A stretch of 64,000 nt of DNA from a virus: positions 32,001-96,000 of the IMG/VR virus record IMGVR_UViG_3300032288_003086. One strand, given 5' to 3'. Under the pieces are notes generated by a model. That model was not told the DNA's origin. It was given only the letters and a program-made list of their open reading frames with translations, and ran no database searches. The position numbers were made by a program, and so were the translations under genes. Shown piece by piece: positions 1 to 64,000 of the stretch (the stretch's first letter is position 1; the number at the start of each line of letters is the position of its first letter).

Positions 1-2
1 GC

Positions 3-80
3 AAATACATGGGTGAGGTAAGAAGAAGCATGCTTGACAAGGAAAGACTTGAATCATATAATCCTTTGGAGCTAGACTGA
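3..80 (+). CDS. 3' end of an upstream gene truncated by the window edge (...KYMGEVRRSMLDKERLESYNPLELD*)
   Basis: Frame 3 is open from position 3 to TGA at 78-80, immediately before the lysozyme ATG at 82. Confidence 0.6.
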   Translation, partial: KYMGEVRRSMLDKERLESYNPLELD

Positions 81-81
81 T

Positions 82-612
82 ATGCTTGACTTCATCAAAA
101 ATATAATACGTAAATGGTATGGTACCCAAAATGAGGCCATCCATGAATCTGCAAAAGGCTATGCTGTCAATAAGCAGACTGTTAATTTAGTGAAGATGTT
201 TGAAGGCTTTGAGCCTGTTGCCTACAAAGATGTAGTTGGAGTATGGACCATAGGATATGGCAATACATTCTATCTTGATGGAAAGAGAGTAAAAGAGGGT
301 GATAATATCAGCCATGCCCAAGGTGAGCAGCTTTTAAAGAATGTATTAGATCATTTTGCCAAACTAGTGACTGACGAGATACGAGTGCAACTTACTGATT
401 GCCAGTTTGGTGCCCTTGTGTCCTTTACATATAATGTAGGCATTGGCGCTTTTCGGAGGAGCACTCTCCTTCGAAAAGTCAATGCTGATCCAGAGAACCC
501 TGAGATAAAAGCTGAGTTTACTAAATGGGTTAGAGCTGGAGGAAAGACATTGACTGGCTTAGTGAGACGTAGAAAAGCGGAAGCTGATTTGTATTTTAGT
601 GAAAACTGCTAA
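82..612 (+). CDS. Phage lysozyme / endolysin, GH24 (T4 lysozyme-like) family
   Basis: E-x8-D-x5-T catalytic signature FEGFEPVAYKDVVGVWTIGYG; ALVSFTYNVG and GLVRRRKAEADLY are typical of GH24. Confidence 0.93.
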   Translation: MLDFIKNIIRKWYGTQNEAIHESAKGYAVNKQTVNLVKMFEGFEPVAYKDVVGVWTIGYGNTFYLDGKRVKEGDNISHAQGEQLLKNVLDHFAKLVTDEIRVQLTDCQFGALVSFTYNVGIGAFRRSTLLRKVNADPENPEIKAEFTKWVRAGGKTLTGLVRRRKAEADLYFSENC

Positions 613-614
613 CC

Positions 615-1289
615 ATGGTAACAAAAGTATCAGAGGCCATAAGTAGGGTCAGAAACCAGATAAAGTCAGTGACAGTCGATGCATTTGTCACTGATCGTTA
701 TATCTATTCGCTTATCCTCAAACATATATCCTGGCTGATCAAACGCGAAGATGACAAGGGTATCTTACGTAAGTACAATAACATCTTTCATACCTTGGAT
801 TACTTTCCATTGATAGATGTGGATAAAGCTGATGTGGGATGTTTCTGTATTACATCAGGATGTACAATCAAGCGTAGTCAGCATAAGATTCCTCCTACAT
901 ATGATGGAAGCTATGGGCCAATTATCAGGTCTTTAACCAGCATCGATGGTACCACTCCACTGACTATGACATACCCTTCGACTTATCAGGCAATGATACG
1001 TCAGAAGACCTTTAAGTATAATAAGACTCCTTACTACTACATAGTAAATGATTACATCTATGTACCTAGTGTAGACTGGCCTGCTATCCGAGTAGAAGGA
1101 TTGTTTAGATCAGGGATAGGAGATTATAATTGTGATACTGAGCATGACTGCATTTATGTGCAGGATGAACCATTCTCTGTTCCCATGTACCTCTATGGGG
1201 AGATGGAGCAGAATGTCATGAAAGACCTGGCAACCAGTATCAGCATACCAGGTGATGTCAAACAAGACTTTGTAAGCAACACCAAATGA
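615..1289 (+). CDS. Putative tail ring/adaptor protein (crAss-like)
   Basis: 224 aa, Cys-containing, upstream of the tail-tube and stabilisation genes. N-terminal helix pattern (SEAISRVRNQIK..DAFVTD) resembles that of the next gene. Confidence 0.55.
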   Translation: MVTKVSEAISRVRNQIKSVTVDAFVTDRYIYSLILKHISWLIKREDDKGILRKYNNIFHTLDYFPLIDVDKADVGCFCITSGCTIKRSQHKIPPTYDGSYGPIIRSLTSIDGTTPLTMTYPSTYQAMIRQKTFKYNKTPYYYIVNDYIYVPSVDWPAIRVEGLFRSGIGDYNCDTEHDCIYVQDEPFSVPMYLYGEMEQNVMKDLATSISIPGDVKQDFVSNTK

Positions 1290-2413
1290 AGACAGAACTC
1301 CAATACAGGACATTCGATGACCTGATGAACTCTGTACGGAGTGATCTGTACACTTATGACCAGGACAACTTCCTGAATCCTCAAGAACTCTTGAAGATTG
1401 CTATCAAGGTCAATTATGAACTTGGTCTGAAGATTAACCCTAGCAGAGGAAAAATCATAGATGTCCATAATGGAAAGGGGAAGTTACCTTCTGATTTCTA
1501 TGTGATGAACTTTGCTATGCTCTGTGGTCTTGGCAATGAGACATACACTAACTGCACGCAGTCACAGGTTGAGACATTGTATGACCAGATGGTCAAGCTT
1601 GCTGAGATTGTAAATGCAAGACCTCTTGTACAAGTTGCTGATTTGGGTGAGGGATGGAATATAGTAACCCACAATTTAGGTTCTACTAATTTGGTTCTCA
1701 AAGTTCAAAACTCTGAAAAGGAATATGTCAACTTCGAATATGTCATCCTTAACGAAAACCAAGTCAAAGTCAAAGTTTTTGAAACTTGGAATGCTGCGCG
1801 CATTACTATTATTGCCGCGGCAAATATTGTTGCTAATTGTAGCATCAGTCTTGATAATTGCCCTGATGGTTGCAGGATTATTGAAAATAGACCCGGACTC
1901 ATGAGGGAGTTTCCAAGGCCTGTTCCTATTGAAATTATCCCATACAACTACGGTGAACCAGAATGCAATCTCGCGCATGTAGGTTCATATGAATACAGAC
2001 TCAAGATCAAAGATGGATTTATTCATACGATCAACTTCAAAGAAGGTCGTGTATATATAAACTATGAATCAGTCATGGAAGACGATGAGGGCAACTTGCT
2101 TGTCCTGGATCATCCCATGGTAAATGAGTATTATGAATATGCACTCAAAGAGCGTATTCTAGAAAATCTGTTTATGAATGGTGAGCCTACTGCGGCACAA
2201 AGACTGCAGCTGATTCAGGCTAAGATTAGACCTTCAAGGAATAATGCTCTTAGTTACATCAATACTCCTGACTATGGCGAGATGAAACGTATGTGGGAAA
2301 AGAACCGCAAGGCGATGTATGCCAAGTACTATAATATGTTTAACAGCTATGCATGGTATGGAGGATTGAAGACTGCAAGAGGTCCTTATCCATCACATCC
2401 ATTCCATTATTAA
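1286..2413 (+). CDS. Tail tubular/ring protein (crAss-like Ttub) with an inserted beta-rich segment
   Basis: 375 aa; motifs GKGKLPSDFY and YINYES..EDDEGNLLVLDHP..EYYEYALK; ATGA overlap with the previous gene; canonical position before the tail stabilisation gene. Confidence 0.65.
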   Translation: MKTELQYRTFDDLMNSVRSDLYTYDQDNFLNPQELLKIAIKVNYELGLKINPSRGKIIDVHNGKGKLPSDFYVMNFAMLCGLGNETYTNCTQSQVETLYDQMVKLAEIVNARPLVQVADLGEGWNIVTHNLGSTNLVLKVQNSEKEYVNFEYVILNENQVKVKVFETWNAARITIIAAANIVANCSISLDNCPDGCRIIENRPGLMREFPRPVPIEIIPYNYGEPECNLAHVGSYEYRLKIKDGFIHTINFKEGRVYINYESVMEDDEGNLLVLDHPMVNEYYEYALKERILENLFMNGEPTAAQRLQLIQAKIRPSRNNALSYINTPDYGEMKRMWEKNRKAMYAKYYNMFNSYAWYGGLKTARGPYPSHPFHY

Positions 2414-2419
2414 TAGATT

Positions 2420-5400
2420 ATGGCAAAGTCCACAAGCTCTTCATCTGGCACCACTGATCTCAATAGTGCAAAGAGTGCTACCTATGTAAAAGGTCTTATC
2501 AAGGATTATAACGACAGTTATGTTCCTGAAGGAGTGTGGATCAATGCTATCAATGCGGTTACTAACTCTCATAAGGGTGATGCTGGTACAATAGGTAATG
2601 AGCCTTCCAATAGATTTTGTGTAGAGGCTCCTTATACCATAATAGGTCTTGTGCGCAGGGACTCCAACACCTGGGTTGTTTTCTCTACCAATAATGTCAT
2701 ATCCGAGATAGGTTACTTTACAGAGTCTACTTGTGAATACATTAAGATCATAACAGATCAATGTTTAGGATTCAAAAAAGAATATCTGATCACAGGAGTT
2801 ATCCAGTACAATTTTGATTGCACATGGTCTGTGTTTTTTGCAGATGGATTGAATCCAGATAGGACAATCAATCTAGATAATCCTCCTTATCAGTATACAT
2901 GGGATAGGACCAATCCAAACTGTCCTATAAAAGTATTCAATGATTGTTTGGACTGTGAGCAGACCAGATTGAATTACCTGATGACACCTCCCTGCATCAA
3001 TGTAAAGAAAGCAGTGGGAGCGGGTTCGCTGTTCAATGGATCCTATCAAGCTGTTATTGCTTACAGCATAAATGGACAAAGAGTCAGTAATTACTTTAGT
3101 CCAAGTAATGTCTTAGGCATATGGGATCACACAGGTGTAGCTGGTGGTCTTGAGATAAGTATTGAAGACTTGGACACCAGGTTTGAGGAGTATGAGTTAG
3201 TGGTTGTAAGCAACATCAATAGCCAGAACTTTGCAAGGAAGATTGGTAATTACAGCACCAGTCAGTCTGTAGTATATCTTGATATATATTCTGAAAGTCT
3301 TCCATCCATACCATTGAGTATAATTCCACTAGTGGTTCCTGTATATGAAAAGTCTGACAAGATGTTTGCAGTAAACAACTATCTTCTCAGATCGGGCATA
3401 TACAGCAAGTATGAGTTCAATTACCAGCCATTAGCCAACAACATTGCAGCACATTGGCAGGAGGTGGAATATCCTTCTGACTACTATTACAATGGAGGAG
3501 CAAATACATCCTATATGAGGGATGAGCAGTATGCTTTTTTCATCAGATGGCTATACAATGATGGCGATAAATCAGCAAGTTACCATATACCAGGAAGGGT
3601 GGCAGATCCATCTGATCTAACTACAGTGAACAACTTGGATGTGTTATATCCTGATGACAACAAATACTGGCAGGTTTACAATACAGCCTCTGTCACTAAT
3701 CCTGTTGTAAACACTATTCTTCCAGATGGTGGTATAGTTACCAAAGAAGGCTTGATGGGTTATTGGGAATCCACTGAAAAATATCCTATTAATAGGCCTC
3801 AGGTATGGGGTGATCTTTGCGGGCTTCCTATTCGTCATCATAAGTTTCCAGACAACTGTGTTTCCCACATCCATAATCAAGGTGGAGACAAGATGTATAT
3901 ACTGGGTGTCAAGTTCTCAAACATCCAGCATCCTTTGGATAACAATGGAAACCCTATATTAAACATCATAGGGTATGAGATATTGCGAGGTAGCAGGGAA
4001 GGCAACAGAACTGTTATTGCCAAAGGTATGCTCAACAATATGCGTGAGTATACCAGTATTGGTGATCAAAAGGTATTATATCAGAACTATCCATATAATG
4101 ATCTTAATCCAGATTACTTCCTAAGGACATCCCTTGCCAATGACCAGGGTGAGTCTCCTGATGACAGCGGCAGTCCATTGTCAGTATACAAAACAGATTA
4201 CTACAGCTTCCATAGTCCTGAAACCAACTTTGCAAAACCCTTTCTTTCATTCAATGAGGTAAGGTTGTATTCCAAAGAATATGGAACAAGCAATGGAAGT
4301 TTTGAATATCCATTTGGGCATCCCAAGCATAAGCTAATAACCAACGCATCCTATATATTGGCTTTGACACTTGGTTTGTCAATAGGTCTTAAAGCTGCGT
4401 TTGGTCAAAGGAATGTAAAGGCTACTGCAGATTCTGCCACAGCTCTTCCTGCAGCATTGAGTACAATATCCAGTTATGGATTCTTTGGAGTCAATGGTTC
4501 TATGGCTGCAGCACTTTCATCTTATGTGGGAAGTGCTCCTATATCGATATCCTCAGGAAACTATGGTCAATTTGTAGGAGGTACTTCTACTGGTTCAGGG
4601 GGTGGTAACTGGGGAGGTGTAGAGTTTCCAACTTTGACAGAAACAGGAGGTGACCTTTCAAACCTTGACTTTAGGACATTCTTTCCTGGATATACGACCA
4701 AGGTTGGACAGTTTGCATTTGAGGCTTTGAAGTATTTAGCATTCCTGTCAACTATAAAATACTGGTCTGGACTTGGTCTTGATGCTGCATTGAATGTTAT
4801 ATATGAGCTTATACCTTTCAGACAGTATGCGCTTCAGTATAACTCACATGCCTTTTATGCAAACTACAAAACCATTTGTCCAAGCAATTCCGCAGGTGAT
4901 ATGCGTAGGGCACATCAAGACAGTGTTTACATAAGGGATCAGATACAAAGCTTTGATGCCACTTATAATGTAAACAACCTTTATAGGAACAACTATGTCT
5001 TGGTTAAGATAAAAGGTAATTTTCCTAATGTGTCTGCTACTGACTCTTCTATAAAGGACAATTCAAGGAAGCGCGTGAGAGACACAAGTCTCAGTTTCAC
5101 CAATCCTACAAATACCAATATTACCTCTACTACCTCTGCATACTATGGAGGATTGAAGGTGGATCTTGAAAACCAATATGGACAGCTTGAAGGAATCGTG
5201 CAGGTTCCTATAGGGATGTGTTATGAGGTTACTTCTGGAAAGCTTGAGAACAAAAGATATGAATCAACCACATTGTTTGGTGGTGATATCTATATCAACA
5301 GGTATACAGAAAAGAATCCTTTCTTCTTTTTTGTCAATTGGCTTTATGATGTACCTAATGGTACCGAGTTTGATTATAGTCAATACAGCAATATCCTTTA

Positions 5401-7246
5401 TCCAAGGTACTGGGGTAACTTTACTAGGTTTGATAGATCTAGTATAAAGTCACCTTTTGGATTTGGTGCTATAAAAGGATGGGAGTCTGATGATGATCCT
5501 TTATTGGGTTGGATTCTTGCTGCTAGTGCTTATCATCACTTAGACAGATCCAACGCTACTAACACATTCCTTGTTACCAAAGCATGGTTCTATCTGTTTT
5601 ATAATGGAGTAAGAGATTTCTTTATAGAGTCCGAGGTAAATCTGGCATATAGGGATTATGGTGATTTGACCAGTCAGCGCCACTATGATTATAAGAGTTA
5701 CACGGATATTCCCAGGATGTTCAGGACTGATATTATCCAGTCTGGGAACTATTACAAGTATGACTACTCCCTTTCAGTAAGTAAGCTTTTGAGTCAATAC
5801 AAGACTTTCTCAGCAATACTTCCTAGGTCTTATGATCCAGATGTGGCGGAAAGCTGTTATACATATGTATCAGGAAAAGTGCTTTATAGTCTTCAGCAGC
5901 AGTCTGAACAAGCTAGAGAATCCTGGAGAATATACCTTCCTAATAACTATAAGGACTTTGAGAATGATGTCACTGCTTTCAAACCTATCAATAGGACGGG
6001 TGCATTAATCCTATTCCAAGATGCTGAACCCACTAGTTTTACAGGTGTAGATCAACTTCAGACAGCAGCAGGTACTAAGATTACTATTGGTGATGGTGGT
6101 TTGTTTGCACAGCCTTTCCAATCTCTTGTAAATGCTGATGATGAGTATGAGTATGGCTCATGCCAGGATACAAGATCCGTGGTCAATACTCCATATGGTA
6201 CATTCTGGATGAGTCGTAACACAGGTAAGATCCTAAATTATACAGGTTCTGGTATTGTGGACATTGCCATGAATGGGATGCGTTACTGGTTTGCAGAACA
6301 TCTACCCAATGTCTTGACTACCCAGTATCCTGAGTTTCCATTTACAGAGAATACAGTGGTGGGCATAGGTTGTCAAGCTGTTTATGATACCCAGTATGAT
6401 ATCCTTTACTTTTCAAAAAGGGACTTTAAGTCCAACACTGAGTCTGTCAAGTATGATGTAGCTGGCAAGTATTGGTATGTTGAAAGGCAGGCTGGTAATG
6501 AGGTCATTGAGCTTGGTGACCCTAATTACTTTGAAGATTGCTCATGGACAATTAGTTATGATCCAAAGACCAAGATGTGGTTGAGTTTCCATGATTGGCA
6601 CCCTAATCATTCCTTTGGTGTAAATGACCACTTCTATACCATCAAGGATAAAGGTTTCTGGAAACACAATGATGTGTGCAACAGCTTCTGTAATTACTAC
6701 GGGGTGGAGTATCCTTTTGAGGTGGAGGTACCTATCAATACCATAGCGGCGATTACTACCATCAAAAGCGTGGAATATTACCTAGAGGTATTGAACTATT
6801 CCCAAGATTGTATTGATCCATATCATGTGCTAGATGCCAACTTTGACTATGCCATGATCTACAATACAGAGCAGAACTCAGGTCTTCTAAAGCTGAATCT
6901 CAAGCCTAGGAACCCTAACTATATGCTAAGCTATCCAATAGTCTTGTCAGACAGGATAGAGATCATGTTCTCCAAAGAAGAGAATAAGTATCGCTTCAAT
7001 CAGTTTTGGGATGCTACCAGGGATAGGGGCGAGTTCTCAGGAATCCAATACAGGATGTTCAATACTGAGCAGAATGGATATCGTAAAGTATTAAATCCTA
7101 CATTTATAGATTATAATAAATCACCTTTGCAGCGTAAAAAGTTCAGGCATTATGGCAACAGGTTGATTCTGGGTAGGGCAGTCTCCCAGAACCTGAAGTA
7201 TAACCTGAAGATTTCAAGTGTGAAGGAAACTTCTAGTCCACGATGA
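2420..7246 (+). CDS. Tail stabilisation / muzzle protein (crAss-like Tstab, P22 gp10-like position)
   Basis: 1608 aa, beta-rich and Cys-containing; N-terminal KGLIKD..AINA..GNEPSN, IRHHKFPD, C-terminal WTISYD..W.SFHDW.P motifs as I recall them for crAss-like stabilisation proteins. Confidence 0.75.
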   Translation: MAKSTSSSSGTTDLNSAKSATYVKGLIKDYNDSYVPEGVWINAINAVTNSHKGDAGTIGNEPSNRFCVEAPYTIIGLVRRDSNTWVVFSTNNVISEIGYFTESTCEYIKIITDQCLGFKKEYLITGVIQYNFDCTWSVFFADGLNPDRTINLDNPPYQYTWDRTNPNCPIKVFNDCLDCEQTRLNYLMTPPCINVKKAVGAGSLFNGSYQAVIAYSINGQRVSNYFSPSNVLGIWDHTGVAGGLEISIEDLDTRFEEYELVVVSNINSQNFARKIGNYSTSQSVVYLDIYSESLPSIPLSIIPLVVPVYEKSDKMFAVNNYLLRSGIYSKYEFNYQPLANNIAAHWQEVEYPSDYYYNGGANTSYMRDEQYAFFIRWLYNDGDKSASYHIPGRVADPSDLTTVNNLDVLYPDDNKYWQVYNTASVTNPVVNTILPDGGIVTKEGLMGYWESTEKYPINRPQVWGDLCGLPIRHHKFPDNCVSHIHNQGGDKMYILGVKFSNIQHPLDNNGNPILNIIGYEILRGSREGNRTVIAKGMLNNMREYTSIGDQKVLYQNYPYNDLNPDYFLRTSLANDQGESPDDSGSPLSVYKTDYYSFHSPETNFAKPFLSFNEVRLYSKEYGTSNGSFEYPFGHPKHKLITNASYILALTLGLSIGLKAAFGQRNVKATADSATALPAALSTISSYGFFGVNGSMAAALSSYVGSAPISISSGNYGQFVGGTSTGSGGGNWGGVEFPTLTETGGDLSNLDFRTFFPGYTTKVGQFAFEALKYLAFLSTIKYWSGLGLDAALNVIYELIPFRQYALQYNSHAFYANYKTICPSNSAGDMRRAHQDSVYIRDQIQSFDATYNVNNLYRNNYVLVKIKGNFPNVSATDSSIKDNSRKRVRDTSLSFTNPTNTNITSTTSAYYGGLKVDLENQYGQLEGIVQVPIGMCYEVTSGKLENKRYESTTLFGGDIYINRYTEKNPFFFFVNWLYDVPNGTEFDYSQYSNILYPRYWGNFTRFDRSSIKSPFGFGAIKGWESDDDPLLGWILAASAYHHLDRSNATNTFLVTKAWFYLFYNGVRDFFIESEVNLAYRDYGDLTSQRHYDYKSYTDIPRMFRTDIIQSGNYYKYDYSLSVSKLLSQYKTFSAILPRSYDPDVAESCYTYVSGKVLYSLQQQSEQARESWRIYLPNNYKDFENDVTAFKPINRTGALILFQDAEPTSFTGVDQLQTAAGTKITIGDGGLFAQPFQSLVNADDEYEYGSCQDTRSVVNTPYGTFWMSRNTGKILNYTGSGIVDIAMNGMRYWFAEHLPNVLTTQYPEFPFTENTVVGIGCQAVYDTQYDILYFSKRDFKSNTESVKYDVAGKYWYVERQAGNEVIELGDPNYFEDCSWTISYDPKTKMWLSFHDWHPNHSFGVNDHFYTIKDKGFWKHNDVCNSFCNYYGVEYPFEVEVPINTIAAITTIKSVEYYLEVLNYSQDCIDPYHVLDANFDYAMIYNTEQNSGLLKLNLKPRNPNYMLSYPIVLSDRIEIMFSKEENKYRFNQFWDATRDRGEFSGIQYRMFNTEQNGYRKVLNPTFIDYNKSPLQRKKFRHYGNRLILGRAVSQNLKYNLKISSVKETSSPR

Positions 7247-10200
7247 AAACCGATAAGTTACTGCATGTGCTCACTAAGAATGCCCCTAATAGGTCAGGCA
7301 GAGCACTTCCTTTGGATAAATATCAGGATAAGTCCCAGGTTAAAAATTGGGAAAGAAATTTAATGAATGAAAGTCCAAGAAGAGCTGCTGACAAAGCAAA
7401 AGAGCTTGGTGTTGATGTTGGTGGGTATAACAATCTTGGAGATGCATACAGGCATGCTCTTACAAGTTATTATACTACGGATCAATATGGTCCTGTCCTT
7501 GCAAATCTCATGGGTATAGGTCATGAGGGATTGGGCATATATGATTATTTCACTAAGAACAAAAACAAAAGTTTAGGTACATTTTTAAAATTGCTAAAAG
7601 AATCAGGTAGTGACATCTACAATAATGCAGTAGGTTCTTTTGCTTCTGCTACAGAACCTCTTGCTGCGTTGGCAAATCCTGGTAATCCAAACATTAATAC
7701 AGAACATCTGAAAAATGTTTTAAGCAATGTTCATGTTCTTAATAAAGGTGAGACCTACCCTGCATCTGAACAAGTAAGGGATATGTTTCCAATGGACTTA
7801 CAAAGAACAAGACATCCTCAAGAGATTAAACGCTTTCAAGGTACTATTAAACGCTTTCAAGGTACTGAACAAAGTCAGACAGGAACTTCTTTGAAGAAAT
7901 CTGTTCCAAAAGATTTGGAGGAAAGATATAGTACTGTTCAATCTAGAATACAGGGGATAATTGATAATCCTCCTCAGACTAAGAATCCAGGCATGGCTCC
8001 TGAGGATGTAATGAAGTATATCAAGGATCGTTCTATAAGTACATTGATGGAGGAAAATCCTTCTTTGGGTACTGCATGTAAAGGTCCTTATTGTACTACT
8101 GCGGCCAGTACAGCATTTAGATTGACTTATCCTAATGCAGCTCCTCTTCCTACTACAGGTGGAAATACTTTTAGGGATCAGATATTGAATAATCCTGCAT
8201 TTGGGGTTACCTCAAATGATATTTATTCCAACCTGCATCCAGGATCATATCTTCAACAACAAACGCTTGAAGAGTATTATGAAGATGAAGAAGGAAATAC
8301 CAAGCAAAGATCCAAGCCTTCTTATCAGTCTCTTCATAACATGTATGTATATGATGTTGAAAAACTCTCCAATGGTAGAAAAAGAATACATACTGTGCAA
8401 AACACAGGGAATATGTATAATCCAGAATCAACGCAGATTACAAAGGAATATGATGTAGACAAGGAAGGTAATGTTTATAACAAGGATTCAGACTATATTG
8501 TAATTGAATCGGCTAGTGAGAATGCTAAAGACAGGCCTCTATTGGTATACTACAAGGATAATGACATATGGAGTAATCCTGAAATGAACAGCCTTTTGAA
8601 AGAAAGGGAAGGGGTCAAAAAACAAATTTTGGACATTGACTCTGATTATTTCACTCCTGAGAAACCTACCAGGTATGATGTTGATTACCAACCTGGTCAA
8701 TTTCTTCTTCCTGAAAGCTTCTCATCTGAACAAGGTAAGATGGTTTCTAACAAGGACGATAAGGAGTTTATTGATTTACGTGAAAGCAAAATTCCTGAAA
8801 TTGTAGATCAGGTCAATAATCCTGAGTACAAGAAGATGATCATGCGGGATTATAACATCAGTGACGCTGAGTATAACGCAATGGTTAAGACCATGATTGG
8901 TCAGTACATGATGGAATCCCAAGGAGGCACTGATTGGCAAAGTGGATTCAGGATTCCTGAAAATAAAGGTTTGGCTAAACTGTCCACTGCATTAGGTGCC
9001 GATCTTTCAAAAAAGAGTGTAGGTCCTTTCCAAATAAACTACAGTCAGCTTGGAGAAAAGACAAAAGAGATAATTCCAAAGCGAGGAGTCAGCAATAAGA
9101 GTAGGCAGGAGTTCATTGATTTCATGTATGATCCTGTAAAGTCATCAGATGTGGCAATGCGATATCTTGCTGAAAACATGAGGATGGTCAGGAATCTGGC
9201 AAATCAGGAAGGTGAAAGACAGAACATGACTCCTGCTAACTATGTTGACTATTTACCTTATGTAATGAACCAACAAGGTTGGCTTCGTAGAACAGATGAG
9301 GAAAGTCAATCAAAAAAAGGTTCTATCTTAGGAGAAGGCACTAATGCATATGTTCAAGGTGTAAGGGATTATGGGAATAAGATGTTGGAGTATATTCCAA
9401 TGTCGAGTGATACCATGATCACAAATCCACCTACTATTCGTCGCGATGGTGGACCTTTACCCAAGGCACAGACTGGTAGATCTGCAATGACTGATTCTAT
9501 CAATGAGAACTATATACCTTCTGTCAAAGAAAAGAAGAAAGATCAACAGTCTTTATGGGATAAATTAACTGATCCAAACATGAAAACCCCTATGTTGGAT
9601 CTTTTTATGAAAGGAGCTTTTTTTCTTCCTGTGTTTAATACGCCTGAGCTTCAAAATCCTAATGCTATTCAATATAATAAAACAGGCGGATCAAAGCTAC
9701 CATCCCATCTACCAGAAGCTTACAGGGATGGCGGTCCTTTACCCAAAGCTCAGTCTGGACTTTACTATAAAGACAAGACTGGAACGCTTAGGTTTAAGCA
9801 TAATAATCAACCTGTAGCTACAGGAAAAGCTGAGTCAACAGCTAGTCCAATAGAAGCAGCATTGGCAGTAGCAACTGGAGCACCTTTGATTCCAACAGCT
9901 TTGAGTTTTGGATCAAAGACTGTTGGCAAATCAGGAGCCCATCCTTTAGATCAAAGTTGGATGGGAATACCTATTCCTGTTGCACTAGGGACCTTTGCTA
10001 ATACTTTGCGAGAAACTTATGAAGATGTTTCAAAAGGTATTCAGGATTACAACGCTACTAACCAGAGAAAAGAGGGAGGATCATTACCCAAAGCTCAGGC
10101 TGGGCTTAATACACAAGGTGTCCAAAGACTTGTTCAAGAGGCACATGCTACTGCTGAGCAGAACAAAAGATTACAACAGGACCAACAAAACACTTGGGCT

Positions 10201-10743
10201 AAACGAGATGAGACTTCTGTAAATCCACAAAAGGTAAAAGGTAATACTCCATATGTTGTATCAGGCACGGAAGGCGTTTTAGATGCAGCAGATGTTGTTT
10301 CTGATCTCATGCAATATGGATATTTTGTACCTCATCCTATAGGTCAAAGTGTTGGACTTCTAGGTAGTGGTCTGGGATCAGTTATAGATTCATATCAAGC
10401 TGGTCAGCAATATGCTCTTGGTAATTATGATGCAATGGCTGCTAACTTGGCATCCGCAAGTTTATCTGGATTGCTGGCTTCCAAAGGTTATACAAGGGAT
10501 ATGTATAATACAGTTCCAGGTTCAATGGCTGATAGGATTGCAAGTCTTGGGTCTAGGTCAGGTACCTATAGACCATTGACAGCTTATCCTCATCTTCGAA
10601 ATAATCCTGTAATACGTCGTGGATTGAATTATAATCGAGGCGCTTTAGGAACATTGGGTGCTGAAACCATTTATGATCTTCCTGAACAAAAGCTAGGTGG
10701 ACCTACTAAAACATTGAAAGTCAGAATAAAAAAATCAAAATAA
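7243..10743 (+). CDS. Modular virion cargo protein with a DAYRH..HE..DxxNNxVG domain, a Cys/His amidase-like domain and an SLT/lysozyme-like domain
   Basis: GDAYRHAL..GIGHE..DIYNNAVG; CKGPYCTTAAS..SLHNMY; MMESQGG..SVGPFQIN; three DGG/EGG-x-LPKAQ-x-G linkers. Confidence 0.6.
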   Translation: MKTDKLLHVLTKNAPNRSGRALPLDKYQDKSQVKNWERNLMNESPRRAADKAKELGVDVGGYNNLGDAYRHALTSYYTTDQYGPVLANLMGIGHEGLGIYDYFTKNKNKSLGTFLKLLKESGSDIYNNAVGSFASATEPLAALANPGNPNINTEHLKNVLSNVHVLNKGETYPASEQVRDMFPMDLQRTRHPQEIKRFQGTIKRFQGTEQSQTGTSLKKSVPKDLEERYSTVQSRIQGIIDNPPQTKNPGMAPEDVMKYIKDRSISTLMEENPSLGTACKGPYCTTAASTAFRLTYPNAAPLPTTGGNTFRDQILNNPAFGVTSNDIYSNLHPGSYLQQQTLEEYYEDEEGNTKQRSKPSYQSLHNMYVYDVEKLSNGRKRIHTVQNTGNMYNPESTQITKEYDVDKEGNVYNKDSDYIVIESASENAKDRPLLVYYKDNDIWSNPEMNSLLKEREGVKKQILDIDSDYFTPEKPTRYDVDYQPGQFLLPESFSSEQGKMVSNKDDKEFIDLRESKIPEIVDQVNNPEYKKMIMRDYNISDAEYNAMVKTMIGQYMMESQGGTDWQSGFRIPENKGLAKLSTALGADLSKKSVGPFQINYSQLGEKTKEIIPKRGVSNKSRQEFIDFMYDPVKSSDVAMRYLAENMRMVRNLANQEGERQNMTPANYVDYLPYVMNQQGWLRRTDEESQSKKGSILGEGTNAYVQGVRDYGNKMLEYIPMSSDTMITNPPTIRRDGGPLPKAQTGRSAMTDSINENYIPSVKEKKKDQQSLWDKLTDPNMKTPMLDLFMKGAFFLPVFNTPELQNPNAIQYNKTGGSKLPSHLPEAYRDGGPLPKAQSGLYYKDKTGTLRFKHNNQPVATGKAESTASPIEAALAVATGAPLIPTALSFGSKTVGKSGAHPLDQSWMGIPIPVALGTFANTLRETYEDVSKGIQDYNATNQRKEGGSLPKAQAGLNTQGVQRLVQEAHATAEQNKRLQQDQQNTWAKRDETSVNPQKVKGNTPYVVSGTEGVLDAADVVSDLMQYGYFVPHPIGQSVGLLGSGLGSVIDSYQAGQQYALGNYDAMAANLASASLSGLLASKGYTRDMYNTVPGSMADRIASLGSRSGTYRPLTAYPHLRNNPVIRRGLNYNRGALGTLGAETIYDLPEQKLGGPTKTLKVRIKKSK
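7825..7866 (+). repeat. Perfect 21-bp tandem duplication (attaaacgctttcaaggtact x2; IKRFQGT x2)
   Basis: Directly visible at 7825-7845 and 7846-7866. Confidence 0.95.
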
Positions 10744-10744
10744 G

Positions 10745-13567
10745 ATGGCACAGAAGAAAATGAAGGATATCTTTACACATGAGATGGGTCAGATCCTATT
10801 TCCAGGTCAACCCACAGTAATTGAGTCTAAGAAGATATCTCCAGGCACAGATATAACTATGAAGAACACAAGACCCCAAATAGCCCTGACACCATATGGT
10901 GCTACACAGATGAGTCCTAACCAGAACTATTCCTTTGCTGGAAACACAGTAGTGGAGTTGCCTATGGCTCAAATGGGTGCACAAGCTGGTGGAGATGATC
11001 AACAGGCTCAGATCATGCAGATCATACAGATGTATGCCCAGATAAAGGGTGTAGATCCTAATCAATTGATCCAGGAGATCCAAGCTCTTCCTCAAGAAGA
11101 ACAGCAGAAGTCTTTTGAGCTTATGGCATCTGAGGTTCAGAATGCAATGGCTCAGCAGCAACAAGCTGCCCAGCAAGAGCAGCCTGGTGGTATGCCTATG
11201 GCTGGCAAGGGTGGAATAATGGATGCATATCCACAAGCCCAAAACTTAGAGTGGTTTTATAAAACTGCCAAGAATGGAGGATTGCTCAAAGCTCAAGATG
11301 TAGGAAACATAAATCTTTACAATCGAGTATTGTCAGATCGTAAGAACTTTATGTCTGGTCCTGAGGCAGCATGGAAAGCTGATCCAGCTTTAGTAAATGA
11401 AGATGGTTCTTTGAACATGTGTCTTGATTGCACAAATGTGGATTATAGTAATCAACAAGATGTCATTGACGCATCGAGACTTATCAATGAAGGTGTAAGT
11501 AAGGTACCTGAGTATAGCCTTAATGATCTTCAAACCGCATTGAAGAAATTTGATCTTCCAATGCCTGTTTATAATTCTGCCAAAACCAGAGAAAACATTA
11601 TAAATCAGGATCCTTCTTTAAAGAAGCAGCGTGCGGGTGGAGGATTATCAATACATCAACTCCGCGGGGTTGTTGACTCCATGGTCAAAGATGCTGTTCA
11701 GCGCTATATGACTGGTGGTGAAGCATTCCCTCAAGCCAATAAGTATCCAGAAGAATGGGCTGGTTATTCAGGTACCATGTATGCCCAAGGGGGGGAAGCC
11801 TTCCCACAAGCTCAGACATATCTTCCTTATGACAGGCCAGGTGAAACCAGACCTAATTTTATGTTTGCCCAAGGAGGCTCTAAGGATGAGTTTGGAGGGC
11901 AGCCAGATCTGGATACAATCTATAGGATGATGAGAAGCGGTGGCCTTGCGGTTAACGCCAAAAAAAAAAGGGGGGAGGAGCTAAGTTCTGAGGAATTTCA
12001 GCAATACCTCAGCGGCGGTTCTCTAAAAGAGTTCCAAGGTATCAATCAAAGTACTACAGGTTATAGTGGTTATAACAATGACCCACGATTTGATTATCCT
12101 GATGATACTACAGCAAATGCAACTACAAACGTAGCAGCTGGTAATACTATGACCAATGCTAGTGCTAGTGCACCTGCGGTATTGACAGCAAATGCTTCTA
12201 CTGCACCTGCAGGATATTCTTGGTCTACTGGTGCTACTAGCACAACTGCAGTACCTACTATAAAGACTGCAGACCAAGGTGCTTATAAGGGTGAGCTTAG
12301 TGCAAATAAGATAGTCAACCGTAATGAGACAGTTAGTCCAAAAGGTGGTTATTCAACTACAATACCAGCTCGTCCAGGTATTCCACCAGCAATGTATCTA
12401 AATGCAATAAACACTGCAACAGGTGGTAAGAGTAGTCTATTGGGACTTTTTGGTAATGTAGCTTCTTTGGTGGGAGACTTTGCAAGTTCTAATCAACCAG
12501 GTAGTAAAGAATCAATAGCAAATCCATATGTAGGTCTTTTTGAGCAATTTCAAAATAAAGTTCCATACTCAGTAGAGCCTGCACCTGGAACCATTGGTCC
12601 TCCTCCTACTGCAAAGAAAGGTGGTCGTAAGAAGTCATTACCAAAAGCTCAGTTTCAAATGCCGCAGCTTTCAGGTGTGGATCCTAATATAGCAGCTCAG
12701 ATTGCACAAAACAGGGGGATGACTCAAGTCCAGGGTTCAGGTATGTCATTTAATGAACCTCTTCAACCTATGAATCCTATTACCCAGATCCCTTCTCCTC
12801 AAGTAGATATGCAACCCATTGGAGCATCTGCGATGTCTCAAATGAACTTAGGTCTGCAAATGCCTGGGGAAGGTCCAATTGCGGATGAGATGTCTATACC
12901 TAAAGCATCAGAAGCATACAACCCAGATGGACCAATGAGCATGGCTCCTATGAGAAGTATTGGTAGTATAACTCCTAGCACTCCTGCTCCACAGATGCAG
13001 CCTCAAATGAGTTCACAAGACTTAGGTCCTGCAGGACTTACCAATAGACAGATTCGTCAAGAAGATAGAAGCAACAGACGCGAGCTTAAGCAGGATTGGA
13101 AGGACTTTAAACAGACTGATGAGTACAAGAATGCTAGTAAGCAGCAGAGAAAAGACTTCTGGTCAGACCCCAATGCTCGCTTTGATCATGCCAAAGCTGC
13201 AAGGATGGTGGGTGCAACCCAGGGTATAGCTGACTTCTTTAGAACTGGTAATCAAGAGTATATGGAAGATCAGTTGAAGAAGATGGGTGTGAATACTTCT
13301 GCTACCATGGGTGTAAGTCAAAATAGAGATCGTGGAGACTTTGCAACCAATAGTGGAAAGTTCAGACCTAATGAATATGTAGAAGCTCAGGATTCTGGAC
13401 GAAGCATGACAGACCAGACTTCCTTCTACAATACCTTCAATCAAATGTACAATGCAAAGCTAGGAGGAAGAATCCTGGACTTTCTTGAGGATGGAGGGGT
13501 CTATGACCTGGATGAGGATACCATCAGACTCATCATGGAAGCAGGCGGCTCAGTGGAGTTTATTTGA
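10745..13567 (+). CDS. Low-complexity virion cargo/ejection protein with many x-GG motifs
   Basis: 940 aa, rich in Q/M/P/G/A; repeated GGEAFPQA, KNGGLLKAQ and KKGGRKKSLPKAQ; lies between muzzle and giant ejection genes. Confidence 0.6.
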   Translation: MAQKKMKDIFTHEMGQILFPGQPTVIESKKISPGTDITMKNTRPQIALTPYGATQMSPNQNYSFAGNTVVELPMAQMGAQAGGDDQQAQIMQIIQMYAQIKGVDPNQLIQEIQALPQEEQQKSFELMASEVQNAMAQQQQAAQQEQPGGMPMAGKGGIMDAYPQAQNLEWFYKTAKNGGLLKAQDVGNINLYNRVLSDRKNFMSGPEAAWKADPALVNEDGSLNMCLDCTNVDYSNQQDVIDASRLINEGVSKVPEYSLNDLQTALKKFDLPMPVYNSAKTRENIINQDPSLKKQRAGGGLSIHQLRGVVDSMVKDAVQRYMTGGEAFPQANKYPEEWAGYSGTMYAQGGEAFPQAQTYLPYDRPGETRPNFMFAQGGSKDEFGGQPDLDTIYRMMRSGGLAVNAKKKRGEELSSEEFQQYLSGGSLKEFQGINQSTTGYSGYNNDPRFDYPDDTTANATTNVAAGNTMTNASASAPAVLTANASTAPAGYSWSTGATSTTAVPTIKTADQGAYKGELSANKIVNRNETVSPKGGYSTTIPARPGIPPAMYLNAINTATGGKSSLLGLFGNVASLVGDFASSNQPGSKESIANPYVGLFEQFQNKVPYSVEPAPGTIGPPPTAKKGGRKKSLPKAQFQMPQLSGVDPNIAAQIAQNRGMTQVQGSGMSFNEPLQPMNPITQIPSPQVDMQPIGASAMSQMNLGLQMPGEGPIADEMSIPKASEAYNPDGPMSMAPMRSIGSITPSTPAPQMQPQMSSQDLGPAGLTNRQIRQEDRSNRRELKQDWKDFKQTDEYKNASKQQRKDFWSDPNARFDHAKAARMVGATQGIADFFRTGNQEYMEDQLKKMGVNTSATMGVSQNRDRGDFATNSGKFRPNEYVEAQDSGRSMTDQTSFYNTFNQMYNAKLGGRILDFLEDGGVYDLDEDTIRLIMEAGGSVEFI

Positions 13568-13618
13568 TATCTTCACGAAAATTTGTTAAATTTAAGTAGG
13601 TGGTTTTCAATAAGAAAA

Positions 13619-13635
13619 TAAATCTCAAAAGTTTA
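13619..13635. promoter_or_regulatory. 17-bp palindromic operator-like site, copy 1 (TAAATCTCAAAAGTTTA)
   Basis: Resembles the copies at 60533 and 61283; overlaps the start codon of the 1101-aa gene. Confidence 0.3.
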
Positions 13636-16600
13636 TGAACGTCAAGGTAAATAGAGTTCGCGGGGGTAGCATGGGCGACCAGCGCAACTATGGTTTGGTA
13701 ACAGGCAGCATCTGGAACTATGAGGATAAGCCATCCACAAACGAAGTCTCTGATACACTAGGGGCTGTGGACAGGGATCAAGCAACCATAGAAGCTGAGC
13801 GTGGGGAGACTGTTATATATCCAGACAAGGATGGACAGATTACCCATGCCAAGATTGGTGGTAAAAGACATACTCATGGAGGAACCCCATTGGATATTCC
13901 AGATGGAGCTTTTGTCTTTTCAGACACTAGGGCTCTATTGATCAAGAACAAGGAGTTGCTTAAGAACATCTTTGGTATGAACAGCAAGAAGGCTGTGACT
14001 CCTGCCAAGGTTGCCCAGCGATATGACCTGAATCAGTACAATGAGATATTGAATGATCCTGAGTCTGACTTCTTATCTAAGAAGACTGCGCAGCTCATGC
14101 TTGACAACAACATGAAAAAGCTGGGGCAATTGGCTTTGGTACAAGAAGGCATGAAAGGATTCCCTGATGGTATTCCAGACATTGCTCTTCCTCTTTTTGG
14201 TAGTGACATTGCAGTGGCTCAGCCTATGCAAGAGATGCCACAAGCCAAGTTTGGTGGACAGATCATGAGAAGGGGTGGAAAGAAACTTCCAAAACATCAA
14301 GATTATGGTGAAGTATTTTCATCTGAATCAGGTTATAGGCTTCCTGAAGTATTAGTAGAAGAATTTTATCCTGAATGGCAGCAATATATCCAAAGAGGAT
14401 TAGTAGATCCTAATGCCCTTCCAGATGAAGATGAAAGTATCAAGCGACAGCAAGTTGCTAATGCTATTAAGATCTATAACGATGCTTTGAAAAGTGGAGA
14501 TGTAAAAGCTATGAAAAATGCATCTGACGCTCTTTTTAAGATGGATATTGAAGGCTTCTCAACTCCTGGTCCATGGCTTTCTAAAGGATGGAAGAATTTT
14601 CAACAAGGTCTTGGGAACTTAATGTTTGATGTTGTATCACCTGTTTTTAAAGAGTTTAACACACCTTTAGAAGATATTCCTGCTACGGACATGTATATAA
14701 ATATGAGGGGAGCTGCACAACGAGCTGAAAGAGCATTGGCACAAAGAGCTCCTTCTGGAGCATGGACTTGGCAAGATAAAATATATGAGATGGGTCGCAT
14801 GCTTGAAAATTTTATTGAAGACAAAGAGAAGATGTCAGCAACTTCTTCTAATGCGAAAAATTTACTACCTAAGATAGAAGAGTATGGTAAAAAGAAAGAT
14901 GAAGTAGTTTCAAAAGCTGAGGAAATACTTAAAAATCCTGAAGCATATTCTCCAGATTTAGTATATAAAGCTGGAGAGTTTATCAGTGAATATAAAGGTG
15001 AAGATTTTTGGCGTGGGCTTTTGAGAGATGAAAAGTCCTTTTTTGAAGCACCACTTAAACCAGCAGAAAATTTAAATCTACATCAACTTAATCCAGAAAC
15101 TTGGAACAGTCTGTATAGCAAGCCAGTTGGTATAATAAAAAAAGCATATGACGATCTTGTAGATACTAAGGCTATTAAAACAGAACAACAAAGACAAGAA
15201 CAAGAAAATGCAGGAACTCAATCTAATAAAGAAAGTCTTAATCAATGGATTAGTGGTATTAAAAGTGGTAAATATTCTGTAAATGAAGTACCTCGAGATC
15301 TTCTACCTGATCTTGAAGCAGCAGGTATTGATATATCTGGTGCTGGCAACCCTGCTCCTACTCGTAGTAGTTCTTCTTCCCGATCTACTCAACAGCGCGC
15401 AACAACTGCTCCTTCTAAAACTGAAGAGTCTGATGAAACAATTAGGCAGAGACTTATAAGTATTGGTATTGATCCAAATGATATTACTCCTGAGATGATA
15501 CAGCAGAATAAATATGCTAAAGGAGGAATGACATATGTATATGATCCTACGAACAATATAATGCTTGATAAGTATCAGACTAAAGGAGGTGTAAAGGCAT
15601 TTAATATCTATGATAAGAATTTTAGGGACTATGCTAATCAGAATAAGTTAAAGTTAGTTCTACCTAGTTGGGCTACAGGTATGATGAGCATTGGTGAACA
15701 AAATCCTTCAAAAGATCCAAGATTTAAAAAATCTGCTACAGGAGAGATTATACCAAGCGCGGGTATCAGTGGATATACAGGTCCTGATGATCTTATCAAA
15801 TGGCATAAGAGTCAAGGAATGGACTTCTCCAAGTATGTAGATGCTGATGGTAACACTGCCAAGGATGAGACAGATGGCATGACCAAGTTTAAAAATGACT
15901 TAAAGACTTGGGATAACAGTGGTAAGAAACACAGGCATGCTACTTCATGGATGCTTGGCAAGGTTGATGAAATCAATACTGAAAGAGCTACCAAGCTTGG
16001 GTTAGCCGCTCCTCCTAGTCAAACTGATAAAGGTACAACAGGATGGGATGTCACAGGATTTGATGTACTTACAGGAACAAAGTATCTTGCTCCTGAAGAT
16101 ACGCCTGTTGATGATGTACCACCTGTACAACCTCCTGTTGAAACACCTCCTGTTAATACTCCTCCAGCTGATGTTCCTACTCCAAAATATACAGCTGGCT
16201 ATCCAGGAGGCTGGACTGACTACAGTACATTGAATCTTGCTACAGCAATGGGGATGGCGAACCAAGTTGAGCCAGGTGCCCTTCCTCCTTTTACTCAAGC
16301 ATTCCCTGACTTAGGTCGTCCTGTGTTTATGGATCCTAGAGCCAATATCATGAATCAACTTGCACTGCAGAATCAGCAAGCTGAGATGATTGCGGGTATG
16401 TCTAGTCCTACTGTGGGTAGAGCAAACATCATTGCCAGTGCTGCAAAAACAGCTGAGCCAATCAGTGACATCATGGCCAAGTATGACCAGGCTAATGCCA
16501 CTATTGCAAACACCTATGAAGGACAGCGTGCTGCAATAAGCAATCAAGCACAGATGACAAGTGCTGCCAAGCGTGAAGAGTTCCAGGATGAGCTTGCTGT

Positions 16601-16940
16601 CCGCAGACAGAATTACTTGAATGCGTTAAAAGAATCTCAAGCCAATGTGGCTTATCAATATGAGCGTGGGGCAAAAGACTTCAGGGAAAAGAATGCCTTG
16701 AATGTACAAAACCCTAACTACATGTTTGATAACTATGGCAATATCATGTTCAAGCCTGGTTACAATCCAAATGCAACAGCAAGTAGTTCGGCAGATGATT
16801 TACTTGATAACTATATCAATAAAGGCATAGATCCTAACAAGGCAGCTGCTCTTGTTGCTGCACAGATGAAGTTGAATGACAATGCTTTCAATTATGACCC
16901 TATGTCTACGGTTTGGGGTTCTCAAAAACCAGTTAGTTAA
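13635..16940 (+). CDS. Virion cargo/ejection protein with an N-terminal EAERGE..HTHGG..FVFSD domain
   Basis: 1101 aa, no Cys seen; Pro-rich linker; Q/A/N-rich helical C-terminus. Confidence 0.6.
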   Translation: MNVKVNRVRGGSMGDQRNYGLVTGSIWNYEDKPSTNEVSDTLGAVDRDQATIEAERGETVIYPDKDGQITHAKIGGKRHTHGGTPLDIPDGAFVFSDTRALLIKNKELLKNIFGMNSKKAVTPAKVAQRYDLNQYNEILNDPESDFLSKKTAQLMLDNNMKKLGQLALVQEGMKGFPDGIPDIALPLFGSDIAVAQPMQEMPQAKFGGQIMRRGGKKLPKHQDYGEVFSSESGYRLPEVLVEEFYPEWQQYIQRGLVDPNALPDEDESIKRQQVANAIKIYNDALKSGDVKAMKNASDALFKMDIEGFSTPGPWLSKGWKNFQQGLGNLMFDVVSPVFKEFNTPLEDIPATDMYINMRGAAQRAERALAQRAPSGAWTWQDKIYEMGRMLENFIEDKEKMSATSSNAKNLLPKIEEYGKKKDEVVSKAEEILKNPEAYSPDLVYKAGEFISEYKGEDFWRGLLRDEKSFFEAPLKPAENLNLHQLNPETWNSLYSKPVGIIKKAYDDLVDTKAIKTEQQRQEQENAGTQSNKESLNQWISGIKSGKYSVNEVPRDLLPDLEAAGIDISGAGNPAPTRSSSSSRSTQQRATTAPSKTEESDETIRQRLISIGIDPNDITPEMIQQNKYAKGGMTYVYDPTNNIMLDKYQTKGGVKAFNIYDKNFRDYANQNKLKLVLPSWATGMMSIGEQNPSKDPRFKKSATGEIIPSAGISGYTGPDDLIKWHKSQGMDFSKYVDADGNTAKDETDGMTKFKNDLKTWDNSGKKHRHATSWMLGKVDEINTERATKLGLAAPPSQTDKGTTGWDVTGFDVLTGTKYLAPEDTPVDDVPPVQPPVETPPVNTPPADVPTPKYTAGYPGGWTDYSTLNLATAMGMANQVEPGALPPFTQAFPDLGRPVFMDPRANIMNQLALQNQQAEMIAGMSSPTVGRANIIASAAKTAEPISDIMAKYDQANATIANTYEGQRAAISNQAQMTSAAKREEFQDELAVRRQNYLNALKESQANVAYQYERGAKDFREKNALNVQNPNYMFDNYGNIMFKPGYNPNATASSSADDLLDNYINKGIDPNKAAALVAAQMKLNDNAFNYDPMSTVWGSQKPVS

Positions 16941-19711
16941 TGGCAACATATCTTAAAGGTGTAACGGATGTAATCCCTAAGCAACCAGAAGTCAAGTTAG
17001 ATTACGACCTGCTTTCCAAATCTCTTACTGCACTTCAAGGAAGATATGACAGTGCATATAAGAGTTGGAAGTCCATGTATAATTCTCTGCTTAGTGCAGA
17101 GCTTTCATCTACTGACAACGAGCAGTTTAGGGCTGACTACATGAAAAAGGCAGATGCTGCACTTAGTCAGGTCGCAGGCATTGATCTTGCCAATGGTGCA
17201 AACCTTCAGCAAGCGATGACCATCTTTGATCCTCTTGTGAATGACCAAGAGTATGTCAGAGACCTGTATCTGACCAAGACCCAGCGCCAGCAGTTTACAA
17301 AGATGAATCAGTTCAAGAACAGCACTGATCCCAAGCTACAAGCCCAGTACAATCCTATAATGGAGCAATACATGGGTATAGGTATGCAGCGTCTTTCTGA
17401 GATGAAAAGGGGTAATGGTTCCATAGAAAATGCTACTGTGAACATGTTCAGTCCTTGGCAGGATCCTTTAGAGTATGCTAGGACTACTGCAAAAGACCAA
17501 GGTCTTGAGATTAAAACCAACACTCCTAATGGAGAATGGTTAGTCACTGAAGTAAATGGTGGTAAAACTGTTGATACCTATAGGAATTGGTTTAAGAATA
17601 CCATAGGCAGTAAGTTTGACAATCAATTCAGGATTGAGGCGGAAGTTGATACAGAGAATGCCATCAGATCCAAAATGGCTGAAACCAAATTGGACAGGGG
17701 CACTGTGATGCAACAAATGGCGCAGGAGTACTCTACAACATATGTCAAGGATTACAACGATGACATGTCTTCTTTGGAATCCCAAATTAACAACCTGAAT
17801 TCCCAAAGGAAGAAGTTAGAGAAAAGGTATCCCAATCCTAGCCAGCAAGTTGTTGATCAGAACAATGCCATGAAGCAGCAGAAGGATATTCTTCAAAAGC
17901 AGCTTGATGACATGCGTACTGGAAAGGTGGATGATGCTCAGCTTCAAAAGAAGGCTTCTGACATATTCATGAGCAGTCCTTCAAGTGTGTATGTAGGACA
18001 GGTAAGGAACAGGTATGCTGACAGGTTTGCCTACAACCAGGCATATGGTAAGATGGAGCTCAAGTATGAGCCTAACCAGATTTGGATGCATAAAAGCAGC
18101 CAAGCTTTCCAAAGAGCCATGCAGGAAGATCAGCAGCAATTTACTGCTGAGCAGAACAAGCTTAAAGCACAGTGGGATTACAATCTTTCCCTTGCCAAGG
18201 GTGAGCTAAAAGGTACAGGTGCAGGCATTGGTCAAAAGACAGATGTGGGTGTACTGGGTGCATATGAGACTTACAGTAGGACTATCTCAGAGAACTTTAC
18301 TAAAAGCACCAATGCGTATATCAATGATAAGGTTCTAGCAGTAGCTGCTAACATAAAAATTGATAAAAATGGCACTGTAAAAACAGATGCAAATGAACCA
18401 GACATGCAGGTTGTACAATCTGCAATGGAAGCAAAAGCATCAGGTAAGGCATTGACAGGAGCTCAAAGTGTAGCTCTTACCAGATATTTCAATATGGTAT
18501 CTCCTAACTCTAGGATAAATCCCAATGCTGTAACTTTTACAGAAATGCAGAGCATGATTACCAATGCTATTCGCACTAATTCCAAACTGAATCCTGAGTA
18601 TGGTGCTGCTGCATGGACTAGTGTTAATGAAGCAAATCTTGCTAGACAGCAATACGAAAAGATGTTTGACAGTGAAACCAAGCATCTTGCAACCATCACT
18701 GATCCAGAGCTTACCAAGTTTATAAAAACAGATGCTTCAGGTAACAAGTCTGTTAATGTGGCTGCGGTAAATGCCCTTGATGAAGAAGACAGGGAAGTTA
18801 CTTATAGGGCACTGATGGGTGGCAACTATGATGCTTATGCCAAGAAAGGCGCTACACAGGCTAATACCATTGTGCTTAATCCTTTGGATGTAAGTAAGTT
18901 TGATTATTCTATTTTAAGTTCTGCAATCAATAATGCTGAACAAATAGGATACACTGATCCTACTTCAGGTAGTTTTATAAAACTGGATGAGACGGCGACT
19001 GCAGCGTTTAGAAGTCAAACATCAGGTGGTCAAAACATGAAACAAGCCTTTGATCCAAAAGGTACCATGTATGAGCGCAAGATTGTCAATGGTCAAGAAT
19101 ACATTAAAGTGACCATTCCTCTTCTGAGAACTTCTGGAGAAACCTCCACATCTATTGCCAAACAGTTCGGATATTTGAGTCAGGAGATGACTGCACAAAA
19201 CAAAGTTGAAATGTTAGTGCCTCTTGGAAAGGCTGATAATCTTGGCGGAGTCAAGGATATGAATATCAATCCTTACACTGGAGGACTGATGGGTGAACAG
19301 CAGTATCTTGGAGACATGATCAATGATCTTGCAGGCAGGTCACTTGTTGATGACAACACGAGTTGGGTTAGCGAAGGTCTTATGAATTCCAACAATGTGA
19401 CTTTTCCAGACTATCTCAAAGGTTCTGTTGAAAATGGAAATCTCAGTATAACTGGCAATGAGATAAGTTTGCAGATTCTAAATGATGATGGCATAAAACA
19501 AAATGTTAATCTTACTCAAGTCCTAGGTATTACGGCTAGTCAATTGAGAGCTGATCCTACGTCATATGATTTTAAACTAAGACAGACTGTTGAAAATTCT
19601 GTCTACAACTTACAAAGGGCAGCAATGTCTTCTTCACATAATGCCATAAATGAAAACAGGATGTCTGCTGGCTCTTCTGGAAGTAATTTTTGGAGCAGTA
19701 ATCCATTTTAA
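16940..19711 (+). CDS. Virion ejection/structural protein (helical, coiled-coil)
   Basis: 923 aa, N-terminus MATYLKGVTD; TAATG translational coupling with the previous gene; no Cys seen. Confidence 0.6.
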   Translation: MATYLKGVTDVIPKQPEVKLDYDLLSKSLTALQGRYDSAYKSWKSMYNSLLSAELSSTDNEQFRADYMKKADAALSQVAGIDLANGANLQQAMTIFDPLVNDQEYVRDLYLTKTQRQQFTKMNQFKNSTDPKLQAQYNPIMEQYMGIGMQRLSEMKRGNGSIENATVNMFSPWQDPLEYARTTAKDQGLEIKTNTPNGEWLVTEVNGGKTVDTYRNWFKNTIGSKFDNQFRIEAEVDTENAIRSKMAETKLDRGTVMQQMAQEYSTTYVKDYNDDMSSLESQINNLNSQRKKLEKRYPNPSQQVVDQNNAMKQQKDILQKQLDDMRTGKVDDAQLQKKASDIFMSSPSSVYVGQVRNRYADRFAYNQAYGKMELKYEPNQIWMHKSSQAFQRAMQEDQQQFTAEQNKLKAQWDYNLSLAKGELKGTGAGIGQKTDVGVLGAYETYSRTISENFTKSTNAYINDKVLAVAANIKIDKNGTVKTDANEPDMQVVQSAMEAKASGKALTGAQSVALTRYFNMVSPNSRINPNAVTFTEMQSMITNAIRTNSKLNPEYGAAAWTSVNEANLARQQYEKMFDSETKHLATITDPELTKFIKTDASGNKSVNVAAVNALDEEDREVTYRALMGGNYDAYAKKGATQANTIVLNPLDVSKFDYSILSSAINNAEQIGYTDPTSGSFIKLDETATAAFRSQTSGGQNMKQAFDPKGTMYERKIVNGQEYIKVTIPLLRTSGETSTSIAKQFGYLSQEMTAQNKVEMLVPLGKADNLGGVKDMNINPYTGGLMGEQQYLGDMINDLAGRSLVDDNTSWVSEGLMNSNNVTFPDYLKGSVENGNLSITGNEISLQILNDDGIKQNVNLTQVLGITASQLRADPTSYDFKLRQTVENSVYNLQRAAMSSSHNAINENRMSAGSSGSNFWSSNPF

Positions 19712-19713
19712 TT

Positions 19714-22700
19714 ATGGTTGATCCATTTAACCTGTTTAGTTCAGATACAAGCTCAACACCAGATCCTACACCTGAACAAAGCGTAGGTGGAAGATCCTCT
19801 GAACCTGCTCAATCCCCTTCTCTTGGGGAGGCTGTCAATCAAGCTGCCAACACTGTAATGAGTCAGCAGCCGATGTTTGACGTTAGCAGCTATGACCCTA
19901 AGTTAAAAGAGCGTTACAAAAGCGATCCTAGTATCTACAATGATTACTTTGATCCTACTGCTGATAATGAAAGGGTTGCTTATGAGAACTGGGATAAGAT
20001 GGACGCCCTGGGTGCAGGATTCGGTGGCTTCATAGAAAACTTCAAAACATCTTATTCAGAAGGATGGATGGCCTGGCCTAGGATGGGTAAGGCTCTTTTT
20101 AATTTGGATGCTGATTATCTGATGCCTTCTGAGAAAGAACTTGCTCAGATGGCAATGAATGAGGAGAAGATGCGGCTTGAAAACCCTATCTTCTATGCTC
20201 CAGGTACGGAAGATGATTTCCTTACCAAAGGATTCATGGCTGAGACTTTTCAGAATCTTGGTTTCACTTTTGGTACAATGGGGCAGCTTACTACAGAGTG
20301 GGGTATAACAGCAGCAATTGCAGCTTTAGGAACAGCGGGTGCAGCTCCAACAGGAGGTACTTCAGCTGCAGCAGCAGGAGCTGTTGTAGGTGCACAAGTT
20401 GCAGCAACAGGTGTCAAGCTTGGAAGAATAGCTTCTGTATGGCAGAAGATGGGAAGGTTCTTTGTAGGAAGTGCTGCTGACGATGCTGCTAAGGCAGGTG
20501 TTAATGTTACTGCAAATGCTGTTGATGATATTACATCTACAGCCACACAAAGTGCCATAAGGAGAAGTGTTGCAGATGATGTTGCTTCATCAACTCTGGG
20601 ACCAGCTACTGGTGGAGGTTCCCGTATTTTGGATAATGCATTACAGCTTGCTTCAAAGACTCCTATAGTAGGGAATTTTGCAGATGCTGCTCGTATAATC
20701 AGGGCAGGAAGAAACGGTACACTTACAGGTGCTGAAATTGCAAAAGTAGGAGCAGGTGCTCTTAGAAGAGGATTTGCAGAATGGCAGATGGCTGCTGGTG
20801 AGGCATCCATTGAAGCAGGGGGCAACTATGGTCAGATTGTTACTACTCTTACTGATGAATACGCCAAGAAGAACAATGGCGCTCTTCCAATGGGAGATGA
20901 ATACAAGAAGATACAAGACCTGGCTATGCAGAGTGCCACTTCTGATTTTGCAACCAATGTGGCAATTCTTGCAGTAAGTAACAAGCTTATGTTTGGAAAC
21001 ATGATACGCAAGTTCATGCCAGACAGTAAAGCTGTTATTGCATTGAGAAGTGCCATGATGAAAGACATGGCTGAGGAAGCGGGAGTACTTGCTGTAAAAG
21101 GCATGGGTAAGGCTGGTAAGGAAACAACAAGGTTATATCAAAAAGGACTTTTAGGTACACTTGGTCTTGCTCCTCAGATTGCTACAACTTTTGGTGGTAA
21201 AAGAGCTGCTTGGGAAGTCGGTAAAAGTACTCTGAAAGGAGTGACTAGATTCCAACTATTGGAAGGTCTTCAAGAAAACTTGCAAGAAGGAACCAATGAA
21301 TATCTCATAGATTATTACACAGATTTATACAATGGTGATTTAGCTACTTGGGGTAAGTCATTTGATGAAGCTGTGGATTCCCAGATGACCAAGCGTGGAG
21401 CAAAGACATTCTTAATGGGTGCCATGACAGGATTGTTTGTGAATCCTGTGGTGAATACCATACAATATGGTGCGGCGGCTTCTGGTATTAATCCAAACTT
21501 GAAGAACCACCGTGAAAGCGTATCCAGGAGTGTGGAAGCCATGAATAACTTCTTCACTAGCGGGCATGAGAATGTATTGAAGGAGACTGTCAAAAACATC
21601 AAGCTTCAGACAGCTTATAATGACGGTATGGTGGAAGCGCTTAATACACAGGATAAGCTGCAATACTATAACAACAGAGATTCAGCTTTGATAGCTGCGG
21701 TGATGCATGCAAGAAGAACTGGAACCATGGATCATCTAAGCTCCTTTATAAAAGGATATGGTGAGAATTTTAGTGAAAAGGAATTTCAAGAGGCTTTCAA
21801 TTACACTCCTCAGGAGTTAGGCAAGTCATCTCCTTCTGAAGTCATGGGAGATATATCCAATTCTGTAAAGAAGTTCTCTGATATCTATGACAAGAACATG
21901 ACCAAGTTTGGTTTGTACTTGGGCATGGATGAATACATGAAGGATCCTGGAGCCAAACAAAGGTTTGGAATCAAGAAGGCGGCGTTATTAGATGCCATTG
22001 AAACAGTATCCTTCATGGAAGCTAAGGGTCAACAAAGTGTTGAACGCCAAAAACAAATGCTGCAGGAGATTGCCTCCTATGCTTCAATAGGCAGTAGTCT
22101 GTCTGGAGCATTCAATACCATCATCGACCCAGATGAGATCGACAATCAACTGCTCCTTCTTCAAAATGAGATAAAGACTCTAAGTGATATAGAGCAAACA
22201 GACCAGACCAAGAAAGCCATTGAGGGTAAAAATCAAGAGATAGATGACTTGAGCATACTTAAAATGTTCATGTATGATCCTCAAATTGCTAAAGATCCAA
22301 ATGATCCTTCCAAAAAGATAACTCTTTGGGATGTTCGTATGGCACTCAAGGATCAAGCAGGACTTAGAAAAGGTATTGCTACTGTTCTTTCTAGATATCT
22401 GCAAACCAAGAATGAACAGAATGGTGTAAAAACTCCTGTAAATGAACAGGAAGTATACGATGCCTTGGACACAATTCTGGACTATGTAGCTCTAGGTAGA
22501 GATCATGCTGAGTATGTACAGGCTATAAATTTGCTAAATGATCCTGAGACATTCACCAATCATATTGCAAAGATGCAAGATGCCAGGGCGGGTGCTTTTG
22601 CCAGATTGATATATGATCAATATCAAAAGCTTGGTGAGATAAGTGAAGTTGCAAGAGAGTGGGTAGAAGCTCCTGAACAAAAACAAGCTCTTGAGGAACT

Positions 22701-24576
22701 ACTCAAGATCAGTAAGAATCCTTCAGGCACATTTGAAAACCTTCAGAAGATAGAGCAGCTTCGCAGTAAACTTGCTGGTAAATCATCTGAGTTTGAAGCT
22801 CAGCGTACCCAGGAAGAGAAAGCTAAGCAAGAGGCAGTTGAAAAGGAGAGAGCTCAAAAACAGGCAGCTTCAGACCAGAGTAGGGACTATGTGGATATCA
22901 TATCATTATATGAAGATCCTGCCACTACACACCTTGCCCTTGAGTTCATGGCCATGCGTTATGATCTTGATGGGTTGCGGGACAACTTCCCATTTGCCAG
23001 TGAAGATCTTGCTCAAAGGGTTGTAAAAAGATATTATATAGGAGCCAATGGTGAGAGGGTTGAGTTCCCCAGGGCTTTAAGGATTAAACTCAGAAGTGAG
23101 CTGTATCCTTATGATGCAAACAATCAAAAAATACTTGATGAAAATCAAGAGCATGTACCAGTAGATACTGCTATTGATAATTACAATGCCCTGTTCCATT
23201 TTCTCATGGAGTATGAGTATGGTCTGTTTGTAAACCAGAAGGGCAATGAGATCATCCAAAACTCCCAACAGACAACAGAAACTGTTACTGCTGTAGATAA
23301 TGAGAAGGCCAAGCTGATAAACTTCGTAGGTACTCCTGTAGTTCTCAATGGAACATCAGGTACCTTGCGAATCATCGATGACCAGTTTATTCTGGAATAT
23401 GATAATGGAGACATGGTTCTGTTGGGCCCTGTATCTGAGGAAGCTTCATTTGACTCATTTACAGATCTTTCACGTTCCTATGTAAAGCAGTCCCCTGAGA
23501 ATGCCACAGTGGTGTCTAATACAGTTGCTGCCAAGGTAGATGTCCAGGAGTCTGGGGTAGTTACTATGGAAATATCTACAAACAACCCTAATGAAGTCAC
23601 TATAAACAATGTGACCTGGAGTGTAGATAGAAATCAAGCGGGAGAGATTATAGGATTTAACAGGACCACTGTTAATAAGAAAGGTAAGAGAAAGGTCCAA
23701 AAGATGTTTGGTACTGATCCAAAGGTTCAAGACTACATCCGCAGGGTCAATGCCTTTCTTATGATGACTCGTGCCATTCCAGATAACGTAATGGATGCTG
23801 CTACTGAGATTGAGAGTCTTGATATGGCTATTGCCCAAGCCACTCAGGAAGTCATGTCAATGGAGGAGCGCAAACTTCGCAGTGATGAGTTAATGGCTCA
23901 GTATCAAGTGAATAAGATTATCAGGGACAGTAAGACTCCTGATATCAACTTCTTGATACATCAGTGGAATAACTCTGAGACCAGAGCTGATATGACTCAA
24001 GAAGACTTGATGAAATTATTCATGTGGGCTTCTGACCTTCGTAACAAGATAAAAAGTAAGTTTACAATATACATGGGCAACAGAGTCTTGGAAGGAACCA
24101 TGGCTGAGTTGATCCAGGAGTATGTCAATCCCATATCTGAAATAATAGATGCAGATGCCACAGAACGAACAAAACCTAAAAGAGCTACAAAACGAGGTGC
24201 TAAAGAAAAGGAGCGAATTGAACAGCTTGATCAAGCTCTTGCCCCCAGAAAAGGCAAACGAGGTGCTAAGGAAGCTGGAGTCGAACCTGAAGGAAAAAAG
24301 CCCAAGCCAAGATCAGTAAAGACTGCTGTAGAGTCAGTAGACAAGAAGGCTGAGAAGAAGGCATCCAAGAGAGGTAAGTCTGAGACGAAATCTTCAGCTG
24401 TTGCTGACACACAACAGAAAGCCAGTCTAGGTCCTGGAACAAGGATGGCCAATAATATCACAGCCAAGAAGCTGGATACTATACAGCAATCCATAGCAGC
24501 ATCTAAAACATCTGAAATCTTCGAGCCGCAGGGTGAGAATCCATTTGAATCATTAAAACAAGCTTGTAATACATAA
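19714..24576 (+). CDS. Giant ejection protein 1, with hydrophobic Gly/Ala-rich putative membrane-inserting helices
   Basis: 1620 aa; WGITAAIAALGTAGAAPTGGTSAAAAGAVVGAQVAATG and FLMGAMTGLFV segments; EGLQENLQEG motif; first of the three giant genes around the virion RNAP. Confidence 0.7.
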   Translation: MVDPFNLFSSDTSSTPDPTPEQSVGGRSSEPAQSPSLGEAVNQAANTVMSQQPMFDVSSYDPKLKERYKSDPSIYNDYFDPTADNERVAYENWDKMDALGAGFGGFIENFKTSYSEGWMAWPRMGKALFNLDADYLMPSEKELAQMAMNEEKMRLENPIFYAPGTEDDFLTKGFMAETFQNLGFTFGTMGQLTTEWGITAAIAALGTAGAAPTGGTSAAAAGAVVGAQVAATGVKLGRIASVWQKMGRFFVGSAADDAAKAGVNVTANAVDDITSTATQSAIRRSVADDVASSTLGPATGGGSRILDNALQLASKTPIVGNFADAARIIRAGRNGTLTGAEIAKVGAGALRRGFAEWQMAAGEASIEAGGNYGQIVTTLTDEYAKKNNGALPMGDEYKKIQDLAMQSATSDFATNVAILAVSNKLMFGNMIRKFMPDSKAVIALRSAMMKDMAEEAGVLAVKGMGKAGKETTRLYQKGLLGTLGLAPQIATTFGGKRAAWEVGKSTLKGVTRFQLLEGLQENLQEGTNEYLIDYYTDLYNGDLATWGKSFDEAVDSQMTKRGAKTFLMGAMTGLFVNPVVNTIQYGAAASGINPNLKNHRESVSRSVEAMNNFFTSGHENVLKETVKNIKLQTAYNDGMVEALNTQDKLQYYNNRDSALIAAVMHARRTGTMDHLSSFIKGYGENFSEKEFQEAFNYTPQELGKSSPSEVMGDISNSVKKFSDIYDKNMTKFGLYLGMDEYMKDPGAKQRFGIKKAALLDAIETVSFMEAKGQQSVERQKQMLQEIASYASIGSSLSGAFNTIIDPDEIDNQLLLLQNEIKTLSDIEQTDQTKKAIEGKNQEIDDLSILKMFMYDPQIAKDPNDPSKKITLWDVRMALKDQAGLRKGIATVLSRYLQTKNEQNGVKTPVNEQEVYDALDTILDYVALGRDHAEYVQAINLLNDPETFTNHIAKMQDARAGAFARLIYDQYQKLGEISEVAREWVEAPEQKQALEELLKISKNPSGTFENLQKIEQLRSKLAGKSSEFEAQRTQEEKAKQEAVEKERAQKQAASDQSRDYVDIISLYEDPATTHLALEFMAMRYDLDGLRDNFPFASEDLAQRVVKRYYIGANGERVEFPRALRIKLRSELYPYDANNQKILDENQEHVPVDTAIDNYNALFHFLMEYEYGLFVNQKGNEIIQNSQQTTETVTAVDNEKAKLINFVGTPVVLNGTSGTLRIIDDQFILEYDNGDMVLLGPVSEEASFDSFTDLSRSYVKQSPENATVVSNTVAAKVDVQESGVVTMEISTNNPNEVTINNVTWSVDRNQAGEIIGFNRTTVNKKGKRKVQKMFGTDPKVQDYIRRVNAFLMMTRAIPDNVMDAATEIESLDMAIAQATQEVMSMEERKLRSDELMAQYQVNKIIRDSKTPDINFLIHQWNNSETRADMTQEDLMKLFMWASDLRNKIKSKFTIYMGNRVLEGTMAELIQEYVNPISEIIDADATERTKPKRATKRGAKEKERIEQLDQALAPRKGKRGAKEAGVEPEGKKPKPRSVKTAVESVDKKAEKKASKRGKSETKSSAVADTQQKASLGPGTRMANNITAKKLDTIQQSIAASKTSEIFEPQGENPFESLKQACNT

Positions 24577-24582
24577 GATACC

Positions 24583-27500
24583 ATGAGTTGTTTCGTACCA
24601 TATGATAGCCTTCAGAATACCTTGCTGGCCGCATACAGGAGTGATTTCAACAAGTTCAAAGAGTTATCCGCAGTGATTGGCTCTGTAATGGGCACTAGTC
24701 TTTCCCCAGAAGCCAAGATCCATGCTGTATGGTTCTATGCTGGCTTTGTGGATACTGCTGCCCAGAACATTCCTGAGTTGCAAACCCAACAGTGGAGTGA
24801 TGGTGCATATAGGAAGTTGCATAACTACCTCAAACCTTTCCTCAATGGAGAGCAGGCGTTTGATTATGATATGCTTCTTGGTAAGATCAATGAGTTACTT
24901 GCTCCAGTGACACCAGAAGTTACTCCAGCACCAGCAGCTCCTGTTGAAGTAATTGAATCCGATGACCGCAGTCTGTCAGAAAGAATCAATGATGCCATAG
25001 CTGAAACATCACAGATTACAGAATCTGATCTTTCCAGTCATGTCAATGACATCATTAAGATGATTACTGACAATGCTGTGGAGCTTAATGAAGTTGTCCT
25101 GGATCCTCAGACAACAGCTGTGGGCAACATGCTTAAGTACCTCAAAGAAGTATTGTCAAAAAGAGAGGACTCATCCACCAAGGTATCAGTCTTGGAGAAT
25201 GTGAACTATGCTATTGACAACATGCTTCAATCCGCCACCCAAGGTTCAAAGTATTTTGACTTGGCCGCGGTAGAAGGCATAAGCATGCACAATGGTTATC
25301 CAATTAAGATAGTCACTAAACCCAATGGTGAAAATATACAAGTAGTGTATTCACCTGAAAAGGGAATTGATGTATACTGGTCTCCAGGAACACAAGAGCA
25401 TCTTGAACCTTATATTCAAGATAAAAGTGATCATGCTACTAAAGTGTTTCCACAAAAAGATAACTTATATGTAACCAATCCTAACACTGGTGCATTACGC
25501 ATACAACCTGATCAATTGTTTACAGGGGTATCCATACCTTATGAGAATGACAAGATACAAGGTGAAAGAGCTGAGGCAATTTCCCAAAATGCTCCAATAG
25601 GTGCACCATTCCAATCTTCAGTGACAGTTCGTGCCCATACCAATACTGTGGAGTTAAATGCATCACGCGTTGAAAGACTGGCTCAGGAATATCCTGATGT
25701 CAATAGGACTCTTGAGACAATGGAAAGACCTAATCAGCGTGAGATGCTTAGGAATGGCAATGGTCCCATCATAACATTATACAGGCCTGTATCAGGATTC
25801 ACCATAAGGATCAATGATCAGCTGGGTAATAATGGATTTGATCTGGATACTCTGGCTAATCTTGCAATAGTATATCCTGACAATAGTGTAGTTCCTTTTG
25901 ATATAAACAACACTGAGCATGTCAATATCCTCAGGGCCAATGTTGAAACCAAGACTGGACCTGAGACATATGGCTCCATGACTGACAATCAGTTTGAGCA
26001 GTTGAAAGAGTCTTTGATTCGATACAAAGCATTTGAAAAAGAAGTGATGGAGCGTATGGAGCAAGAGAATAGCTCTGATGTGGACATCAAGGATATATTC
26101 AATAGGTATTATAACCTAAGTAATAACATCCAGACTTCTGAACTTATCTCAGATGCCAAGCCTAAGACTAGCTTACGTGAGTTCATTGAAGAGAATGATG
26201 GCTCATTGCCTGTAATGCTGCAAAGCACAGATCAGGAAAATGCACAACCTTACTCAGGTAGGATATACATTGTTCTTCGTAAGCAGAAAGGTGTGTGGAC
26301 AATTGAGAGCACTCTTCCCAAGAATACTGTTATTGTAGGCAGGGATGGCACCAAGTACAGGAGTATTGAGAACTATCTGAAATCAGAAGGGGTCGATTAT
26401 ACCCAGGAGATCACATCCAACTTTGGTAATAACCAGGCTGTATATCTCTCCTTTCAGTATGTAGGGAATAGATTGAATCCAAGGATCATTCCTTTGATGT
26501 ATGACAAGCGCGTGCGCAACAGCAAGGATGCTGTGGACTTTGCAAGTAGTCTTGTATACAGCTTTATGCAGGCTAGCATAAAAGAAGGTAACACTGCCAC
26601 TGCTGACCTTAACAATATATTGTGGGGATTTGATGTGATGGATGATACCAGAGCTCAGTTCACAGTATTGAAAGAAGTGGGTGGCAAGAAGACCTATGGT
26701 ATCAGGTTCTTTGGTCTGCCAGAGCTTCAGAACAATGACCCTGAGAGAGCTGAGATGCTTGATAAGAAAGGCAAGAACTATGATATCGAGTTCAGTTCTG
26801 ATATGATGAACTCCTTGTTCACAGCGTTGGACCAGATGATTAAGGAAGCTGGGGTGAAGATTCCAGAAAACGCATCTGTGAAACAACTTAACATGAGTGC
26901 CATGGAAGCCATGAATATCCTTGGCTCGGAACATGCGCTTGTGAAAAAGATAAGTGATCTTGTACAGGATCTTTCTGCTGATATAAAAAGGAAGTATGCC
27001 CAGACCATGACCAAGCATGACAGTGATGTCCATGATGGTGATCTGGCCATGCCCATATTCACTTCCAAGTTCAAGGACTTTTCCATGTTTGATGGCAACA
27101 TCATGAAGGTAAAGCGTAGAACAGAGAAGACTGATATCCTGGATGCCTATGACAGGTTGGAGACCAATGACCAAAAGAAGCTGACTGTTACTGCAAATGA
27201 GTCATCAACCAGGGTTTTATCAAGTATTCCTAACAGACTGCTTGAAGAACCTATGAAGGAGGCTCCATACAGTGCACCCATACAAGTACCAAAGCCAGCT
27301 CGTAAAGTGCTGGTGGATCCTACTTCTGTAGAGAATCCTTTGAACCAGCCTGTCAATCTTAATGAGATTGATGAGCAGAATAATGAAAATCCTTTCTCCC
27401 TTGTAGAAGATATTGAATCCTTCTTGACACTCTCAAATGAAGATTTCTCTTCTGAGATACAAGCCATGAAGGATCTCATGCCTGATGCTTTCACTTTTGT

Positions 27501-30500
27501 AAGCACAGGTCTCAATGGTATGAATGTGGATGGTCATGTGCTTGGTTACATGCAGGATATGTTCATCTATCTCAATGAGACTCTGCGTGCAAAAGGTGTA
27601 GCATATCACGAAGGATTCCATGGTATATTCCGCAAAGTGCTTTCCAAGTCACAACAGGACTTCTATCTTAACAAGGTAGAAGAAGCCCTTGGTGGATATA
27701 AGACAGATGACAAGGGTAAGTACATCAGTGTACGGGGCAAGAAGATATATGCCAATGACTTTCGTCAGCGCCGTAAGTATGGTCACCTCAATGATGACCA
27801 GATACGATTCCTCATATATGAAGAATACCTTGCTGATTCCTTTGCTGACTTCATGGGAACCAACAAGGTTCCAAGGACATGGATGCAAAAGCTGTTTGCA
27901 TATCTCAAGAAGCTGCTCAACCTGTTCAAGAAAGGTGGCAGGATTGACAATCTGTTCTATGACATCAGCCTGGGTAAGTTCAGGAATGCTCCGATCATAG
28001 ACAACCAAGGTCCTAATATGGAGAAGGTGTATAGCCTTGACTTCAGGGGTATACCTATGGCATATGTTGAAACCACTGGTAAAGTGATCACCAACAACCA
28101 GATCATAGGTTCTGAAATATCCTTGGAGGTGAAGGACTTCATACTTCAAGGTATGGCTGCATTGTCTATCAAGAATCCTGACATGTCTGCTTCTCAGTTG
28201 TTTGACTTGGCCAGGATGGAGGTGCTTAAGATGAAGGACATCAATACCTTGATATCCCAGTCTCCAGAACAAGAAGCTGAGATCTTGGCTAAGTATGGCG
28301 AGGAGTTTGCCACTGCAAGATGGCTTTTAGGAGCCATGCTAGAGGGTGAGACCTTTACATATAGAAACTTGACCAATGCACAGGAGTATGATAATCAAGC
28401 TACTACAAGTAAAAAGCAGAATGATATTGTCATAGCCAACCTTAAAAGATTGAAGTCTACAGTTATAGAGGAGTACAATAAGCTTGAAGATCTTGAAGAT
28501 GTAGCGGATGATGAGAATTTTGAAGAAGACTTCAACAAGCAAGATGAAGAGGTTGAAATCAAGGATTCATTCTATGAGGGCGCAGGCTTTGTTGGTATAA
28601 AACCCAATGAGGGCAATGCTGCTTTCCGCAGGATGATTCGTTTGATTACTTATGAAGAGATAGATCCTGTCCTTGGCATCAAGGTGCGCAGGATGGTAAA
28701 CTCTGCTTTGATATTCAGTACCATTACCAAGATTGCCTCAACAGAGTCAAAGGGTAATGCCATTCAAGCCATAAGTGATAAGATACAAGAGCTGGACTCC
28801 CAGATCAAATACTTCAGGGAGAATGTACAAAGCAAACTGCCAAACCCTAATGTCATTCCAATAAGTTATGACAAGGCCATCAAGCTCAGGGACAGTCTCA
28901 AGGCGGTATATGATACCATAGATAACATCGTAGGTCTCAATGAAGACTTCGAGGCAACTCGAAACGAGCATGTACTTAAGCAGTTCTCCACTGTATTCTC
29001 AAAAACCAACATCAAGCTTATCCAAGCCGAGGTTACTACTGAGATAGAGTTCGACCAGAACAAAAAGCCAGTACCTGTTCCTACACCTGAGTCTGCTGTG
29101 TCAGATATTGTCACGCTTTATGATATCAATAAGATAAGGAGTTCGCTGCGTGATTCCATATTGTCAATAGACATGACTAAGGATCAGGCAAAACCTCACT
29201 TGCAGAAGTTGCGTGAGCTGGCCAAGCTGCTTAATATAACCAAGCAGTCTGCCATTGACAACATGCTGGATACTTTCTTCACAGATAGTGGTGTGATCAA
29301 TGACCATGCTTTCAGGAACTTCATTGATGATGTATATATCACACTGTCAGCTTTCAATTTAGACATACCTTACTCGCTTCTGTATAATGCAATAGGTCAT
29401 ACGGTCTATATGGCCATGGGTAAGAACCTGGCCATGTTTCCCCAGAACAGTGACTTCAGAAGGTCATTGAGTTTAAATAAGGATTTCTTTCAAGATTTCT
29501 CCAAGGTAAAACATGACTTCTGGTATCACAATCTTGTCAATGCGATCGAAGCTTCCGTGGAAGCATCCAATGAGTCCAAGATGCGCATGAACAATGAGGC
29601 ATTGACTACAGCATTGAAGAGGTTCACTACTCCGTATGTGGCTGCCTATGGTGAGTATATTATAAAGCATGACCCTACAATTGCTGGATCAAGCACTAAG
29701 AATGCCAATGGTGACACCATATACAAGTATGTGGATCCTAACAAGGAGATGATCATTCTTCAAAAGCTCAAATCTTTTGATAATATTGAAGAAGGTCTTG
29801 CTGCAGTTCTTAATGATGGATTCGAGCATTTCTATGAGAACAATCCTATGTTGGACACCAATGATCCAGAAGTGCGCGCGTTCCTTCAGAACATGCGCAT
29901 GGAAGTCTTTGCTGGATTCCAACAAAGATTCAACATGCCAGATGGGGGTGTCAAGATGGGTGACCCTAGGACATTCAAAGATATTGATGATGCTGCCTTT
30001 TTGATGTCCATGCTCTCACTGTTTGTCAGTCAGGAAAGGATATATGTACCTGAGACCAAGAGTTACATCACATCATTCAAAAGGATTCTTACAGTATATG
30101 AAGCCACTGGTACCAGTATGGTCACCAATGGTGTACTTAGAAGATATTTTGACAATGCATCTGGCAATGTACTTTCAGAAAATGGTCGTCCTAAATACCT
30201 ATGGGATCTTGTCAATGTCCTCAAGCAGGAGTATGAATTGATTCGTACTAACTACGAGCAGGAAAGAACCAATGATGCAAACACCAAGAAGTACCTCAAC
30301 TACAACATCAACTCTGCCATAGACGAGAAGACAGGGTTCCCCAAAGACAGGGGTTTCAGGTTCAATGTGCTTGCTGACTTTGCAGATGCCAATCCTGATC
30401 TTGCCAAAGAGTTGATCATGGCTGCCAAGGAGGGATTGTCATTTGATGCCATCATGGCTTCCAAGTCTGAGAAAGTCCTGGTGGATGACATGCTCAATAA

Positions 30501-33500
30501 CCTGCACAAATATGCCCAGAATCAGTATGTGACATTCAGGGATAAGTTTCAAAGCCTGGGATTGGATGAGACACATATTCCATTGTATGTGACAGATGTA
30601 TTTGATGAAGAGGCTCAGGTATTCCAGAATGCAAATCCAACCACTGTTCTCAGGGAGTTCTTCTTCAATAACTGGATAAACTCTCTTTCATTGAACCAGA
30701 TCTTTGATGGTCCAGTAGCGGTGGGTGTAAAGAACTTTGCCAACTTCTTCAAACGCCAGAAGGCTGGTGCTGCTGCTGGTCCTAGCTTATTCAATCCCCA
30801 TGTGAACAAATATGGTGTGAGTAAGACATACAGGGCTGCTGTGATAAAAGAGATTGTCATGTATCTAGATGACTCTGATCTTACCAAGCCTGCGAGCTTC
30901 ACTCCTTACTATGAGAAGGGTGACAAGCGCAATGTAGAAGTGAAGATGATTGATGGTCAGTCCTACAATACCATTGCTAGGATGGTCAATGTGGCTGACA
31001 GCAGGGGAAGGCTTGACAATGAATCTTACAGAATGCTTAAGCGCATGATGTATGAAACAGAAGACACTTCCCAGTATGCTAAGAATGTACGCAAACTCAA
31101 CAAGAGAGGTATTGTCTTCAACAGCTTGAAGACTGTGACTGCAGGTCGTATTGAATACGTCAAACAGTCAGAGCATACTATTATGAGAAAAGATGTCAGT
31201 ACTCTCAAAGAGGGTGTTGACTATAATACTGCCATGCAAGAGCTGGATGTACTCTATGATCGCATCATGGATTATAGTTATATGCTGCAGGCTGGCAGGG
31301 ATGAGATGGTGTTTGATCCTTCAAACAACAGGGAAAGGCTTGTATCTGAATTATACAAAGAAGCTGTGACCCAGGCTCATTCTTATTTCGAGCCCATACC
31401 TCAACATGCATTCATGCATCACATGCTCAATTCCATGGAACTCCATAGGATTGACCAGATGTTTGATCCTAATGCAAGTAAGAAGATGACCATCAATCCT
31501 GTGGAGGTTGACTTACAACCTTCTACTACAGGAATGACTTATTACAACCTTGATCAGGCAGTAATGGATCTACCTAATGAATTCACATTCATCCAGGTCT
31601 CTACTGAAAAGGATGCCAACATGGTTACCCAAGGTATCCAACAGAAGCTGTTGCTTGCTGCACAGATTGCCGCGGAGAATCCTGAGTATGCCTCTATCAA
31701 GGATGACATAAACACATACAACACAGGTCTTGCCCAGATGGTGAAGACCCAGTTGAAAGTGCTTCAAAGGATGTTCAACACCAAAGACACAGAGGTGATA
31801 GGTAAGATCTATCAGGTCATCTCTGCAGGTCTTAAGCAGCAAGGTGCGGACAGTACCATACTCCAGTACTTTGAACTGAATCCAAATGGTAGTCCCAAGT
31901 ACAATCCAAATTTGATGGTTGTGCAGTCCACCATTGCCAACTACTTCTTTTCAATATTCAACAATAACCTGTTTGATAAAAAGATAGCAGGTAGGAAGTA
32001 TTACCATGTCAGTTCCATGGGTTACAATGTAATCGAGATGGATGGTAAGGTGATAACTACTTCTGAGTATAAGCGTAACAAGTCTAAGTATGACAAAGCC
32101 ATTGCTGCGGGTGAAGCCAAGGTAAGACCTTTGAGTTATACCAAGACCAAACTTGCTGATGGTACTTACAAGTATGAAGTGGAAGTGATCATTCCCAAAG
32201 AGCTTCAGTCTCTTGACCAAGAGTTCCTTGAGAAGTATATGAGTGAGTTCTTTGCTACTCGTATCCCTACTGAGGGTCAGCGTTCCATGATTGTAGCCAA
32301 GGTGGTTGACTATATGGATGAGGCCTATGGTTCTGGTATCATTGTTCCTCCCCAAGCGCACATGCTTGCAGGATCTGACTTTGACATTGATGCGCTATAT
32401 GCCCACGTCAAGTCATCCTATAGGACTCCTGATGGAAAAAAGGTATTGTATGGAGACTATTCTCATTACATAGAGAAGTATGATATGTCTGAGAAGGATG
32501 CCAAGTTTATGGAATACCTGGTGTATCTATCCAAGGATCCTGTAATGCAGCCACTTTTGCAGTCAGAACTTAGAAGGATTAACTACGAAGCAGGTTATAA
32601 GCAAGAGCAGGCCAGGAACTTTGGAAGTCTCTTTGGCGGTAAGCTTGAAGAGTTCTTCTCAAAGAATGCATCCACTATGGAAAAGGGGGAAGTAGAGAGT
32701 GACTCAGAACAGGAATCCATAGATACCTTCAAGAGAGTTATTGCTGTATTCAATGTGCTGGAAGATTTGAAGAAATCCAATCTTCCATCAGATCCTGACA
32801 GTCTTGAGAAAGAGACTAAGAAGAATGGTTCTCCTGTGATCCCACTTATTCAGAACAAAATCTTGCAAGCCAAGATGAATATCCTATCCAATGAGGCTGT
32901 ATATAAGAAGTTCATGGAAGAATCATCAAACAGGGCTGATGTGGCTGCGGATCCTTACAAGGCTGCAGTTTCAGAAAGAGGACTGAGTGAAACAGAAATA
33001 TATAACAAACAAAATATATATACTCCTACAGCCATGGTTGTGGCTAGAGGTTTGAACTCTGAATCCAAAGATTCTTTGGGTATAGCGGCAAGCTTCAACA
33101 AGGGTGTGAGTATGCTGGCTACTGTGCAGGCAGAACTCAAAGGAAAAGTGGGGACTGTATATGAACCCAATGCCAAGGGTAATCCAGAGCAGAGTATTGT
33201 CACAGACAAAGTTGTTGATGAATCTGTGAAGATTGTGGGTGGTTATATCGGTGTTGCGGCGGATGCTGCTAATAATCCATATCCAGGTCCATTGCATTTG
33301 AACAGTCATACTGTTCCTGTAATGCTTGCCATGTTCACCGTAGGCATGCCACAGCGTATGGCAATCATGTTCCAGTCACTACCTATAATCCAAAAGATAG
33401 TGGCTGAATATACTATGGAGTATGGCAGTGCCTATAAAAAGAATCCTTATTCCAAGGATATGCGATTTGATACATTCCTCAGGGATATGATTAATGAGCT

Positions 33501-36231
33501 TGAAGAACGCATAGGGATTGAGGAGTTATTGGATCAAGACATCATGTATTTGAGTAAGACTGGAGCCAACTTTGATAAGGATTCCTACAAGCTTGTGTGG
33601 AATAACCAGATCAAAAAGGACGATCCTGAGTTTGGATCTAGCAAAGATCAGCCCTTGAACACTTTTGGATTTGAGCTTTACAACAAAAAGAACATTGCAT
33701 TTACCAGGGACATCGAGGACTTCATCATTCTCAATGAGTTCAAAAACTATAGCAACTTGGCCTCGGAGATCAGCTTTAAGATCACCAAGCTTACAGATGC
33801 ATTGAAGTCTATCAAGCCTGACATGGATACCTTCGACAGGTTGGTAAATACCTTTGATATAGTCAGGACTCGTCCTGAAGAATTGATGTTGAGTAAAAAG
33901 TCAATCCAGGACTTGTTTCAGATGTATCCTGTATTGCGAGAGTCTTATGAAGCATTGAAGTACATGGACAACATGTCCAGCAAAGTGCTACTTGAGCGTA
34001 CTAGTTTGATTAAAGGTATGTCTGCACTCATAGGTAATATCTATGGGTATGAAAGTTCAGAGATACGTAAGGACATCAAGGCTTTCATTGGACTTCAATT
34101 GCAGCGTGCAATGGCACAACGCGAGCCTGAGTCATTCATGAATAAGATGTTCTTGGAGCAGGTGAATCCTGAGACATTCCTCAATGGGGATGTCATTGCT
34201 GACTATAACCAACTCAAGTCCAGGTATCCTGGTAACAAGTTCATCCAGGCTTTGAGGATTGTGGATATAGGTACTACCTCTAGACCTGTAAGGGTATTGG
34301 AAGCAATATCCAGCAAGCTCTCTCCTGAGATGCGTGAGATGGTATACTCTGACTTGCTCAAGTTATTGGGTGAGGGATATGCCACAGAAGAGATGGGTGT
34401 AAATGGAGAGGTGATGCGTGTACTGGATAAGGAGCGTGCATTCAGGATTGCATACCATGGCATGGTGAAATCAGGTGCTCAAAAGGTGCGTGGCGGATTC
34501 TTTGAATTAGTGCCTGCTGTGCTTTCCAAACCCATGAGCACTGCCTTGGATAGCTTCCAAAGGGATCTGGTAAAGATGGATAACTACATCAAGAACAAGT
34601 ATGATGTATTTGAGGATGTAGATGGAAATCTACGTGCAGAACCACAAGCAGAAGAAGAATATCTAAAGATGCTTACTGCTGCCATATCCAAGAACTTTGG
34701 TCAGATGGGTATTGATGACATCATCCAGGATGCAGTTATAAAGATTGTGAGCATGAAGCTTGCAGATGGAACTATGACGCCATTCAAGCGGGTCACTTCT
34801 CTTAGAAAAATATCACAGCAACTAGATGAAACTGTGACTATGGAGGATATGGTTAAATTCTTCAACAAGATTGCTCCTGCAAATGCACCTTCAATCATAG
34901 ACAGTAAAGGTTTAAGGGTGTCTACTCTAGAGGCTCAGTACAAGGTTGCATCAGATGAGTATGAGTTATTCACTGGCGTTGACGGGGTACTTTTTCTTGA
35001 TCTTGCAGATGTAACCCAGCCTTTTGAAACGAAGATGCTCAGGGCATATGGTATAACCCCTAACTACAAGGACAAGAACTACAGGTTCCCTTTATATAGG
35101 ATCAACATATACGGTCAGCTGATGATGTTAAAACGCATCAATGGCAATCCTGTTGGTCAAAAGCTGATGGAAACCTTGTATCTTACACCATTCACCAATG
35201 TCCAGGAGTTACAACTTACAGGTGAAACTGCTGTATATGAAGTAGTTCCAGAACAAGGTGTAAGTAAGATATCTCCTTTGGCATTTACTTCTCAGGAAGC
35301 GGCGGTGATCAAGAACATTGTCAATGGTATCCAGCAGATATCAGATACCAGGATGATGGAAGTACCAAGGTCTATGACAATTGTCAGGGAGCAGAACAGG
35401 ATGTATGAGTTGAGAACCCAGAAGAATCCTTCAGGAGCCTACACTAACAAGACCATGTCTACCATCAACATGAGCATTGTAGAGACCACTGGTAAGTTCT
35501 CAAGGTTCAAAATGGTTGGTGGGGAGTTGTTTCAGTATCTGAATAATGAGCCAGCTGCAAGAGGTGTGAAGCAAGAACAGATGGATCTGTTTGCTCAAAG
35601 GGTTGGATTCAGCACCTGGGGTGAACTATCCAACAGCGAACGCTTCAAGGACTTTGTTAGTGGCAAAGAGAATTTGTTTCTTTACGAATTAAACAATGGG
35701 GATCCTACCTCTCCAACTGCTCAGCCATTGTCTTCAGCACCTACAACACCTCAAGTGACAGCACCTACCCAAGTTCCTGTAAGTGCTCAACCTGCTGTAA
35801 CAGATATTAAAGCGGAAGATATAACCTTTAAGTCAAAGAAGTTAGAAACATTTGAAAGAGCTGAAGGATTGGACGCTGTAAAAGGATATAGTCTAGTTAT
35901 AAAAAATCAACCTAGTGTTGATCTATTTGTCTATAAGGACAAAGAGGGGTGGATTATCATAGATAACACATCTAAACTTAAACTACCACTAAGAGGTACA
36001 GTTGATGGTAATAGTGCAAGAAAAGATGAAATAGTAGAGTTACTAAGTAATACTTTGAATTATTATGGAAAATTGGAAAGCAGTAGGAAGACATTAGAAA
36101 GTATTGGTTTTAACTTTACCCAAGCTCCTACCACTGAAAAAAGAGCTATGGACATTGTAAAGCTCAATCAGCAGGCACAGGATGTACTTAAACAAAAAGA
36201 AGACGAATCAAGAAATTGTAACGGAGGATAA
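24583..36231 (+). CDS. Virion-packaged multidomain RNA polymerase (crAss-like two-barrel RNAP) fused to a zincin metalloprotease domain
   Basis: 3882 aa; catalytic AGSDFDID (32377-32391, the crAss-type DFDID variant) preceded by RIPTEG; DGQSY; zincin YHEGFHG (27607-27621) with downstream EEYLAD. Confidence 0.9.
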   Translation: MSCFVPYDSLQNTLLAAYRSDFNKFKELSAVIGSVMGTSLSPEAKIHAVWFYAGFVDTAAQNIPELQTQQWSDGAYRKLHNYLKPFLNGEQAFDYDMLLGKINELLAPVTPEVTPAPAAPVEVIESDDRSLSERINDAIAETSQITESDLSSHVNDIIKMITDNAVELNEVVLDPQTTAVGNMLKYLKEVLSKREDSSTKVSVLENVNYAIDNMLQSATQGSKYFDLAAVEGISMHNGYPIKIVTKPNGENIQVVYSPEKGIDVYWSPGTQEHLEPYIQDKSDHATKVFPQKDNLYVTNPNTGALRIQPDQLFTGVSIPYENDKIQGERAEAISQNAPIGAPFQSSVTVRAHTNTVELNASRVERLAQEYPDVNRTLETMERPNQREMLRNGNGPIITLYRPVSGFTIRINDQLGNNGFDLDTLANLAIVYPDNSVVPFDINNTEHVNILRANVETKTGPETYGSMTDNQFEQLKESLIRYKAFEKEVMERMEQENSSDVDIKDIFNRYYNLSNNIQTSELISDAKPKTSLREFIEENDGSLPVMLQSTDQENAQPYSGRIYIVLRKQKGVWTIESTLPKNTVIVGRDGTKYRSIENYLKSEGVDYTQEITSNFGNNQAVYLSFQYVGNRLNPRIIPLMYDKRVRNSKDAVDFASSLVYSFMQASIKEGNTATADLNNILWGFDVMDDTRAQFTVLKEVGGKKTYGIRFFGLPELQNNDPERAEMLDKKGKNYDIEFSSDMMNSLFTALDQMIKEAGVKIPENASVKQLNMSAMEAMNILGSEHALVKKISDLVQDLSADIKRKYAQTMTKHDSDVHDGDLAMPIFTSKFKDFSMFDGNIMKVKRRTEKTDILDAYDRLETNDQKKLTVTANESSTRVLSSIPNRLLEEPMKEAPYSAPIQVPKPARKVLVDPTSVENPLNQPVNLNEIDEQNNENPFSLVEDIESFLTLSNEDFSSEIQAMKDLMPDAFTFVSTGLNGMNVDGHVLGYMQDMFIYLNETLRAKGVAYHEGFHGIFRKVLSKSQQDFYLNKVEEALGGYKTDDKGKYISVRGKKIYANDFRQRRKYGHLNDDQIRFLIYEEYLADSFADFMGTNKVPRTWMQKLFAYLKKLLNLFKKGGRIDNLFYDISLGKFRNAPIIDNQGPNMEKVYSLDFRGIPMAYVETTGKVITNNQIIGSEISLEVKDFILQGMAALSIKNPDMSASQLFDLARMEVLKMKDINTLISQSPEQEAEILAKYGEEFATARWLLGAMLEGETFTYRNLTNAQEYDNQATTSKKQNDIVIANLKRLKSTVIEEYNKLEDLEDVADDENFEEDFNKQDEEVEIKDSFYEGAGFVGIKPNEGNAAFRRMIRLITYEEIDPVLGIKVRRMVNSALIFSTITKIASTESKGNAIQAISDKIQELDSQIKYFRENVQSKLPNPNVIPISYDKAIKLRDSLKAVYDTIDNIVGLNEDFEATRNEHVLKQFSTVFSKTNIKLIQAEVTTEIEFDQNKKPVPVPTPESAVSDIVTLYDINKIRSSLRDSILSIDMTKDQAKPHLQKLRELAKLLNITKQSAIDNMLDTFFTDSGVINDHAFRNFIDDVYITLSAFNLDIPYSLLYNAIGHTVYMAMGKNLAMFPQNSDFRRSLSLNKDFFQDFSKVKHDFWYHNLVNAIEASVEASNESKMRMNNEALTTALKRFTTPYVAAYGEYIIKHDPTIAGSSTKNANGDTIYKYVDPNKEMIILQKLKSFDNIEEGLAAVLNDGFEHFYENNPMLDTNDPEVRAFLQNMRMEVFAGFQQRFNMPDGGVKMGDPRTFKDIDDAAFLMSMLSLFVSQERIYVPETKSYITSFKRILTVYEATGTSMVTNGVLRRYFDNASGNVLSENGRPKYLWDLVNVLKQEYELIRTNYEQERTNDANTKKYLNYNINSAIDEKTGFPKDRGFRFNVLADFADANPDLAKELIMAAKEGLSFDAIMASKSEKVLVDDMLNNLHKYAQNQYVTFRDKFQSLGLDETHIPLYVTDVFDEEAQVFQNANPTTVLREFFFNNWINSLSLNQIFDGPVAVGVKNFANFFKRQKAGAAAGPSLFNPHVNKYGVSKTYRAAVIKEIVMYLDDSDLTKPASFTPYYEKGDKRNVEVKMIDGQSYNTIARMVNVADSRGRLDNESYRMLKRMMYETEDTSQYAKNVRKLNKRGIVFNSLKTVTAGRIEYVKQSEHTIMRKDVSTLKEGVDYNTAMQELDVLYDRIMDYSYMLQAGRDEMVFDPSNNRERLVSELYKEAVTQAHSYFEPIPQHAFMHHMLNSMELHRIDQMFDPNASKKMTINPVEVDLQPSTTGMTYYNLDQAVMDLPNEFTFIQVSTEKDANMVTQGIQQKLLLAAQIAAENPEYASIKDDINTYNTGLAQMVKTQLKVLQRMFNTKDTEVIGKIYQVISAGLKQQGADSTILQYFELNPNGSPKYNPNLMVVQSTIANYFFSIFNNNLFDKKIAGRKYYHVSSMGYNVIEMDGKVITTSEYKRNKSKYDKAIAAGEAKVRPLSYTKTKLADGTYKYEVEVIIPKELQSLDQEFLEKYMSEFFATRIPTEGQRSMIVAKVVDYMDEAYGSGIIVPPQAHMLAGSDFDIDALYAHVKSSYRTPDGKKVLYGDYSHYIEKYDMSEKDAKFMEYLVYLSKDPVMQPLLQSELRRINYEAGYKQEQARNFGSLFGGKLEEFFSKNASTMEKGEVESDSEQESIDTFKRVIAVFNVLEDLKKSNLPSDPDSLEKETKKNGSPVIPLIQNKILQAKMNILSNEAVYKKFMEESSNRADVAADPYKAAVSERGLSETEIYNKQNIYTPTAMVVARGLNSESKDSLGIAASFNKGVSMLATVQAELKGKVGTVYEPNAKGNPEQSIVTDKVVDESVKIVGGYIGVAADAANNPYPGPLHLNSHTVPVMLAMFTVGMPQRMAIMFQSLPIIQKIVAEYTMEYGSAYKKNPYSKDMRFDTFLRDMINELEERIGIEELLDQDIMYLSKTGANFDKDSYKLVWNNQIKKDDPEFGSSKDQPLNTFGFELYNKKNIAFTRDIEDFIILNEFKNYSNLASEISFKITKLTDALKSIKPDMDTFDRLVNTFDIVRTRPEELMLSKKSIQDLFQMYPVLRESYEALKYMDNMSSKVLLERTSLIKGMSALIGNIYGYESSEIRKDIKAFIGLQLQRAMAQREPESFMNKMFLEQVNPETFLNGDVIADYNQLKSRYPGNKFIQALRIVDIGTTSRPVRVLEAISSKLSPEMREMVYSDLLKLLGEGYATEEMGVNGEVMRVLDKERAFRIAYHGMVKSGAQKVRGGFFELVPAVLSKPMSTALDSFQRDLVKMDNYIKNKYDVFEDVDGNLRAEPQAEEEYLKMLTAAISKNFGQMGIDDIIQDAVIKIVSMKLADGTMTPFKRVTSLRKISQQLDETVTMEDMVKFFNKIAPANAPSIIDSKGLRVSTLEAQYKVASDEYELFTGVDGVLFLDLADVTQPFETKMLRAYGITPNYKDKNYRFPLYRINIYGQLMMLKRINGNPVGQKLMETLYLTPFTNVQELQLTGETAVYEVVPEQGVSKISPLAFTSQEAAVIKNIVNGIQQISDTRMMEVPRSMTIVREQNRMYELRTQKNPSGAYTNKTMSTINMSIVETTGKFSRFKMVGGELFQYLNNEPAARGVKQEQMDLFAQRVGFSTWGELSNSERFKDFVSGKENLFLYELNNGDPTSPTAQPLSSAPTTPQVTAPTQVPVSAQPAVTDIKAEDITFKSKKLETFERAEGLDAVKGYSLVIKNQPSVDLFVYKDKEGWIIIDNTSKLKLPLRGTVDGNSARKDEIVELLSNTLNYYGKLESSRKTLESIGFNFTQAPTTEKRAMDIVKLNQQAQDVLKQKEDESRNCNGG

Positions 36232-36233
36232 TA

Positions 36234-39200
36234 ATGTCAAATTGTGCTATACTAAGAGATCCCGATTCTGGGAAAGTTGTTAATGTGTATGCTCCTAATG
36301 GTGAGCCCTCCATCCTATACCAGGATGCGCTTGTTGCATTTGGTCAAAATGCTGACAAAGCCATACTTGCCTGGGCTGCGGCATATACTCCTGAGTTCAT
36401 GGGGTATTATGGAGACTGGATAAATGAACCTTCAAAGGTGTCTTTGGATGCCAATGGAGAACCTATATCCAGCATGGTATTCCTCAGTGTATATGATGTA
36501 CTGAGGGATCCTAGATATAAGAGCATCGCCCGCAAAACAGGATACATTCCTTTCAGGGAAGCTGTCAGGATAAAGAACAGTCTTGAAAAAGCCATACCTG
36601 GATCCAGATACAAACTTGAAGAAAGCCGTGCTGAACCTGGCTATGCCAAAGTAACTGCATTGTCCAGCATCTTTTCATATGCTCCTAACTATACCAAGGA
36701 AGAGATACAAAGACAGAAGGAAAAGATCACTCCTATAATGGAGTATATGATCCGCAAGTTCCCTGGGGTTTCATATCAATGGATATCTCCAAATCAACTT
36801 AAACAGACTGAGCACTATACTGACATACGAAGGATCAACTCCTTTGTAAAAGACAATGTGATATATCTGGTTGAGGGAAGGGTTACTCCCCAGATTGCAC
36901 TGGAAGAGATAAGCCACGTGTTTGTGGAGTTCCTCAGACAAGATCGCCCTGCTCTGTTCAAAGGTCTTTTTGAATCCCTTAAGAATGATCCTAAGTATGC
37001 AGCTGAGTATGTTGCCATATTTGAAGGACTGAGAGCTGAGAATAAATTATTCATGAATGATCTAAAGGTCGTTGCTCAAAGTGAATTCATTGCCAGGAAT
37101 CTTGCCACTGCGTTGAAGGCTGAGTTGGAAATGAATCCAGAAGGAAGACCTTTATCTCCTTTGGGTAAGCTCTTCAAAAGGTTTTTTGATTGGTTGGCCA
37201 ATGCCCTTGGTATGCCTAGGATAGACCCCAAGATGACTTTGCAGGACATAGCTGCACATCTTAATAGCAAGTACACAGAAATGGAGCTTCCTACTGAGCC
37301 ATATCTGTATTACAATGCTGATCCCAATGCCAACTTCGATCCTGAAGACAGGGATGCTGCAGAAGAACTGAATCCCATAGGTGAGACACAAAGAAAAAAG
37401 AAGACTGCTCAAGAGCTCAATCTACAAAGAGCTAAGGAGAATGTAGAGAAGTTGAATAAGATGAAGGCTTTTGTTTTGCGAACTAAGCCCAACAACAAGC
37501 AGCGTGAGAATCAAATTGCTGTCATAGATATATTGATTGACAATGCCAACTACCAAGTCACTGAACTTGAAGCTGGGCGTGCTACAGTCAGTATCACCAA
37601 GTACAAGGGGTCAGAGGACACTGAATCCTTGGATAACAAAACAGCAGAGATGGGTGCCAACTTTGGTACATTCTTCCATACGCTGATTGAAGACTTACAG
37701 GATAGCTACATGGAGAATGGTATTAATCCTACCAAGCTCTATACTCAAGAATGGTTTGATGCATTCTATGAGAAACATAAGAAGATGATCCAGTTCAAGG
37801 ATGTTGACAAACAACTGCTGTTTGATGCAGGGTTAGAGATATCACAAGCTTTGTCTTCTGAGTTCTTACGTGGTAAGATCCTATTGCCAGAGATATCAGT
37901 GGCTGTTGAAGATGCCCAAGGTACTTTGATACTGGGTAGGTTGGATCTTATGGCACTGGATGAATTAGGTAGGGTTTCTGTAATGGACTTGAAAACATCA
38001 AAGTCAGCACACTCTTTGGTCAACTTGAATGGTGGTCCAATGTTCCCAATGATAGACCTCAGTGTAAGTTACACTAATAAGAATGGATGGAAAGACGGGG
38101 TTTCAGAGTTCTTTGCAGATATCCTCAATAGAACAAAGATGAACACCTACCACATGCAGCTTGCACTGTATGGAGAGATGTTGAAAAAGCTGGGTATAGT
38201 AGTGTCTTCAAGAAATGTCCTTGCATTAGCTTATAGGGTTCAAGGGAAAGAAGCTGATCAACAGACTGTAGTCCAGACAGCATTTCATGTATTTGATGAT
38301 AGCAGTTTCTACACTTTTGCTTTCAATGGTCAAAAAGCATCAGATGAAGGACGAATCATAGACACTGCTGCTAGACTGGCATTCAATGGACGTGAAGAAG
38401 AGATAGATGAAGATGCGGCTGCTGAGACAGACCCAGGTCCTTTTGCAAGGATGAGTAAGGATGTCCAGGAAGACTTGATCAACAGACTCATCAAACTCGC
38501 AACTGATCAGCTGGCAACTATTGAGAAAGAGCGTTCTGAAATTGAAAAGAATGACTTGATTGACAAGGACGAGAAGAACAACCTGATAAAGATCCTTACC
38601 AAGAGGAAGGCTGGTCTTGTGGACATGTCAGAAAAACTGAAGCTTGCAATCTCCAATCCTGCATCCAGCGAAAGCCTTGCAGCTTCAAGGGCTGTGATAA
38701 TAAAAGCGGCGTTGGATGTATTCTCCAATGAGATATCCACCATCTCTAGAAAGATAAATGAAGACATTGACATACCTGCCACATATAAACTAGGCAGTGA
38801 TGAGAACAGGACTGCTATTGCAACATTGCAGTCATATCTCACATCCATGGATAACATGGCTGATTACCTGCAAGGATTCAAGAATACGATACTTGCAACC
38901 ACCCTTGATCCAGATTCACAAAAGGATGAGGCACTGAAGAAGGATCTGATCCGATACTTCGACGACAAGCTTTTCACAATAGACGCCCAAAACCAGAAGA
39001 TGGTCAACATAGGTAAGAGTATTACCAAAGCCATTATCATGGAGACTATTGGGACTAAGAACTTTGAGAAGGTGTTTGGGGAAGTCAAGAAGGTGCTGGC
39101 ACCAAGACTTGCTTGGTTGGACAGGACTATTGAGAAGATAAAGAAAGGAGAAGCTCCTGCTGATACCATGGGTCTGAAGGCAAGGCGTGTGCTTGCCAGC

Positions 39201-42200
39201 ATATTCAAGCAGGTTCAAAACCCTAAGGAAAGGCTACAACTCTTAGAAGAAGAGAGAAACAAGATTGCCAGGATGATGGATATCAATCAGCTTACTGATG
39301 CAACTTTGGATACCTATTTGGATGGCATCTTGAATGATGACAACTCAAGTTTCTCCATGGGTCAGACCATGGGAAATGTCTTGGGTATAAGCATGAGTGA
39401 TATCATAGGTTCCAACGCGGACTCTGAAATGATTGTCAGTGCCATGTTCCAATACATGAGGAACATGACTGAAGATGCCAGGATTGAAGCATTAAGATGG
39501 GCTGATAGCTTGGGTATAGATGAGCTTAAAAGAGCTGCCATAGAATCCTTGGGAGGATTGCAACAGGCCAACAAGATATTGACTCAGGAAGTAGAAGTAG
39601 TGACTGAGTTTGATGAGAATGGTGAACCTGAGTTGAAGGAAACATATAGACAATATGTGGATCCTGTGCTTGAAGACTTTTATAAGACACACGACAAATA
39701 CAGGTCAAACCTGCGTAAGTATTCCAAACTGATACGTGAGAAGAGTGTTGAGAAAAGAAACGAGGTAGATCCTGTAAAGGCTGCTATCCTGGATCAACAG
39801 CTTAAAGAACTCATCAAGGAGGAAGAGGCTTTGAGTTTGGAGTGGACACAGTGGAGGATTGACAACACTGAGACCAGAATCAAACCAGAAGTACTCATGC
39901 TAATGCATGGTAGTGGCTTTACCAACAGTCAGATCACTGAGAACTATAGTCAAATCAATGCAATCATAAATGCTGCGGGTGGTGAAGAGAATCTCTCTGA
40001 AGACCAACAAGAGCAGATTGATTATCTGGAAGCTGAGATATCAAGGATCAGGACTGAGACTATCAAAGACAATCCTGAAGCACAAGAAAGGATTGATGCT
40101 TTATTGGAGTACTTTGAGTTTGATTATAACTATACCCTGTGGGCAAAGAAGCGTGTTGCTATTGAAGCCAGCGGCGACAAGAAGGCTTTGGAAAGGTGGG
40201 ATTACAATAACACCAATGAAGTTCCTACTGAAGATTGGAATCAAGCCAGGGAAAAGTTGTATGAGGACATGATGGACATCCTTGGTAAGGATGAGGTGTT
40301 AGGTAATCTGTATCGTGAGAGATCCCTTATCAAAGCCAAGGCAAAGATCAGAGGCAAGTTTAATTTCAACTACCTTAACCAGGAAGACATTGATAGGTAT
40401 CATGCTTTGGACGAGCAGATATCCAATAGGTTGGCATACTTGAGGGAAACATCTCCTTTGACAGAGGGTGAGGCGGCGGACTTGACAATAGTCACACAAA
40501 GGCTTGCCAATATAGAAATCAAAGTCCTTGATCCAAGATACATACGTCAAAGGGATCAATTGAAAGATACTGTACGCAAAGCATACGCTGCATTGAATGA
40601 AGCCAAGAAGAAATTCACTGAGGCACCAGAGTCCATTGGCTTACGTGATCAGCTTGATGCTGCCCAGAGTCACTATGAAAAGACAGAAAGGGAGTTTGCA
40701 GATTTCTTCAATAAGAATAACCAGAGCAAGTATACCTTGGGAGAGAACATCATTGCTGAAAGAAAAGCATTGAAGGAACTTCCCAACTCTTATCTGTTTG
40801 TCAAGCAGCCTAAGAATCCTGCTGACATGGAGAGATTCCCTAACAAGAAGTATCGCATCAAGCGTCTGAAGTCTGAGTCATACAATCCCAAGTATCAGAA
40901 CTCCTTTGTGGAGGACAGGATGGGTGGGGGCATGTATCCTATGCCAAAAGGCATCAGGTTCAATGAAACCATCAATGAGTTTGAGATATCACCTAGTGCC
41001 AAGTTCGTGAATCCAAACTTCATGACTGTGCAGAATAATCCTATAGCAAAGGATTTCTACAAGAAGTGGATTATAGAGCAGTATCTGATTAAGCAGAAGA
41101 ATGCCAGTGGTAAAAGACTAGGCTTTAATCTTCCTTATGTCCAACAGCTCGCACTAGAGAATGTCATGGCAAAAGGGATGGATGGTATGGCTAGGGAGTA
41201 TCAGGAGAAACTCCAGGAGATTTCATATCAGAACAGTGAGCTAGAGAAAGCAACCAATGAATCAGGTATAGCAGGACAACAGCGGGTGTTGTTCAAAGAG
41301 AACCACCTTGTTCCTGCAGCACTTACCACCACTGATGGCATAGGTGCCATTGTGAATTGGAATGCGGGGTACTACACCAATAGAAAGATGGCTATGATAT
41401 CCAATGAGATGTCGGCAGTCTTGACATTCTTGAAAGACATTCAGCGTCAGATACAGGATCAAAGCGCAGGTCTACAGGATGCCAATAAGGAATCCCATGC
41501 TCAAAGGCTTGAGGCTATAAACTCAATCATCACCCAGATTGAATACAACAAAGACAAGTTCATATTTGGAAAGCTGTTTGAAAAGGGAGATTCTGAGAAC
41601 AGTGTGTTCAATAGAAAAACCATGCGTCTGTTCATGGGTGTGGCCAGCTTTGCTCGTATGGCATTTGATGTGCCTATGCAGTTTGGTAACATGTTATCTG
41701 GAAACGTTCAGGCATTCCTTTCAACTTCCAACCATAGACATGCCAGTACTCAGAACTATCTGAACGCTAAAAAGATGATATACACCAGATGGTTCCCTAA
41801 GATGATTGCAGACTGGGGTACTGTATCTGATGCAAGTTTTGAGACCAAGTTGTTTAGATATATGAATCCATTGTCCAAAGATCTGGACAGGTTGTTTGAT
41901 GCCAATACAGTGAGTAAGATGAGAAGGCTTGGTAACAGGATTTTCAACATCACTGACTTGTCCATGGCTTTACAGGATAAAGGTGAGATTGAAATAGGAC
42001 TTACCACTATGTTGATGATCATGGATGGTCGCCGCTATGAGGTATTTGATACAGATAGCCAGGGTAATTTACTGATGGATGATCAAGGCAACAGGGTTGT
42101 CAAAAAGAATCCTGATGGAAGTATCGTATATGTGAATGCCATAGATGCGTTTGGTATAGATGAAAACAACAGCATAGCACCCAAGAAGAATGTGAACATC

Positions 42201-43046
42201 TCCCAACAAGAGATCAACAGTCTTAAGTCATTGATAATGGGTGAGATATATAGGCACCAGGGTAACTATGCCAACTATACCAAAAGTAAGTTTGGTAGTA
42301 CAATGCTGGGTTCACTCTATGAGTTCTATCGTAAGTATCTTATCCCAGCTGTATCAGTTCGCTTCCATTTAGGTAAACGCGAGGGAGTTGGATCCATGTA
42401 TTCTTGGGATACCCAGGAAGCTTACATGGGTTGGTATATGGCACTTGGAAGAATGTATCAGTACTATGGCCTGGGTAAAGCGACTAAGACACTTCTCTAT
42501 GATACTCTTCTGCCAGGACTGGTTAAAAAGAAGATAAATGCGGATACTGGTATTGAGCAACATGACTTCTATAGGGGGCGTGCAGCTATGGCTGGGCGTG
42601 AAATCCTTATAGCTATTGCTTTCTACATGCTTTATCAAACCCTCAGGAGTGCTTTATATGATGGGGATGAGGAAGATTTCACTTATGCTGAACTGAGTAT
42701 GATGCGTGCGCTTGTAAAAGTGAGTAATGAATCACGGTCTATGGTGCCTTTGTTTGTGGTTGGTAAGCCTGGGGATTACATTGACAACTTTGGCAGCTTT
42801 ACTTCAGCTTTCAGGGAGGGTAAGACTATCTGGGAACTGGGTAATAATGCATTCTTCTGGGCAAATTACCACACTACAGGAAGTATGTTTGCCTATGAGC
42901 GTGGGTTCTATCAAAGGGATACAGCCAGGTTTGAAGAAGGAGATGCCAAAGTGTTGAAGAATCTCTATGATCTTACAGGTTGGTCCAACGTTGTAGATAC
43001 ATTTGAGCCATATGAAGCTGCTAAAGCCAACCTTAAAATGAAGTAA
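36234..43046 (+). CDS. Giant ejection protein 3, with a degenerate zincin-like domain, a PD-(D/E)xK nuclease-like domain and C-terminal hydrophobic helices
   Basis: 2270 aa; ALEEISHVF (HExxH with the first His lost); LPEISV..GRLDLMA..VMDLKTS..YHMQLALY; EILIAIAFYMLY near the C-terminus. Confidence 0.7.
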   Translation: MSNCAILRDPDSGKVVNVYAPNGEPSILYQDALVAFGQNADKAILAWAAAYTPEFMGYYGDWINEPSKVSLDANGEPISSMVFLSVYDVLRDPRYKSIARKTGYIPFREAVRIKNSLEKAIPGSRYKLEESRAEPGYAKVTALSSIFSYAPNYTKEEIQRQKEKITPIMEYMIRKFPGVSYQWISPNQLKQTEHYTDIRRINSFVKDNVIYLVEGRVTPQIALEEISHVFVEFLRQDRPALFKGLFESLKNDPKYAAEYVAIFEGLRAENKLFMNDLKVVAQSEFIARNLATALKAELEMNPEGRPLSPLGKLFKRFFDWLANALGMPRIDPKMTLQDIAAHLNSKYTEMELPTEPYLYYNADPNANFDPEDRDAAEELNPIGETQRKKKTAQELNLQRAKENVEKLNKMKAFVLRTKPNNKQRENQIAVIDILIDNANYQVTELEAGRATVSITKYKGSEDTESLDNKTAEMGANFGTFFHTLIEDLQDSYMENGINPTKLYTQEWFDAFYEKHKKMIQFKDVDKQLLFDAGLEISQALSSEFLRGKILLPEISVAVEDAQGTLILGRLDLMALDELGRVSVMDLKTSKSAHSLVNLNGGPMFPMIDLSVSYTNKNGWKDGVSEFFADILNRTKMNTYHMQLALYGEMLKKLGIVVSSRNVLALAYRVQGKEADQQTVVQTAFHVFDDSSFYTFAFNGQKASDEGRIIDTAARLAFNGREEEIDEDAAAETDPGPFARMSKDVQEDLINRLIKLATDQLATIEKERSEIEKNDLIDKDEKNNLIKILTKRKAGLVDMSEKLKLAISNPASSESLAASRAVIIKAALDVFSNEISTISRKINEDIDIPATYKLGSDENRTAIATLQSYLTSMDNMADYLQGFKNTILATTLDPDSQKDEALKKDLIRYFDDKLFTIDAQNQKMVNIGKSITKAIIMETIGTKNFEKVFGEVKKVLAPRLAWLDRTIEKIKKGEAPADTMGLKARRVLASIFKQVQNPKERLQLLEEERNKIARMMDINQLTDATLDTYLDGILNDDNSSFSMGQTMGNVLGISMSDIIGSNADSEMIVSAMFQYMRNMTEDARIEALRWADSLGIDELKRAAIESLGGLQQANKILTQEVEVVTEFDENGEPELKETYRQYVDPVLEDFYKTHDKYRSNLRKYSKLIREKSVEKRNEVDPVKAAILDQQLKELIKEEEALSLEWTQWRIDNTETRIKPEVLMLMHGSGFTNSQITENYSQINAIINAAGGEENLSEDQQEQIDYLEAEISRIRTETIKDNPEAQERIDALLEYFEFDYNYTLWAKKRVAIEASGDKKALERWDYNNTNEVPTEDWNQAREKLYEDMMDILGKDEVLGNLYRERSLIKAKAKIRGKFNFNYLNQEDIDRYHALDEQISNRLAYLRETSPLTEGEAADLTIVTQRLANIEIKVLDPRYIRQRDQLKDTVRKAYAALNEAKKKFTEAPESIGLRDQLDAAQSHYEKTEREFADFFNKNNQSKYTLGENIIAERKALKELPNSYLFVKQPKNPADMERFPNKKYRIKRLKSESYNPKYQNSFVEDRMGGGMYPMPKGIRFNETINEFEISPSAKFVNPNFMTVQNNPIAKDFYKKWIIEQYLIKQKNASGKRLGFNLPYVQQLALENVMAKGMDGMAREYQEKLQEISYQNSELEKATNESGIAGQQRVLFKENHLVPAALTTTDGIGAIVNWNAGYYTNRKMAMISNEMSAVLTFLKDIQRQIQDQSAGLQDANKESHAQRLEAINSIITQIEYNKDKFIFGKLFEKGDSENSVFNRKTMRLFMGVASFARMAFDVPMQFGNMLSGNVQAFLSTSNHRHASTQNYLNAKKMIYTRWFPKMIADWGTVSDASFETKLFRYMNPLSKDLDRLFDANTVSKMRRLGNRIFNITDLSMALQDKGEIEIGLTTMLMIMDGRRYEVFDTDSQGNLLMDDQGNRVVKKNPDGSIVYVNAIDAFGIDENNSIAPKKNVNISQQEINSLKSLIMGEIYRHQGNYANYTKSKFGSTMLGSLYEFYRKYLIPAVSVRFHLGKREGVGSMYSWDTQEAYMGWYMALGRMYQYYGLGKATKTLLYDTLLPGLVKKKINADTGIEQHDFYRGRAAMAGREILIAIAFYMLYQTLRSALYDGDEEDFTYAELSMMRALVKVSNESRSMVPLFVVGKPGDYIDNFGSFTSAFREGKTIWELGNNAFFWANYHTTGSMFAYERGFYQRDTARFEEGDAKVLKNLYDLTGWSNVVDTFEPYEAAKANLKMK

Positions 43047-43085
43047 TACAATTGATTTCCAACTAAATTTTGCTTATATTATAGT

Positions 43086-43229
43086 ATGGCCAAACCTAAA
43101 AAGACAGACAGCGTCAAGACCGTTGTCAAAACTGAAGTTAATAGACCTGGTATTCATGCTAAAACTAAAAGTAGTAAGCTGAAGTCCAGTAAGTTATACA
43201 AGAAACAATACCGAGGACAAGGTAGATGA
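43086..43229 (+). CDS. Small basic protein (47 aa, ends YKKQYRGQGR); not in the ORF track
   Basis: ATG at 43086 after an AT-rich intergenic region; TGA overlaps the next ATG (ATGA at 43226-43229). Confidence 0.75.
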   Translation: MAKPKKTDSVKTVVKTEVNRPGIHAKTKSSKLKSSKLYKKQYRGQGR

Positions 43230-44062
43230 CCCCTACTGAAAAACAACAGTTATGGAACTGCATTAGTAAGATGCGGTCTATGCCTTGGAGAGGTCCAAGG
43301 GGTGGTGTCTATAATTGGACTCAGCGTGAACTGCGTAAGCTGTATGAGAAGCTTGTGGTCTATGGTGATGCCAATGAACCTACAGCTGCTTGGAGACTCC
43401 TTAATGAGGGTAAGTACAGGTATATGATTTATCCTTGGTATAAAGGAAAGATTTACAATTCTATCGCATTTGTTCCTCCGTGTGATAACTTCAGGTATGC
43501 TACAGTATCATCTGTTCTTGGGGCATCGCTTTACAATTTTACTGGTTGGACAATTAATGGTCTTGATTTTGATCTAAATTACATTTCAGTTGCGGCCTCT
43601 GAGGGTTGCAATGTAAATACGCCTGTTACAAATATAAGTGAACTGTTTTTCGGCCAAGAAGTTATCATTTGGTATTATGGTACTGTTGATCCTGTTTTCA
43701 CAATCTTAGATAATATAGGTAGTCCAATAACATTGACTTGGAGAACATTATGTACCAAGACTTGCTATGAGCTTCAGATTCCATCAGCTTTCAGTTTCAT
43801 AGGTGATATAATCTCAGGTGTTGATTTTATTGTTAACAGTATATACCCTGTGAAAACATGGGGTTCTAATCTAGATGTTGCTAACCCTTCAGATATTGCT
43901 GCAGCAGAAGCATACTATAAACAATTGAGTGGAGCCTCTACAACGATAACATCCACTTATGATATTATAAATGATCAATACATTGTACAAATAAAGGATG
44001 CCTATTTGGCTTATTCGCCAACTTGGTCTACTTTCAATTCTATTGAAATAACTTGTCCATGA
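43226..44062 (+). CDS. Hypothetical beta-rich structural protein (fibre/decoration-like)
   Basis: 278 aa; basic N-terminal ~80 aa, then Cys/Thr/Tyr-rich beta-like region; coupled to flanking genes by ATGA overlaps. Confidence 0.5.
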   Translation: MTPTEKQQLWNCISKMRSMPWRGPRGGVYNWTQRELRKLYEKLVVYGDANEPTAAWRLLNEGKYRYMIYPWYKGKIYNSIAFVPPCDNFRYATVSSVLGASLYNFTGWTINGLDFDLNYISVAASEGCNVNTPVTNISELFFGQEVIIWYYGTVDPVFTILDNIGSPITLTWRTLCTKTCYELQIPSAFSFIGDIISGVDFIVNSIYPVKTWGSNLDVANPSDIAAAEAYYKQLSGASTTITSTYDIINDQYIVQIKDAYLAYSPTWSTFNSIEITCP

Positions 44063-44211
44063 AAAAGAAACAGATGATCAAGCGTGCTGATGGCTCCTAC
44101 TCCCAAAGGGGATTGTGGGATAATATCCGCGCCAACAAAGGATCAGGCAAGAAACCTACAGCTCAGATGCTCAAGCAGGAGCGTAAGATTAAAGCTAAAT
44201 CAAAAAAATAA
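44059..44211 (+). CDS. Small basic protein (50 aa, MKKKQMIKRADGSYSQRGLWDNIRANKG...); not in the ORF track
   Basis: ATGA overlap with the upstream stop; TAA at 44209-44211, two bases before the next ATG. Confidence 0.75.
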   Translation: MKKKQMIKRADGSYSQRGLWDNIRANKGSGKKPTAQMLKQERKIKAKSKK

Positions 44212-44213
44212 CC

Positions 44214-44495
44214 ATGGCTAAGTCCGCAGCATGGCAACGCAAAGAAGGGAAAGATCCCAAGGGTGGTCTGAATGCAAAAGGTGTCGCATCCTACAGGAGA
44301 GCAAACCCTGGAAGCAAACTTCAGACAGCAGTCACCACCAAACCTTCCAAGATCAAGAAGGGGAGCAAGGACGCCAAAAGGAGGAAGTCATTTTGCGCTC
44401 GAATGTCAGGTATGAAAAAGAGGCTGACCTCAGCTAAGACCGCTAATGATCCTAACTCAAGGATCAATAAGTCTTTGCGAAAATGGAATTGCTAA
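44214..44495 (+). CDS. Small basic phage protein (MAKSAAWQRKEGKDPKGGLN...RRKSFCARM...LRKWNC)
   Basis: 93 aa, very K/R-rich; a sequence type I recall from many environmental phages, function unknown. Confidence 0.8.
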   Translation: MAKSAAWQRKEGKDPKGGLNAKGVASYRRANPGSKLQTAVTTKPSKIKKGSKDAKRRKSFCARMSGMKKRLTSAKTANDPNSRINKSLRKWNC

Positions 44496-44524
44496 TTATA
44501 TTTACGGTCTAAACCAACCAAATC

Positions 44525-44728
44525 ATGGCAAAGCTAAAACCCACACCTATCAAAATGTCTAAGGAAGAAAAGCGCTGGAGAACAGAAGATGATCTACGCA
44601 CTCTTCAAAGAGCTGGAGAGATTCAACAGGATGCATCTAGGATGAATGCTGTACGACAAGCAGCTATGGATCTGAACAAACTTGTAATGGGTGGTAAGAC
44701 CACAGGTAAGACCACAAAGAAGAAATAA
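44525..44728 (+). CDS. Small protein (67 aa, WRTEDDLRTLQRAGEI)
   Basis: A/C-rich leader aaccaaccaaatc-ATG; in the small-gene array. Confidence 0.75.
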   Translation: MAKLKPTPIKMSKEEKRWRTEDDLRTLQRAGEIQQDASRMNAVRQAAMDLNKLVMGGKTTGKTTKKK

Positions 44729-44730
44729 TC

Positions 44731-44919
44731 ATGGCTGAAAAGTGGATACAGAAGGCTATCAAACGCCCAGGTGCCTTTACAGCCAAGGCTAAGGCGGCAG
44801 GTAAGTCTACTGCAGCATATGCTAAATCCGTATTAAAAGAGGGCAGCAAGGCCAGTACTCGTACCAAGCGTCAAGCTGCACTGGCTCAAACACTAGGTAA
44901 AATGCGTAAAAAGAAATAA
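44731..44919 (+). CDS. Small basic protein (62 aa, MAEKWIQKAIKRPGAF...LAQTLGKMRKKK)
   Basis: K/A-rich, histone-H1-like composition; tightly packed in the array. Confidence 0.8.
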   Translation: MAEKWIQKAIKRPGAFTAKAKAAGKSTAAYAKSVLKEGSKASTRTKRQAALAQTLGKMRKKK

Positions 44920-44920
44920 C

Positions 44921-45193
44921 ATGTCACAGAACAAAGGAAAGGCGAAGACTTCACCCGCCAGAAAAACAGGGAAGTCAACAAAGAGTACTGCAGGTATCCC
45001 CAAGCGTGCTACATTAGATAAACGTTCACCAAAAGAACCTATGGCTATCTCAGGTGATACCATGAGTAACTATGCCATGTATAAGAAAGGTGGCAGCACT
45101 AAAGCTAAGAAGTTTGCAGCTTTAGCTCCTCCTTATGATAAGATTACAGCAGCTGATCGCATTGCGGGAGCTAAGAAGAATAAGAAAAAATAA
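44921..45193 (+). CDS. Small basic protein (90 aa, YKKGG..KKFAALAPPYDKITAADRIAGA)
   Basis: K-rich; carries a KKGG motif. Confidence 0.75.
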   Translation: MSQNKGKAKTSPARKTGKSTKSTAGIPKRATLDKRSPKEPMAISGDTMSNYAMYKKGGSTKAKKFAALAPPYDKITAADRIAGAKKNKKK

Positions 45194-45219
45194 TATCTAA
45201 CTAATTAACAATCAATAAA

Positions 45220-45519
45220 ATGAAAAAGAAAACAATTAAGAAGTACCAAGGTACAAATGGTAGTCAAGTTTCAGATAGCACTTCTACGCCTAAATACACA
45301 TTGAGTAAGAGCGGAAATGTAGTTAAAGATTCCAAGGGAAATATTCTTAACCCAAATTCTGCAGAGGGCAAAGCAGCTTTGGATTTGCTTAATGTGTCTG
45401 CAGAGCAAAGGATAAAAATGGGTCAACAAAAAAATGGTGGCACCATGAAGATGGGAGGCACTAAGAAAAAGATGATGGCTGCCCCTAAGAAGAAAATGGC
45501 TGCAAAGAAAAAGAAGTAA
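45220..45519 (+). CDS. Small basic protein (99 aa) with KKYQG and KNGG/KMGG motifs
   Basis: A-rich leader; Lys-rich termini; shares motifs with the large cargo proteins. Confidence 0.75.
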   Translation: MKKKTIKKYQGTNGSQVSDSTSTPKYTLSKSGNVVKDSKGNILNPNSAEGKAALDLLNVSAEQRIKMGQQKNGGTMKMGGTKKKMMAAPKKKMAAKKKK

Positions 45520-45544
45520 TACTAACTAATTAAAACTCAAGAAA

Positions 45545-45715
45545 ATGGCAGGAATGACCAAATCAAAAAAAGGAATGGGCACTGGTGAAAACATGCAATA
45601 CATGAAGCCAGGTGGCGTTAAAAAGAAAATGAACAAAGTCCCCATGAAAGCTGTACCATCCAAGAAAATGGGTATGGGTGGTAAGTACAAGATTGGTGGC
45701 AAAAAAGGTATGTAA
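45545..45715 (+). CDS. Small basic K/G/M-rich protein (56 aa, MAGMTKSKKGMG...GMGGKYKIGGKKGM); not in the ORF track
   Basis: ATG at 45545 after an A-rich leader; TAA at 45713-45715. Confidence 0.7.
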   Translation: MAGMTKSKKGMGTGENMQYMKPGGVKKKMNKVPMKAVPSKKMGMGGKYKIGGKKGM

Positions 45716-45717
45716 TC

Positions 45718-45882
45718 ATGAAGAACCAAAAAGCAACAGTACAAAAGGTTCCTGGTAGCAATGGAACTTTTGTAGGTCTGAATCCCAAGGTTTCAGTCCA
45801 AAAACAACCAGGCAGCAATGGCGTAAAAGTCAATGTGAATCCTAAAGCCAAAGTAATGCCCTGCCACTATGGGGAACATTGA
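45718..45882 (+). CDS. Small basic protein (54 aa) with an internal ~19-aa repeat (VQKVPGSNG / VQKQPGSNG); not in the ORF track
   Basis: ATG two bases after the previous TAA; TGA at 45880-45882, just before the terminator hairpin. Confidence 0.7.
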   Translation: MKNQKATVQKVPGSNGTFVGLNPKVSVQKQPGSNGVKVNVNPKAKVMPCHYGEH

Positions 45883-45900
45883 TCACTTTGGTCTTTGAAG

Positions 45901-45938
45901 CAAGGGCTCCCGCTTATCTTGGGAGCCCTTGTCATTTT
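45901..45938. terminator. Intrinsic terminator hairpin between convergent genes
   Basis: caagggctccc-gcttatctt-gggagcccttg (11-bp perfect stem) followed by tcatttt on the + strand. Confidence 0.8.
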
Positions 45939-46521
45939 ATGCCAGTTGATTGAATCCTTCAAAAGGATTTTCGCTGGGTGGCTCATCTTCCATAGACTCA
46001 CACCAGCTTGCCAGGGTGGATACCCAGTTCCCACTCTTGTCATTTTTCTTAATGAAATAGGCTGAGGTCATGCAATAGCGATACTCCCCAGCCATAGAGT
46101 TGATATACCTACTGGTGGCATTCAAGATAGTATCCCAGTCATAGTCAGGATAGGTCTTGATAAACCACAGCATTCGCTGCTCCAACTCTGTCAAGCTATT
46201 GCGCACAGGTCTGCCAGCGTCCTTGGAGCTAGGAAACAGATCCCTATACTTCAATAGATTCTCTTGGAAGTCTGTGGTAGACTCTATCTTGGATGTCTTC
46301 TGTTTAGTGAAGTAGTCCTTACTCAACTCCACTAGGACAGTCTTGGCCAAGGGGGTGAGTCTGGATTCTTCATCCAAGAAGCCCTGTAGTTTAAGCTTGT
46401 GTATTTCAGTACTGTGCGCAATAGGTAGGTTCAGAGCGCAGTTATGTTCTAGGCAATAGAGCAAATAGTGACCATTGGGGGTCAGATTATACTTCTTCAA
46501 CAGTTGAAATAATTCCTTCAT
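45937..46521 (-). CDS. Putative winged-helix / replication-initiator-like DNA-binding protein
   Basis: 194 aa; N-terminal LTPNGHYLLYCL..LKLQGFLD..LT wHTH-like pattern; C-terminal YDWDTILNATSRY..YFIKK. Confidence 0.45.
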   Translation of the reverse strand: MKELFQLLKKYNLTPNGHYLLYCLEHNCALNLPIAHSTEIHKLKLQGFLDEESRLTPLAKTVLVELSKDYFTKQKTSKIESTTDFQENLLKYRDLFPSSKDAGRPVRNSLTELEQRMLWFIKTYPDYDWDTILNATSRYINSMAGEYRYCMTSAYFIKKNDKSGNWVSTLASWCESMEDEPPSENPFEGFNQLA

Positions 46522-46987
46522 CTCGTAGGGATGTTAGTAATTTGTAATACTTCTTTAGATAATCCTTATACATGCAATTGGCATGGTGTCTCTTTATGTA
46601 ATACGTTATAGATGAGCGATCTACACCAATAACAGTAGCAAGTTTCTGTTGAATGATGTTGTAATTACTTATTATAATATTGACTGTTACGGATATAATA
46701 TCCGTGATGCTGCTGGTGGCACCTTTTACTTTACACTTCTTGGATACATTTTGCCCCTCTTTATTCTTGTAGGGAACTATTGACCAATCGTTGTTGTATA
46801 TAAAGTTTGCCCAAGATAGGACTCTTTCAAATGTCTTCTTGAGTTCCCCTATAATAAATTTCTCCTCTAACTGAGGCACATAGACTTTTTGGATATCAGG
46901 GAATAACCTAAGGGACATCCTCATATACCAGCTGTAGAACTCCTCAGGGGATTCCAGGGCTGAATTTGGTACGCATAAATCACTCAT
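46487..46987 (-). CDS. Protein with a C-terminal DnaA domain IV-like helix-turn-helix
   Basis: IQQKLATVIGVDRSSITYYIKRH resembles the DnaA_C IG..RDHTTV.H helix-turn-helix. Confidence 0.5.
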   Translation of the reverse strand: MSDLCVPNSALESPEEFYSWYMRMSLRLFPDIQKVYVPQLEEKFIIGELKKTFERVLSWANFIYNNDWSIVPYKNKEGQNVSKKCKVKGATSSITDIISVTVNIIISNYNIIQQKLATVIGVDRSSITYYIKRHHANCMYKDYLKKYYKLLTSLRDEGIISTVEEV

Positions 46988-47054
46988 GATATTTGGTTTT
47001 TAACTGTTTTTTTATTAAATTCTTACTGTAGACTATATATGTATCTAAAAGAAA

Positions 47055-47375
47055 ATGAGCAGTTCAGGTAAGGACCCTGTTGTATCCAGGGTCAAAGAAT
47101 ACATCACCCCAGGGTTGATTACCATACTAGGAGTCATGTTGTGGGCAGAGCTGTCCGAACTCAAGAATGATGTAAAGACCCTATTAGCACGCGATGCAGC
47201 CTCTACAATGAAGATTGATATGCTGGAGAAGGAGATTGATCGTGTCAGACAGCAGGTTTGCAATGATACTAAACCTCTAGGATATAATACTCCAATTTCA
47301 TTACCTTGGTATAAAATGATTGCCAAGAAAGAAGATGAGCTTGAGGTCCCTAAACCAAAAGAACACACCATTTGA
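47055..47375 (+). CDS. Putative holin / small membrane protein
   Basis: Single TM segment (YITPGLITILGVMLW) then coiled-coil; directly upstream of the spanin-like gene. Confidence 0.5.
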   Translation: MSSSGKDPVVSRVKEYITPGLITILGVMLWAELSELKNDVKTLLARDAASTMKIDMLEKEIDRVRQQVCNDTKPLGYNTPISLPWYKMIAKKEDELEVPKPKEHTI

Positions 47376-47923
47376 AGTATCTAATATACATAGTGGCCAT
47401 ATTGATGTTCTCTTGCAACCCTGTGAAGAAGGTTCTCAAAGACAGTGAGAAGTTTGAGCAGGTGGCCCAAGAAGTGGTTAGGCGTGGGTATTGTGTAAAT
47501 GACACCACCAAGGTAATTACTGTAAAAGATACTGTATATGTGTACACTACAATCAATTCAGACACTATATTTGTAGGTACTCAGTGTGAATTGGATACAG
47601 TCCTGGCATCAGGTACCTGGATACGCTTAGAAGAGGGTTATCTTATGGTCAGTGAGGTTGTCAAAGAGCGTACTAGGGAAGTGATCAAGACAGTAGATAA
47701 TTACATCAGGGATACCAAGCATGAAGACATCCTTAAAAAGGACATCCTTGACAGGGAGAGCAAGATAAGCCAACAGCAGGGTATGCTTGTTGTATATAAT
47801 GAACAGATCAATAAACTGACCAAGAGCCTTAATAGATTCAAATGGTCCTTAGGTGTAGTTTTGGGGGCGATTCTTGTAGCTGTAGGATTGAGAATATATA
47901 TGAAAACAATAAAACCATTCTGA
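47372..47923 (+). CDS. Putative unimolecular spanin (N-terminal lipoprotein signal plus C-terminal TM helix)
   Basis: TTG start; MKYLIYIVAILMFS-C lipobox; coiled-coil; C-terminal WSLGVVLGAILVAVGL followed by basic residues. Confidence 0.7.
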   Translation: MKYLIYIVAILMFSCNPVKKVLKDSEKFEQVAQEVVRRGYCVNDTTKVITVKDTVYVYTTINSDTIFVGTQCELDTVLASGTWIRLEEGYLMVSEVVKERTREVIKTVDNYIRDTKHEDILKKDILDRESKISQQQGMLVVYNEQINKLTKSLNRFKWSLGVVLGAILVAVGLRIYMKTIKPF

Positions 47924-47924
47924 A

Positions 47925-49079
47925 ATGTCAGCAAACAAGATAGTAGTAACAAATGCAGCTACATTGAGCGCAGCCATAGCGGCTGCTGCTACCAATGACA
48001 CTACCTGCATTTCCATAGAGTCCAATACAGATATCATACAACTGACATCTACACTGAACATTCCTGCTGACTTTGTAGGTAATGCTTCCAGGACTTTGAT
48101 CATCGAAGGCAATGGTATCACTTTACAGCCTGCAAGTAACTTTGGCACTGATACCTCATTGATCAGGAGAAACAATGGAATTGGTACTGACATCAAGACC
48201 TGTTCAATTGTAATCAGGGATGTCTACTTTGACTGTAGAAATTATCCTATGTATGCTTTGGAATTGTTCAGCGCATCCAATGTGATCATTGAGAACTGTA
48301 AGTTTGACAATTGCAAGGTAGGCATGTCCTTAGCTAATGTAGACAGGGCTGCCATCAATAATTGCAGGGCATATAATGTAAAGTCAGTAGGATTCAGAGA
48401 CGGGGTAGATCCTGCCTTTGTACATCCACTTAATACTTTGTGTAATGACATAACCTACACCAATTGTAAGGTTATTAGTCTAGATACCAATCCTAGCAAT
48501 ATCATAGGGTTCTCATCTTATGCTACAGCTGGTTTAGCATATTATCAATGTGCCACTTTAGGAAGAGTTGGTTATTGTATCAACTTTGACAGCGCAGGTG
48601 GCACAGGAGCTACTCCTCCCAATGTAGTAAACAATGTACAGATCAGGAATTTCAAAGCTCCATCTGCGGATACAGCGATGATATACTTACACTTGACTGA
48701 TGGCTTTGTCAAGATAGATGGTCTTTATATAACCTCCACAGGTGTTCCTGTGACAGGTGGCATGATCATCGTAGAAGCCAATGCTTATGTGCTTACTTCT
48801 ACATTCAACCCACACTTATATGTGGAGAATGTACCATATCTTCCACCAAATGCTAAGTTCAAAACTGCAGGGGGCATACCTTCTCCTGTAAATTGTCCTG
48901 TAGCTCCTCCTGATAATGTAGTGACTTGGGAATTCAAGGAAATATACGACGGGCGTAATATCTTTGGTCCTGGAAGATGGTATAATAGTCTCATACCTTA
49001 TCATAGGTATGCTGAGTTCTTCGATGAGTCGAAGATCATACTTGCAGATTCAATCTTTGTAAACAACAAATATATCTAA
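47925..49079 (+). CDS. Parallel beta-helix protein (tail spike / pectin-lyase-like fold)
   Basis: LIIEGNG, NVIIENCKFDNC and AINNCRAYN beta-helix rungs. Confidence 0.65.
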   Translation: MSANKIVVTNAATLSAAIAAAATNDTTCISIESNTDIIQLTSTLNIPADFVGNASRTLIIEGNGITLQPASNFGTDTSLIRRNNGIGTDIKTCSIVIRDVYFDCRNYPMYALELFSASNVIIENCKFDNCKVGMSLANVDRAAINNCRAYNVKSVGFRDGVDPAFVHPLNTLCNDITYTNCKVISLDTNPSNIIGFSSYATAGLAYYQCATLGRVGYCINFDSAGGTGATPPNVVNNVQIRNFKAPSADTAMIYLHLTDGFVKIDGLYITSTGVPVTGGMIIVEANAYVLTSTFNPHLYVENVPYLPPNAKFKTAGGIPSPVNCPVAPPDNVVTWEFKEIYDGRNIFGPGRWYNSLIPYHRYAEFFDESKIILADSIFVNNKYI

Positions 49080-49085
49080 ACAACC

Positions 49086-51344
49086 ATGGCATTTTATAGA
49101 CATTTCTGGGATCTCGCTAATTCCACAACTTACTCCTCACATGTGATTGGGGCGTTTGATCGCAATACAACTACAGGTGGAGGCATCTTCCGCTGGGTAG
49201 GTGGAGTTAACAACAGCACCATCACTAATATTCCTGGTGTCAGAATCAAACCTGTGAATGCTGTTACAGGATACTGGCTGCGCTCATTTGATGGTCCAAT
49301 CTCAGTAAGCTGGTTTGGATGTCAAAACAGTGTAAGCATTCCTAACACCTATGCTCAGCTTGGTGTAAATCAGCTCACTTTGGATTCTTATTATGGACCT
49401 GGCTTTGCAACCACCACTGATAACTATGATACTACAGCTATCAGGTATGCAATGAAGTTCATGGACGACATGATTGCATTGAATGCTACTCCAAGTTCTG
49501 GGGCAAGTCTTCCCGTAAATGCAAACTCATTGACATTTGAACCTAAGACATACTATCTTACAAGAATGGTAACTCTTCCAAGAGGATCCAATACCATTCT
49601 TCCTCCTTTTGTAACAAACGACATATCAATCATCATTGATGGCAATGGAGCCACGATTAAGAAAGCAAACAATAACCAGTTTGATTTCTTCAATCGTTAT
49701 CCTTCAAATCCATCCAATCCCAATGATGCCATTGAAATGAAAAAGGCAAGTGTGACCTTTAAGAATTTCAATGCTGACGGTTTGGGAGGAGTATGGCAAG
49801 GAAGTGGATATTCATTTCTGACATTGACTGCTTCAAATAATGCTTTGGTTGAGAATCTAACCATTCAGAATTTTGATATTGGTGTTAGAATGGAGTGGTG
49901 TGATTCAGCAATGATTCAAAAAATAAACACTACAGGCATTGCTACCAATAGCATACGTACTTCAAGTGGTTCTTGGCCTGGTGCAACTCCTTCAGTAGGA
50001 TGCACTAATCTAAAAATAAATCAGGTAAATGTCCTTGATACAATAAGTCAATCTGAATGTATCAAAGTAATTGACGGTGCTGGTGTAGAAATAGAACATA
50101 TTGTACTGACAGGTACAAGCAAATTCGATCATGGTATCTACCTTGACTCAGGGTCTCCAACACTTCAGGGTTTTAACTTGAAAGCATCAAAAGTTTATGA
50201 TGTAAATTACATACAAAGCAATACAAATCCACAGGTTACCCAGGGATGGAACAATGCACTTGTCACAGTAAAAGCCACATCGAATAATCGATACCTCCTT
50301 GATACTGTATACATATTATATACTATTTTCCCATACAATCTTTCTCCAACTTCAATTATAAACATTGAAGAAACGGCGTCTGTTCCTGGAAGAAATCCAA
50401 TAATCGAGCTTAGGAATATTCCTGTTTACTCGACTTATCCTACAGCTCCTACATTGCCTGTAAATACTACTACTGGACTATGGCCTACAATGTTCAGAAA
50501 TGTAGGAAGCACAATTTGGGATTTTCAAACTGTAGACTTTGGCGGTGATCCTTCAGTGAATGCCGCAGCAATTGTAAATCCTACAAATAATTTATGGGTA
50601 ACGATTGCACCTGCCACTATTCCTTCAATATCTGATTTAATTTACAATAATCCTCTTTCTGCATGCTGTAACATACAAGATACGCTTGCCGCAGGTCAGG
50701 ATATTGCAGATGGTCTTTTGTTTATTGGAACCGATGCTGGTGTATCCAACACAGGTGCCAGTGATGTGATCGGACTTGGTTCTGATGCAGCTAGTGGAAA
50801 CAGTGGAATTGATGTGGTTGCACTTGGTAACAGTGCAGCATTGACCAACACAGGAAGTGATGTAGTAGCCATAGGTAACAATGCACTCTCAGGTAATACA
50901 GGTAGTGATGCTATTGCAATTGGTGAGAACGCAGGTCAGAACCAGACAGGTGCTGATGCCATCCTCATTGGTCAAGGTGCTGGATTCAACAACATTGGAA
51001 TCGAAGTGGTGGCGATAGGTAAGAGCGCAGGTAATGCCAATACTGGAGACAAACTTCATGCAATGGGTGTACTTGCAGGTGCAGGTAATGCTGGAGACTT
51101 TGTTGTCGCACTTGGTTCAGGTGCTGCTCAAACCAACACTGTGAACTATGTACTTGCCCTTGGTAATGGTGCTGGAGCTAACAATGCAATTCCTAACTCC
51201 ACCATCATCTCCAATGACTGTCTTCCTTCATATTTGAATTATGCAGCTGCGTCTGCTGTGATCATAGCTCCTGGTGCTACAACTGGTACATACTTATATC
51301 ATGACCAGACCACTAACTCCATTGGAGCAGTAAGAATACCCTGA
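49086..51344 (+). CDS. Tail spike/fibre: beta-helix domain plus C-terminal YadA-head-like Gly-rich repeats
   Basis: GGGIFRW N-terminal motif, SVSWFG..DTTAIRYAM, IIIDGNGATI; about ten 14-aa NTGxDVVA[IL]G repeats at ~50740-51190. Confidence 0.7.
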   Translation: MAFYRHFWDLANSTTYSSHVIGAFDRNTTTGGGIFRWVGGVNNSTITNIPGVRIKPVNAVTGYWLRSFDGPISVSWFGCQNSVSIPNTYAQLGVNQLTLDSYYGPGFATTTDNYDTTAIRYAMKFMDDMIALNATPSSGASLPVNANSLTFEPKTYYLTRMVTLPRGSNTILPPFVTNDISIIIDGNGATIKKANNNQFDFFNRYPSNPSNPNDAIEMKKASVTFKNFNADGLGGVWQGSGYSFLTLTASNNALVENLTIQNFDIGVRMEWCDSAMIQKINTTGIATNSIRTSSGSWPGATPSVGCTNLKINQVNVLDTISQSECIKVIDGAGVEIEHIVLTGTSKFDHGIYLDSGSPTLQGFNLKASKVYDVNYIQSNTNPQVTQGWNNALVTVKATSNNRYLLDTVYILYTIFPYNLSPTSIINIEETASVPGRNPIIELRNIPVYSTYPTAPTLPVNTTTGLWPTMFRNVGSTIWDFQTVDFGGDPSVNAAAIVNPTNNLWVTIAPATIPSISDLIYNNPLSACCNIQDTLAAGQDIADGLLFIGTDAGVSNTGASDVIGLGSDAASGNSGIDVVALGNSAALTNTGSDVVAIGNNALSGNTGSDAIAIGENAGQNQTGADAILIGQGAGFNNIGIEVVAIGKSAGNANTGDKLHAMGVLAGAGNAGDFVVALGSGAAQTNTVNYVLALGNGAGANNAIPNSTIISNDCLPSYLNYAAASAVIIAPGATTGTYLYHDQTTNSIGAVRIP

Positions 51345-51376
51345 TTTGTTTGGGTTGTTTGATTATTGGTTGGTTG

Positions 51377-51410
51377 CCCCTACAGATGCTCTCTGTAGGG
51401 GTTTTCCTTT
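51377..51410 (+). terminator. Rho-independent terminator at the junction of the late (+) and replication (-) modules
   Basis: cccctacaga-tgctc-tctgtagggg stem-loop followed by ttttcctttt. Confidence 0.85.
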
Positions 51411-51688
51411 TAGAATATCTTAGGACTCTTGCGCAACCTTGCAATCTTGAGATGCACCAGATAACCTATTAGATCATCAATGCTATCTTCAGTATCTGGG
51501 GTAATCCCCATATTTTGTATACGTCTTAACTTGTCATTGATCCTAGCTTGTATACCTATCTCAGGATCAATATTGAAAAGCGGGCCCTGCTGATGTACAG
51601 CATCCCCATAAGCCTTGCTCTTGGAGAGTAATAGGACTTTAATTTGGTCACAGACTTCTTCTATCAGATACTCAGTACTTTTTTCCAT
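51410..51688 (-). CDS. DUF1599 / nucleotide-modification-associated domain 1-like protein
   Basis: KSKAYGD..GIQARINDKLRRI..EDSIDDLIGY; start better placed at ATG 51688 (MEKSTEY) than at 51727. Confidence 0.7.
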   Translation of the reverse strand: MEKSTEYLIEEVCDQIKVLLLSKSKAYGDAVHQQGPLFNIDPEIGIQARINDKLRRIQNMGITPDTEDSIDDLIGYLVHLKIARLRKSPKIF

Positions 51689-52043
51689 GTAACCGTTCTC
51701 TTGTTGCATTATACCTGATTTTGGCATGGATGTGCCAGTCTATGTCAATATTGAGTCCACCGCAAAGATCCAGTATTCTAATGATGGAATCAGCCATCTC
51801 ATCTGCAAACTGGTCTTTTACCAAAAGGGTAAAGTGTTCTGCAAATTCAGCATCATTCATATCATTGAACTGTTCCTTGATTTCAGGACTGAGAGTATGC
51901 ACATAGCCTTCTCGCCTGTGCACTTCTACAGCCTCTGCAAGTTCTGTTACTACTAGCATCAAAGCTTCAGCAATGTTGCGTTCATTATCCCAAAATCCTT
52001 TTTTTTTGGCATTGAGATAGATCACATCCCTAAGATCATTCAT
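51672..52043 (-). CDS. MazG-like nucleotide pyrophosphohydrolase
   Basis: LMLVVTELAEAVE..DEMADSIIRILD..KIRYNATRERLHGKKY; probable start MNDLRD at 52043. Confidence 0.8.
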   Translation of the reverse strand: MNDLRDVIYLNAKKKGFWDNERNIAEALMLVVTELAEAVEVHRREGYVHTLSPEIKEQFNDMNDAEFAEHFTLLVKDQFADEMADSIIRILDLCGGLNIDIDWHIHAKIRYNATRERLHGKKY

Positions 52044-52221
52044 CTTTGTCATAATCTGGATAGTCTTTCCATTCTTCCTCAGGAAGATAGCCTTGGAAGA
52101 ACTTGTGTGTTTTTTCATTATGCAGCAACTGGAGAAACTCCTCCAGCGCTGCAGTATCGTTGTAATTGCAAATATCGTCTATAATCTGTTCGACTACGCG
52201 ATCAATGATTGTTTTACTCAT
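52036..52221 (-). CDS. Hypothetical acidic protein (61 aa)
   Basis: Fills the gap between polB and the MazG-like gene; start overlaps the polB stop. Confidence 0.6.
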   Translation of the reverse strand: MSKTIIDRVVEQIIDDICNYNDTAALEEFLQLLHNEKTHKFFQGYLPEEEWKDYPDYDKDE

Positions 52222-54143
52222 TAGAACAATGTTGTTTGTATATAACCTTTTCTAGCACCCTCAATATTAGCAATTTCCTGGTAAATCTGTTCCAAGTAAT
52301 ACTTGGTATTGATACCATATTCTTCAAAGGGTTTATCCTCGAATTTGTTGAATACCCGTTGTATCCAGTGGCCTGCCTCTAGTTGTATCTCTCTACCATC
52401 AGGATGGCATTTGAATAGCTTGACACCAGATTCTGCGATATAGTACCGCACTAGCTTCTGAAGCTTGTCTTGGGTATATATTCCATCTTTGACATAGCGC
52501 TGTACAAAGCACCATTCGCCGCGGATTTTAACACCTCCACAGTAGTCAAAGATGTTTGTATTGGACGCCAGATAATCCTCAGGCTTTACACCATTGACAA
52601 AATACTCATACAGTGCTTTGGATACCACAAGAAAGCTTTTGTTTTTGTGTAGGGCAATATCCTTCCACTCGAACCTGCCCTTGCACTTAGGCTCTTTACC
52701 TTTACCATAGACAGCGATGTAGTTGTTTACATCTGCAATAATCATCTTCTGGTAGGTATCTACCTCAAGCTGTAGGCTGGTCATCTCTTCCCACTCCTTG
52801 CATACTTTCTCAAATGCAGGCATCTGGTCTCTAGGTATACGAAACTCAAGGCCATCAGTATTTTGCATGAGGGGTTGTGCATCAGGTATGGCCAGCATCA
52901 CATTCTCATAGAGTATACTCAGCAGCAGTTGACCATTGACAGTAATGCGGAAGGTCAACTCTGGATCATACAGGAAGCTGTGTTTGTTCTTGCTTAGACC
53001 GTATGTACTATTGAGAATAATCTTGAACAGATAGTTCAGGGGATTCTTCTTGTCATACTTCTTACGCTCCTCGAAGAACCACTCATACAGCTCACAGAAG
53101 TCATCTTTGGGAATATGGGCGGGAGACCACTGATTGCGGATAGCTAGATTGGGATAGAAACTGGTGACATCTGCTGTGACTATGACATGCTGATCATCGG
53201 AGTCATACACTCCTGAACTGATACAACCATGCACGCCACCCAATGCATACACGGTATCCACTCCAAAGGCTCTCATCATATGCTGAGGTCCCTTGATCTT
53301 ACCATCTGTGATTTGCACATCCAGCTTTCTAAACCATGCAAGCATGTTACAGAATTCAGGTGTTTTGAATCGTACATAAGGCAAGATAAGATCCTTGATA
53401 GGCACATTCTTTCTCTCTGTGCGTAGGGCCTTGATGGTTTTCTTATCCATATCAAGCTTTTGGCTCAGAAAGTGGATGAACATCTCCTTGCTTATGCGCG
53501 GCTCGCTGGCTGAATGAAGCTTTAAGCCATATTCTTTGCTCAGTTTAGCCCTCAGGTTGATCTGCTTTTTCATATCTCCAAGCAAGAATATCCCTTTGGT
53601 GCTGGATACGTCATTCATGCAATAGCTGATTACAGCTTGTAATTGCGCTTCATCCTCTACAGGTTTGTAGTGAGGATGTGGCATTTCTTCTACATTATCC
53701 CAATCCATGCTGTATTGAATCCACTTGAGTCCGCATCTTTTGGCTTCGCTATCCCAGTGGTTGAGCTTAAATATATCTACTTGTGGCATACTTAGCTTCC
53801 ATTCAGGATAATCTGCAAACTCACCTTTATTGGATTTTTCAATAACACTTTGGGCATATGCATATATCTCAGATGAAGCATGTTCACCTGAGATGACAGA
53901 GAGTCTGTCAGCTTTTTTGAGTATGAACTCTATAATCTGGGCGTCAAATGCCAGATTATTGAATCCGAACATCCAGGTTTGATTTATCCTGCACTCCTTA
54001 AGAAACTCAACAAGGTGTTCAATGTCATTCCTAAGGGGACTTACTACAAATACCCTGCGCTCAGTACTCACATAAGACTCGAAGACCCCGATGAAGCAAT
54101 TCACCAGGGTCTCTAAGTCATATACCCAATGTTTTGTGGTCAT
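52221..54143 (-). CDS. polB: DNA polymerase family B
   Basis: Exonuclease YDLET and GFNNLAFD; polymerase motifs ADVTSFYPN, KIILNSTYG, NTDG. Confidence 0.92.
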   Translation of the reverse strand: MTTKHWVYDLETLVNCFIGVFESYVSTERRVFVVSPLRNDIEHLVEFLKECRINQTWMFGFNNLAFDAQIIEFILKKADRLSVISGEHASSEIYAYAQSVIEKSNKGEFADYPEWKLSMPQVDIFKLNHWDSEAKRCGLKWIQYSMDWDNVEEMPHPHYKPVEDEAQLQAVISYCMNDVSSTKGIFLLGDMKKQINLRAKLSKEYGLKLHSASEPRISKEMFIHFLSQKLDMDKKTIKALRTERKNVPIKDLILPYVRFKTPEFCNMLAWFRKLDVQITDGKIKGPQHMMRAFGVDTVYALGGVHGCISSGVYDSDDQHVIVTADVTSFYPNLAIRNQWSPAHIPKDDFCELYEWFFEERKKYDKKNPLNYLFKIILNSTYGLSKNKHSFLYDPELTFRITVNGQLLLSILYENVMLAIPDAQPLMQNTDGLEFRIPRDQMPAFEKVCKEWEEMTSLQLEVDTYQKMIIADVNNYIAVYGKGKEPKCKGRFEWKDIALHKNKSFLVVSKALYEYFVNGVKPEDYLASNTNIFDYCGGVKIRGEWCFVQRYVKDGIYTQDKLQKLVRYYIAESGVKLFKCHPDGREIQLEAGHWIQRVFNKFEDKPFEEYGINTKYYLEQIYQEIANIEGARKGYIQTTLF

Positions 54144-54532
54144 CGTACAATAGGTGGTTCTATAGCTGGCTTTTCATCCAGGTATTGTTTGTAATCAAAT
54201 GACTCATCATTCACTGCAAAGCGGGCAATCAGTGCTTCGATATCTTCTCTTGATTCTACATAGTACTCATACCAGGTATCCAATACCCTGCGTTCTTCAG
54301 AGTAGTTTTTGCCATTTTCCCTAGCTGCTCTAAGGTAACTTACGTCTCCTTTCTCAGTCATTTTTGGGACAAGTTGGAATGCTTCTTTGCACTCTTTACT
54401 GATCACAGCAAGGACACCTTGGTCTTTGTCATAAATCACCTCATTGTATGGACACTCCATCTCAACTGGGATCATTCTGAAGGTCTTCCCTCTGTTCCAA
54501 GAGGAATGAATAAGCATCATTGATTTTTGCAT
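54140..54532 (-). CDS. Hypothetical protein
   Basis: 130-aa ORF, coupled to polB by an ATGA overlap. Confidence 0.65.
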   Translation of the reverse strand: MQKSMMLIHSSWNRGKTFRMIPVEMECPYNEVIYDKDQGVLAVISKECKEAFQLVPKMTEKGDVSYLRAARENGKNYSEERRVLDTWYEYYVESREDIEALIARFAVNDESFDYKQYLDEKPAIEPPIVR

Positions 54533-55076
54533 ATAGTTTTGGTTTTAAGGTTTCCTTTTCCAGATTTGGCAGGTCGCACAATTCGCCTGTAAATCTAATA
54601 TGTTCCTCGTCAACTGCAAGGATTTCACTGTACAATTTTACATACCTCTCAGGAAAGAGGAAACTTTCCATATAGATCCATTCAGGGCTGTCATGCCCAT
54701 AAAACTCTCTGATCTTGTTTTTGACCAGCTTGGATAACTTACTGTACTTGCCCTGAAGGACAAGACTGTAATCCTCCCTGATACAATGCAAGTCAAATGA
54801 CATAGCTACTTGACTATCTCCAATATTATGGATTTCATCAAACATGGGACTTTGCACTAATGAATCCAGCTGGTACTTATCCCAAGCAGGATCATCATGC
54901 GGGTTGTCAAAAGTCAGTATTATCCGCTGGTCATCCACTGTATACAATCCTTCCAATTGTAGATACGATTGCTTGAATGGAAACTTGGCTGTCTTTTTCA
55001 GACCAAGCACAGGTGCCAGAAAACTCCTTGACTTCTGGAAATACCTTGAATACAACTTTTTCAGTTGATAGGTCAT
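54462..55076 (-). CDS. Hypothetical protein
   Basis: 204-aa ORF in the replication operon, with overlaps on both sides. Confidence 0.65.
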   Translation of the reverse strand: MTYQLKKLYSRYFQKSRSFLAPVLGLKKTAKFPFKQSYLQLEGLYTVDDQRIILTFDNPHDDPAWDKYQLDSLVQSPMFDEIHNIGDSQVAMSFDLHCIREDYSLVLQGKYSKLSKLVKNKIREFYGHDSPEWIYMESFLFPERYVKLYSEILAVDEEHIRFTGELCDLPNLEKETLKPKLYAKINDAYSFLLEQREDLQNDPS

Positions 55077-56140
55077 AGAAGGAATTCTTGGTAGTCAGAC
55101 TTATCGTGTGCTATGGTAAGTGTGTGATAGGGGAGATTGAAGTCCTTATTTACAAAATGCTTGTCAGCCATCTGTAATGCTTCCAAAGTCTTTTGGGTAT
55201 ACTCCTCCATGCTTTTCTCAGATATCCTAAAAGGTGCAATCTGCATATAGGGATCTACTACAAGAAACCTGAACTCCACTGGGTAATCCACACCATATGT
55301 AGTCATCTTGACATTATCTACAATCATCTTGTAGATGGCTGCCTGTAACCAATACTTGTAATACTCCACTGTATCTGGGAACTGTGACAAGGGCTTGGAT
55401 GTTTTCTTCAAGTCATTCACGCGGATCACTTTTTCATCATGGTCTATGACTAGATTGTCAATGATACCGCGTATGCCAAACTCATAATCAGCAAACATCA
55501 CCAGCTCAGTCTCATTGTGAACAGTTGATTCCAAGCTATCCATGCCCATTAGCTTACGCATGGCTATGTTGTTGGTAAATGTCTCTCGCACCCTTTCAGC
55601 AAATACAACCATGTCCCTGTCAACAACAGTGCGACCATTCTTCTTGAGAAGAAAGTCTAAGTACTCCATGTTCTTGTCAGTGAGCATGCGATCTAAGCGC
55701 TGCTGGTCTGTCTTGAGGGTCTGATGCAGATTCTCATCCTTGAGGATATCAAGCATGGCATTCTGTACATTCTCTAAATAGGGAAGGATGCTTTCTTTGA
55801 CATCTCTGATTTGAGGATAAGCTTCTGCAATATGACTATGCAATCGCTCCATCACACGCTTGGGATTGTCACTTGGGAAAGCATTGGGTAACACTACAAA
55901 CTCATCCTGGAAGTTTTCAGGATTGAGCAGCATGCAATGGATCAGTTTACCTTCAGCCATTGCTTTGTCTGTGGTGTCGTCCCTTTGTCTAAGGACATAA
56001 TGTTGGTAAAACGCGCCTGGGCTGAACAGTAACCTGTTCAATCCTGAATAGGACATCAGGAATCCTTGCGCAAAAAACTCGTCTTCGAGTTTTAACTTCT
56101 CTACGAGGTCTAATTCATAGGGGTTAAGGAAGGGTTTCAT
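55073..56140 (-). CDS. PD-(D/E)xK exonuclease (RecB/Cas4/DUF3799-like)
   Basis: MSYSGL..GKLIHCMLL..HNETE..RGIIDNL..VNDLKKT..YWLQAAIY. Confidence 0.85.
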   Translation of the reverse strand: MKPFLNPYELDLVEKLKLEDEFFAQGFLMSYSGLNRLLFSPGAFYQHYVLRQRDDTTDKAMAEGKLIHCMLLNPENFQDEFVVLPNAFPSDNPKRVMERLHSHIAEAYPQIRDVKESILPYLENVQNAMLDILKDENLHQTLKTDQQRLDRMLTDKNMEYLDFLLKKNGRTVVDRDMVVFAERVRETFTNNIAMRKLMGMDSLESTVHNETELVMFADYEFGIRGIIDNLVIDHDEKVIRVNDLKKTSKPLSQFPDTVEYYKYWLQAAIYKMIVDNVKMTTYGVDYPVEFRFLVVDPYMQIAPFRISEKSMEEYTQKTLEALQMADKHFVNKDFNLPYHTLTIAHDKSDYQEFLL

Positions 56141-56570
56141 CTGGATCTTCTGTTTTTAAGTCTACTGCTTCACAGAAGGAGTCCAGAACAGCAATATATA
56201 CGCCAGGATTTGTCTTGTCATAGCTCCATGGCAACCCATCAATGTAAAGAGGTACTGGTAGTATCTCTTCCACATTGTCATCATCAATCCATCCAGCTTT
56301 TGTCATCTCGTCTTGGATCGTCTGAGCAGGATTGATAAAATCCCACTTATGACGACTAGCCCTTACAAAATGCATTCCTATGATTATAGGTTTGGACATG
56401 CCTGATAGCGCTGCCTTGAAGGCTGGCTTGTGCATCATCCAATATGCTGCAGATAGTTTGCGATACTTCTGAGTTTGCTTGCTCGCTATGAATAATCCTG
56501 AGCGTGTCATAATCCTGCTGTTCTTGCTGGAAGGCACGGCTCCTGGTATGAATAATGGTTTTGATTTCAT
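56124..56570 (-). CDS. RusA-like Holliday junction resolvase
   Basis: IPGAVPSSKN..WDFIN..IQDEMTKAGWIDDDN..DKTNPGV. Confidence 0.75.
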   Translation of the reverse strand: MKSKPLFIPGAVPSSKNSRIMTRSGLFIASKQTQKYRKLSAAYWMMHKPAFKAALSGMSKPIIIGMHFVRASRHKWDFINPAQTIQDEMTKAGWIDDDNVEEILPVPLYIDGLPWSYDKTNPGVYIAVLDSFCEAVDLKTEDPDETLP

Positions 56571-57514
56571 CCTAACAACGATTTCAACTGCTCTTTTACC
56601 TTAGATGCTCCAAACTCTTTGATAGAGTCGCTCACATCTTTGGCCATCTTCAAATGCAGAAAAGGTATTCCATGAGTTTGGCGGTACTTTTCCATCATCC
56701 TGATGCCAGCTTGGTCGTTGTCAAATATAATATACTTTTCAGGATATTCAAGTATCCAATCAATGATACGCTCCAATCCTGAATTCTCGCTTTGGGGAGC
56801 AATATAGTCCCCGTCTATGCCTAGTGAACTCATGGACATGATATCCTTGAGGGAACTGCATATAAATAATCTGGGTTTGCCTTTGATCTGGTCCCAGCCT
56901 TGGATATAGTTCTTGAAAGTCATGAACTTCTGGTCCTGCTTATAAGGCTGATATACCTTGTAAAGCTCTCCAGTACCTGTAAGGTATGCGTAGGTAAAGC
57001 CTTTCATGACCATTTCCATCCTCTCCTCACCTTTGACTAACACCAGTTTGGACAATGCTTTGACATTGTATTTGTCTAGTATTTTGCTGCCAATATTGTA
57101 TGGACTCCAAAAATCCACATCACTCTTGCTCCAAGGGCGTACTGTATAATTCTCCACTTCCCACTTTTTCTGGGGTTTTGATGGTTGAATCTCATATATA
57201 CCATTGTTTTTGAGATACTCCCTATAGTCATCCATTATTTTCAGTACAGCATCCCTGAAAGAGAGTGAAAACATATGGCCAACCAGATCAGTGGCGTTGC
57301 CTTTTATGCCTGTGGAAAAACAACAAAACCTATAACTCTTGACATCATTGGGAACATATACACACATACTGGGGGTTCTGTCCAATGAGTTGAATACACT
57401 GTTGATCTTTATAGTCTGCCCCACCAGCTTTTGGCTCAATTTCAAATAATATTCATATATCCAAGTGACAGGAATATCATCTATCCCAGTCACTGCGTTT
57501 CTGCTTGAAAACAT
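56567..57514 (-). CDS. dnaG: DNA primase (TOPRIM, crAss-like)
   Basis: DRTPSM..FCCFSTG zinc-finger remnant, ICSSLKD, IIFDNDQAG, KDVSD; start probably ATG 57514 (MFSSRNA). Confidence 0.8.
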   Translation of the reverse strand: MFSSRNAVTGIDDIPVTWIYEYYLKLSQKLVGQTIKINSVFNSLDRTPSMCVYVPNDVKSYRFCCFSTGIKGNATDLVGHMFSLSFRDAVLKIMDDYREYLKNNGIYEIQPSKPQKKWEVENYTVRPWSKSDVDFWSPYNIGSKILDKYNVKALSKLVLVKGEERMEMVMKGFTYAYLTGTGELYKVYQPYKQDQKFMTFKNYIQGWDQIKGKPRLFICSSLKDIMSMSSLGIDGDYIAPQSENSGLERIIDWILEYPEKYIIFDNDQAGIRMMEKYRQTHGIPFLHLKMAKDVSDSIKEFGASKVKEQLKSLLG

Positions 57515-57531
57515 GGGCAAATAAATTAGTG

Positions 57532-57559
57532 AGGGGAGGACAATGGCTCTCCTCCCCTT
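57532..57559 (-). terminator. Hairpin downstream of the SSB-like gene (probable terminator or attenuator)
   Basis: aggggagga / tcctcccct 9-bp stem; weak U-tract (actaattt) on the minus strand. Confidence 0.55.
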
Positions 57560-57580
57560 CACAAAGCAACACTAAAACAA

Positions 57581-58255
57581 TTAGTTCAAGTCAAGATCGC
57601 TGCCGCTGTCTCTTCCTGCAAAGGAATCAACTGGCTTCTTTTTCTTGATATGGTCTGACTCACTGAATTGAATCAACTTAGAAGGCTGTTGTCCTTCAAC
57701 ATACAACTGAAAACCCTTCTTGCTTCCTTCATTCTTGGGAAGGAAAAGTCTGTACTGAGTGTATCCACTCTTATTCTCATACTCTGAACCTGCAACACAG
57801 AAATGGAACCATCTATCCTTGCTTACAAGGTATGGTTTGGCATTGTTCAGATACTCTTCGATGGTGGCACCTTGGATGTCTTTCTCCTTAAGAACATCAG
57901 CAACGCCGATTTCTTTGGCAAAGTTCCAAATCCACTTGAAAATCATGTCTTCCTTCAAGGTAGTATTACCATCCTTGTTGGTGTAGTCACTATAAGAATA
58001 CTGCTGGGTTTGTACCCTAGCAACCTGACCTTGGTAGTTACCTAGTTCAGGAGTATCCTTGTTGATAGGCAATCCTTCGAAACCATCACCAATAGGTTGG
58101 GTTTCTAATTGTAACACCATATTAAATGCCGAGGCATCATAAGGTGGTACATCTAATGAAATGTCAATTACTCTGGCAATCACGATGCCTGGTTGGATTA
58201 CTTTGGGCGTCATGCTGGCACCCATCTTTTTGTCTGCTTCTTTGCTGCTAAACAT
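57581..58255 (-). CDS. Putative single-stranded DNA-binding protein
   Basis: 224 aa, beta-rich with an acidic C-terminal tail (RDSGSDLDLN); sits next to a Sak4-like ATPase and the primase. Confidence 0.55.
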   Translation of the reverse strand: MFSSKEADKKMGASMTPKVIQPGIVIARVIDISLDVPPYDASAFNMVLQLETQPIGDGFEGLPINKDTPELGNYQGQVARVQTQQYSYSDYTNKDGNTTLKEDMIFKWIWNFAKEIGVADVLKEKDIQGATIEEYLNNAKPYLVSKDRWFHFCVAGSEYENKSGYTQYRLFLPKNEGSKKGFQLYVEGQQPSKLIQFSESDHIKKKKPVDSFAGRDSGSDLDLN

Positions 58256-58294
58256 GTCAATGATAATTTAATTGGTTAATAATGAATTGAATAA

Positions 58295-59044
58295 TTAATC
58301 TAAATATATACGGTCCCAATATGTGTGGACGCCGTCTTCTGTAACTTCTGAAAGAATTACATCCTTATTCCTAAGATGCTCTGGCCTGGCTCCGCAGGAG
58401 ATCTCATCATTGGTTTTGAAACTAAGGATATTGGTGTTACCCTTCCTGTAAAGATAACCAATAGCATCTGAACCACTTGCGGTTATACGCTTTATTTTTC
58501 CTGTGAGATCCAGATCCATACTAGTGAATTCATTGCCAGACTTCTCAAGCAATGTATCTTTTACGTGTCCCATTAGGATGATCCTTGGAGCCAATCCACG
58601 CACATAGTCAAGCACTTTCATATATGCAGTACGCAACCATTGGTATCCTGCGCCATTGGGCATGTTGGTGATGGTACCATACTTGGCTTTACCTTGTGTG
58701 TACCAGTTCATTCCCATGCTTGACTTGGAATACAGATCCTCAGCATATGTGATACAGAACTCCTCAAGAGCTGTAACTGTATCAATGGCTATATACTTGT
58801 AAGGATGTCCTGCTTCTTTGATAGCCTTGCCTATGGACTTGAGTGTTTCTATGCTATCCACTTTCATCTTGAGGGCTTCGACATAATCAGAGCCATTCTC
58901 AAAGTCAAGTATCAAACAGTTCTCCAATCCAGCAAGCAATGTGGTCTTTCCCACTTTGGGTTTACTGAAGATGATAAGTTCCTTAGGCGACTGGGTAAGT
59001 GCCTTGACAGGTTTCATTGGAAGCTCAATTTTCTTTTCTTCCAT
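58295..59044 (-). CDS. AAA_24 / Sak4-like ATPase (recombinase)
   Basis: Walker A SKPKVGKT, ILDFENG, IAIDTVT, ILMGH. Confidence 0.85.
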   Translation of the reverse strand: MEEKKIELPMKPVKALTQSPKELIIFSKPKVGKTTLLAGLENCLILDFENGSDYVEALKMKVDSIETLKSIGKAIKEAGHPYKYIAIDTVTALEEFCITYAEDLYSKSSMGMNWYTQGKAKYGTITNMPNGAGYQWLRTAYMKVLDYVRGLAPRIILMGHVKDTLLEKSGNEFTSMDLDLTGKIKRITASGSDAIGYLYRKGNTNILSFKTNDEISCGARPEHLRNKDVILSEVTEDGVHTYWDRIYLD

Positions 59045-59573
59045 TGTTCTTCTGTATTAAAGTGTTTAACCAATGTTTTGAACTGACTGGACGATTTGAC
59101 AAGATTGCATAGAAATCGCGGATAGTCATGCTAGAGATATTCTGATCTTCCATGGTGTCCTCCTCTTGTTCATATTCAAAGGGAATCTCCACTACTGCAG
59201 ATACTTTTGGTTTTTTCTCTAATCTCTTAAGGTCATCTACAGGTACTACCCATGACTTGGTGCTTCCATGGGTTACTTTGGCATACTCACTATTTGCAAC
59301 CTTAATCTTGTCAAGAATAAAATAGATAGGATCCTGTGACAGGGCTCCAATCTGGTCACAAAAGTTAACATAGTCCTTTCTGTACATGACATAGATCAAG
59401 TCAGAGGAGAACTCTTCTGTAAAGAGCAACACATGGTCTGGGTTATCCCTATAGACCTTGGGTGCTATCTGTCCATACGAGGCGCTTACGCCATAATTCT
59501 CAGAGAGTTCTTTGATTGCCCTCTCTGCGATTTTGTCCTTGGCGATTTGCCAGGGAGATTTTTGTTTTTTCAT
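59025..59573 (-). CDS. Hypothetical protein
   Basis: 182 aa; C-terminal MTIRDFYAI..PVSSKHWLNTLI. Confidence 0.6.
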   Translation of the reverse strand: MKKQKSPWQIAKDKIAERAIKELSENYGVSASYGQIAPKVYRDNPDHVLLFTEEFSSDLIYVMYRKDYVNFCDQIGALSQDPIYFILDKIKVANSEYAKVTHGSTKSWVVPVDDLKRLEKKPKVSAVVEIPFEYEQEEDTMEDQNISSMTIRDFYAILSNRPVSSKHWLNTLIQKNNGRKEN

Positions 59574-59576
59574 AGA

Positions 59577-60509
59577 TTATAGGATTTGGTGAATCTTGCT
59601 TTTGGCAAAATCAGCTTTGAAGAGAGTCAAACATGGCTCACCATTGCGCACCTTTAAGAAATGCACAGCAAGGGTATTGATGTCTACTGGGATCTTCTTA
59701 GGCCCATATTGCTCTATCCCGTACTTAGCGGGTCTGTTAATACCAATAAGAATATCAGTGAATTGTAAAAGGGCATCTGCCCCGAAGACATCGCTGTCTT
59801 TGACAAAGTTGCCAATACTGGCATTCTTGACCCTGTCAACACTTTCGATCTCCCTGTTTAATTGACTAAGCACGATGAATGCTACGGGTAACCTGCGCCT
59901 GGTCTCAGCGAGCATGTTACCCAGGTTGTATAAGGACTCTATTCTATCTTTCTCACTAGCGCTTCTCTTTATCAATAGGCTGTGATCAAGGGTTATAAGC
60001 ATTGGTTTTTTCTTGACCTCGTAAAAGTCAAAGATTTTATTACGCATTCCTTCGACATCCAGGGGTCTCTCATATGTATAGATCTCCTTGTGTTTGTTCT
60101 CATCGCAATATTTGATTGCAGAGTCCAAATCATCATCTCCAAGTTCACCTCCTACAGATGAAAGCTTTCTTACATTGATTCCTGTATGTCCACTAATCTC
60201 ACGCAGGGCTATGTTGCGGGCAAGCATCTCAAACTGAAAATCCAATACACAGAAATCCTGGTCTGGATTAAGTCTGAATGCTTCTCTGCTAATCATACTC
60301 CCTACAAGTGTCTTCCCACTGCCTGGTCTACCTGCAATCACTGTCAGACTGTTCCACTCAAGTCCATCCATAGACTTCTCATTGAACTTCTGCCATGGGG
60401 TTTTGATACTCTTTATCTCCCCAGTCTTACGCTTTTTAGCGTAGTTGATTGCCTGGTCATAGGCTTCTGAAATGTGAATAAAACCTTGTTCTTTTAGACT
60501 TTTGGCCAT
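59577..60509 (-). CDS. dnaB: DnaB-like replicative helicase (C-terminal ATPase domain only)
   Basis: Walker A GRPGSGKT, FQFEM, ITLDH, LSQLNR, KVRNG. Confidence 0.88.
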   Translation of the reverse strand: MAKSLKEQGFIHISEAYDQAINYAKKRKTGEIKSIKTPWQKFNEKSMDGLEWNSLTVIAGRPGSGKTLVGSMISREAFRLNPDQDFCVLDFQFEMLARNIALREISGHTGINVRKLSSVGGELGDDDLDSAIKYCDENKHKEIYTYERPLDVEGMRNKIFDFYEVKKKPMLITLDHSLLIKRSASEKDRIESLYNLGNMLAETRRRLPVAFIVLSQLNREIESVDRVKNASIGNFVKDSDVFGADALLQFTDILIGINRPAKYGIEQYGPKKIPVDINTLAVHFLKVRNGEPCLTLFKADFAKSKIHQIL

Positions 60510-60532
60510 GGCATAAATATAGATAGAAAATT

Positions 60533-60549
60533 TAAACTTTCAAAGTTTA
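60533..60549. promoter_or_regulatory. 17-bp palindromic operator-like site, copy 2 (TAAACTTTCAAAGTTTA)
   Basis: Perfect 8-bp inverted arms upstream of dnaB. Confidence 0.45.
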
Positions 60550-61281
60550 CCATAAAATTATTTCTTTCTTGAACTCAGCAAGTTGAGCATTCACCTTATT
60601 GAATACATCACTACAATCCCATTCATGGAGTCTTTGATAGGCTGCAAAGGCGGGATGGGTAGTGGTACTAACCATGTGATGGTCTCCTATAATACCATCA
60701 AATGACTGGGCTTGTTTACCCATAAGCACCCATACAAGTCCTGACTGTTTGAAGTTGAGCATATCAATGACATATTCTAAGAAAGGACGCCATATATCTG
60801 TATGTTTACCTGTCTTGGTGACTTCTGTAGTCAGGGCTGTATTAAGAAGGAGTACGCCTTGCTTGGCCCATCTATCCAGATTACATTTGGATATATCATC
60901 TACCTCCTGTCTTTGCTCTGTAGGTACAGTACTTTCAATAGCCCTAAGCATATATCTAAGGCTGGCTTCTGGCTTTTGGGTATTGCTACAACTAAATGCC
61001 ATACCATCAGCTACCCTGGGCTGGGGATAAGGATCTTGACCTATCAGAACTACCTTGACACTGTCCACAGGACATAGTTCAAAGGCTGTAAAGAGCTGTT
61101 TGAGGGCAGGGGTAAACCTGCGTCCAGACTCATTCTCTTGAACCAAGAACTTTACTATATTATCAAAGTCCCCTGATCTAAGGAAGCCTTTGAGGAAGTC
61201 TGCCCAGCCACTAGGACCAAGCTTTTCAATTAATTTTTCGCGGATTTGCTCCGCTGATAATTTTTCTTTAATTTCGCTCAT
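60547..61281 (-). CDS. ung: Uracil-DNA glycosylase (family 1)
   Basis: VKVVLIGQDPY, GMAFS, WAKQGVLLLNTALT, H..W..F, THPA. Confidence 0.92.
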   Translation of the reverse strand: MSEIKEKLSAEQIREKLIEKLGPSGWADFLKGFLRSGDFDNIVKFLVQENESGRRFTPALKQLFTAFELCPVDSVKVVLIGQDPYPQPRVADGMAFSCSNTQKPEASLRYMLRAIESTVPTEQRQEVDDISKCNLDRWAKQGVLLLNTALTTEVTKTGKHTDIWRPFLEYVIDMLNFKQSGLVWVLMGKQAQSFDGIIGDHHMVSTTTHPAFAAYQRLHEWDCSDVFNKVNAQLAEFKKEIILW

Positions 61282-61282
61282 G

Positions 61283-61299
61283 TAAACTTCTAAAATTTA
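61283..61299. promoter_or_regulatory. 17-bp palindromic operator-like site, copy 3 (TAAACTTCTAAAATTTA)
   Basis: Fills most of the 22-bp divergent gap between ung and the + strand pair. Confidence 0.4.
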
Positions 61300-61303
61300 A
61301 ATT

Positions 61304-61525
61304 ATGGCAAAGACTTATGTGGACATGTTCAAACTAGGCGCTGAGGTAATAGTCAGTTTTACCAATGAAGATGTCGTTAAACTACAATCGATCTTGTTCA
61401 AGCATATGAGCAAGCAAAACCAGTTGGATGATGATTCTTGGACCACAATTCTCGATCTTTGTTCCAAAATAGAAGACTGTGCGAAAACACAGGGCAAGAT
61501 GGAATCAAAAGAAATCAAATTCTAA
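61304..61525 (+). CDS. Hypothetical protein (73 aa), apparent paralog of the next gene
   Basis: Divergent from ung; TAATG coupling to the next ORF. Confidence 0.65.
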   Translation: MAKTYVDMFKLGAEVIVSFTNEDVVKLQSILFKHMSKQNQLDDDSWTTILDLCSKIEDCAKTQGKMESKEIKF

Positions 61526-61872
61526 TGGAACAAGCTAGTACAATTGAGGTAATCAAGCCAGAGGCTGTGATCACCATTAAGTTAAATAGAGACTTTTACG
61601 TCAGACTTACTATTATCCTACAAGAAATCATAGCAGGTAAGTCTAATGATGAGATGATTGCTGCTGCTAAACAGATTGAAGACAAGAACATCAGTGAGAT
61701 GTGGGTTTTCAATTATGAAACCATGCTGTATTTGATTAAAGCCTGCGAGGACTATTGCAAGGAGAATAACCTCATTGAAATACGTGATTTAGAGCAATTC
61801 AAGGCTGAGTCTGAGCAAAGGCAGCAGGAATACCTAGCTAACTTCCCTAGTCAGGACAGCGCTCCTCAGTAA
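61525..61872 (+). CDS. Hypothetical protein (115 aa, MEQASTIEVIKPEA...)
   Basis: ATG at 61525 overlaps the previous TAA; the ORF-track start at 61438 is probably over-extended. Confidence 0.65.
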   Translation: MEQASTIEVIKPEAVITIKLNRDFYVRLTIILQEIIAGKSNDEMIAAAKQIEDKNISEMWVFNYETMLYLIKACEDYCKENNLIEIRDLEQFKAESEQRQQEYLANFPSQDSAPQ

Positions 61873-62261
61873 AGAATACACCCTACTTCCTCACCTATGA
61901 GGATGCAGGCTTCTATGGCCATGGACAGTTGTTCTTTGCTACAATCAGCAAAGCTTTTGACATATTCCAAAGCAGTACCTTCTGAATCTTTGGTTTTGAC
62001 TGTAAGACCAGCTTTTCTCTTAACTTCGAGTTTTACATCTTCAAACTCATTACCTGTGCAATGGGCTAATTCTCTGATAAGAGCATGAACTTTGGCAAGC
62101 TGTACCAGACTATGGTCATCTTTGATGACTTCATACATCGCATGAACCTTGGTGCCTGGTTTCAGGTGGCTGAGCATGCGCTCATACTTATGCTTCTCCT
62201 TTTCTGAGCCAGGGGATAGTTTACCCCCTGGTTCCATAGTGTATTCAATTATCGTATACAT
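61866..62261 (-). CDS. NinB/Orf-like recombination-associated protein
   Basis: HSLVQLAKVHALIRELA..TG..FEDVK..KSFADCSKEQLSMAIE pattern. Confidence 0.55.
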   Translation of the reverse strand: MYTIIEYTMEPGGKLSPGSEKEKHKYERMLSHLKPGTKVHAMYEVIKDDHSLVQLAKVHALIRELAHCTGNEFEDVKLEVKRKAGLTVKTKDSEGTALEYVKSFADCSKEQLSMAIEACILIGEEVGCILY

Positions 62262-63366
62262 ACTTGTATTTTATTTTCTCTTTATCAAAATCCTGCAGTG
62301 CCTTGCGAACCCAGTTCTCATCCACTGTCTTGTTGTACATCAGGATGTGGACTGTAGCTACCTCATCTGGTGAGAGCCTCAGTACCCTACCTATTCTTTG
62401 CGCTGCTTTCCTCTCGTTGCCATAAGCATGCATAATAACAGCATTACGAAGCCCAGGAACATTAACACCCTCATTGAGCTGTAATACGCAAGATAGTCTG
62501 TCAATAGTTCCATCCTTTAACATTGTTAGATTTGCTTCACTGTTTGGATTCTGGCTGTGGTAGCTGTATTTACATAGCTTTTCAGCTTGTTCTTGGGTAT
62601 TGGCAAAGACAATGCATTTGTCTTCCATATTGGACATCAGGTTAACCACATAGTCTTCCTTACTCTTGTAGGTCATCATGCTGCGCATCCTGGCAATCCT
62701 GAAATACTGATCATCCTTGGGATTGGTGGCATTATGAATTCTCTCTGTCCAATAGTCATAATTGGCTTTTTCGCTGGTCTTAAACTCCCCTGTCTTGGTT
62801 CTGACAAAGAAATCCATCTTAGTGCCTAGGTTTATAGAGTGGATGATAATCCTGTAATCATTAAGTATCCTATCGCCAATAGCATCATCAGTAAGGTAGT
62901 AATAAGAGATAGGACAGAACTTGCCCACCATTTCCCCCTTTTCGCTGTTTTTAATGCGAGGAGGAGTGCCAGTGAGGCCAACAATTCTGCCGCGATACAT
63001 ATCAAGCCAATACATGTGAGAATAAAGAAGGCTGTGGCACTCGTCAAGGTAAAGCACATCATAGGACGGCGATTGTTTAGTTAAAGATAAGTAAGTTGTG
63101 ACTACAACCCTGTCTTTAAGGTGAGATAAGCCAAATTTGAACATATCATCAAACCAACTCCCAAATATACTTTTCTTGGGAGCTACCACAAGGAATTTGG
63201 CATCAGGATTTACCTCCTTCAAATACCAATCCATGTGTTGCAGGCCTATGTAGGTCTTGCCTACACCCATGCTTACAGCTAGGCCACATCTGGTCATCTT
63301 CTTGGCTATGTCCAAGGCTCTTTGTTGTACAACTTCGCGTTTGGATTCTGTTACTTCTTCTGTCAT
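62245..63366 (-). CDS. Superfamily 2 (DExH) helicase
   Basis: SMGVGKT, LDECH, GLTGTP, LNEGVNVP, QRIGRVLR. Confidence 0.9.
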   Translation of the reverse strand: MTEEVTESKREVVQQRALDIAKKMTRCGLAVSMGVGKTYIGLQHMDWYLKEVNPDAKFLVVAPKKSIFGSWFDDMFKFGLSHLKDRVVVTTYLSLTKQSPSYDVLYLDECHSLLYSHMYWLDMYRGRIVGLTGTPPRIKNSEKGEMVGKFCPISYYYLTDDAIGDRILNDYRIIIHSINLGTKMDFFVRTKTGEFKTSEKANYDYWTERIHNATNPKDDQYFRIARMRSMMTYKSKEDYVVNLMSNMEDKCIVFANTQEQAEKLCKYSYHSQNPNSEANLTMLKDGTIDRLSCVLQLNEGVNVPGLRNAVIMHAYGNERKAAQRIGRVLRLSPDEVATVHILMYNKTVDENWVRKALQDFDKEKIKYKYVYDN

Positions 63367-63377
63367 TTTAATGCGAT

Positions 63378-63992
63378 TTAATACCTATAATGTCCAATAA
63401 TCTTATAGTCAAACAAACAGTCATCAAGCTCTTGTCCTGAACCTATGTTGTGAACTATTTGATAACCCTCATGCTTATGGGATTTGATATTGGATACCAT
63501 ACCTGTGTGGGTAGTGCCTCCGCCAAGGGTCCAACAAACAACATCTCCAGGCATATAGTCTTTACCATCTTGAGTAATAGGTAAGGAAACACCCATTCTA
63601 GTGAAGAAAGTCATCAGATTAGGCACTCGTCTGTGATCAATGTTATTGTCAGGCTTTGTCAAACCCCACTTGTTTGGGTAGTCTTCAAAATTCTGAGACA
63701 TGTCTTCATGGACTAGCTGTTGAAGGTCTATTCCTACTTTTCTATAGCTTCTGATTACCACATCACTACATACACCTGTGCCAGATGGGACATCCCCATT
63801 TGGATAATCAATCAGCCTGTATGAAGCGTCATATACTATGTCATTGTCAATAATATCCACTGCTGCATTTGCCAGATCAGAGTGGACAGTAGTATCCCTA
63901 TAACTCATTACATCCCTGCCTGAGATATTCTCACAGGATTGATACAATAAAGGCAGTACTATACTGCCCACAATTAGAATTCTTTTATTCAT
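63378..63992 (-). CDS. DUF1287 (YijF)-like lipoprotein with a papain/NlpC-P60-like Cys-His dyad
   Basis: Lipoprotein-like signal (IVGSIVLPLLYQS-C); YD.SY..I.YPNGDVP..GVCSDVVIRSYR, DNNIDHRRVPNL, HTGMV, HNIG. Confidence 0.82.
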   Translation of the reverse strand: MNKRILIVGSIVLPLLYQSCENISGRDVMSYRDTTVHSDLANAAVDIIDNDIVYDASYRLIDYPNGDVPSGTGVCSDVVIRSYRKVGIDLQQLVHEDMSQNFEDYPNKWGLTKPDNNIDHRRVPNLMTFFTRMGVSLPITQDGKDYMPGDVVCWTLGGGTTHTGMVSNIKSHKHEGYQIVHNIGSGQELDDCLFDYKIIGHYRY

Positions 63993-64000
63993 TTTTTGTA

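Follow-up and report, generated by a model that had tools for sequence, protein, structure and literature searches.

Podophages transfer megadalton amounts of protein through a tail that is narrower than the folded proteins, and how they do so is an open question that is discussed in papers on crAss001 and N4; the proteins ejected include RNA polymerases (RNAPs) of 2000 to 4000 residues. The window that we analyzed (64,000 nucleotides, positions 32,001 to 96,000 of IMG/VR virus record IMGVR_UViG_3300032288_003086) encodes three giant proteins in a row, the second of them an RNAP, and raises the question of whether such proteins travel as one chain. The original prediction was that a few cysteines (Cys) at the protein ends join the three in gene order.

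Four cysteines at the facing ends of three giant proteins

The 1620-, 3882-, and 2270-aa proteins together comprise 7772 aa, and translation of their ORFs gave four Cys in total. These all lie at facing ends, no more than 4 residues from a terminus, and at exactly the codons originally proposed (Table 1). The 1101- and 923-aa proteins encoded upstream, claimed to lack Cys, indeed have none; the five proteins thus amount to 9796 consecutive residues with four Cys, none of them internal. Other ORFs of ≥150 aa in the window mostly contain 0.9 to 2.9% Cys. The pattern is not due to chance. With 4 Cys scattered randomly over 7772 residues, each of the four facing ends (4 residues long) would receive one with a probability of ~1.7e-12.

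Table 1. Features of the window discussed in the text (asterisks, stop codons)
Feature	Coordinates	Strand	Remarks
Virion structural protein, 1608 aa	2420-7246		PHROG match; 19 Cys
Presumed cargo protein, 1101 aa	13635..16940	+	0 Cys; assigned by position alone
Presumed cargo protein, 923 aa (MATYLKGV..)	16940..19711	+	0 Cys; assigned by position alone
Chain protein 1, 1620 aa, 178.8 kDa	19714..24576	+	Sole Cys C1618 (..LKQACNT*), 3 residues from C-end
C1618 codon TGT	24565..24567	+	Junction 1, upstream side
Chain protein 2 (virion-type RNAP), 3882 aa, 440.3 kDa	24583..36231	+	N-terminal HExxH region; Cys only C3 (MSCF..) and C3879 (..SRNCNGG*)
C3 codon TGT	24589..24591	+	Junction 1, downstream side
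HExxH motif, H1009/E1010/H1013	27607..27621	+	Invariant in 40 homologues; zincin-like metalloprotease signature
DxDxD catalytic motif of two-barrel RNAP, D2599/D2601/D2603	32377..32391	+	Invariant in 40 homologues
C3879 codon TGT	36217..36219	+	Junction 2, upstream side; invariant column, alignment A1
Chain protein 3, 2270 aa, 259.4 kDa	36234..43046	+	Sole Cys C4 (MSNCA..)
C4 codon TGT	36243..36245	+	Junction 2, downstream side
PD-(D/E)XK nuclease-like domain, protein 3 aa 470-591	37641..38006	+	PF12705, E 1.3e-5

The RNAP label given to the 3882-aa protein is borne out by its invariant DxDxD motif and by tblastn, which aligned residues ~2400 to 2680 with RNAPs of crAss002, p-crAssphage, and others at 25 to 29% identity over ~200 to 270 aa. 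BLASTP matched the protein to phi14:2 g066, crAss001 gp50, and p-crAssphage gp44, and its DxDxD motif corresponds to the DFDID reported at residues 1361 to 1365 of phi14:2 gp66. The Drobysheva preprint states that the RNAP gene module includes a zincin domain, and the p-crAssphage annotation gives one too.

The pattern in related loci and cultured crassviruses

We collected 44 homologues of the 3882-aa protein without regard to Cys, with identities down to 24%. All 44 have a C-terminal Cys within 6 residues of the end, and 27 have an N-terminal Cys at position 3 to 5; C3879 is an invariant column among the 40 rows of alignment A1. We also surveyed 76 IMG/VR loci, with ORFs called by table 11 and a first-ATG rule only; in these, as in the window, the RNAP gene is flanked by giant genes and lies 3′ of tail and presumed cargo genes. 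Among 61 non-redundant giants with a complete C-end and a downstream ORF, both facing Cys were present at the giant/downstream junction in 58, and among all 245 non-redundant adjacent gene pairs both were present in 90, neither in 138, and 17 were discordant. The junction on the N side of the giant had both Cys in 19 of 52 cases, neither in 30, and was discordant in 3; all of these counts include related genomes. Start-codon miscalls account for one of the three C-side exceptions (L045) and for two of the N-side discordants (L061 and L062).

Placement of the Cys follows position in the chain: a Cys stands only near the C-terminus in the first protein, only near the N-terminus in the last, and near both in middle proteins, giving 2, 4, and 6 terminal Cys in chains of 2, 3, and 4 members. 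They lie within 9 residues of a chain end in all relatives examined, with 0 to 7 residues after the C-terminal and 2 to 5 before the N-terminal Cys, and the flanking residues show no conserved motif. Internal Cys are rare (65 in the 427,150 residues of 166 chain proteins, or 0.015%).

A few loci depart from the rule. The giants of L047 and L049 have an N-terminal Cys and no adjacent partner; the upstream proteins of L053 and L067 end in ..KC*, again with the partner absent; a 384-aa protein in L039 ends in ..NTCA* and is followed, 209 nt further on, by a Cys-free protein; and L041, whose gene is possibly broken, has no C-terminal Cys.

Terminal Cys are gained and lost with gene breaks. Fission of a gene creates a new facing pair: eight loci encode an extra protein of 193 to 744 aa after the giant and before the last protein, each carrying exactly one Cys at either terminus, and BLAST matched six of these to the C-terminal part of unsplit giants. 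Gene fusion, in turn, is accompanied by absence of the junction pair. Among giants without an N-terminal Cys, 19 of 28 are protein 1-RNAP fusions, their first ~900 residues being homologous to a separate protein 1; likewise, the fused giants of the related loci L058 and L074 have an N-terminal part homologous to window protein 1. In p-crAssphage, the RNAP is instead fused to the last protein: gp44 includes a g065-like part and lacks a C-terminal Cys, while the gp45/gp44 junction reads ..FSCM* and MSC.. on its two sides. Independent fission and fusion events are few: the state of the protein 1/RNAP junction switches just 2 or 3 times along a tree of the RNAP core, and of three independent pairs, two were concordant, none opposite, and one unchanged (sign test, P = 0.5).

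The cultured phages phi14:2 (gp67-gp66-gp65) and crAss001 (gp47-gp50-gp49) share with the window a homologous RNAP, the order of the proteins, and the terminal-Cys rule. In phi14:2, the sole Cys of g067 (C1797) is its last residue, g066, the crystallized RNAP, has only C3 and C2179, and g065 has only C3; the annotation lists each of them as a virion protein, from tandem mass spectrometry (MS/MS). In crAss001, the sole Cys of gp47 lies 3 residues from the C-end, gp50 has C5 and C2404 plus one internal Cys, and gp49 has C5 only; gp47 is encoded on the opposite strand from gp50 and gp49, with the partners ~11 kb apart. The window RNAP protein is longer (3882 aa versus 2180 to 2412), contains the HExxH region within itself, and is only 20 to 29% identical to theirs over the catalytic core. 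From the literature available to us, delivery into the host and presence in virions of RNAP-module proteins are known only for phi14:2 and crAss001. Conservation in orthologues had been suggested as a check, and the terminal Cys are kept, in these two phages as well; the rule holds throughout the phage order Crassvirales.

A proposed disulfide chain and its alternatives

We estimate a probability of about 0.6 that head-to-tail disulfides join the three giants into a near-linear chain of ~879 kDa, which the reducing environment of the host cytoplasm then cuts. The proteins would be made separately and then packed into the capsid; in the virion, one disulfide would link protein 1 (C1618) with the RNAP (C3) and a second would link the RNAP (C3879) with protein 3 (C4), giving a heterotrimeric thread of ~7772 residues in gene order. 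Because the Cys are terminal only and the rest is Cys-free, the joined thread would be topologically almost linear, without loops or stray cross-links. It could pass the portal and tail unfolded or partly unfolded, each protein dragging the next, and reduction in the host cytoplasm would cut the links and free the RNAP and its partners. In the fused "polyprotein" forms of crAss-like phages, the same domains lie in one polypeptide and the junction Cys are absent; there, a peptide bond would do the job of the presumed disulfide. We infer that the crassvirus pairs form disulfides, as we do the time of their formation, threading in one piece, and release by reduction. A wider reading is possible, with the odds somewhat against it: a redox-cleavable ejected polyprotein of up to ~0.9 MDa might cross the tail and an oxidizing periplasm as a single unbranched polymer, with cytoplasmic reduction as the switch that releases and activates the RNAP.

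The original prediction, which allowed disulfides or metal bridges, is supported in part: the comparative tests favor pairing of facing termini in gene order. Co-folding of the terminal pair, performed for one junction, weakly supports contact, with a score of 0.39 versus 0.00 for the best control (partner pLDDT of at least 51, run agreement of at least 29%); among solved complexes, 58 of 80 scored this high, as did 2 of 110 mismatched pairs, and predictions at ≤0.60 are wrong more often than they are correct. The bacterial cytoplasm is a reducing environment, which counts against a disulfide chain, and we found no thioredoxin-family gene in the 124-kb genome. N4 and T7 eject giant proteins without terminal Cys pairs, so ejection itself does not require a chain. 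In crAss001 virions, disulfides are reported in the tail and gp57 (PMC10172136); oxidized Cys thus exist in crassvirus particles.

Cryo-EM of cyanopodophage A4 revealed, in the virion, a disulfide between two large ejected proteins, from gp27 Cys1715 to gp26 Cys5 (PNAS 2025, PMC12002296). In the record of Anabaena phage A-4L, these are the only Cys of the 1717- and 1114-aa proteins, which adjacent genes encode; as in the window, the upstream Cys is near the C-end (C1715 of 1717) and the downstream one near the N-end (position 5). A4 belongs to an unrelated family, Saffermanviridae, and its disulfide is described as stabilizing a pentameric ring and, in the parts of that paper available to us, is not presented as a general rule (PMC12002296). 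A4 has one link and no RNAP, whereas the proposed crassvirus chain would have two or more links. A phmmer search (E up to 1) with gp27 and gp26 found no homologues among the window proteins, those of cultured crAss-like phages, 71 giants, and 22 protein 1 sequences; the likeness to A4 would be one of mechanism, not family.

Disulfides might form and yet serve co-packaging, 1:1:1 stoichiometry, or inactivity of the RNAP, without threading of a linked chain. The A4 bond, described as stabilizing the static ring that gp27 and gp26 form in the pre-ejectosome, would fit such a role, as would the report that phi14:2 gp66 is self-inhibited in a pre-packaging state. We consider this unlikely, however, because it explains neither why all lineages have their Cys so close to the chain ends nor why the rest of ~427,000 residues is Cys-free, and because the fused polyprotein forms show that a continuous chain is tolerated. 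It is also rather improbable that a metal ion (Zn, Fe, or Cu) bridges the facing termini, or that they pair by some other nondisulfide contact, with the thiols as ligands. Both-or-neither pairing of facing Cys fits any pairwise thiol contact, the weak co-folding signal is independent of chemistry, and the four terminal Cys of the window would suit one tetrahedral site; but neither Cys has a conserved His, Cys, Asp, or Glu co-ligand beside it, chains with 2 or 6 terminal Cys do not suit a single four-Cys node, and the sole solved case of this signature, A4, is reported to be a disulfide.

Each terminal Cys might instead bind a second copy of its own protein or some third partner, such as the portal, the capsid interior, DNA, or a membrane. 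The few that are unpaired (in L047, L039, L053, and L067, and C2 of T7 gp14) would fit this, and cargo proteins are reported to contact the portal in crAss001. We find this very improbable: it predicts no pairing, whereas Cys placement follows the order of the proteins, and the pairs vanish together on fusion and arise together on fission. The window Cys codons lie within 18 nt of stop or start codons, as might be expected of a junction signal in DNA or RNA (translational coupling, readthrough, or frameshift), but we reject this explanation, along with inherited chance. TGT and TGC are both used (67 and 22 on the C-side, 77 and 12 on the N-side) and intergenic gaps vary between −7 and +80 nt and cover all three relative frames, which argues for selection on the residue rather than on DNA; the crAss001 partners are far apart on opposite strands, the L043 pair is kept despite a GIY-YIG homing-endonuclease ORF inside the junction, and Cys persist at 24% protein identity. 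Split-intein or trans-splicing junctions were also rejected: an intein half would extend for tens of residues and have conserved blocks past the junction Cys, and the chain proteins have only 0 to 7 or 2 to 5 flanking residues and no conserved motif.

Other ejection systems and neighboring proteins

Giant ejected proteins that are nearly or wholly Cys-free, as in the window, also occur in Schitoviridae (N4 gp50/51/52 and DEV gp71/72/73) and in T7 (gp15/gp16); there are no Cys in the 4294 aa of the N4 proteins, nor in those of T7. Cys suppression in ejected proteins has been published as a conserved feature of Schitoviridae or N4-like phages (PMC11445570). The Schitoviridae set likewise includes a virion RNAP, although of another fold family than that of crassviruses. 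Terminal Cys pairs, and with them any possible thiol link, are absent from Schitoviridae and T7, in contrast to the four terminal Cys of the window. The earlier statement that no redox-linked ejection chain had been described holds for crassviruses, for which our literature search found no such link and no description of the terminal-Cys pattern, and the available portions of the phi14:2 and crAss001 papers make no mention of it; it is qualified by the single A4 link (PMC12002296) and by the Cys suppression in Schitoviridae (PMC11445570).

If the disulfide chain is real, terminal-Cys stitching would be a general design rule of podophage ejectosomes, reached convergently by A4 and the crassviruses, and the ejected proteins and their order could be read straight from genomes. 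A rule readable from genomes, and obeyed by two cultured phages (phi14:2 and crAss001), makes transfer testable in terms of linked proteins, their order, and a bond cleavable in the cytoplasm. It is also a simple aid to annotating ejected proteins and gene breaks in uncultured crassviruses, and it may explain the free splitting and fusing of the module in evolution.

The 1101- and 923-aa proteins are presumed to be cargo from gene position; they have no PHROG match, no Pfam match above the cutoff, and no BLAST match to crAss001 gp45/gp46. Most related loci have a Cys-free, homologue-like ORF upstream of the chain (827 to 1123 aa, starting MAT[YF]..). The external tail proteins were said to be Cys rich, which is true of the 1608-aa protein but not of the adjoining 1166- and 940-aa proteins, which have two Cys each (C279/C284 and C226/C229). 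Within chain protein 3, the PF12705 match scored 25.7 bits, against a cutoff of 22.

Terminal cysteines in the window and in its relatives

The 124,086-bp genome is complete, with direct terminal repeats, and the window comprises its bases 32001 to 96000. A tightly packed gene run on the + strand ends in the three giant proteins: protein 1, the RNAP, and protein 3. ORF translation gave 4 Cys in their 7772 residues, at exactly the codons named in the original prediction, which was also correct that the two proteins upstream (1101 and 923 aa) are Cys-free; among the remaining window ORFs that reach 150 aa, Cys content is mostly 0.9 to 2.9%. If four Cys were placed at random, the probability of one in each facing four-residue end would be ~1.7e-12.

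Cysteines and coordinates of the features discussed (window proteins in gene order; L numbers denote IMG/VR loci)
Feature	Coordinates	Length (aa)	Cysteines or remarks
1608-aa protein		1608	
1166-aa protein	7243-10743	1166	C279, C284 (CxxxxC)
940-aa protein	10745-13567	940	C226, C229 (CxxC)
1101-aa protein		1101	0
923-aa protein		923	0
Protein 1	19714-24576	1620	C1618 (..LKQACNT*)
RNAP	24583-36231	3882	C3 (MSCF..), C3879 (..SRNCNGG*)
RNAP, HExxH motif	27607-27621		aa 1009-1013
Protein 3	36234-43046	2270	C4 (MSNCA..)
Protein 3, PD-(D/E)XK-like domain	37641-38006		aa 470-591
Gene after the chain	43226-44062	278	6
Same gene, L001	29033-30547	504-512	14-15
Same gene, L003	11353-12870	504-512	14-15
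Same gene, L004	27852-29390	504-512	14-15
phi14:2 g067			single Cys, last residue
phi14:2 g066 (crystallised RNAP)			C3, C2179, no others
phi14:2 g065			C3 only
crAss001 gp47			single Cys, 3 residues from C-end
crAss001 gp50			C5, C2404 (9 from end), one internal
crAss001 gp49			C5 only
L043, ORF inside junction	12400-12993		GIY-YIG endonuclease; facing Cys kept
L052, ORF between chain genes	13785-14528	247	facing Cys kept
L039, region of unpaired protein	17746-19110	384	ends ..NTCA*
L047, region of giant without partner	8798-8894		begins MIC..

Searching 5.8 billion protein sequences yielded 44 homologues of the 3882-aa RNAP (24 to 100% identity). In every one of the 44, a Cys lies no more than 6 residues from the C-end; 27 have one at position 3 to 5, and many have no other. 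An IMG/VR scan with the single RNAP sequence found no related loci; a scan with a 40-row alignment of its homologues gave 76 loci with flanks. At the downstream junction, 61 non-redundant giants (RNAP-type proteins) could be scored, with the C-end complete and an ORF following, and 58 of them show both facing Cys. The upstream junction has both in 19 of 52 cases, neither in 30, and is discordant in 3. Miscalled start codons account for L045 among the three downstream exceptions and for L061 and L062 among the three upstream discordants; the related p-crAssphage has the Cys pair. Among 245 non-redundant adjacent gene pairs (loci plus window), both Cys occur in 90 and neither in 138; the remaining 17 are discordant and are mostly ordinary Cys-rich proteins. 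Within 166 chain proteins (those bearing the terminal-Cys series) we counted 65 internal Cys in 427,150 residues (0.015%). The terminal-Cys pattern is confirmed in the window and extends across the order, including the orthologous triplets of phi14:2 and crAss001.

In alignments of the junction ends, Cys is the sole invariant column, by construction, since the 56 rows were picked from 62 pairs for possessing the pair (L018, L024, L038, L043, L059, and L065 were dropped as wrong junction types); what the alignments do tell is that, at a mean column identity of 11 to 13%, no residue other than Cys is conserved.

The 1166- and 940-aa proteins, just 5' of the Cys-free block, have only two Cys each and match no PHROG or Pfam family; each pair could bind a metal in a small site or form a local disulfide, in virion proteins that otherwise contain little Cys. 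The gene that follows the chain (start MTP.EK.Q..) is Cys-rich and ends in ..CP* in every copy; the window copy is about half as long as those of L001, L003, and L004.

Cultured phages and gene breaks

In phi14:2, the corresponding proteins g067, g066, and g065 are annotated as virion proteins from proteomics, and BLAST pairs them with crAss001 gp47, gp50, and gp49, respectively. crAss001 gp47 lies on the strand opposite gp50 and gp49, which argues that the rule acts between proteins rather than between adjoining stretches of DNA. A protein-level rule also agrees with the use of both Cys codons in the loci, the varying spacing and frame at junctions, the absence of a conserved motif flanking the terminal Cys, and a junction interrupted by a GIY-YIG gene (L043; Pfam, E 8.3e-7). 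A nucleotide-level junction signal is excluded by the codons, spacing and frame, crAss001 strands, and interrupted junction, and a split intein is rejected since no flanking motif is conserved. The small ORF between two chain genes in L052 resembles a homing endonuclease but has no Pfam match, and the L043 ORF is the only one of the two with a GIY-YIG match.

The cysteines follow the breaks between genes. In eight loci, the giant and the last protein (the protein 3 type) are separated by an extra protein of 193 to 744 aa, which has exactly one terminal Cys at each end. Six of these eight proteins align with the C-terminal region of unsplit giants, five over their full length. From these matches, the extra proteins are evidently split-off pieces of the giant, with a new pair at each new break. 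Conversely, 19 of the 28 giants without an N-terminal Cys begin with a ~900-residue homologue of the separate protein 1, and the protein 5' of such fused giants has no Cys. Downstream, p-crAssphage gp44 unites RNAP and last protein and has no Cys at its C-end; a pair is present where gp45 ends (..FSCM*) and gp44 starts (MSC..). Fusion of the three proteins in some phages is also reported in the phi14:2 preprint (10.1101/2020.03.07.982082).

Locus counts include related genomes, and the RNAP-core tree shows no more than two or three changes of state at junction 1 (protein 1/RNAP). Three independent pairs on that tree gave 2 concordant, 0 opposed, and 1 unchanged (sign test p 0.5), too few for significance. 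With so few independent changes, the Fisher p from the 245 gene pairs is not taken as a probability, and the case rests on deep conservation of the Cys over a nearly Cys-free background, multiple distinct fission and fusion events located at different sites, the gene rearrangement in crAss001, and an unrelated phage that bears the same signature (below). L047/L049, L039, L041, L053, and L067 are exceptions without explanation. In L039, a Cys-free 1422-aa protein lies 209 nt beyond the 384-aa protein; the L047 giant has no adjacent partner with a C-terminal Cys. Partners in these two genomes may be encoded elsewhere.

Proposed disulfide linkage, its rivals, and known systems

Pairing of facing termini is strongly indicated by the comparative data, and inter-protein disulfides in the particle are its best-supported reading. 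In the window phage, disulfides at both junctions would make one thread of 7772 residues and 879 kDa, nearly unbranched and free of cross-links elsewhere because the links would be terminal and the proteins contain no further Cys. For crAss001, the masses of 262.5, 276.9, and 154.5 kDa given in PMC10172136 would add up to about 694 kDa. Such a thread would suit transit through tail and periplasm, reduction in the cytoplasm would free the parts, and the peptide-bond fusions of relatives would be an equivalent solution. The predicted redox-linked ejection chain is partly supported, in that conservation, fission/fusion, and crAss001 all point to pairing of facing ends.

Live alternatives are a metal bridge between facing Cys in place of a disulfide, a link that serves only packaging or inhibition, and attachment of the Cys to a third partner. 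A single metal node of four Cys is rejected: chains of 2, 3, and 4 members carry 2, 4, and 6 terminal Cys. Co-folding of terminal ends, suggested in the original prediction, gave "weak support" at junction 2 (the last 150 aa of the RNAP with the first 400 aa of protein 3) and is given little weight: the score was 0.39 versus 0.00 for the best control (partner pLDDT ≥51, run agreement ≥29%), and passing scores ≤0.60 are more often wrong than right; 58 of 80 solved complexes and 2 of 110 mismatched pairs attain that mark. A search of the whole 124,086-bp genome for a thiol oxidase or reductase of the phage found no thioredoxin (PF00085), with control matches in 13 of 14 genomes; Erv1/ALR (PF04777) has no match there or in the control genomes, so its negative carries no weight. 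Both phi14:2 and crAss001 offer a direct test of the disulfide-chain reading.

For crassviruses, our literature search, which covered article text, found no description of the terminal-Cys pattern. The crAss001 study describes three RNAP-associated cargo proteins, partly unfolded during ejection, and places disulfides in the tail and gp57, with nothing on cargo cysteines in the passages covered (PMC10172136); the words "cysteine" and "disulfide" are absent from the phi14:2 preprint (10.1101/2020.03.07.982082). The claim that no such link had been described must be narrowed: cyanopodophage A4 has, in a cryo-EM structure, a disulfide between gp27 Cys1715 and gp26 Cys5 (PMC12002296). According to the A-4L record, neither protein has another Cys; both are giant ejection proteins, their genes are adjacent, and the Cys lie 3 residues from the C-end and 5 from the N-end, respectively. 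A4 is the closest precedent, with terminal facing Cys in neighboring ejection proteins as in the window; in sequence, gp27 and gp26 do not resemble the crAss module.

Cys-free ejected proteins also occur in unrelated podophages: the 4294 aa of N4 gp50/51/52 contain no Cys, nor do T7 gp15 and gp16 or A-4L gp29. The sole Cys of T7 gp14 is at position 2, and A-4L gp28 has only C1036/C1039. In N4-like phages, Cys suppression in the ejection operon has been tied to periplasm passage (PMC11445570). The putative multi-link chain, virion RNAP included, would extend two known features, the terminal disulfide of A4 and the Cys suppression of N4.

Domains of the chain proteins

Residues about 2400 to 2680 of the 3882-aa protein resemble crAss-like RNA polymerases (25 to 29% identity), and its DxDxD (D2599/D2601/D2603) and HExxH (H1009/E1010/H1013) motifs are invariant in 40 homologues; these matches and motifs identify the phage as a distant crAss-like virus. 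The HExxH motif lies ~1600 residues before the RNAP catalytic motif in one polypeptide. A zincin-like domain is reported on a separate protein, gp65, in the phi14:2 preprint (10.1101/2020.03.07.982082) and is annotated in p-crAssphage gp45. None of the five Cys-poor proteins (1101, 923, 1620, 3882, and 2270 aa) matches a PHROG family, and the 1101- and 923-aa proteins are called cargo by position only. The only Pfam domain among the five is a PD-(D/E)XK nuclease-like domain in protein 3 (PF12705, E 1.3e-5), two sub-threshold matches in the 923-aa protein being disregarded; its presence in the last chain protein suggests that a nuclease may be delivered along with the RNAP.
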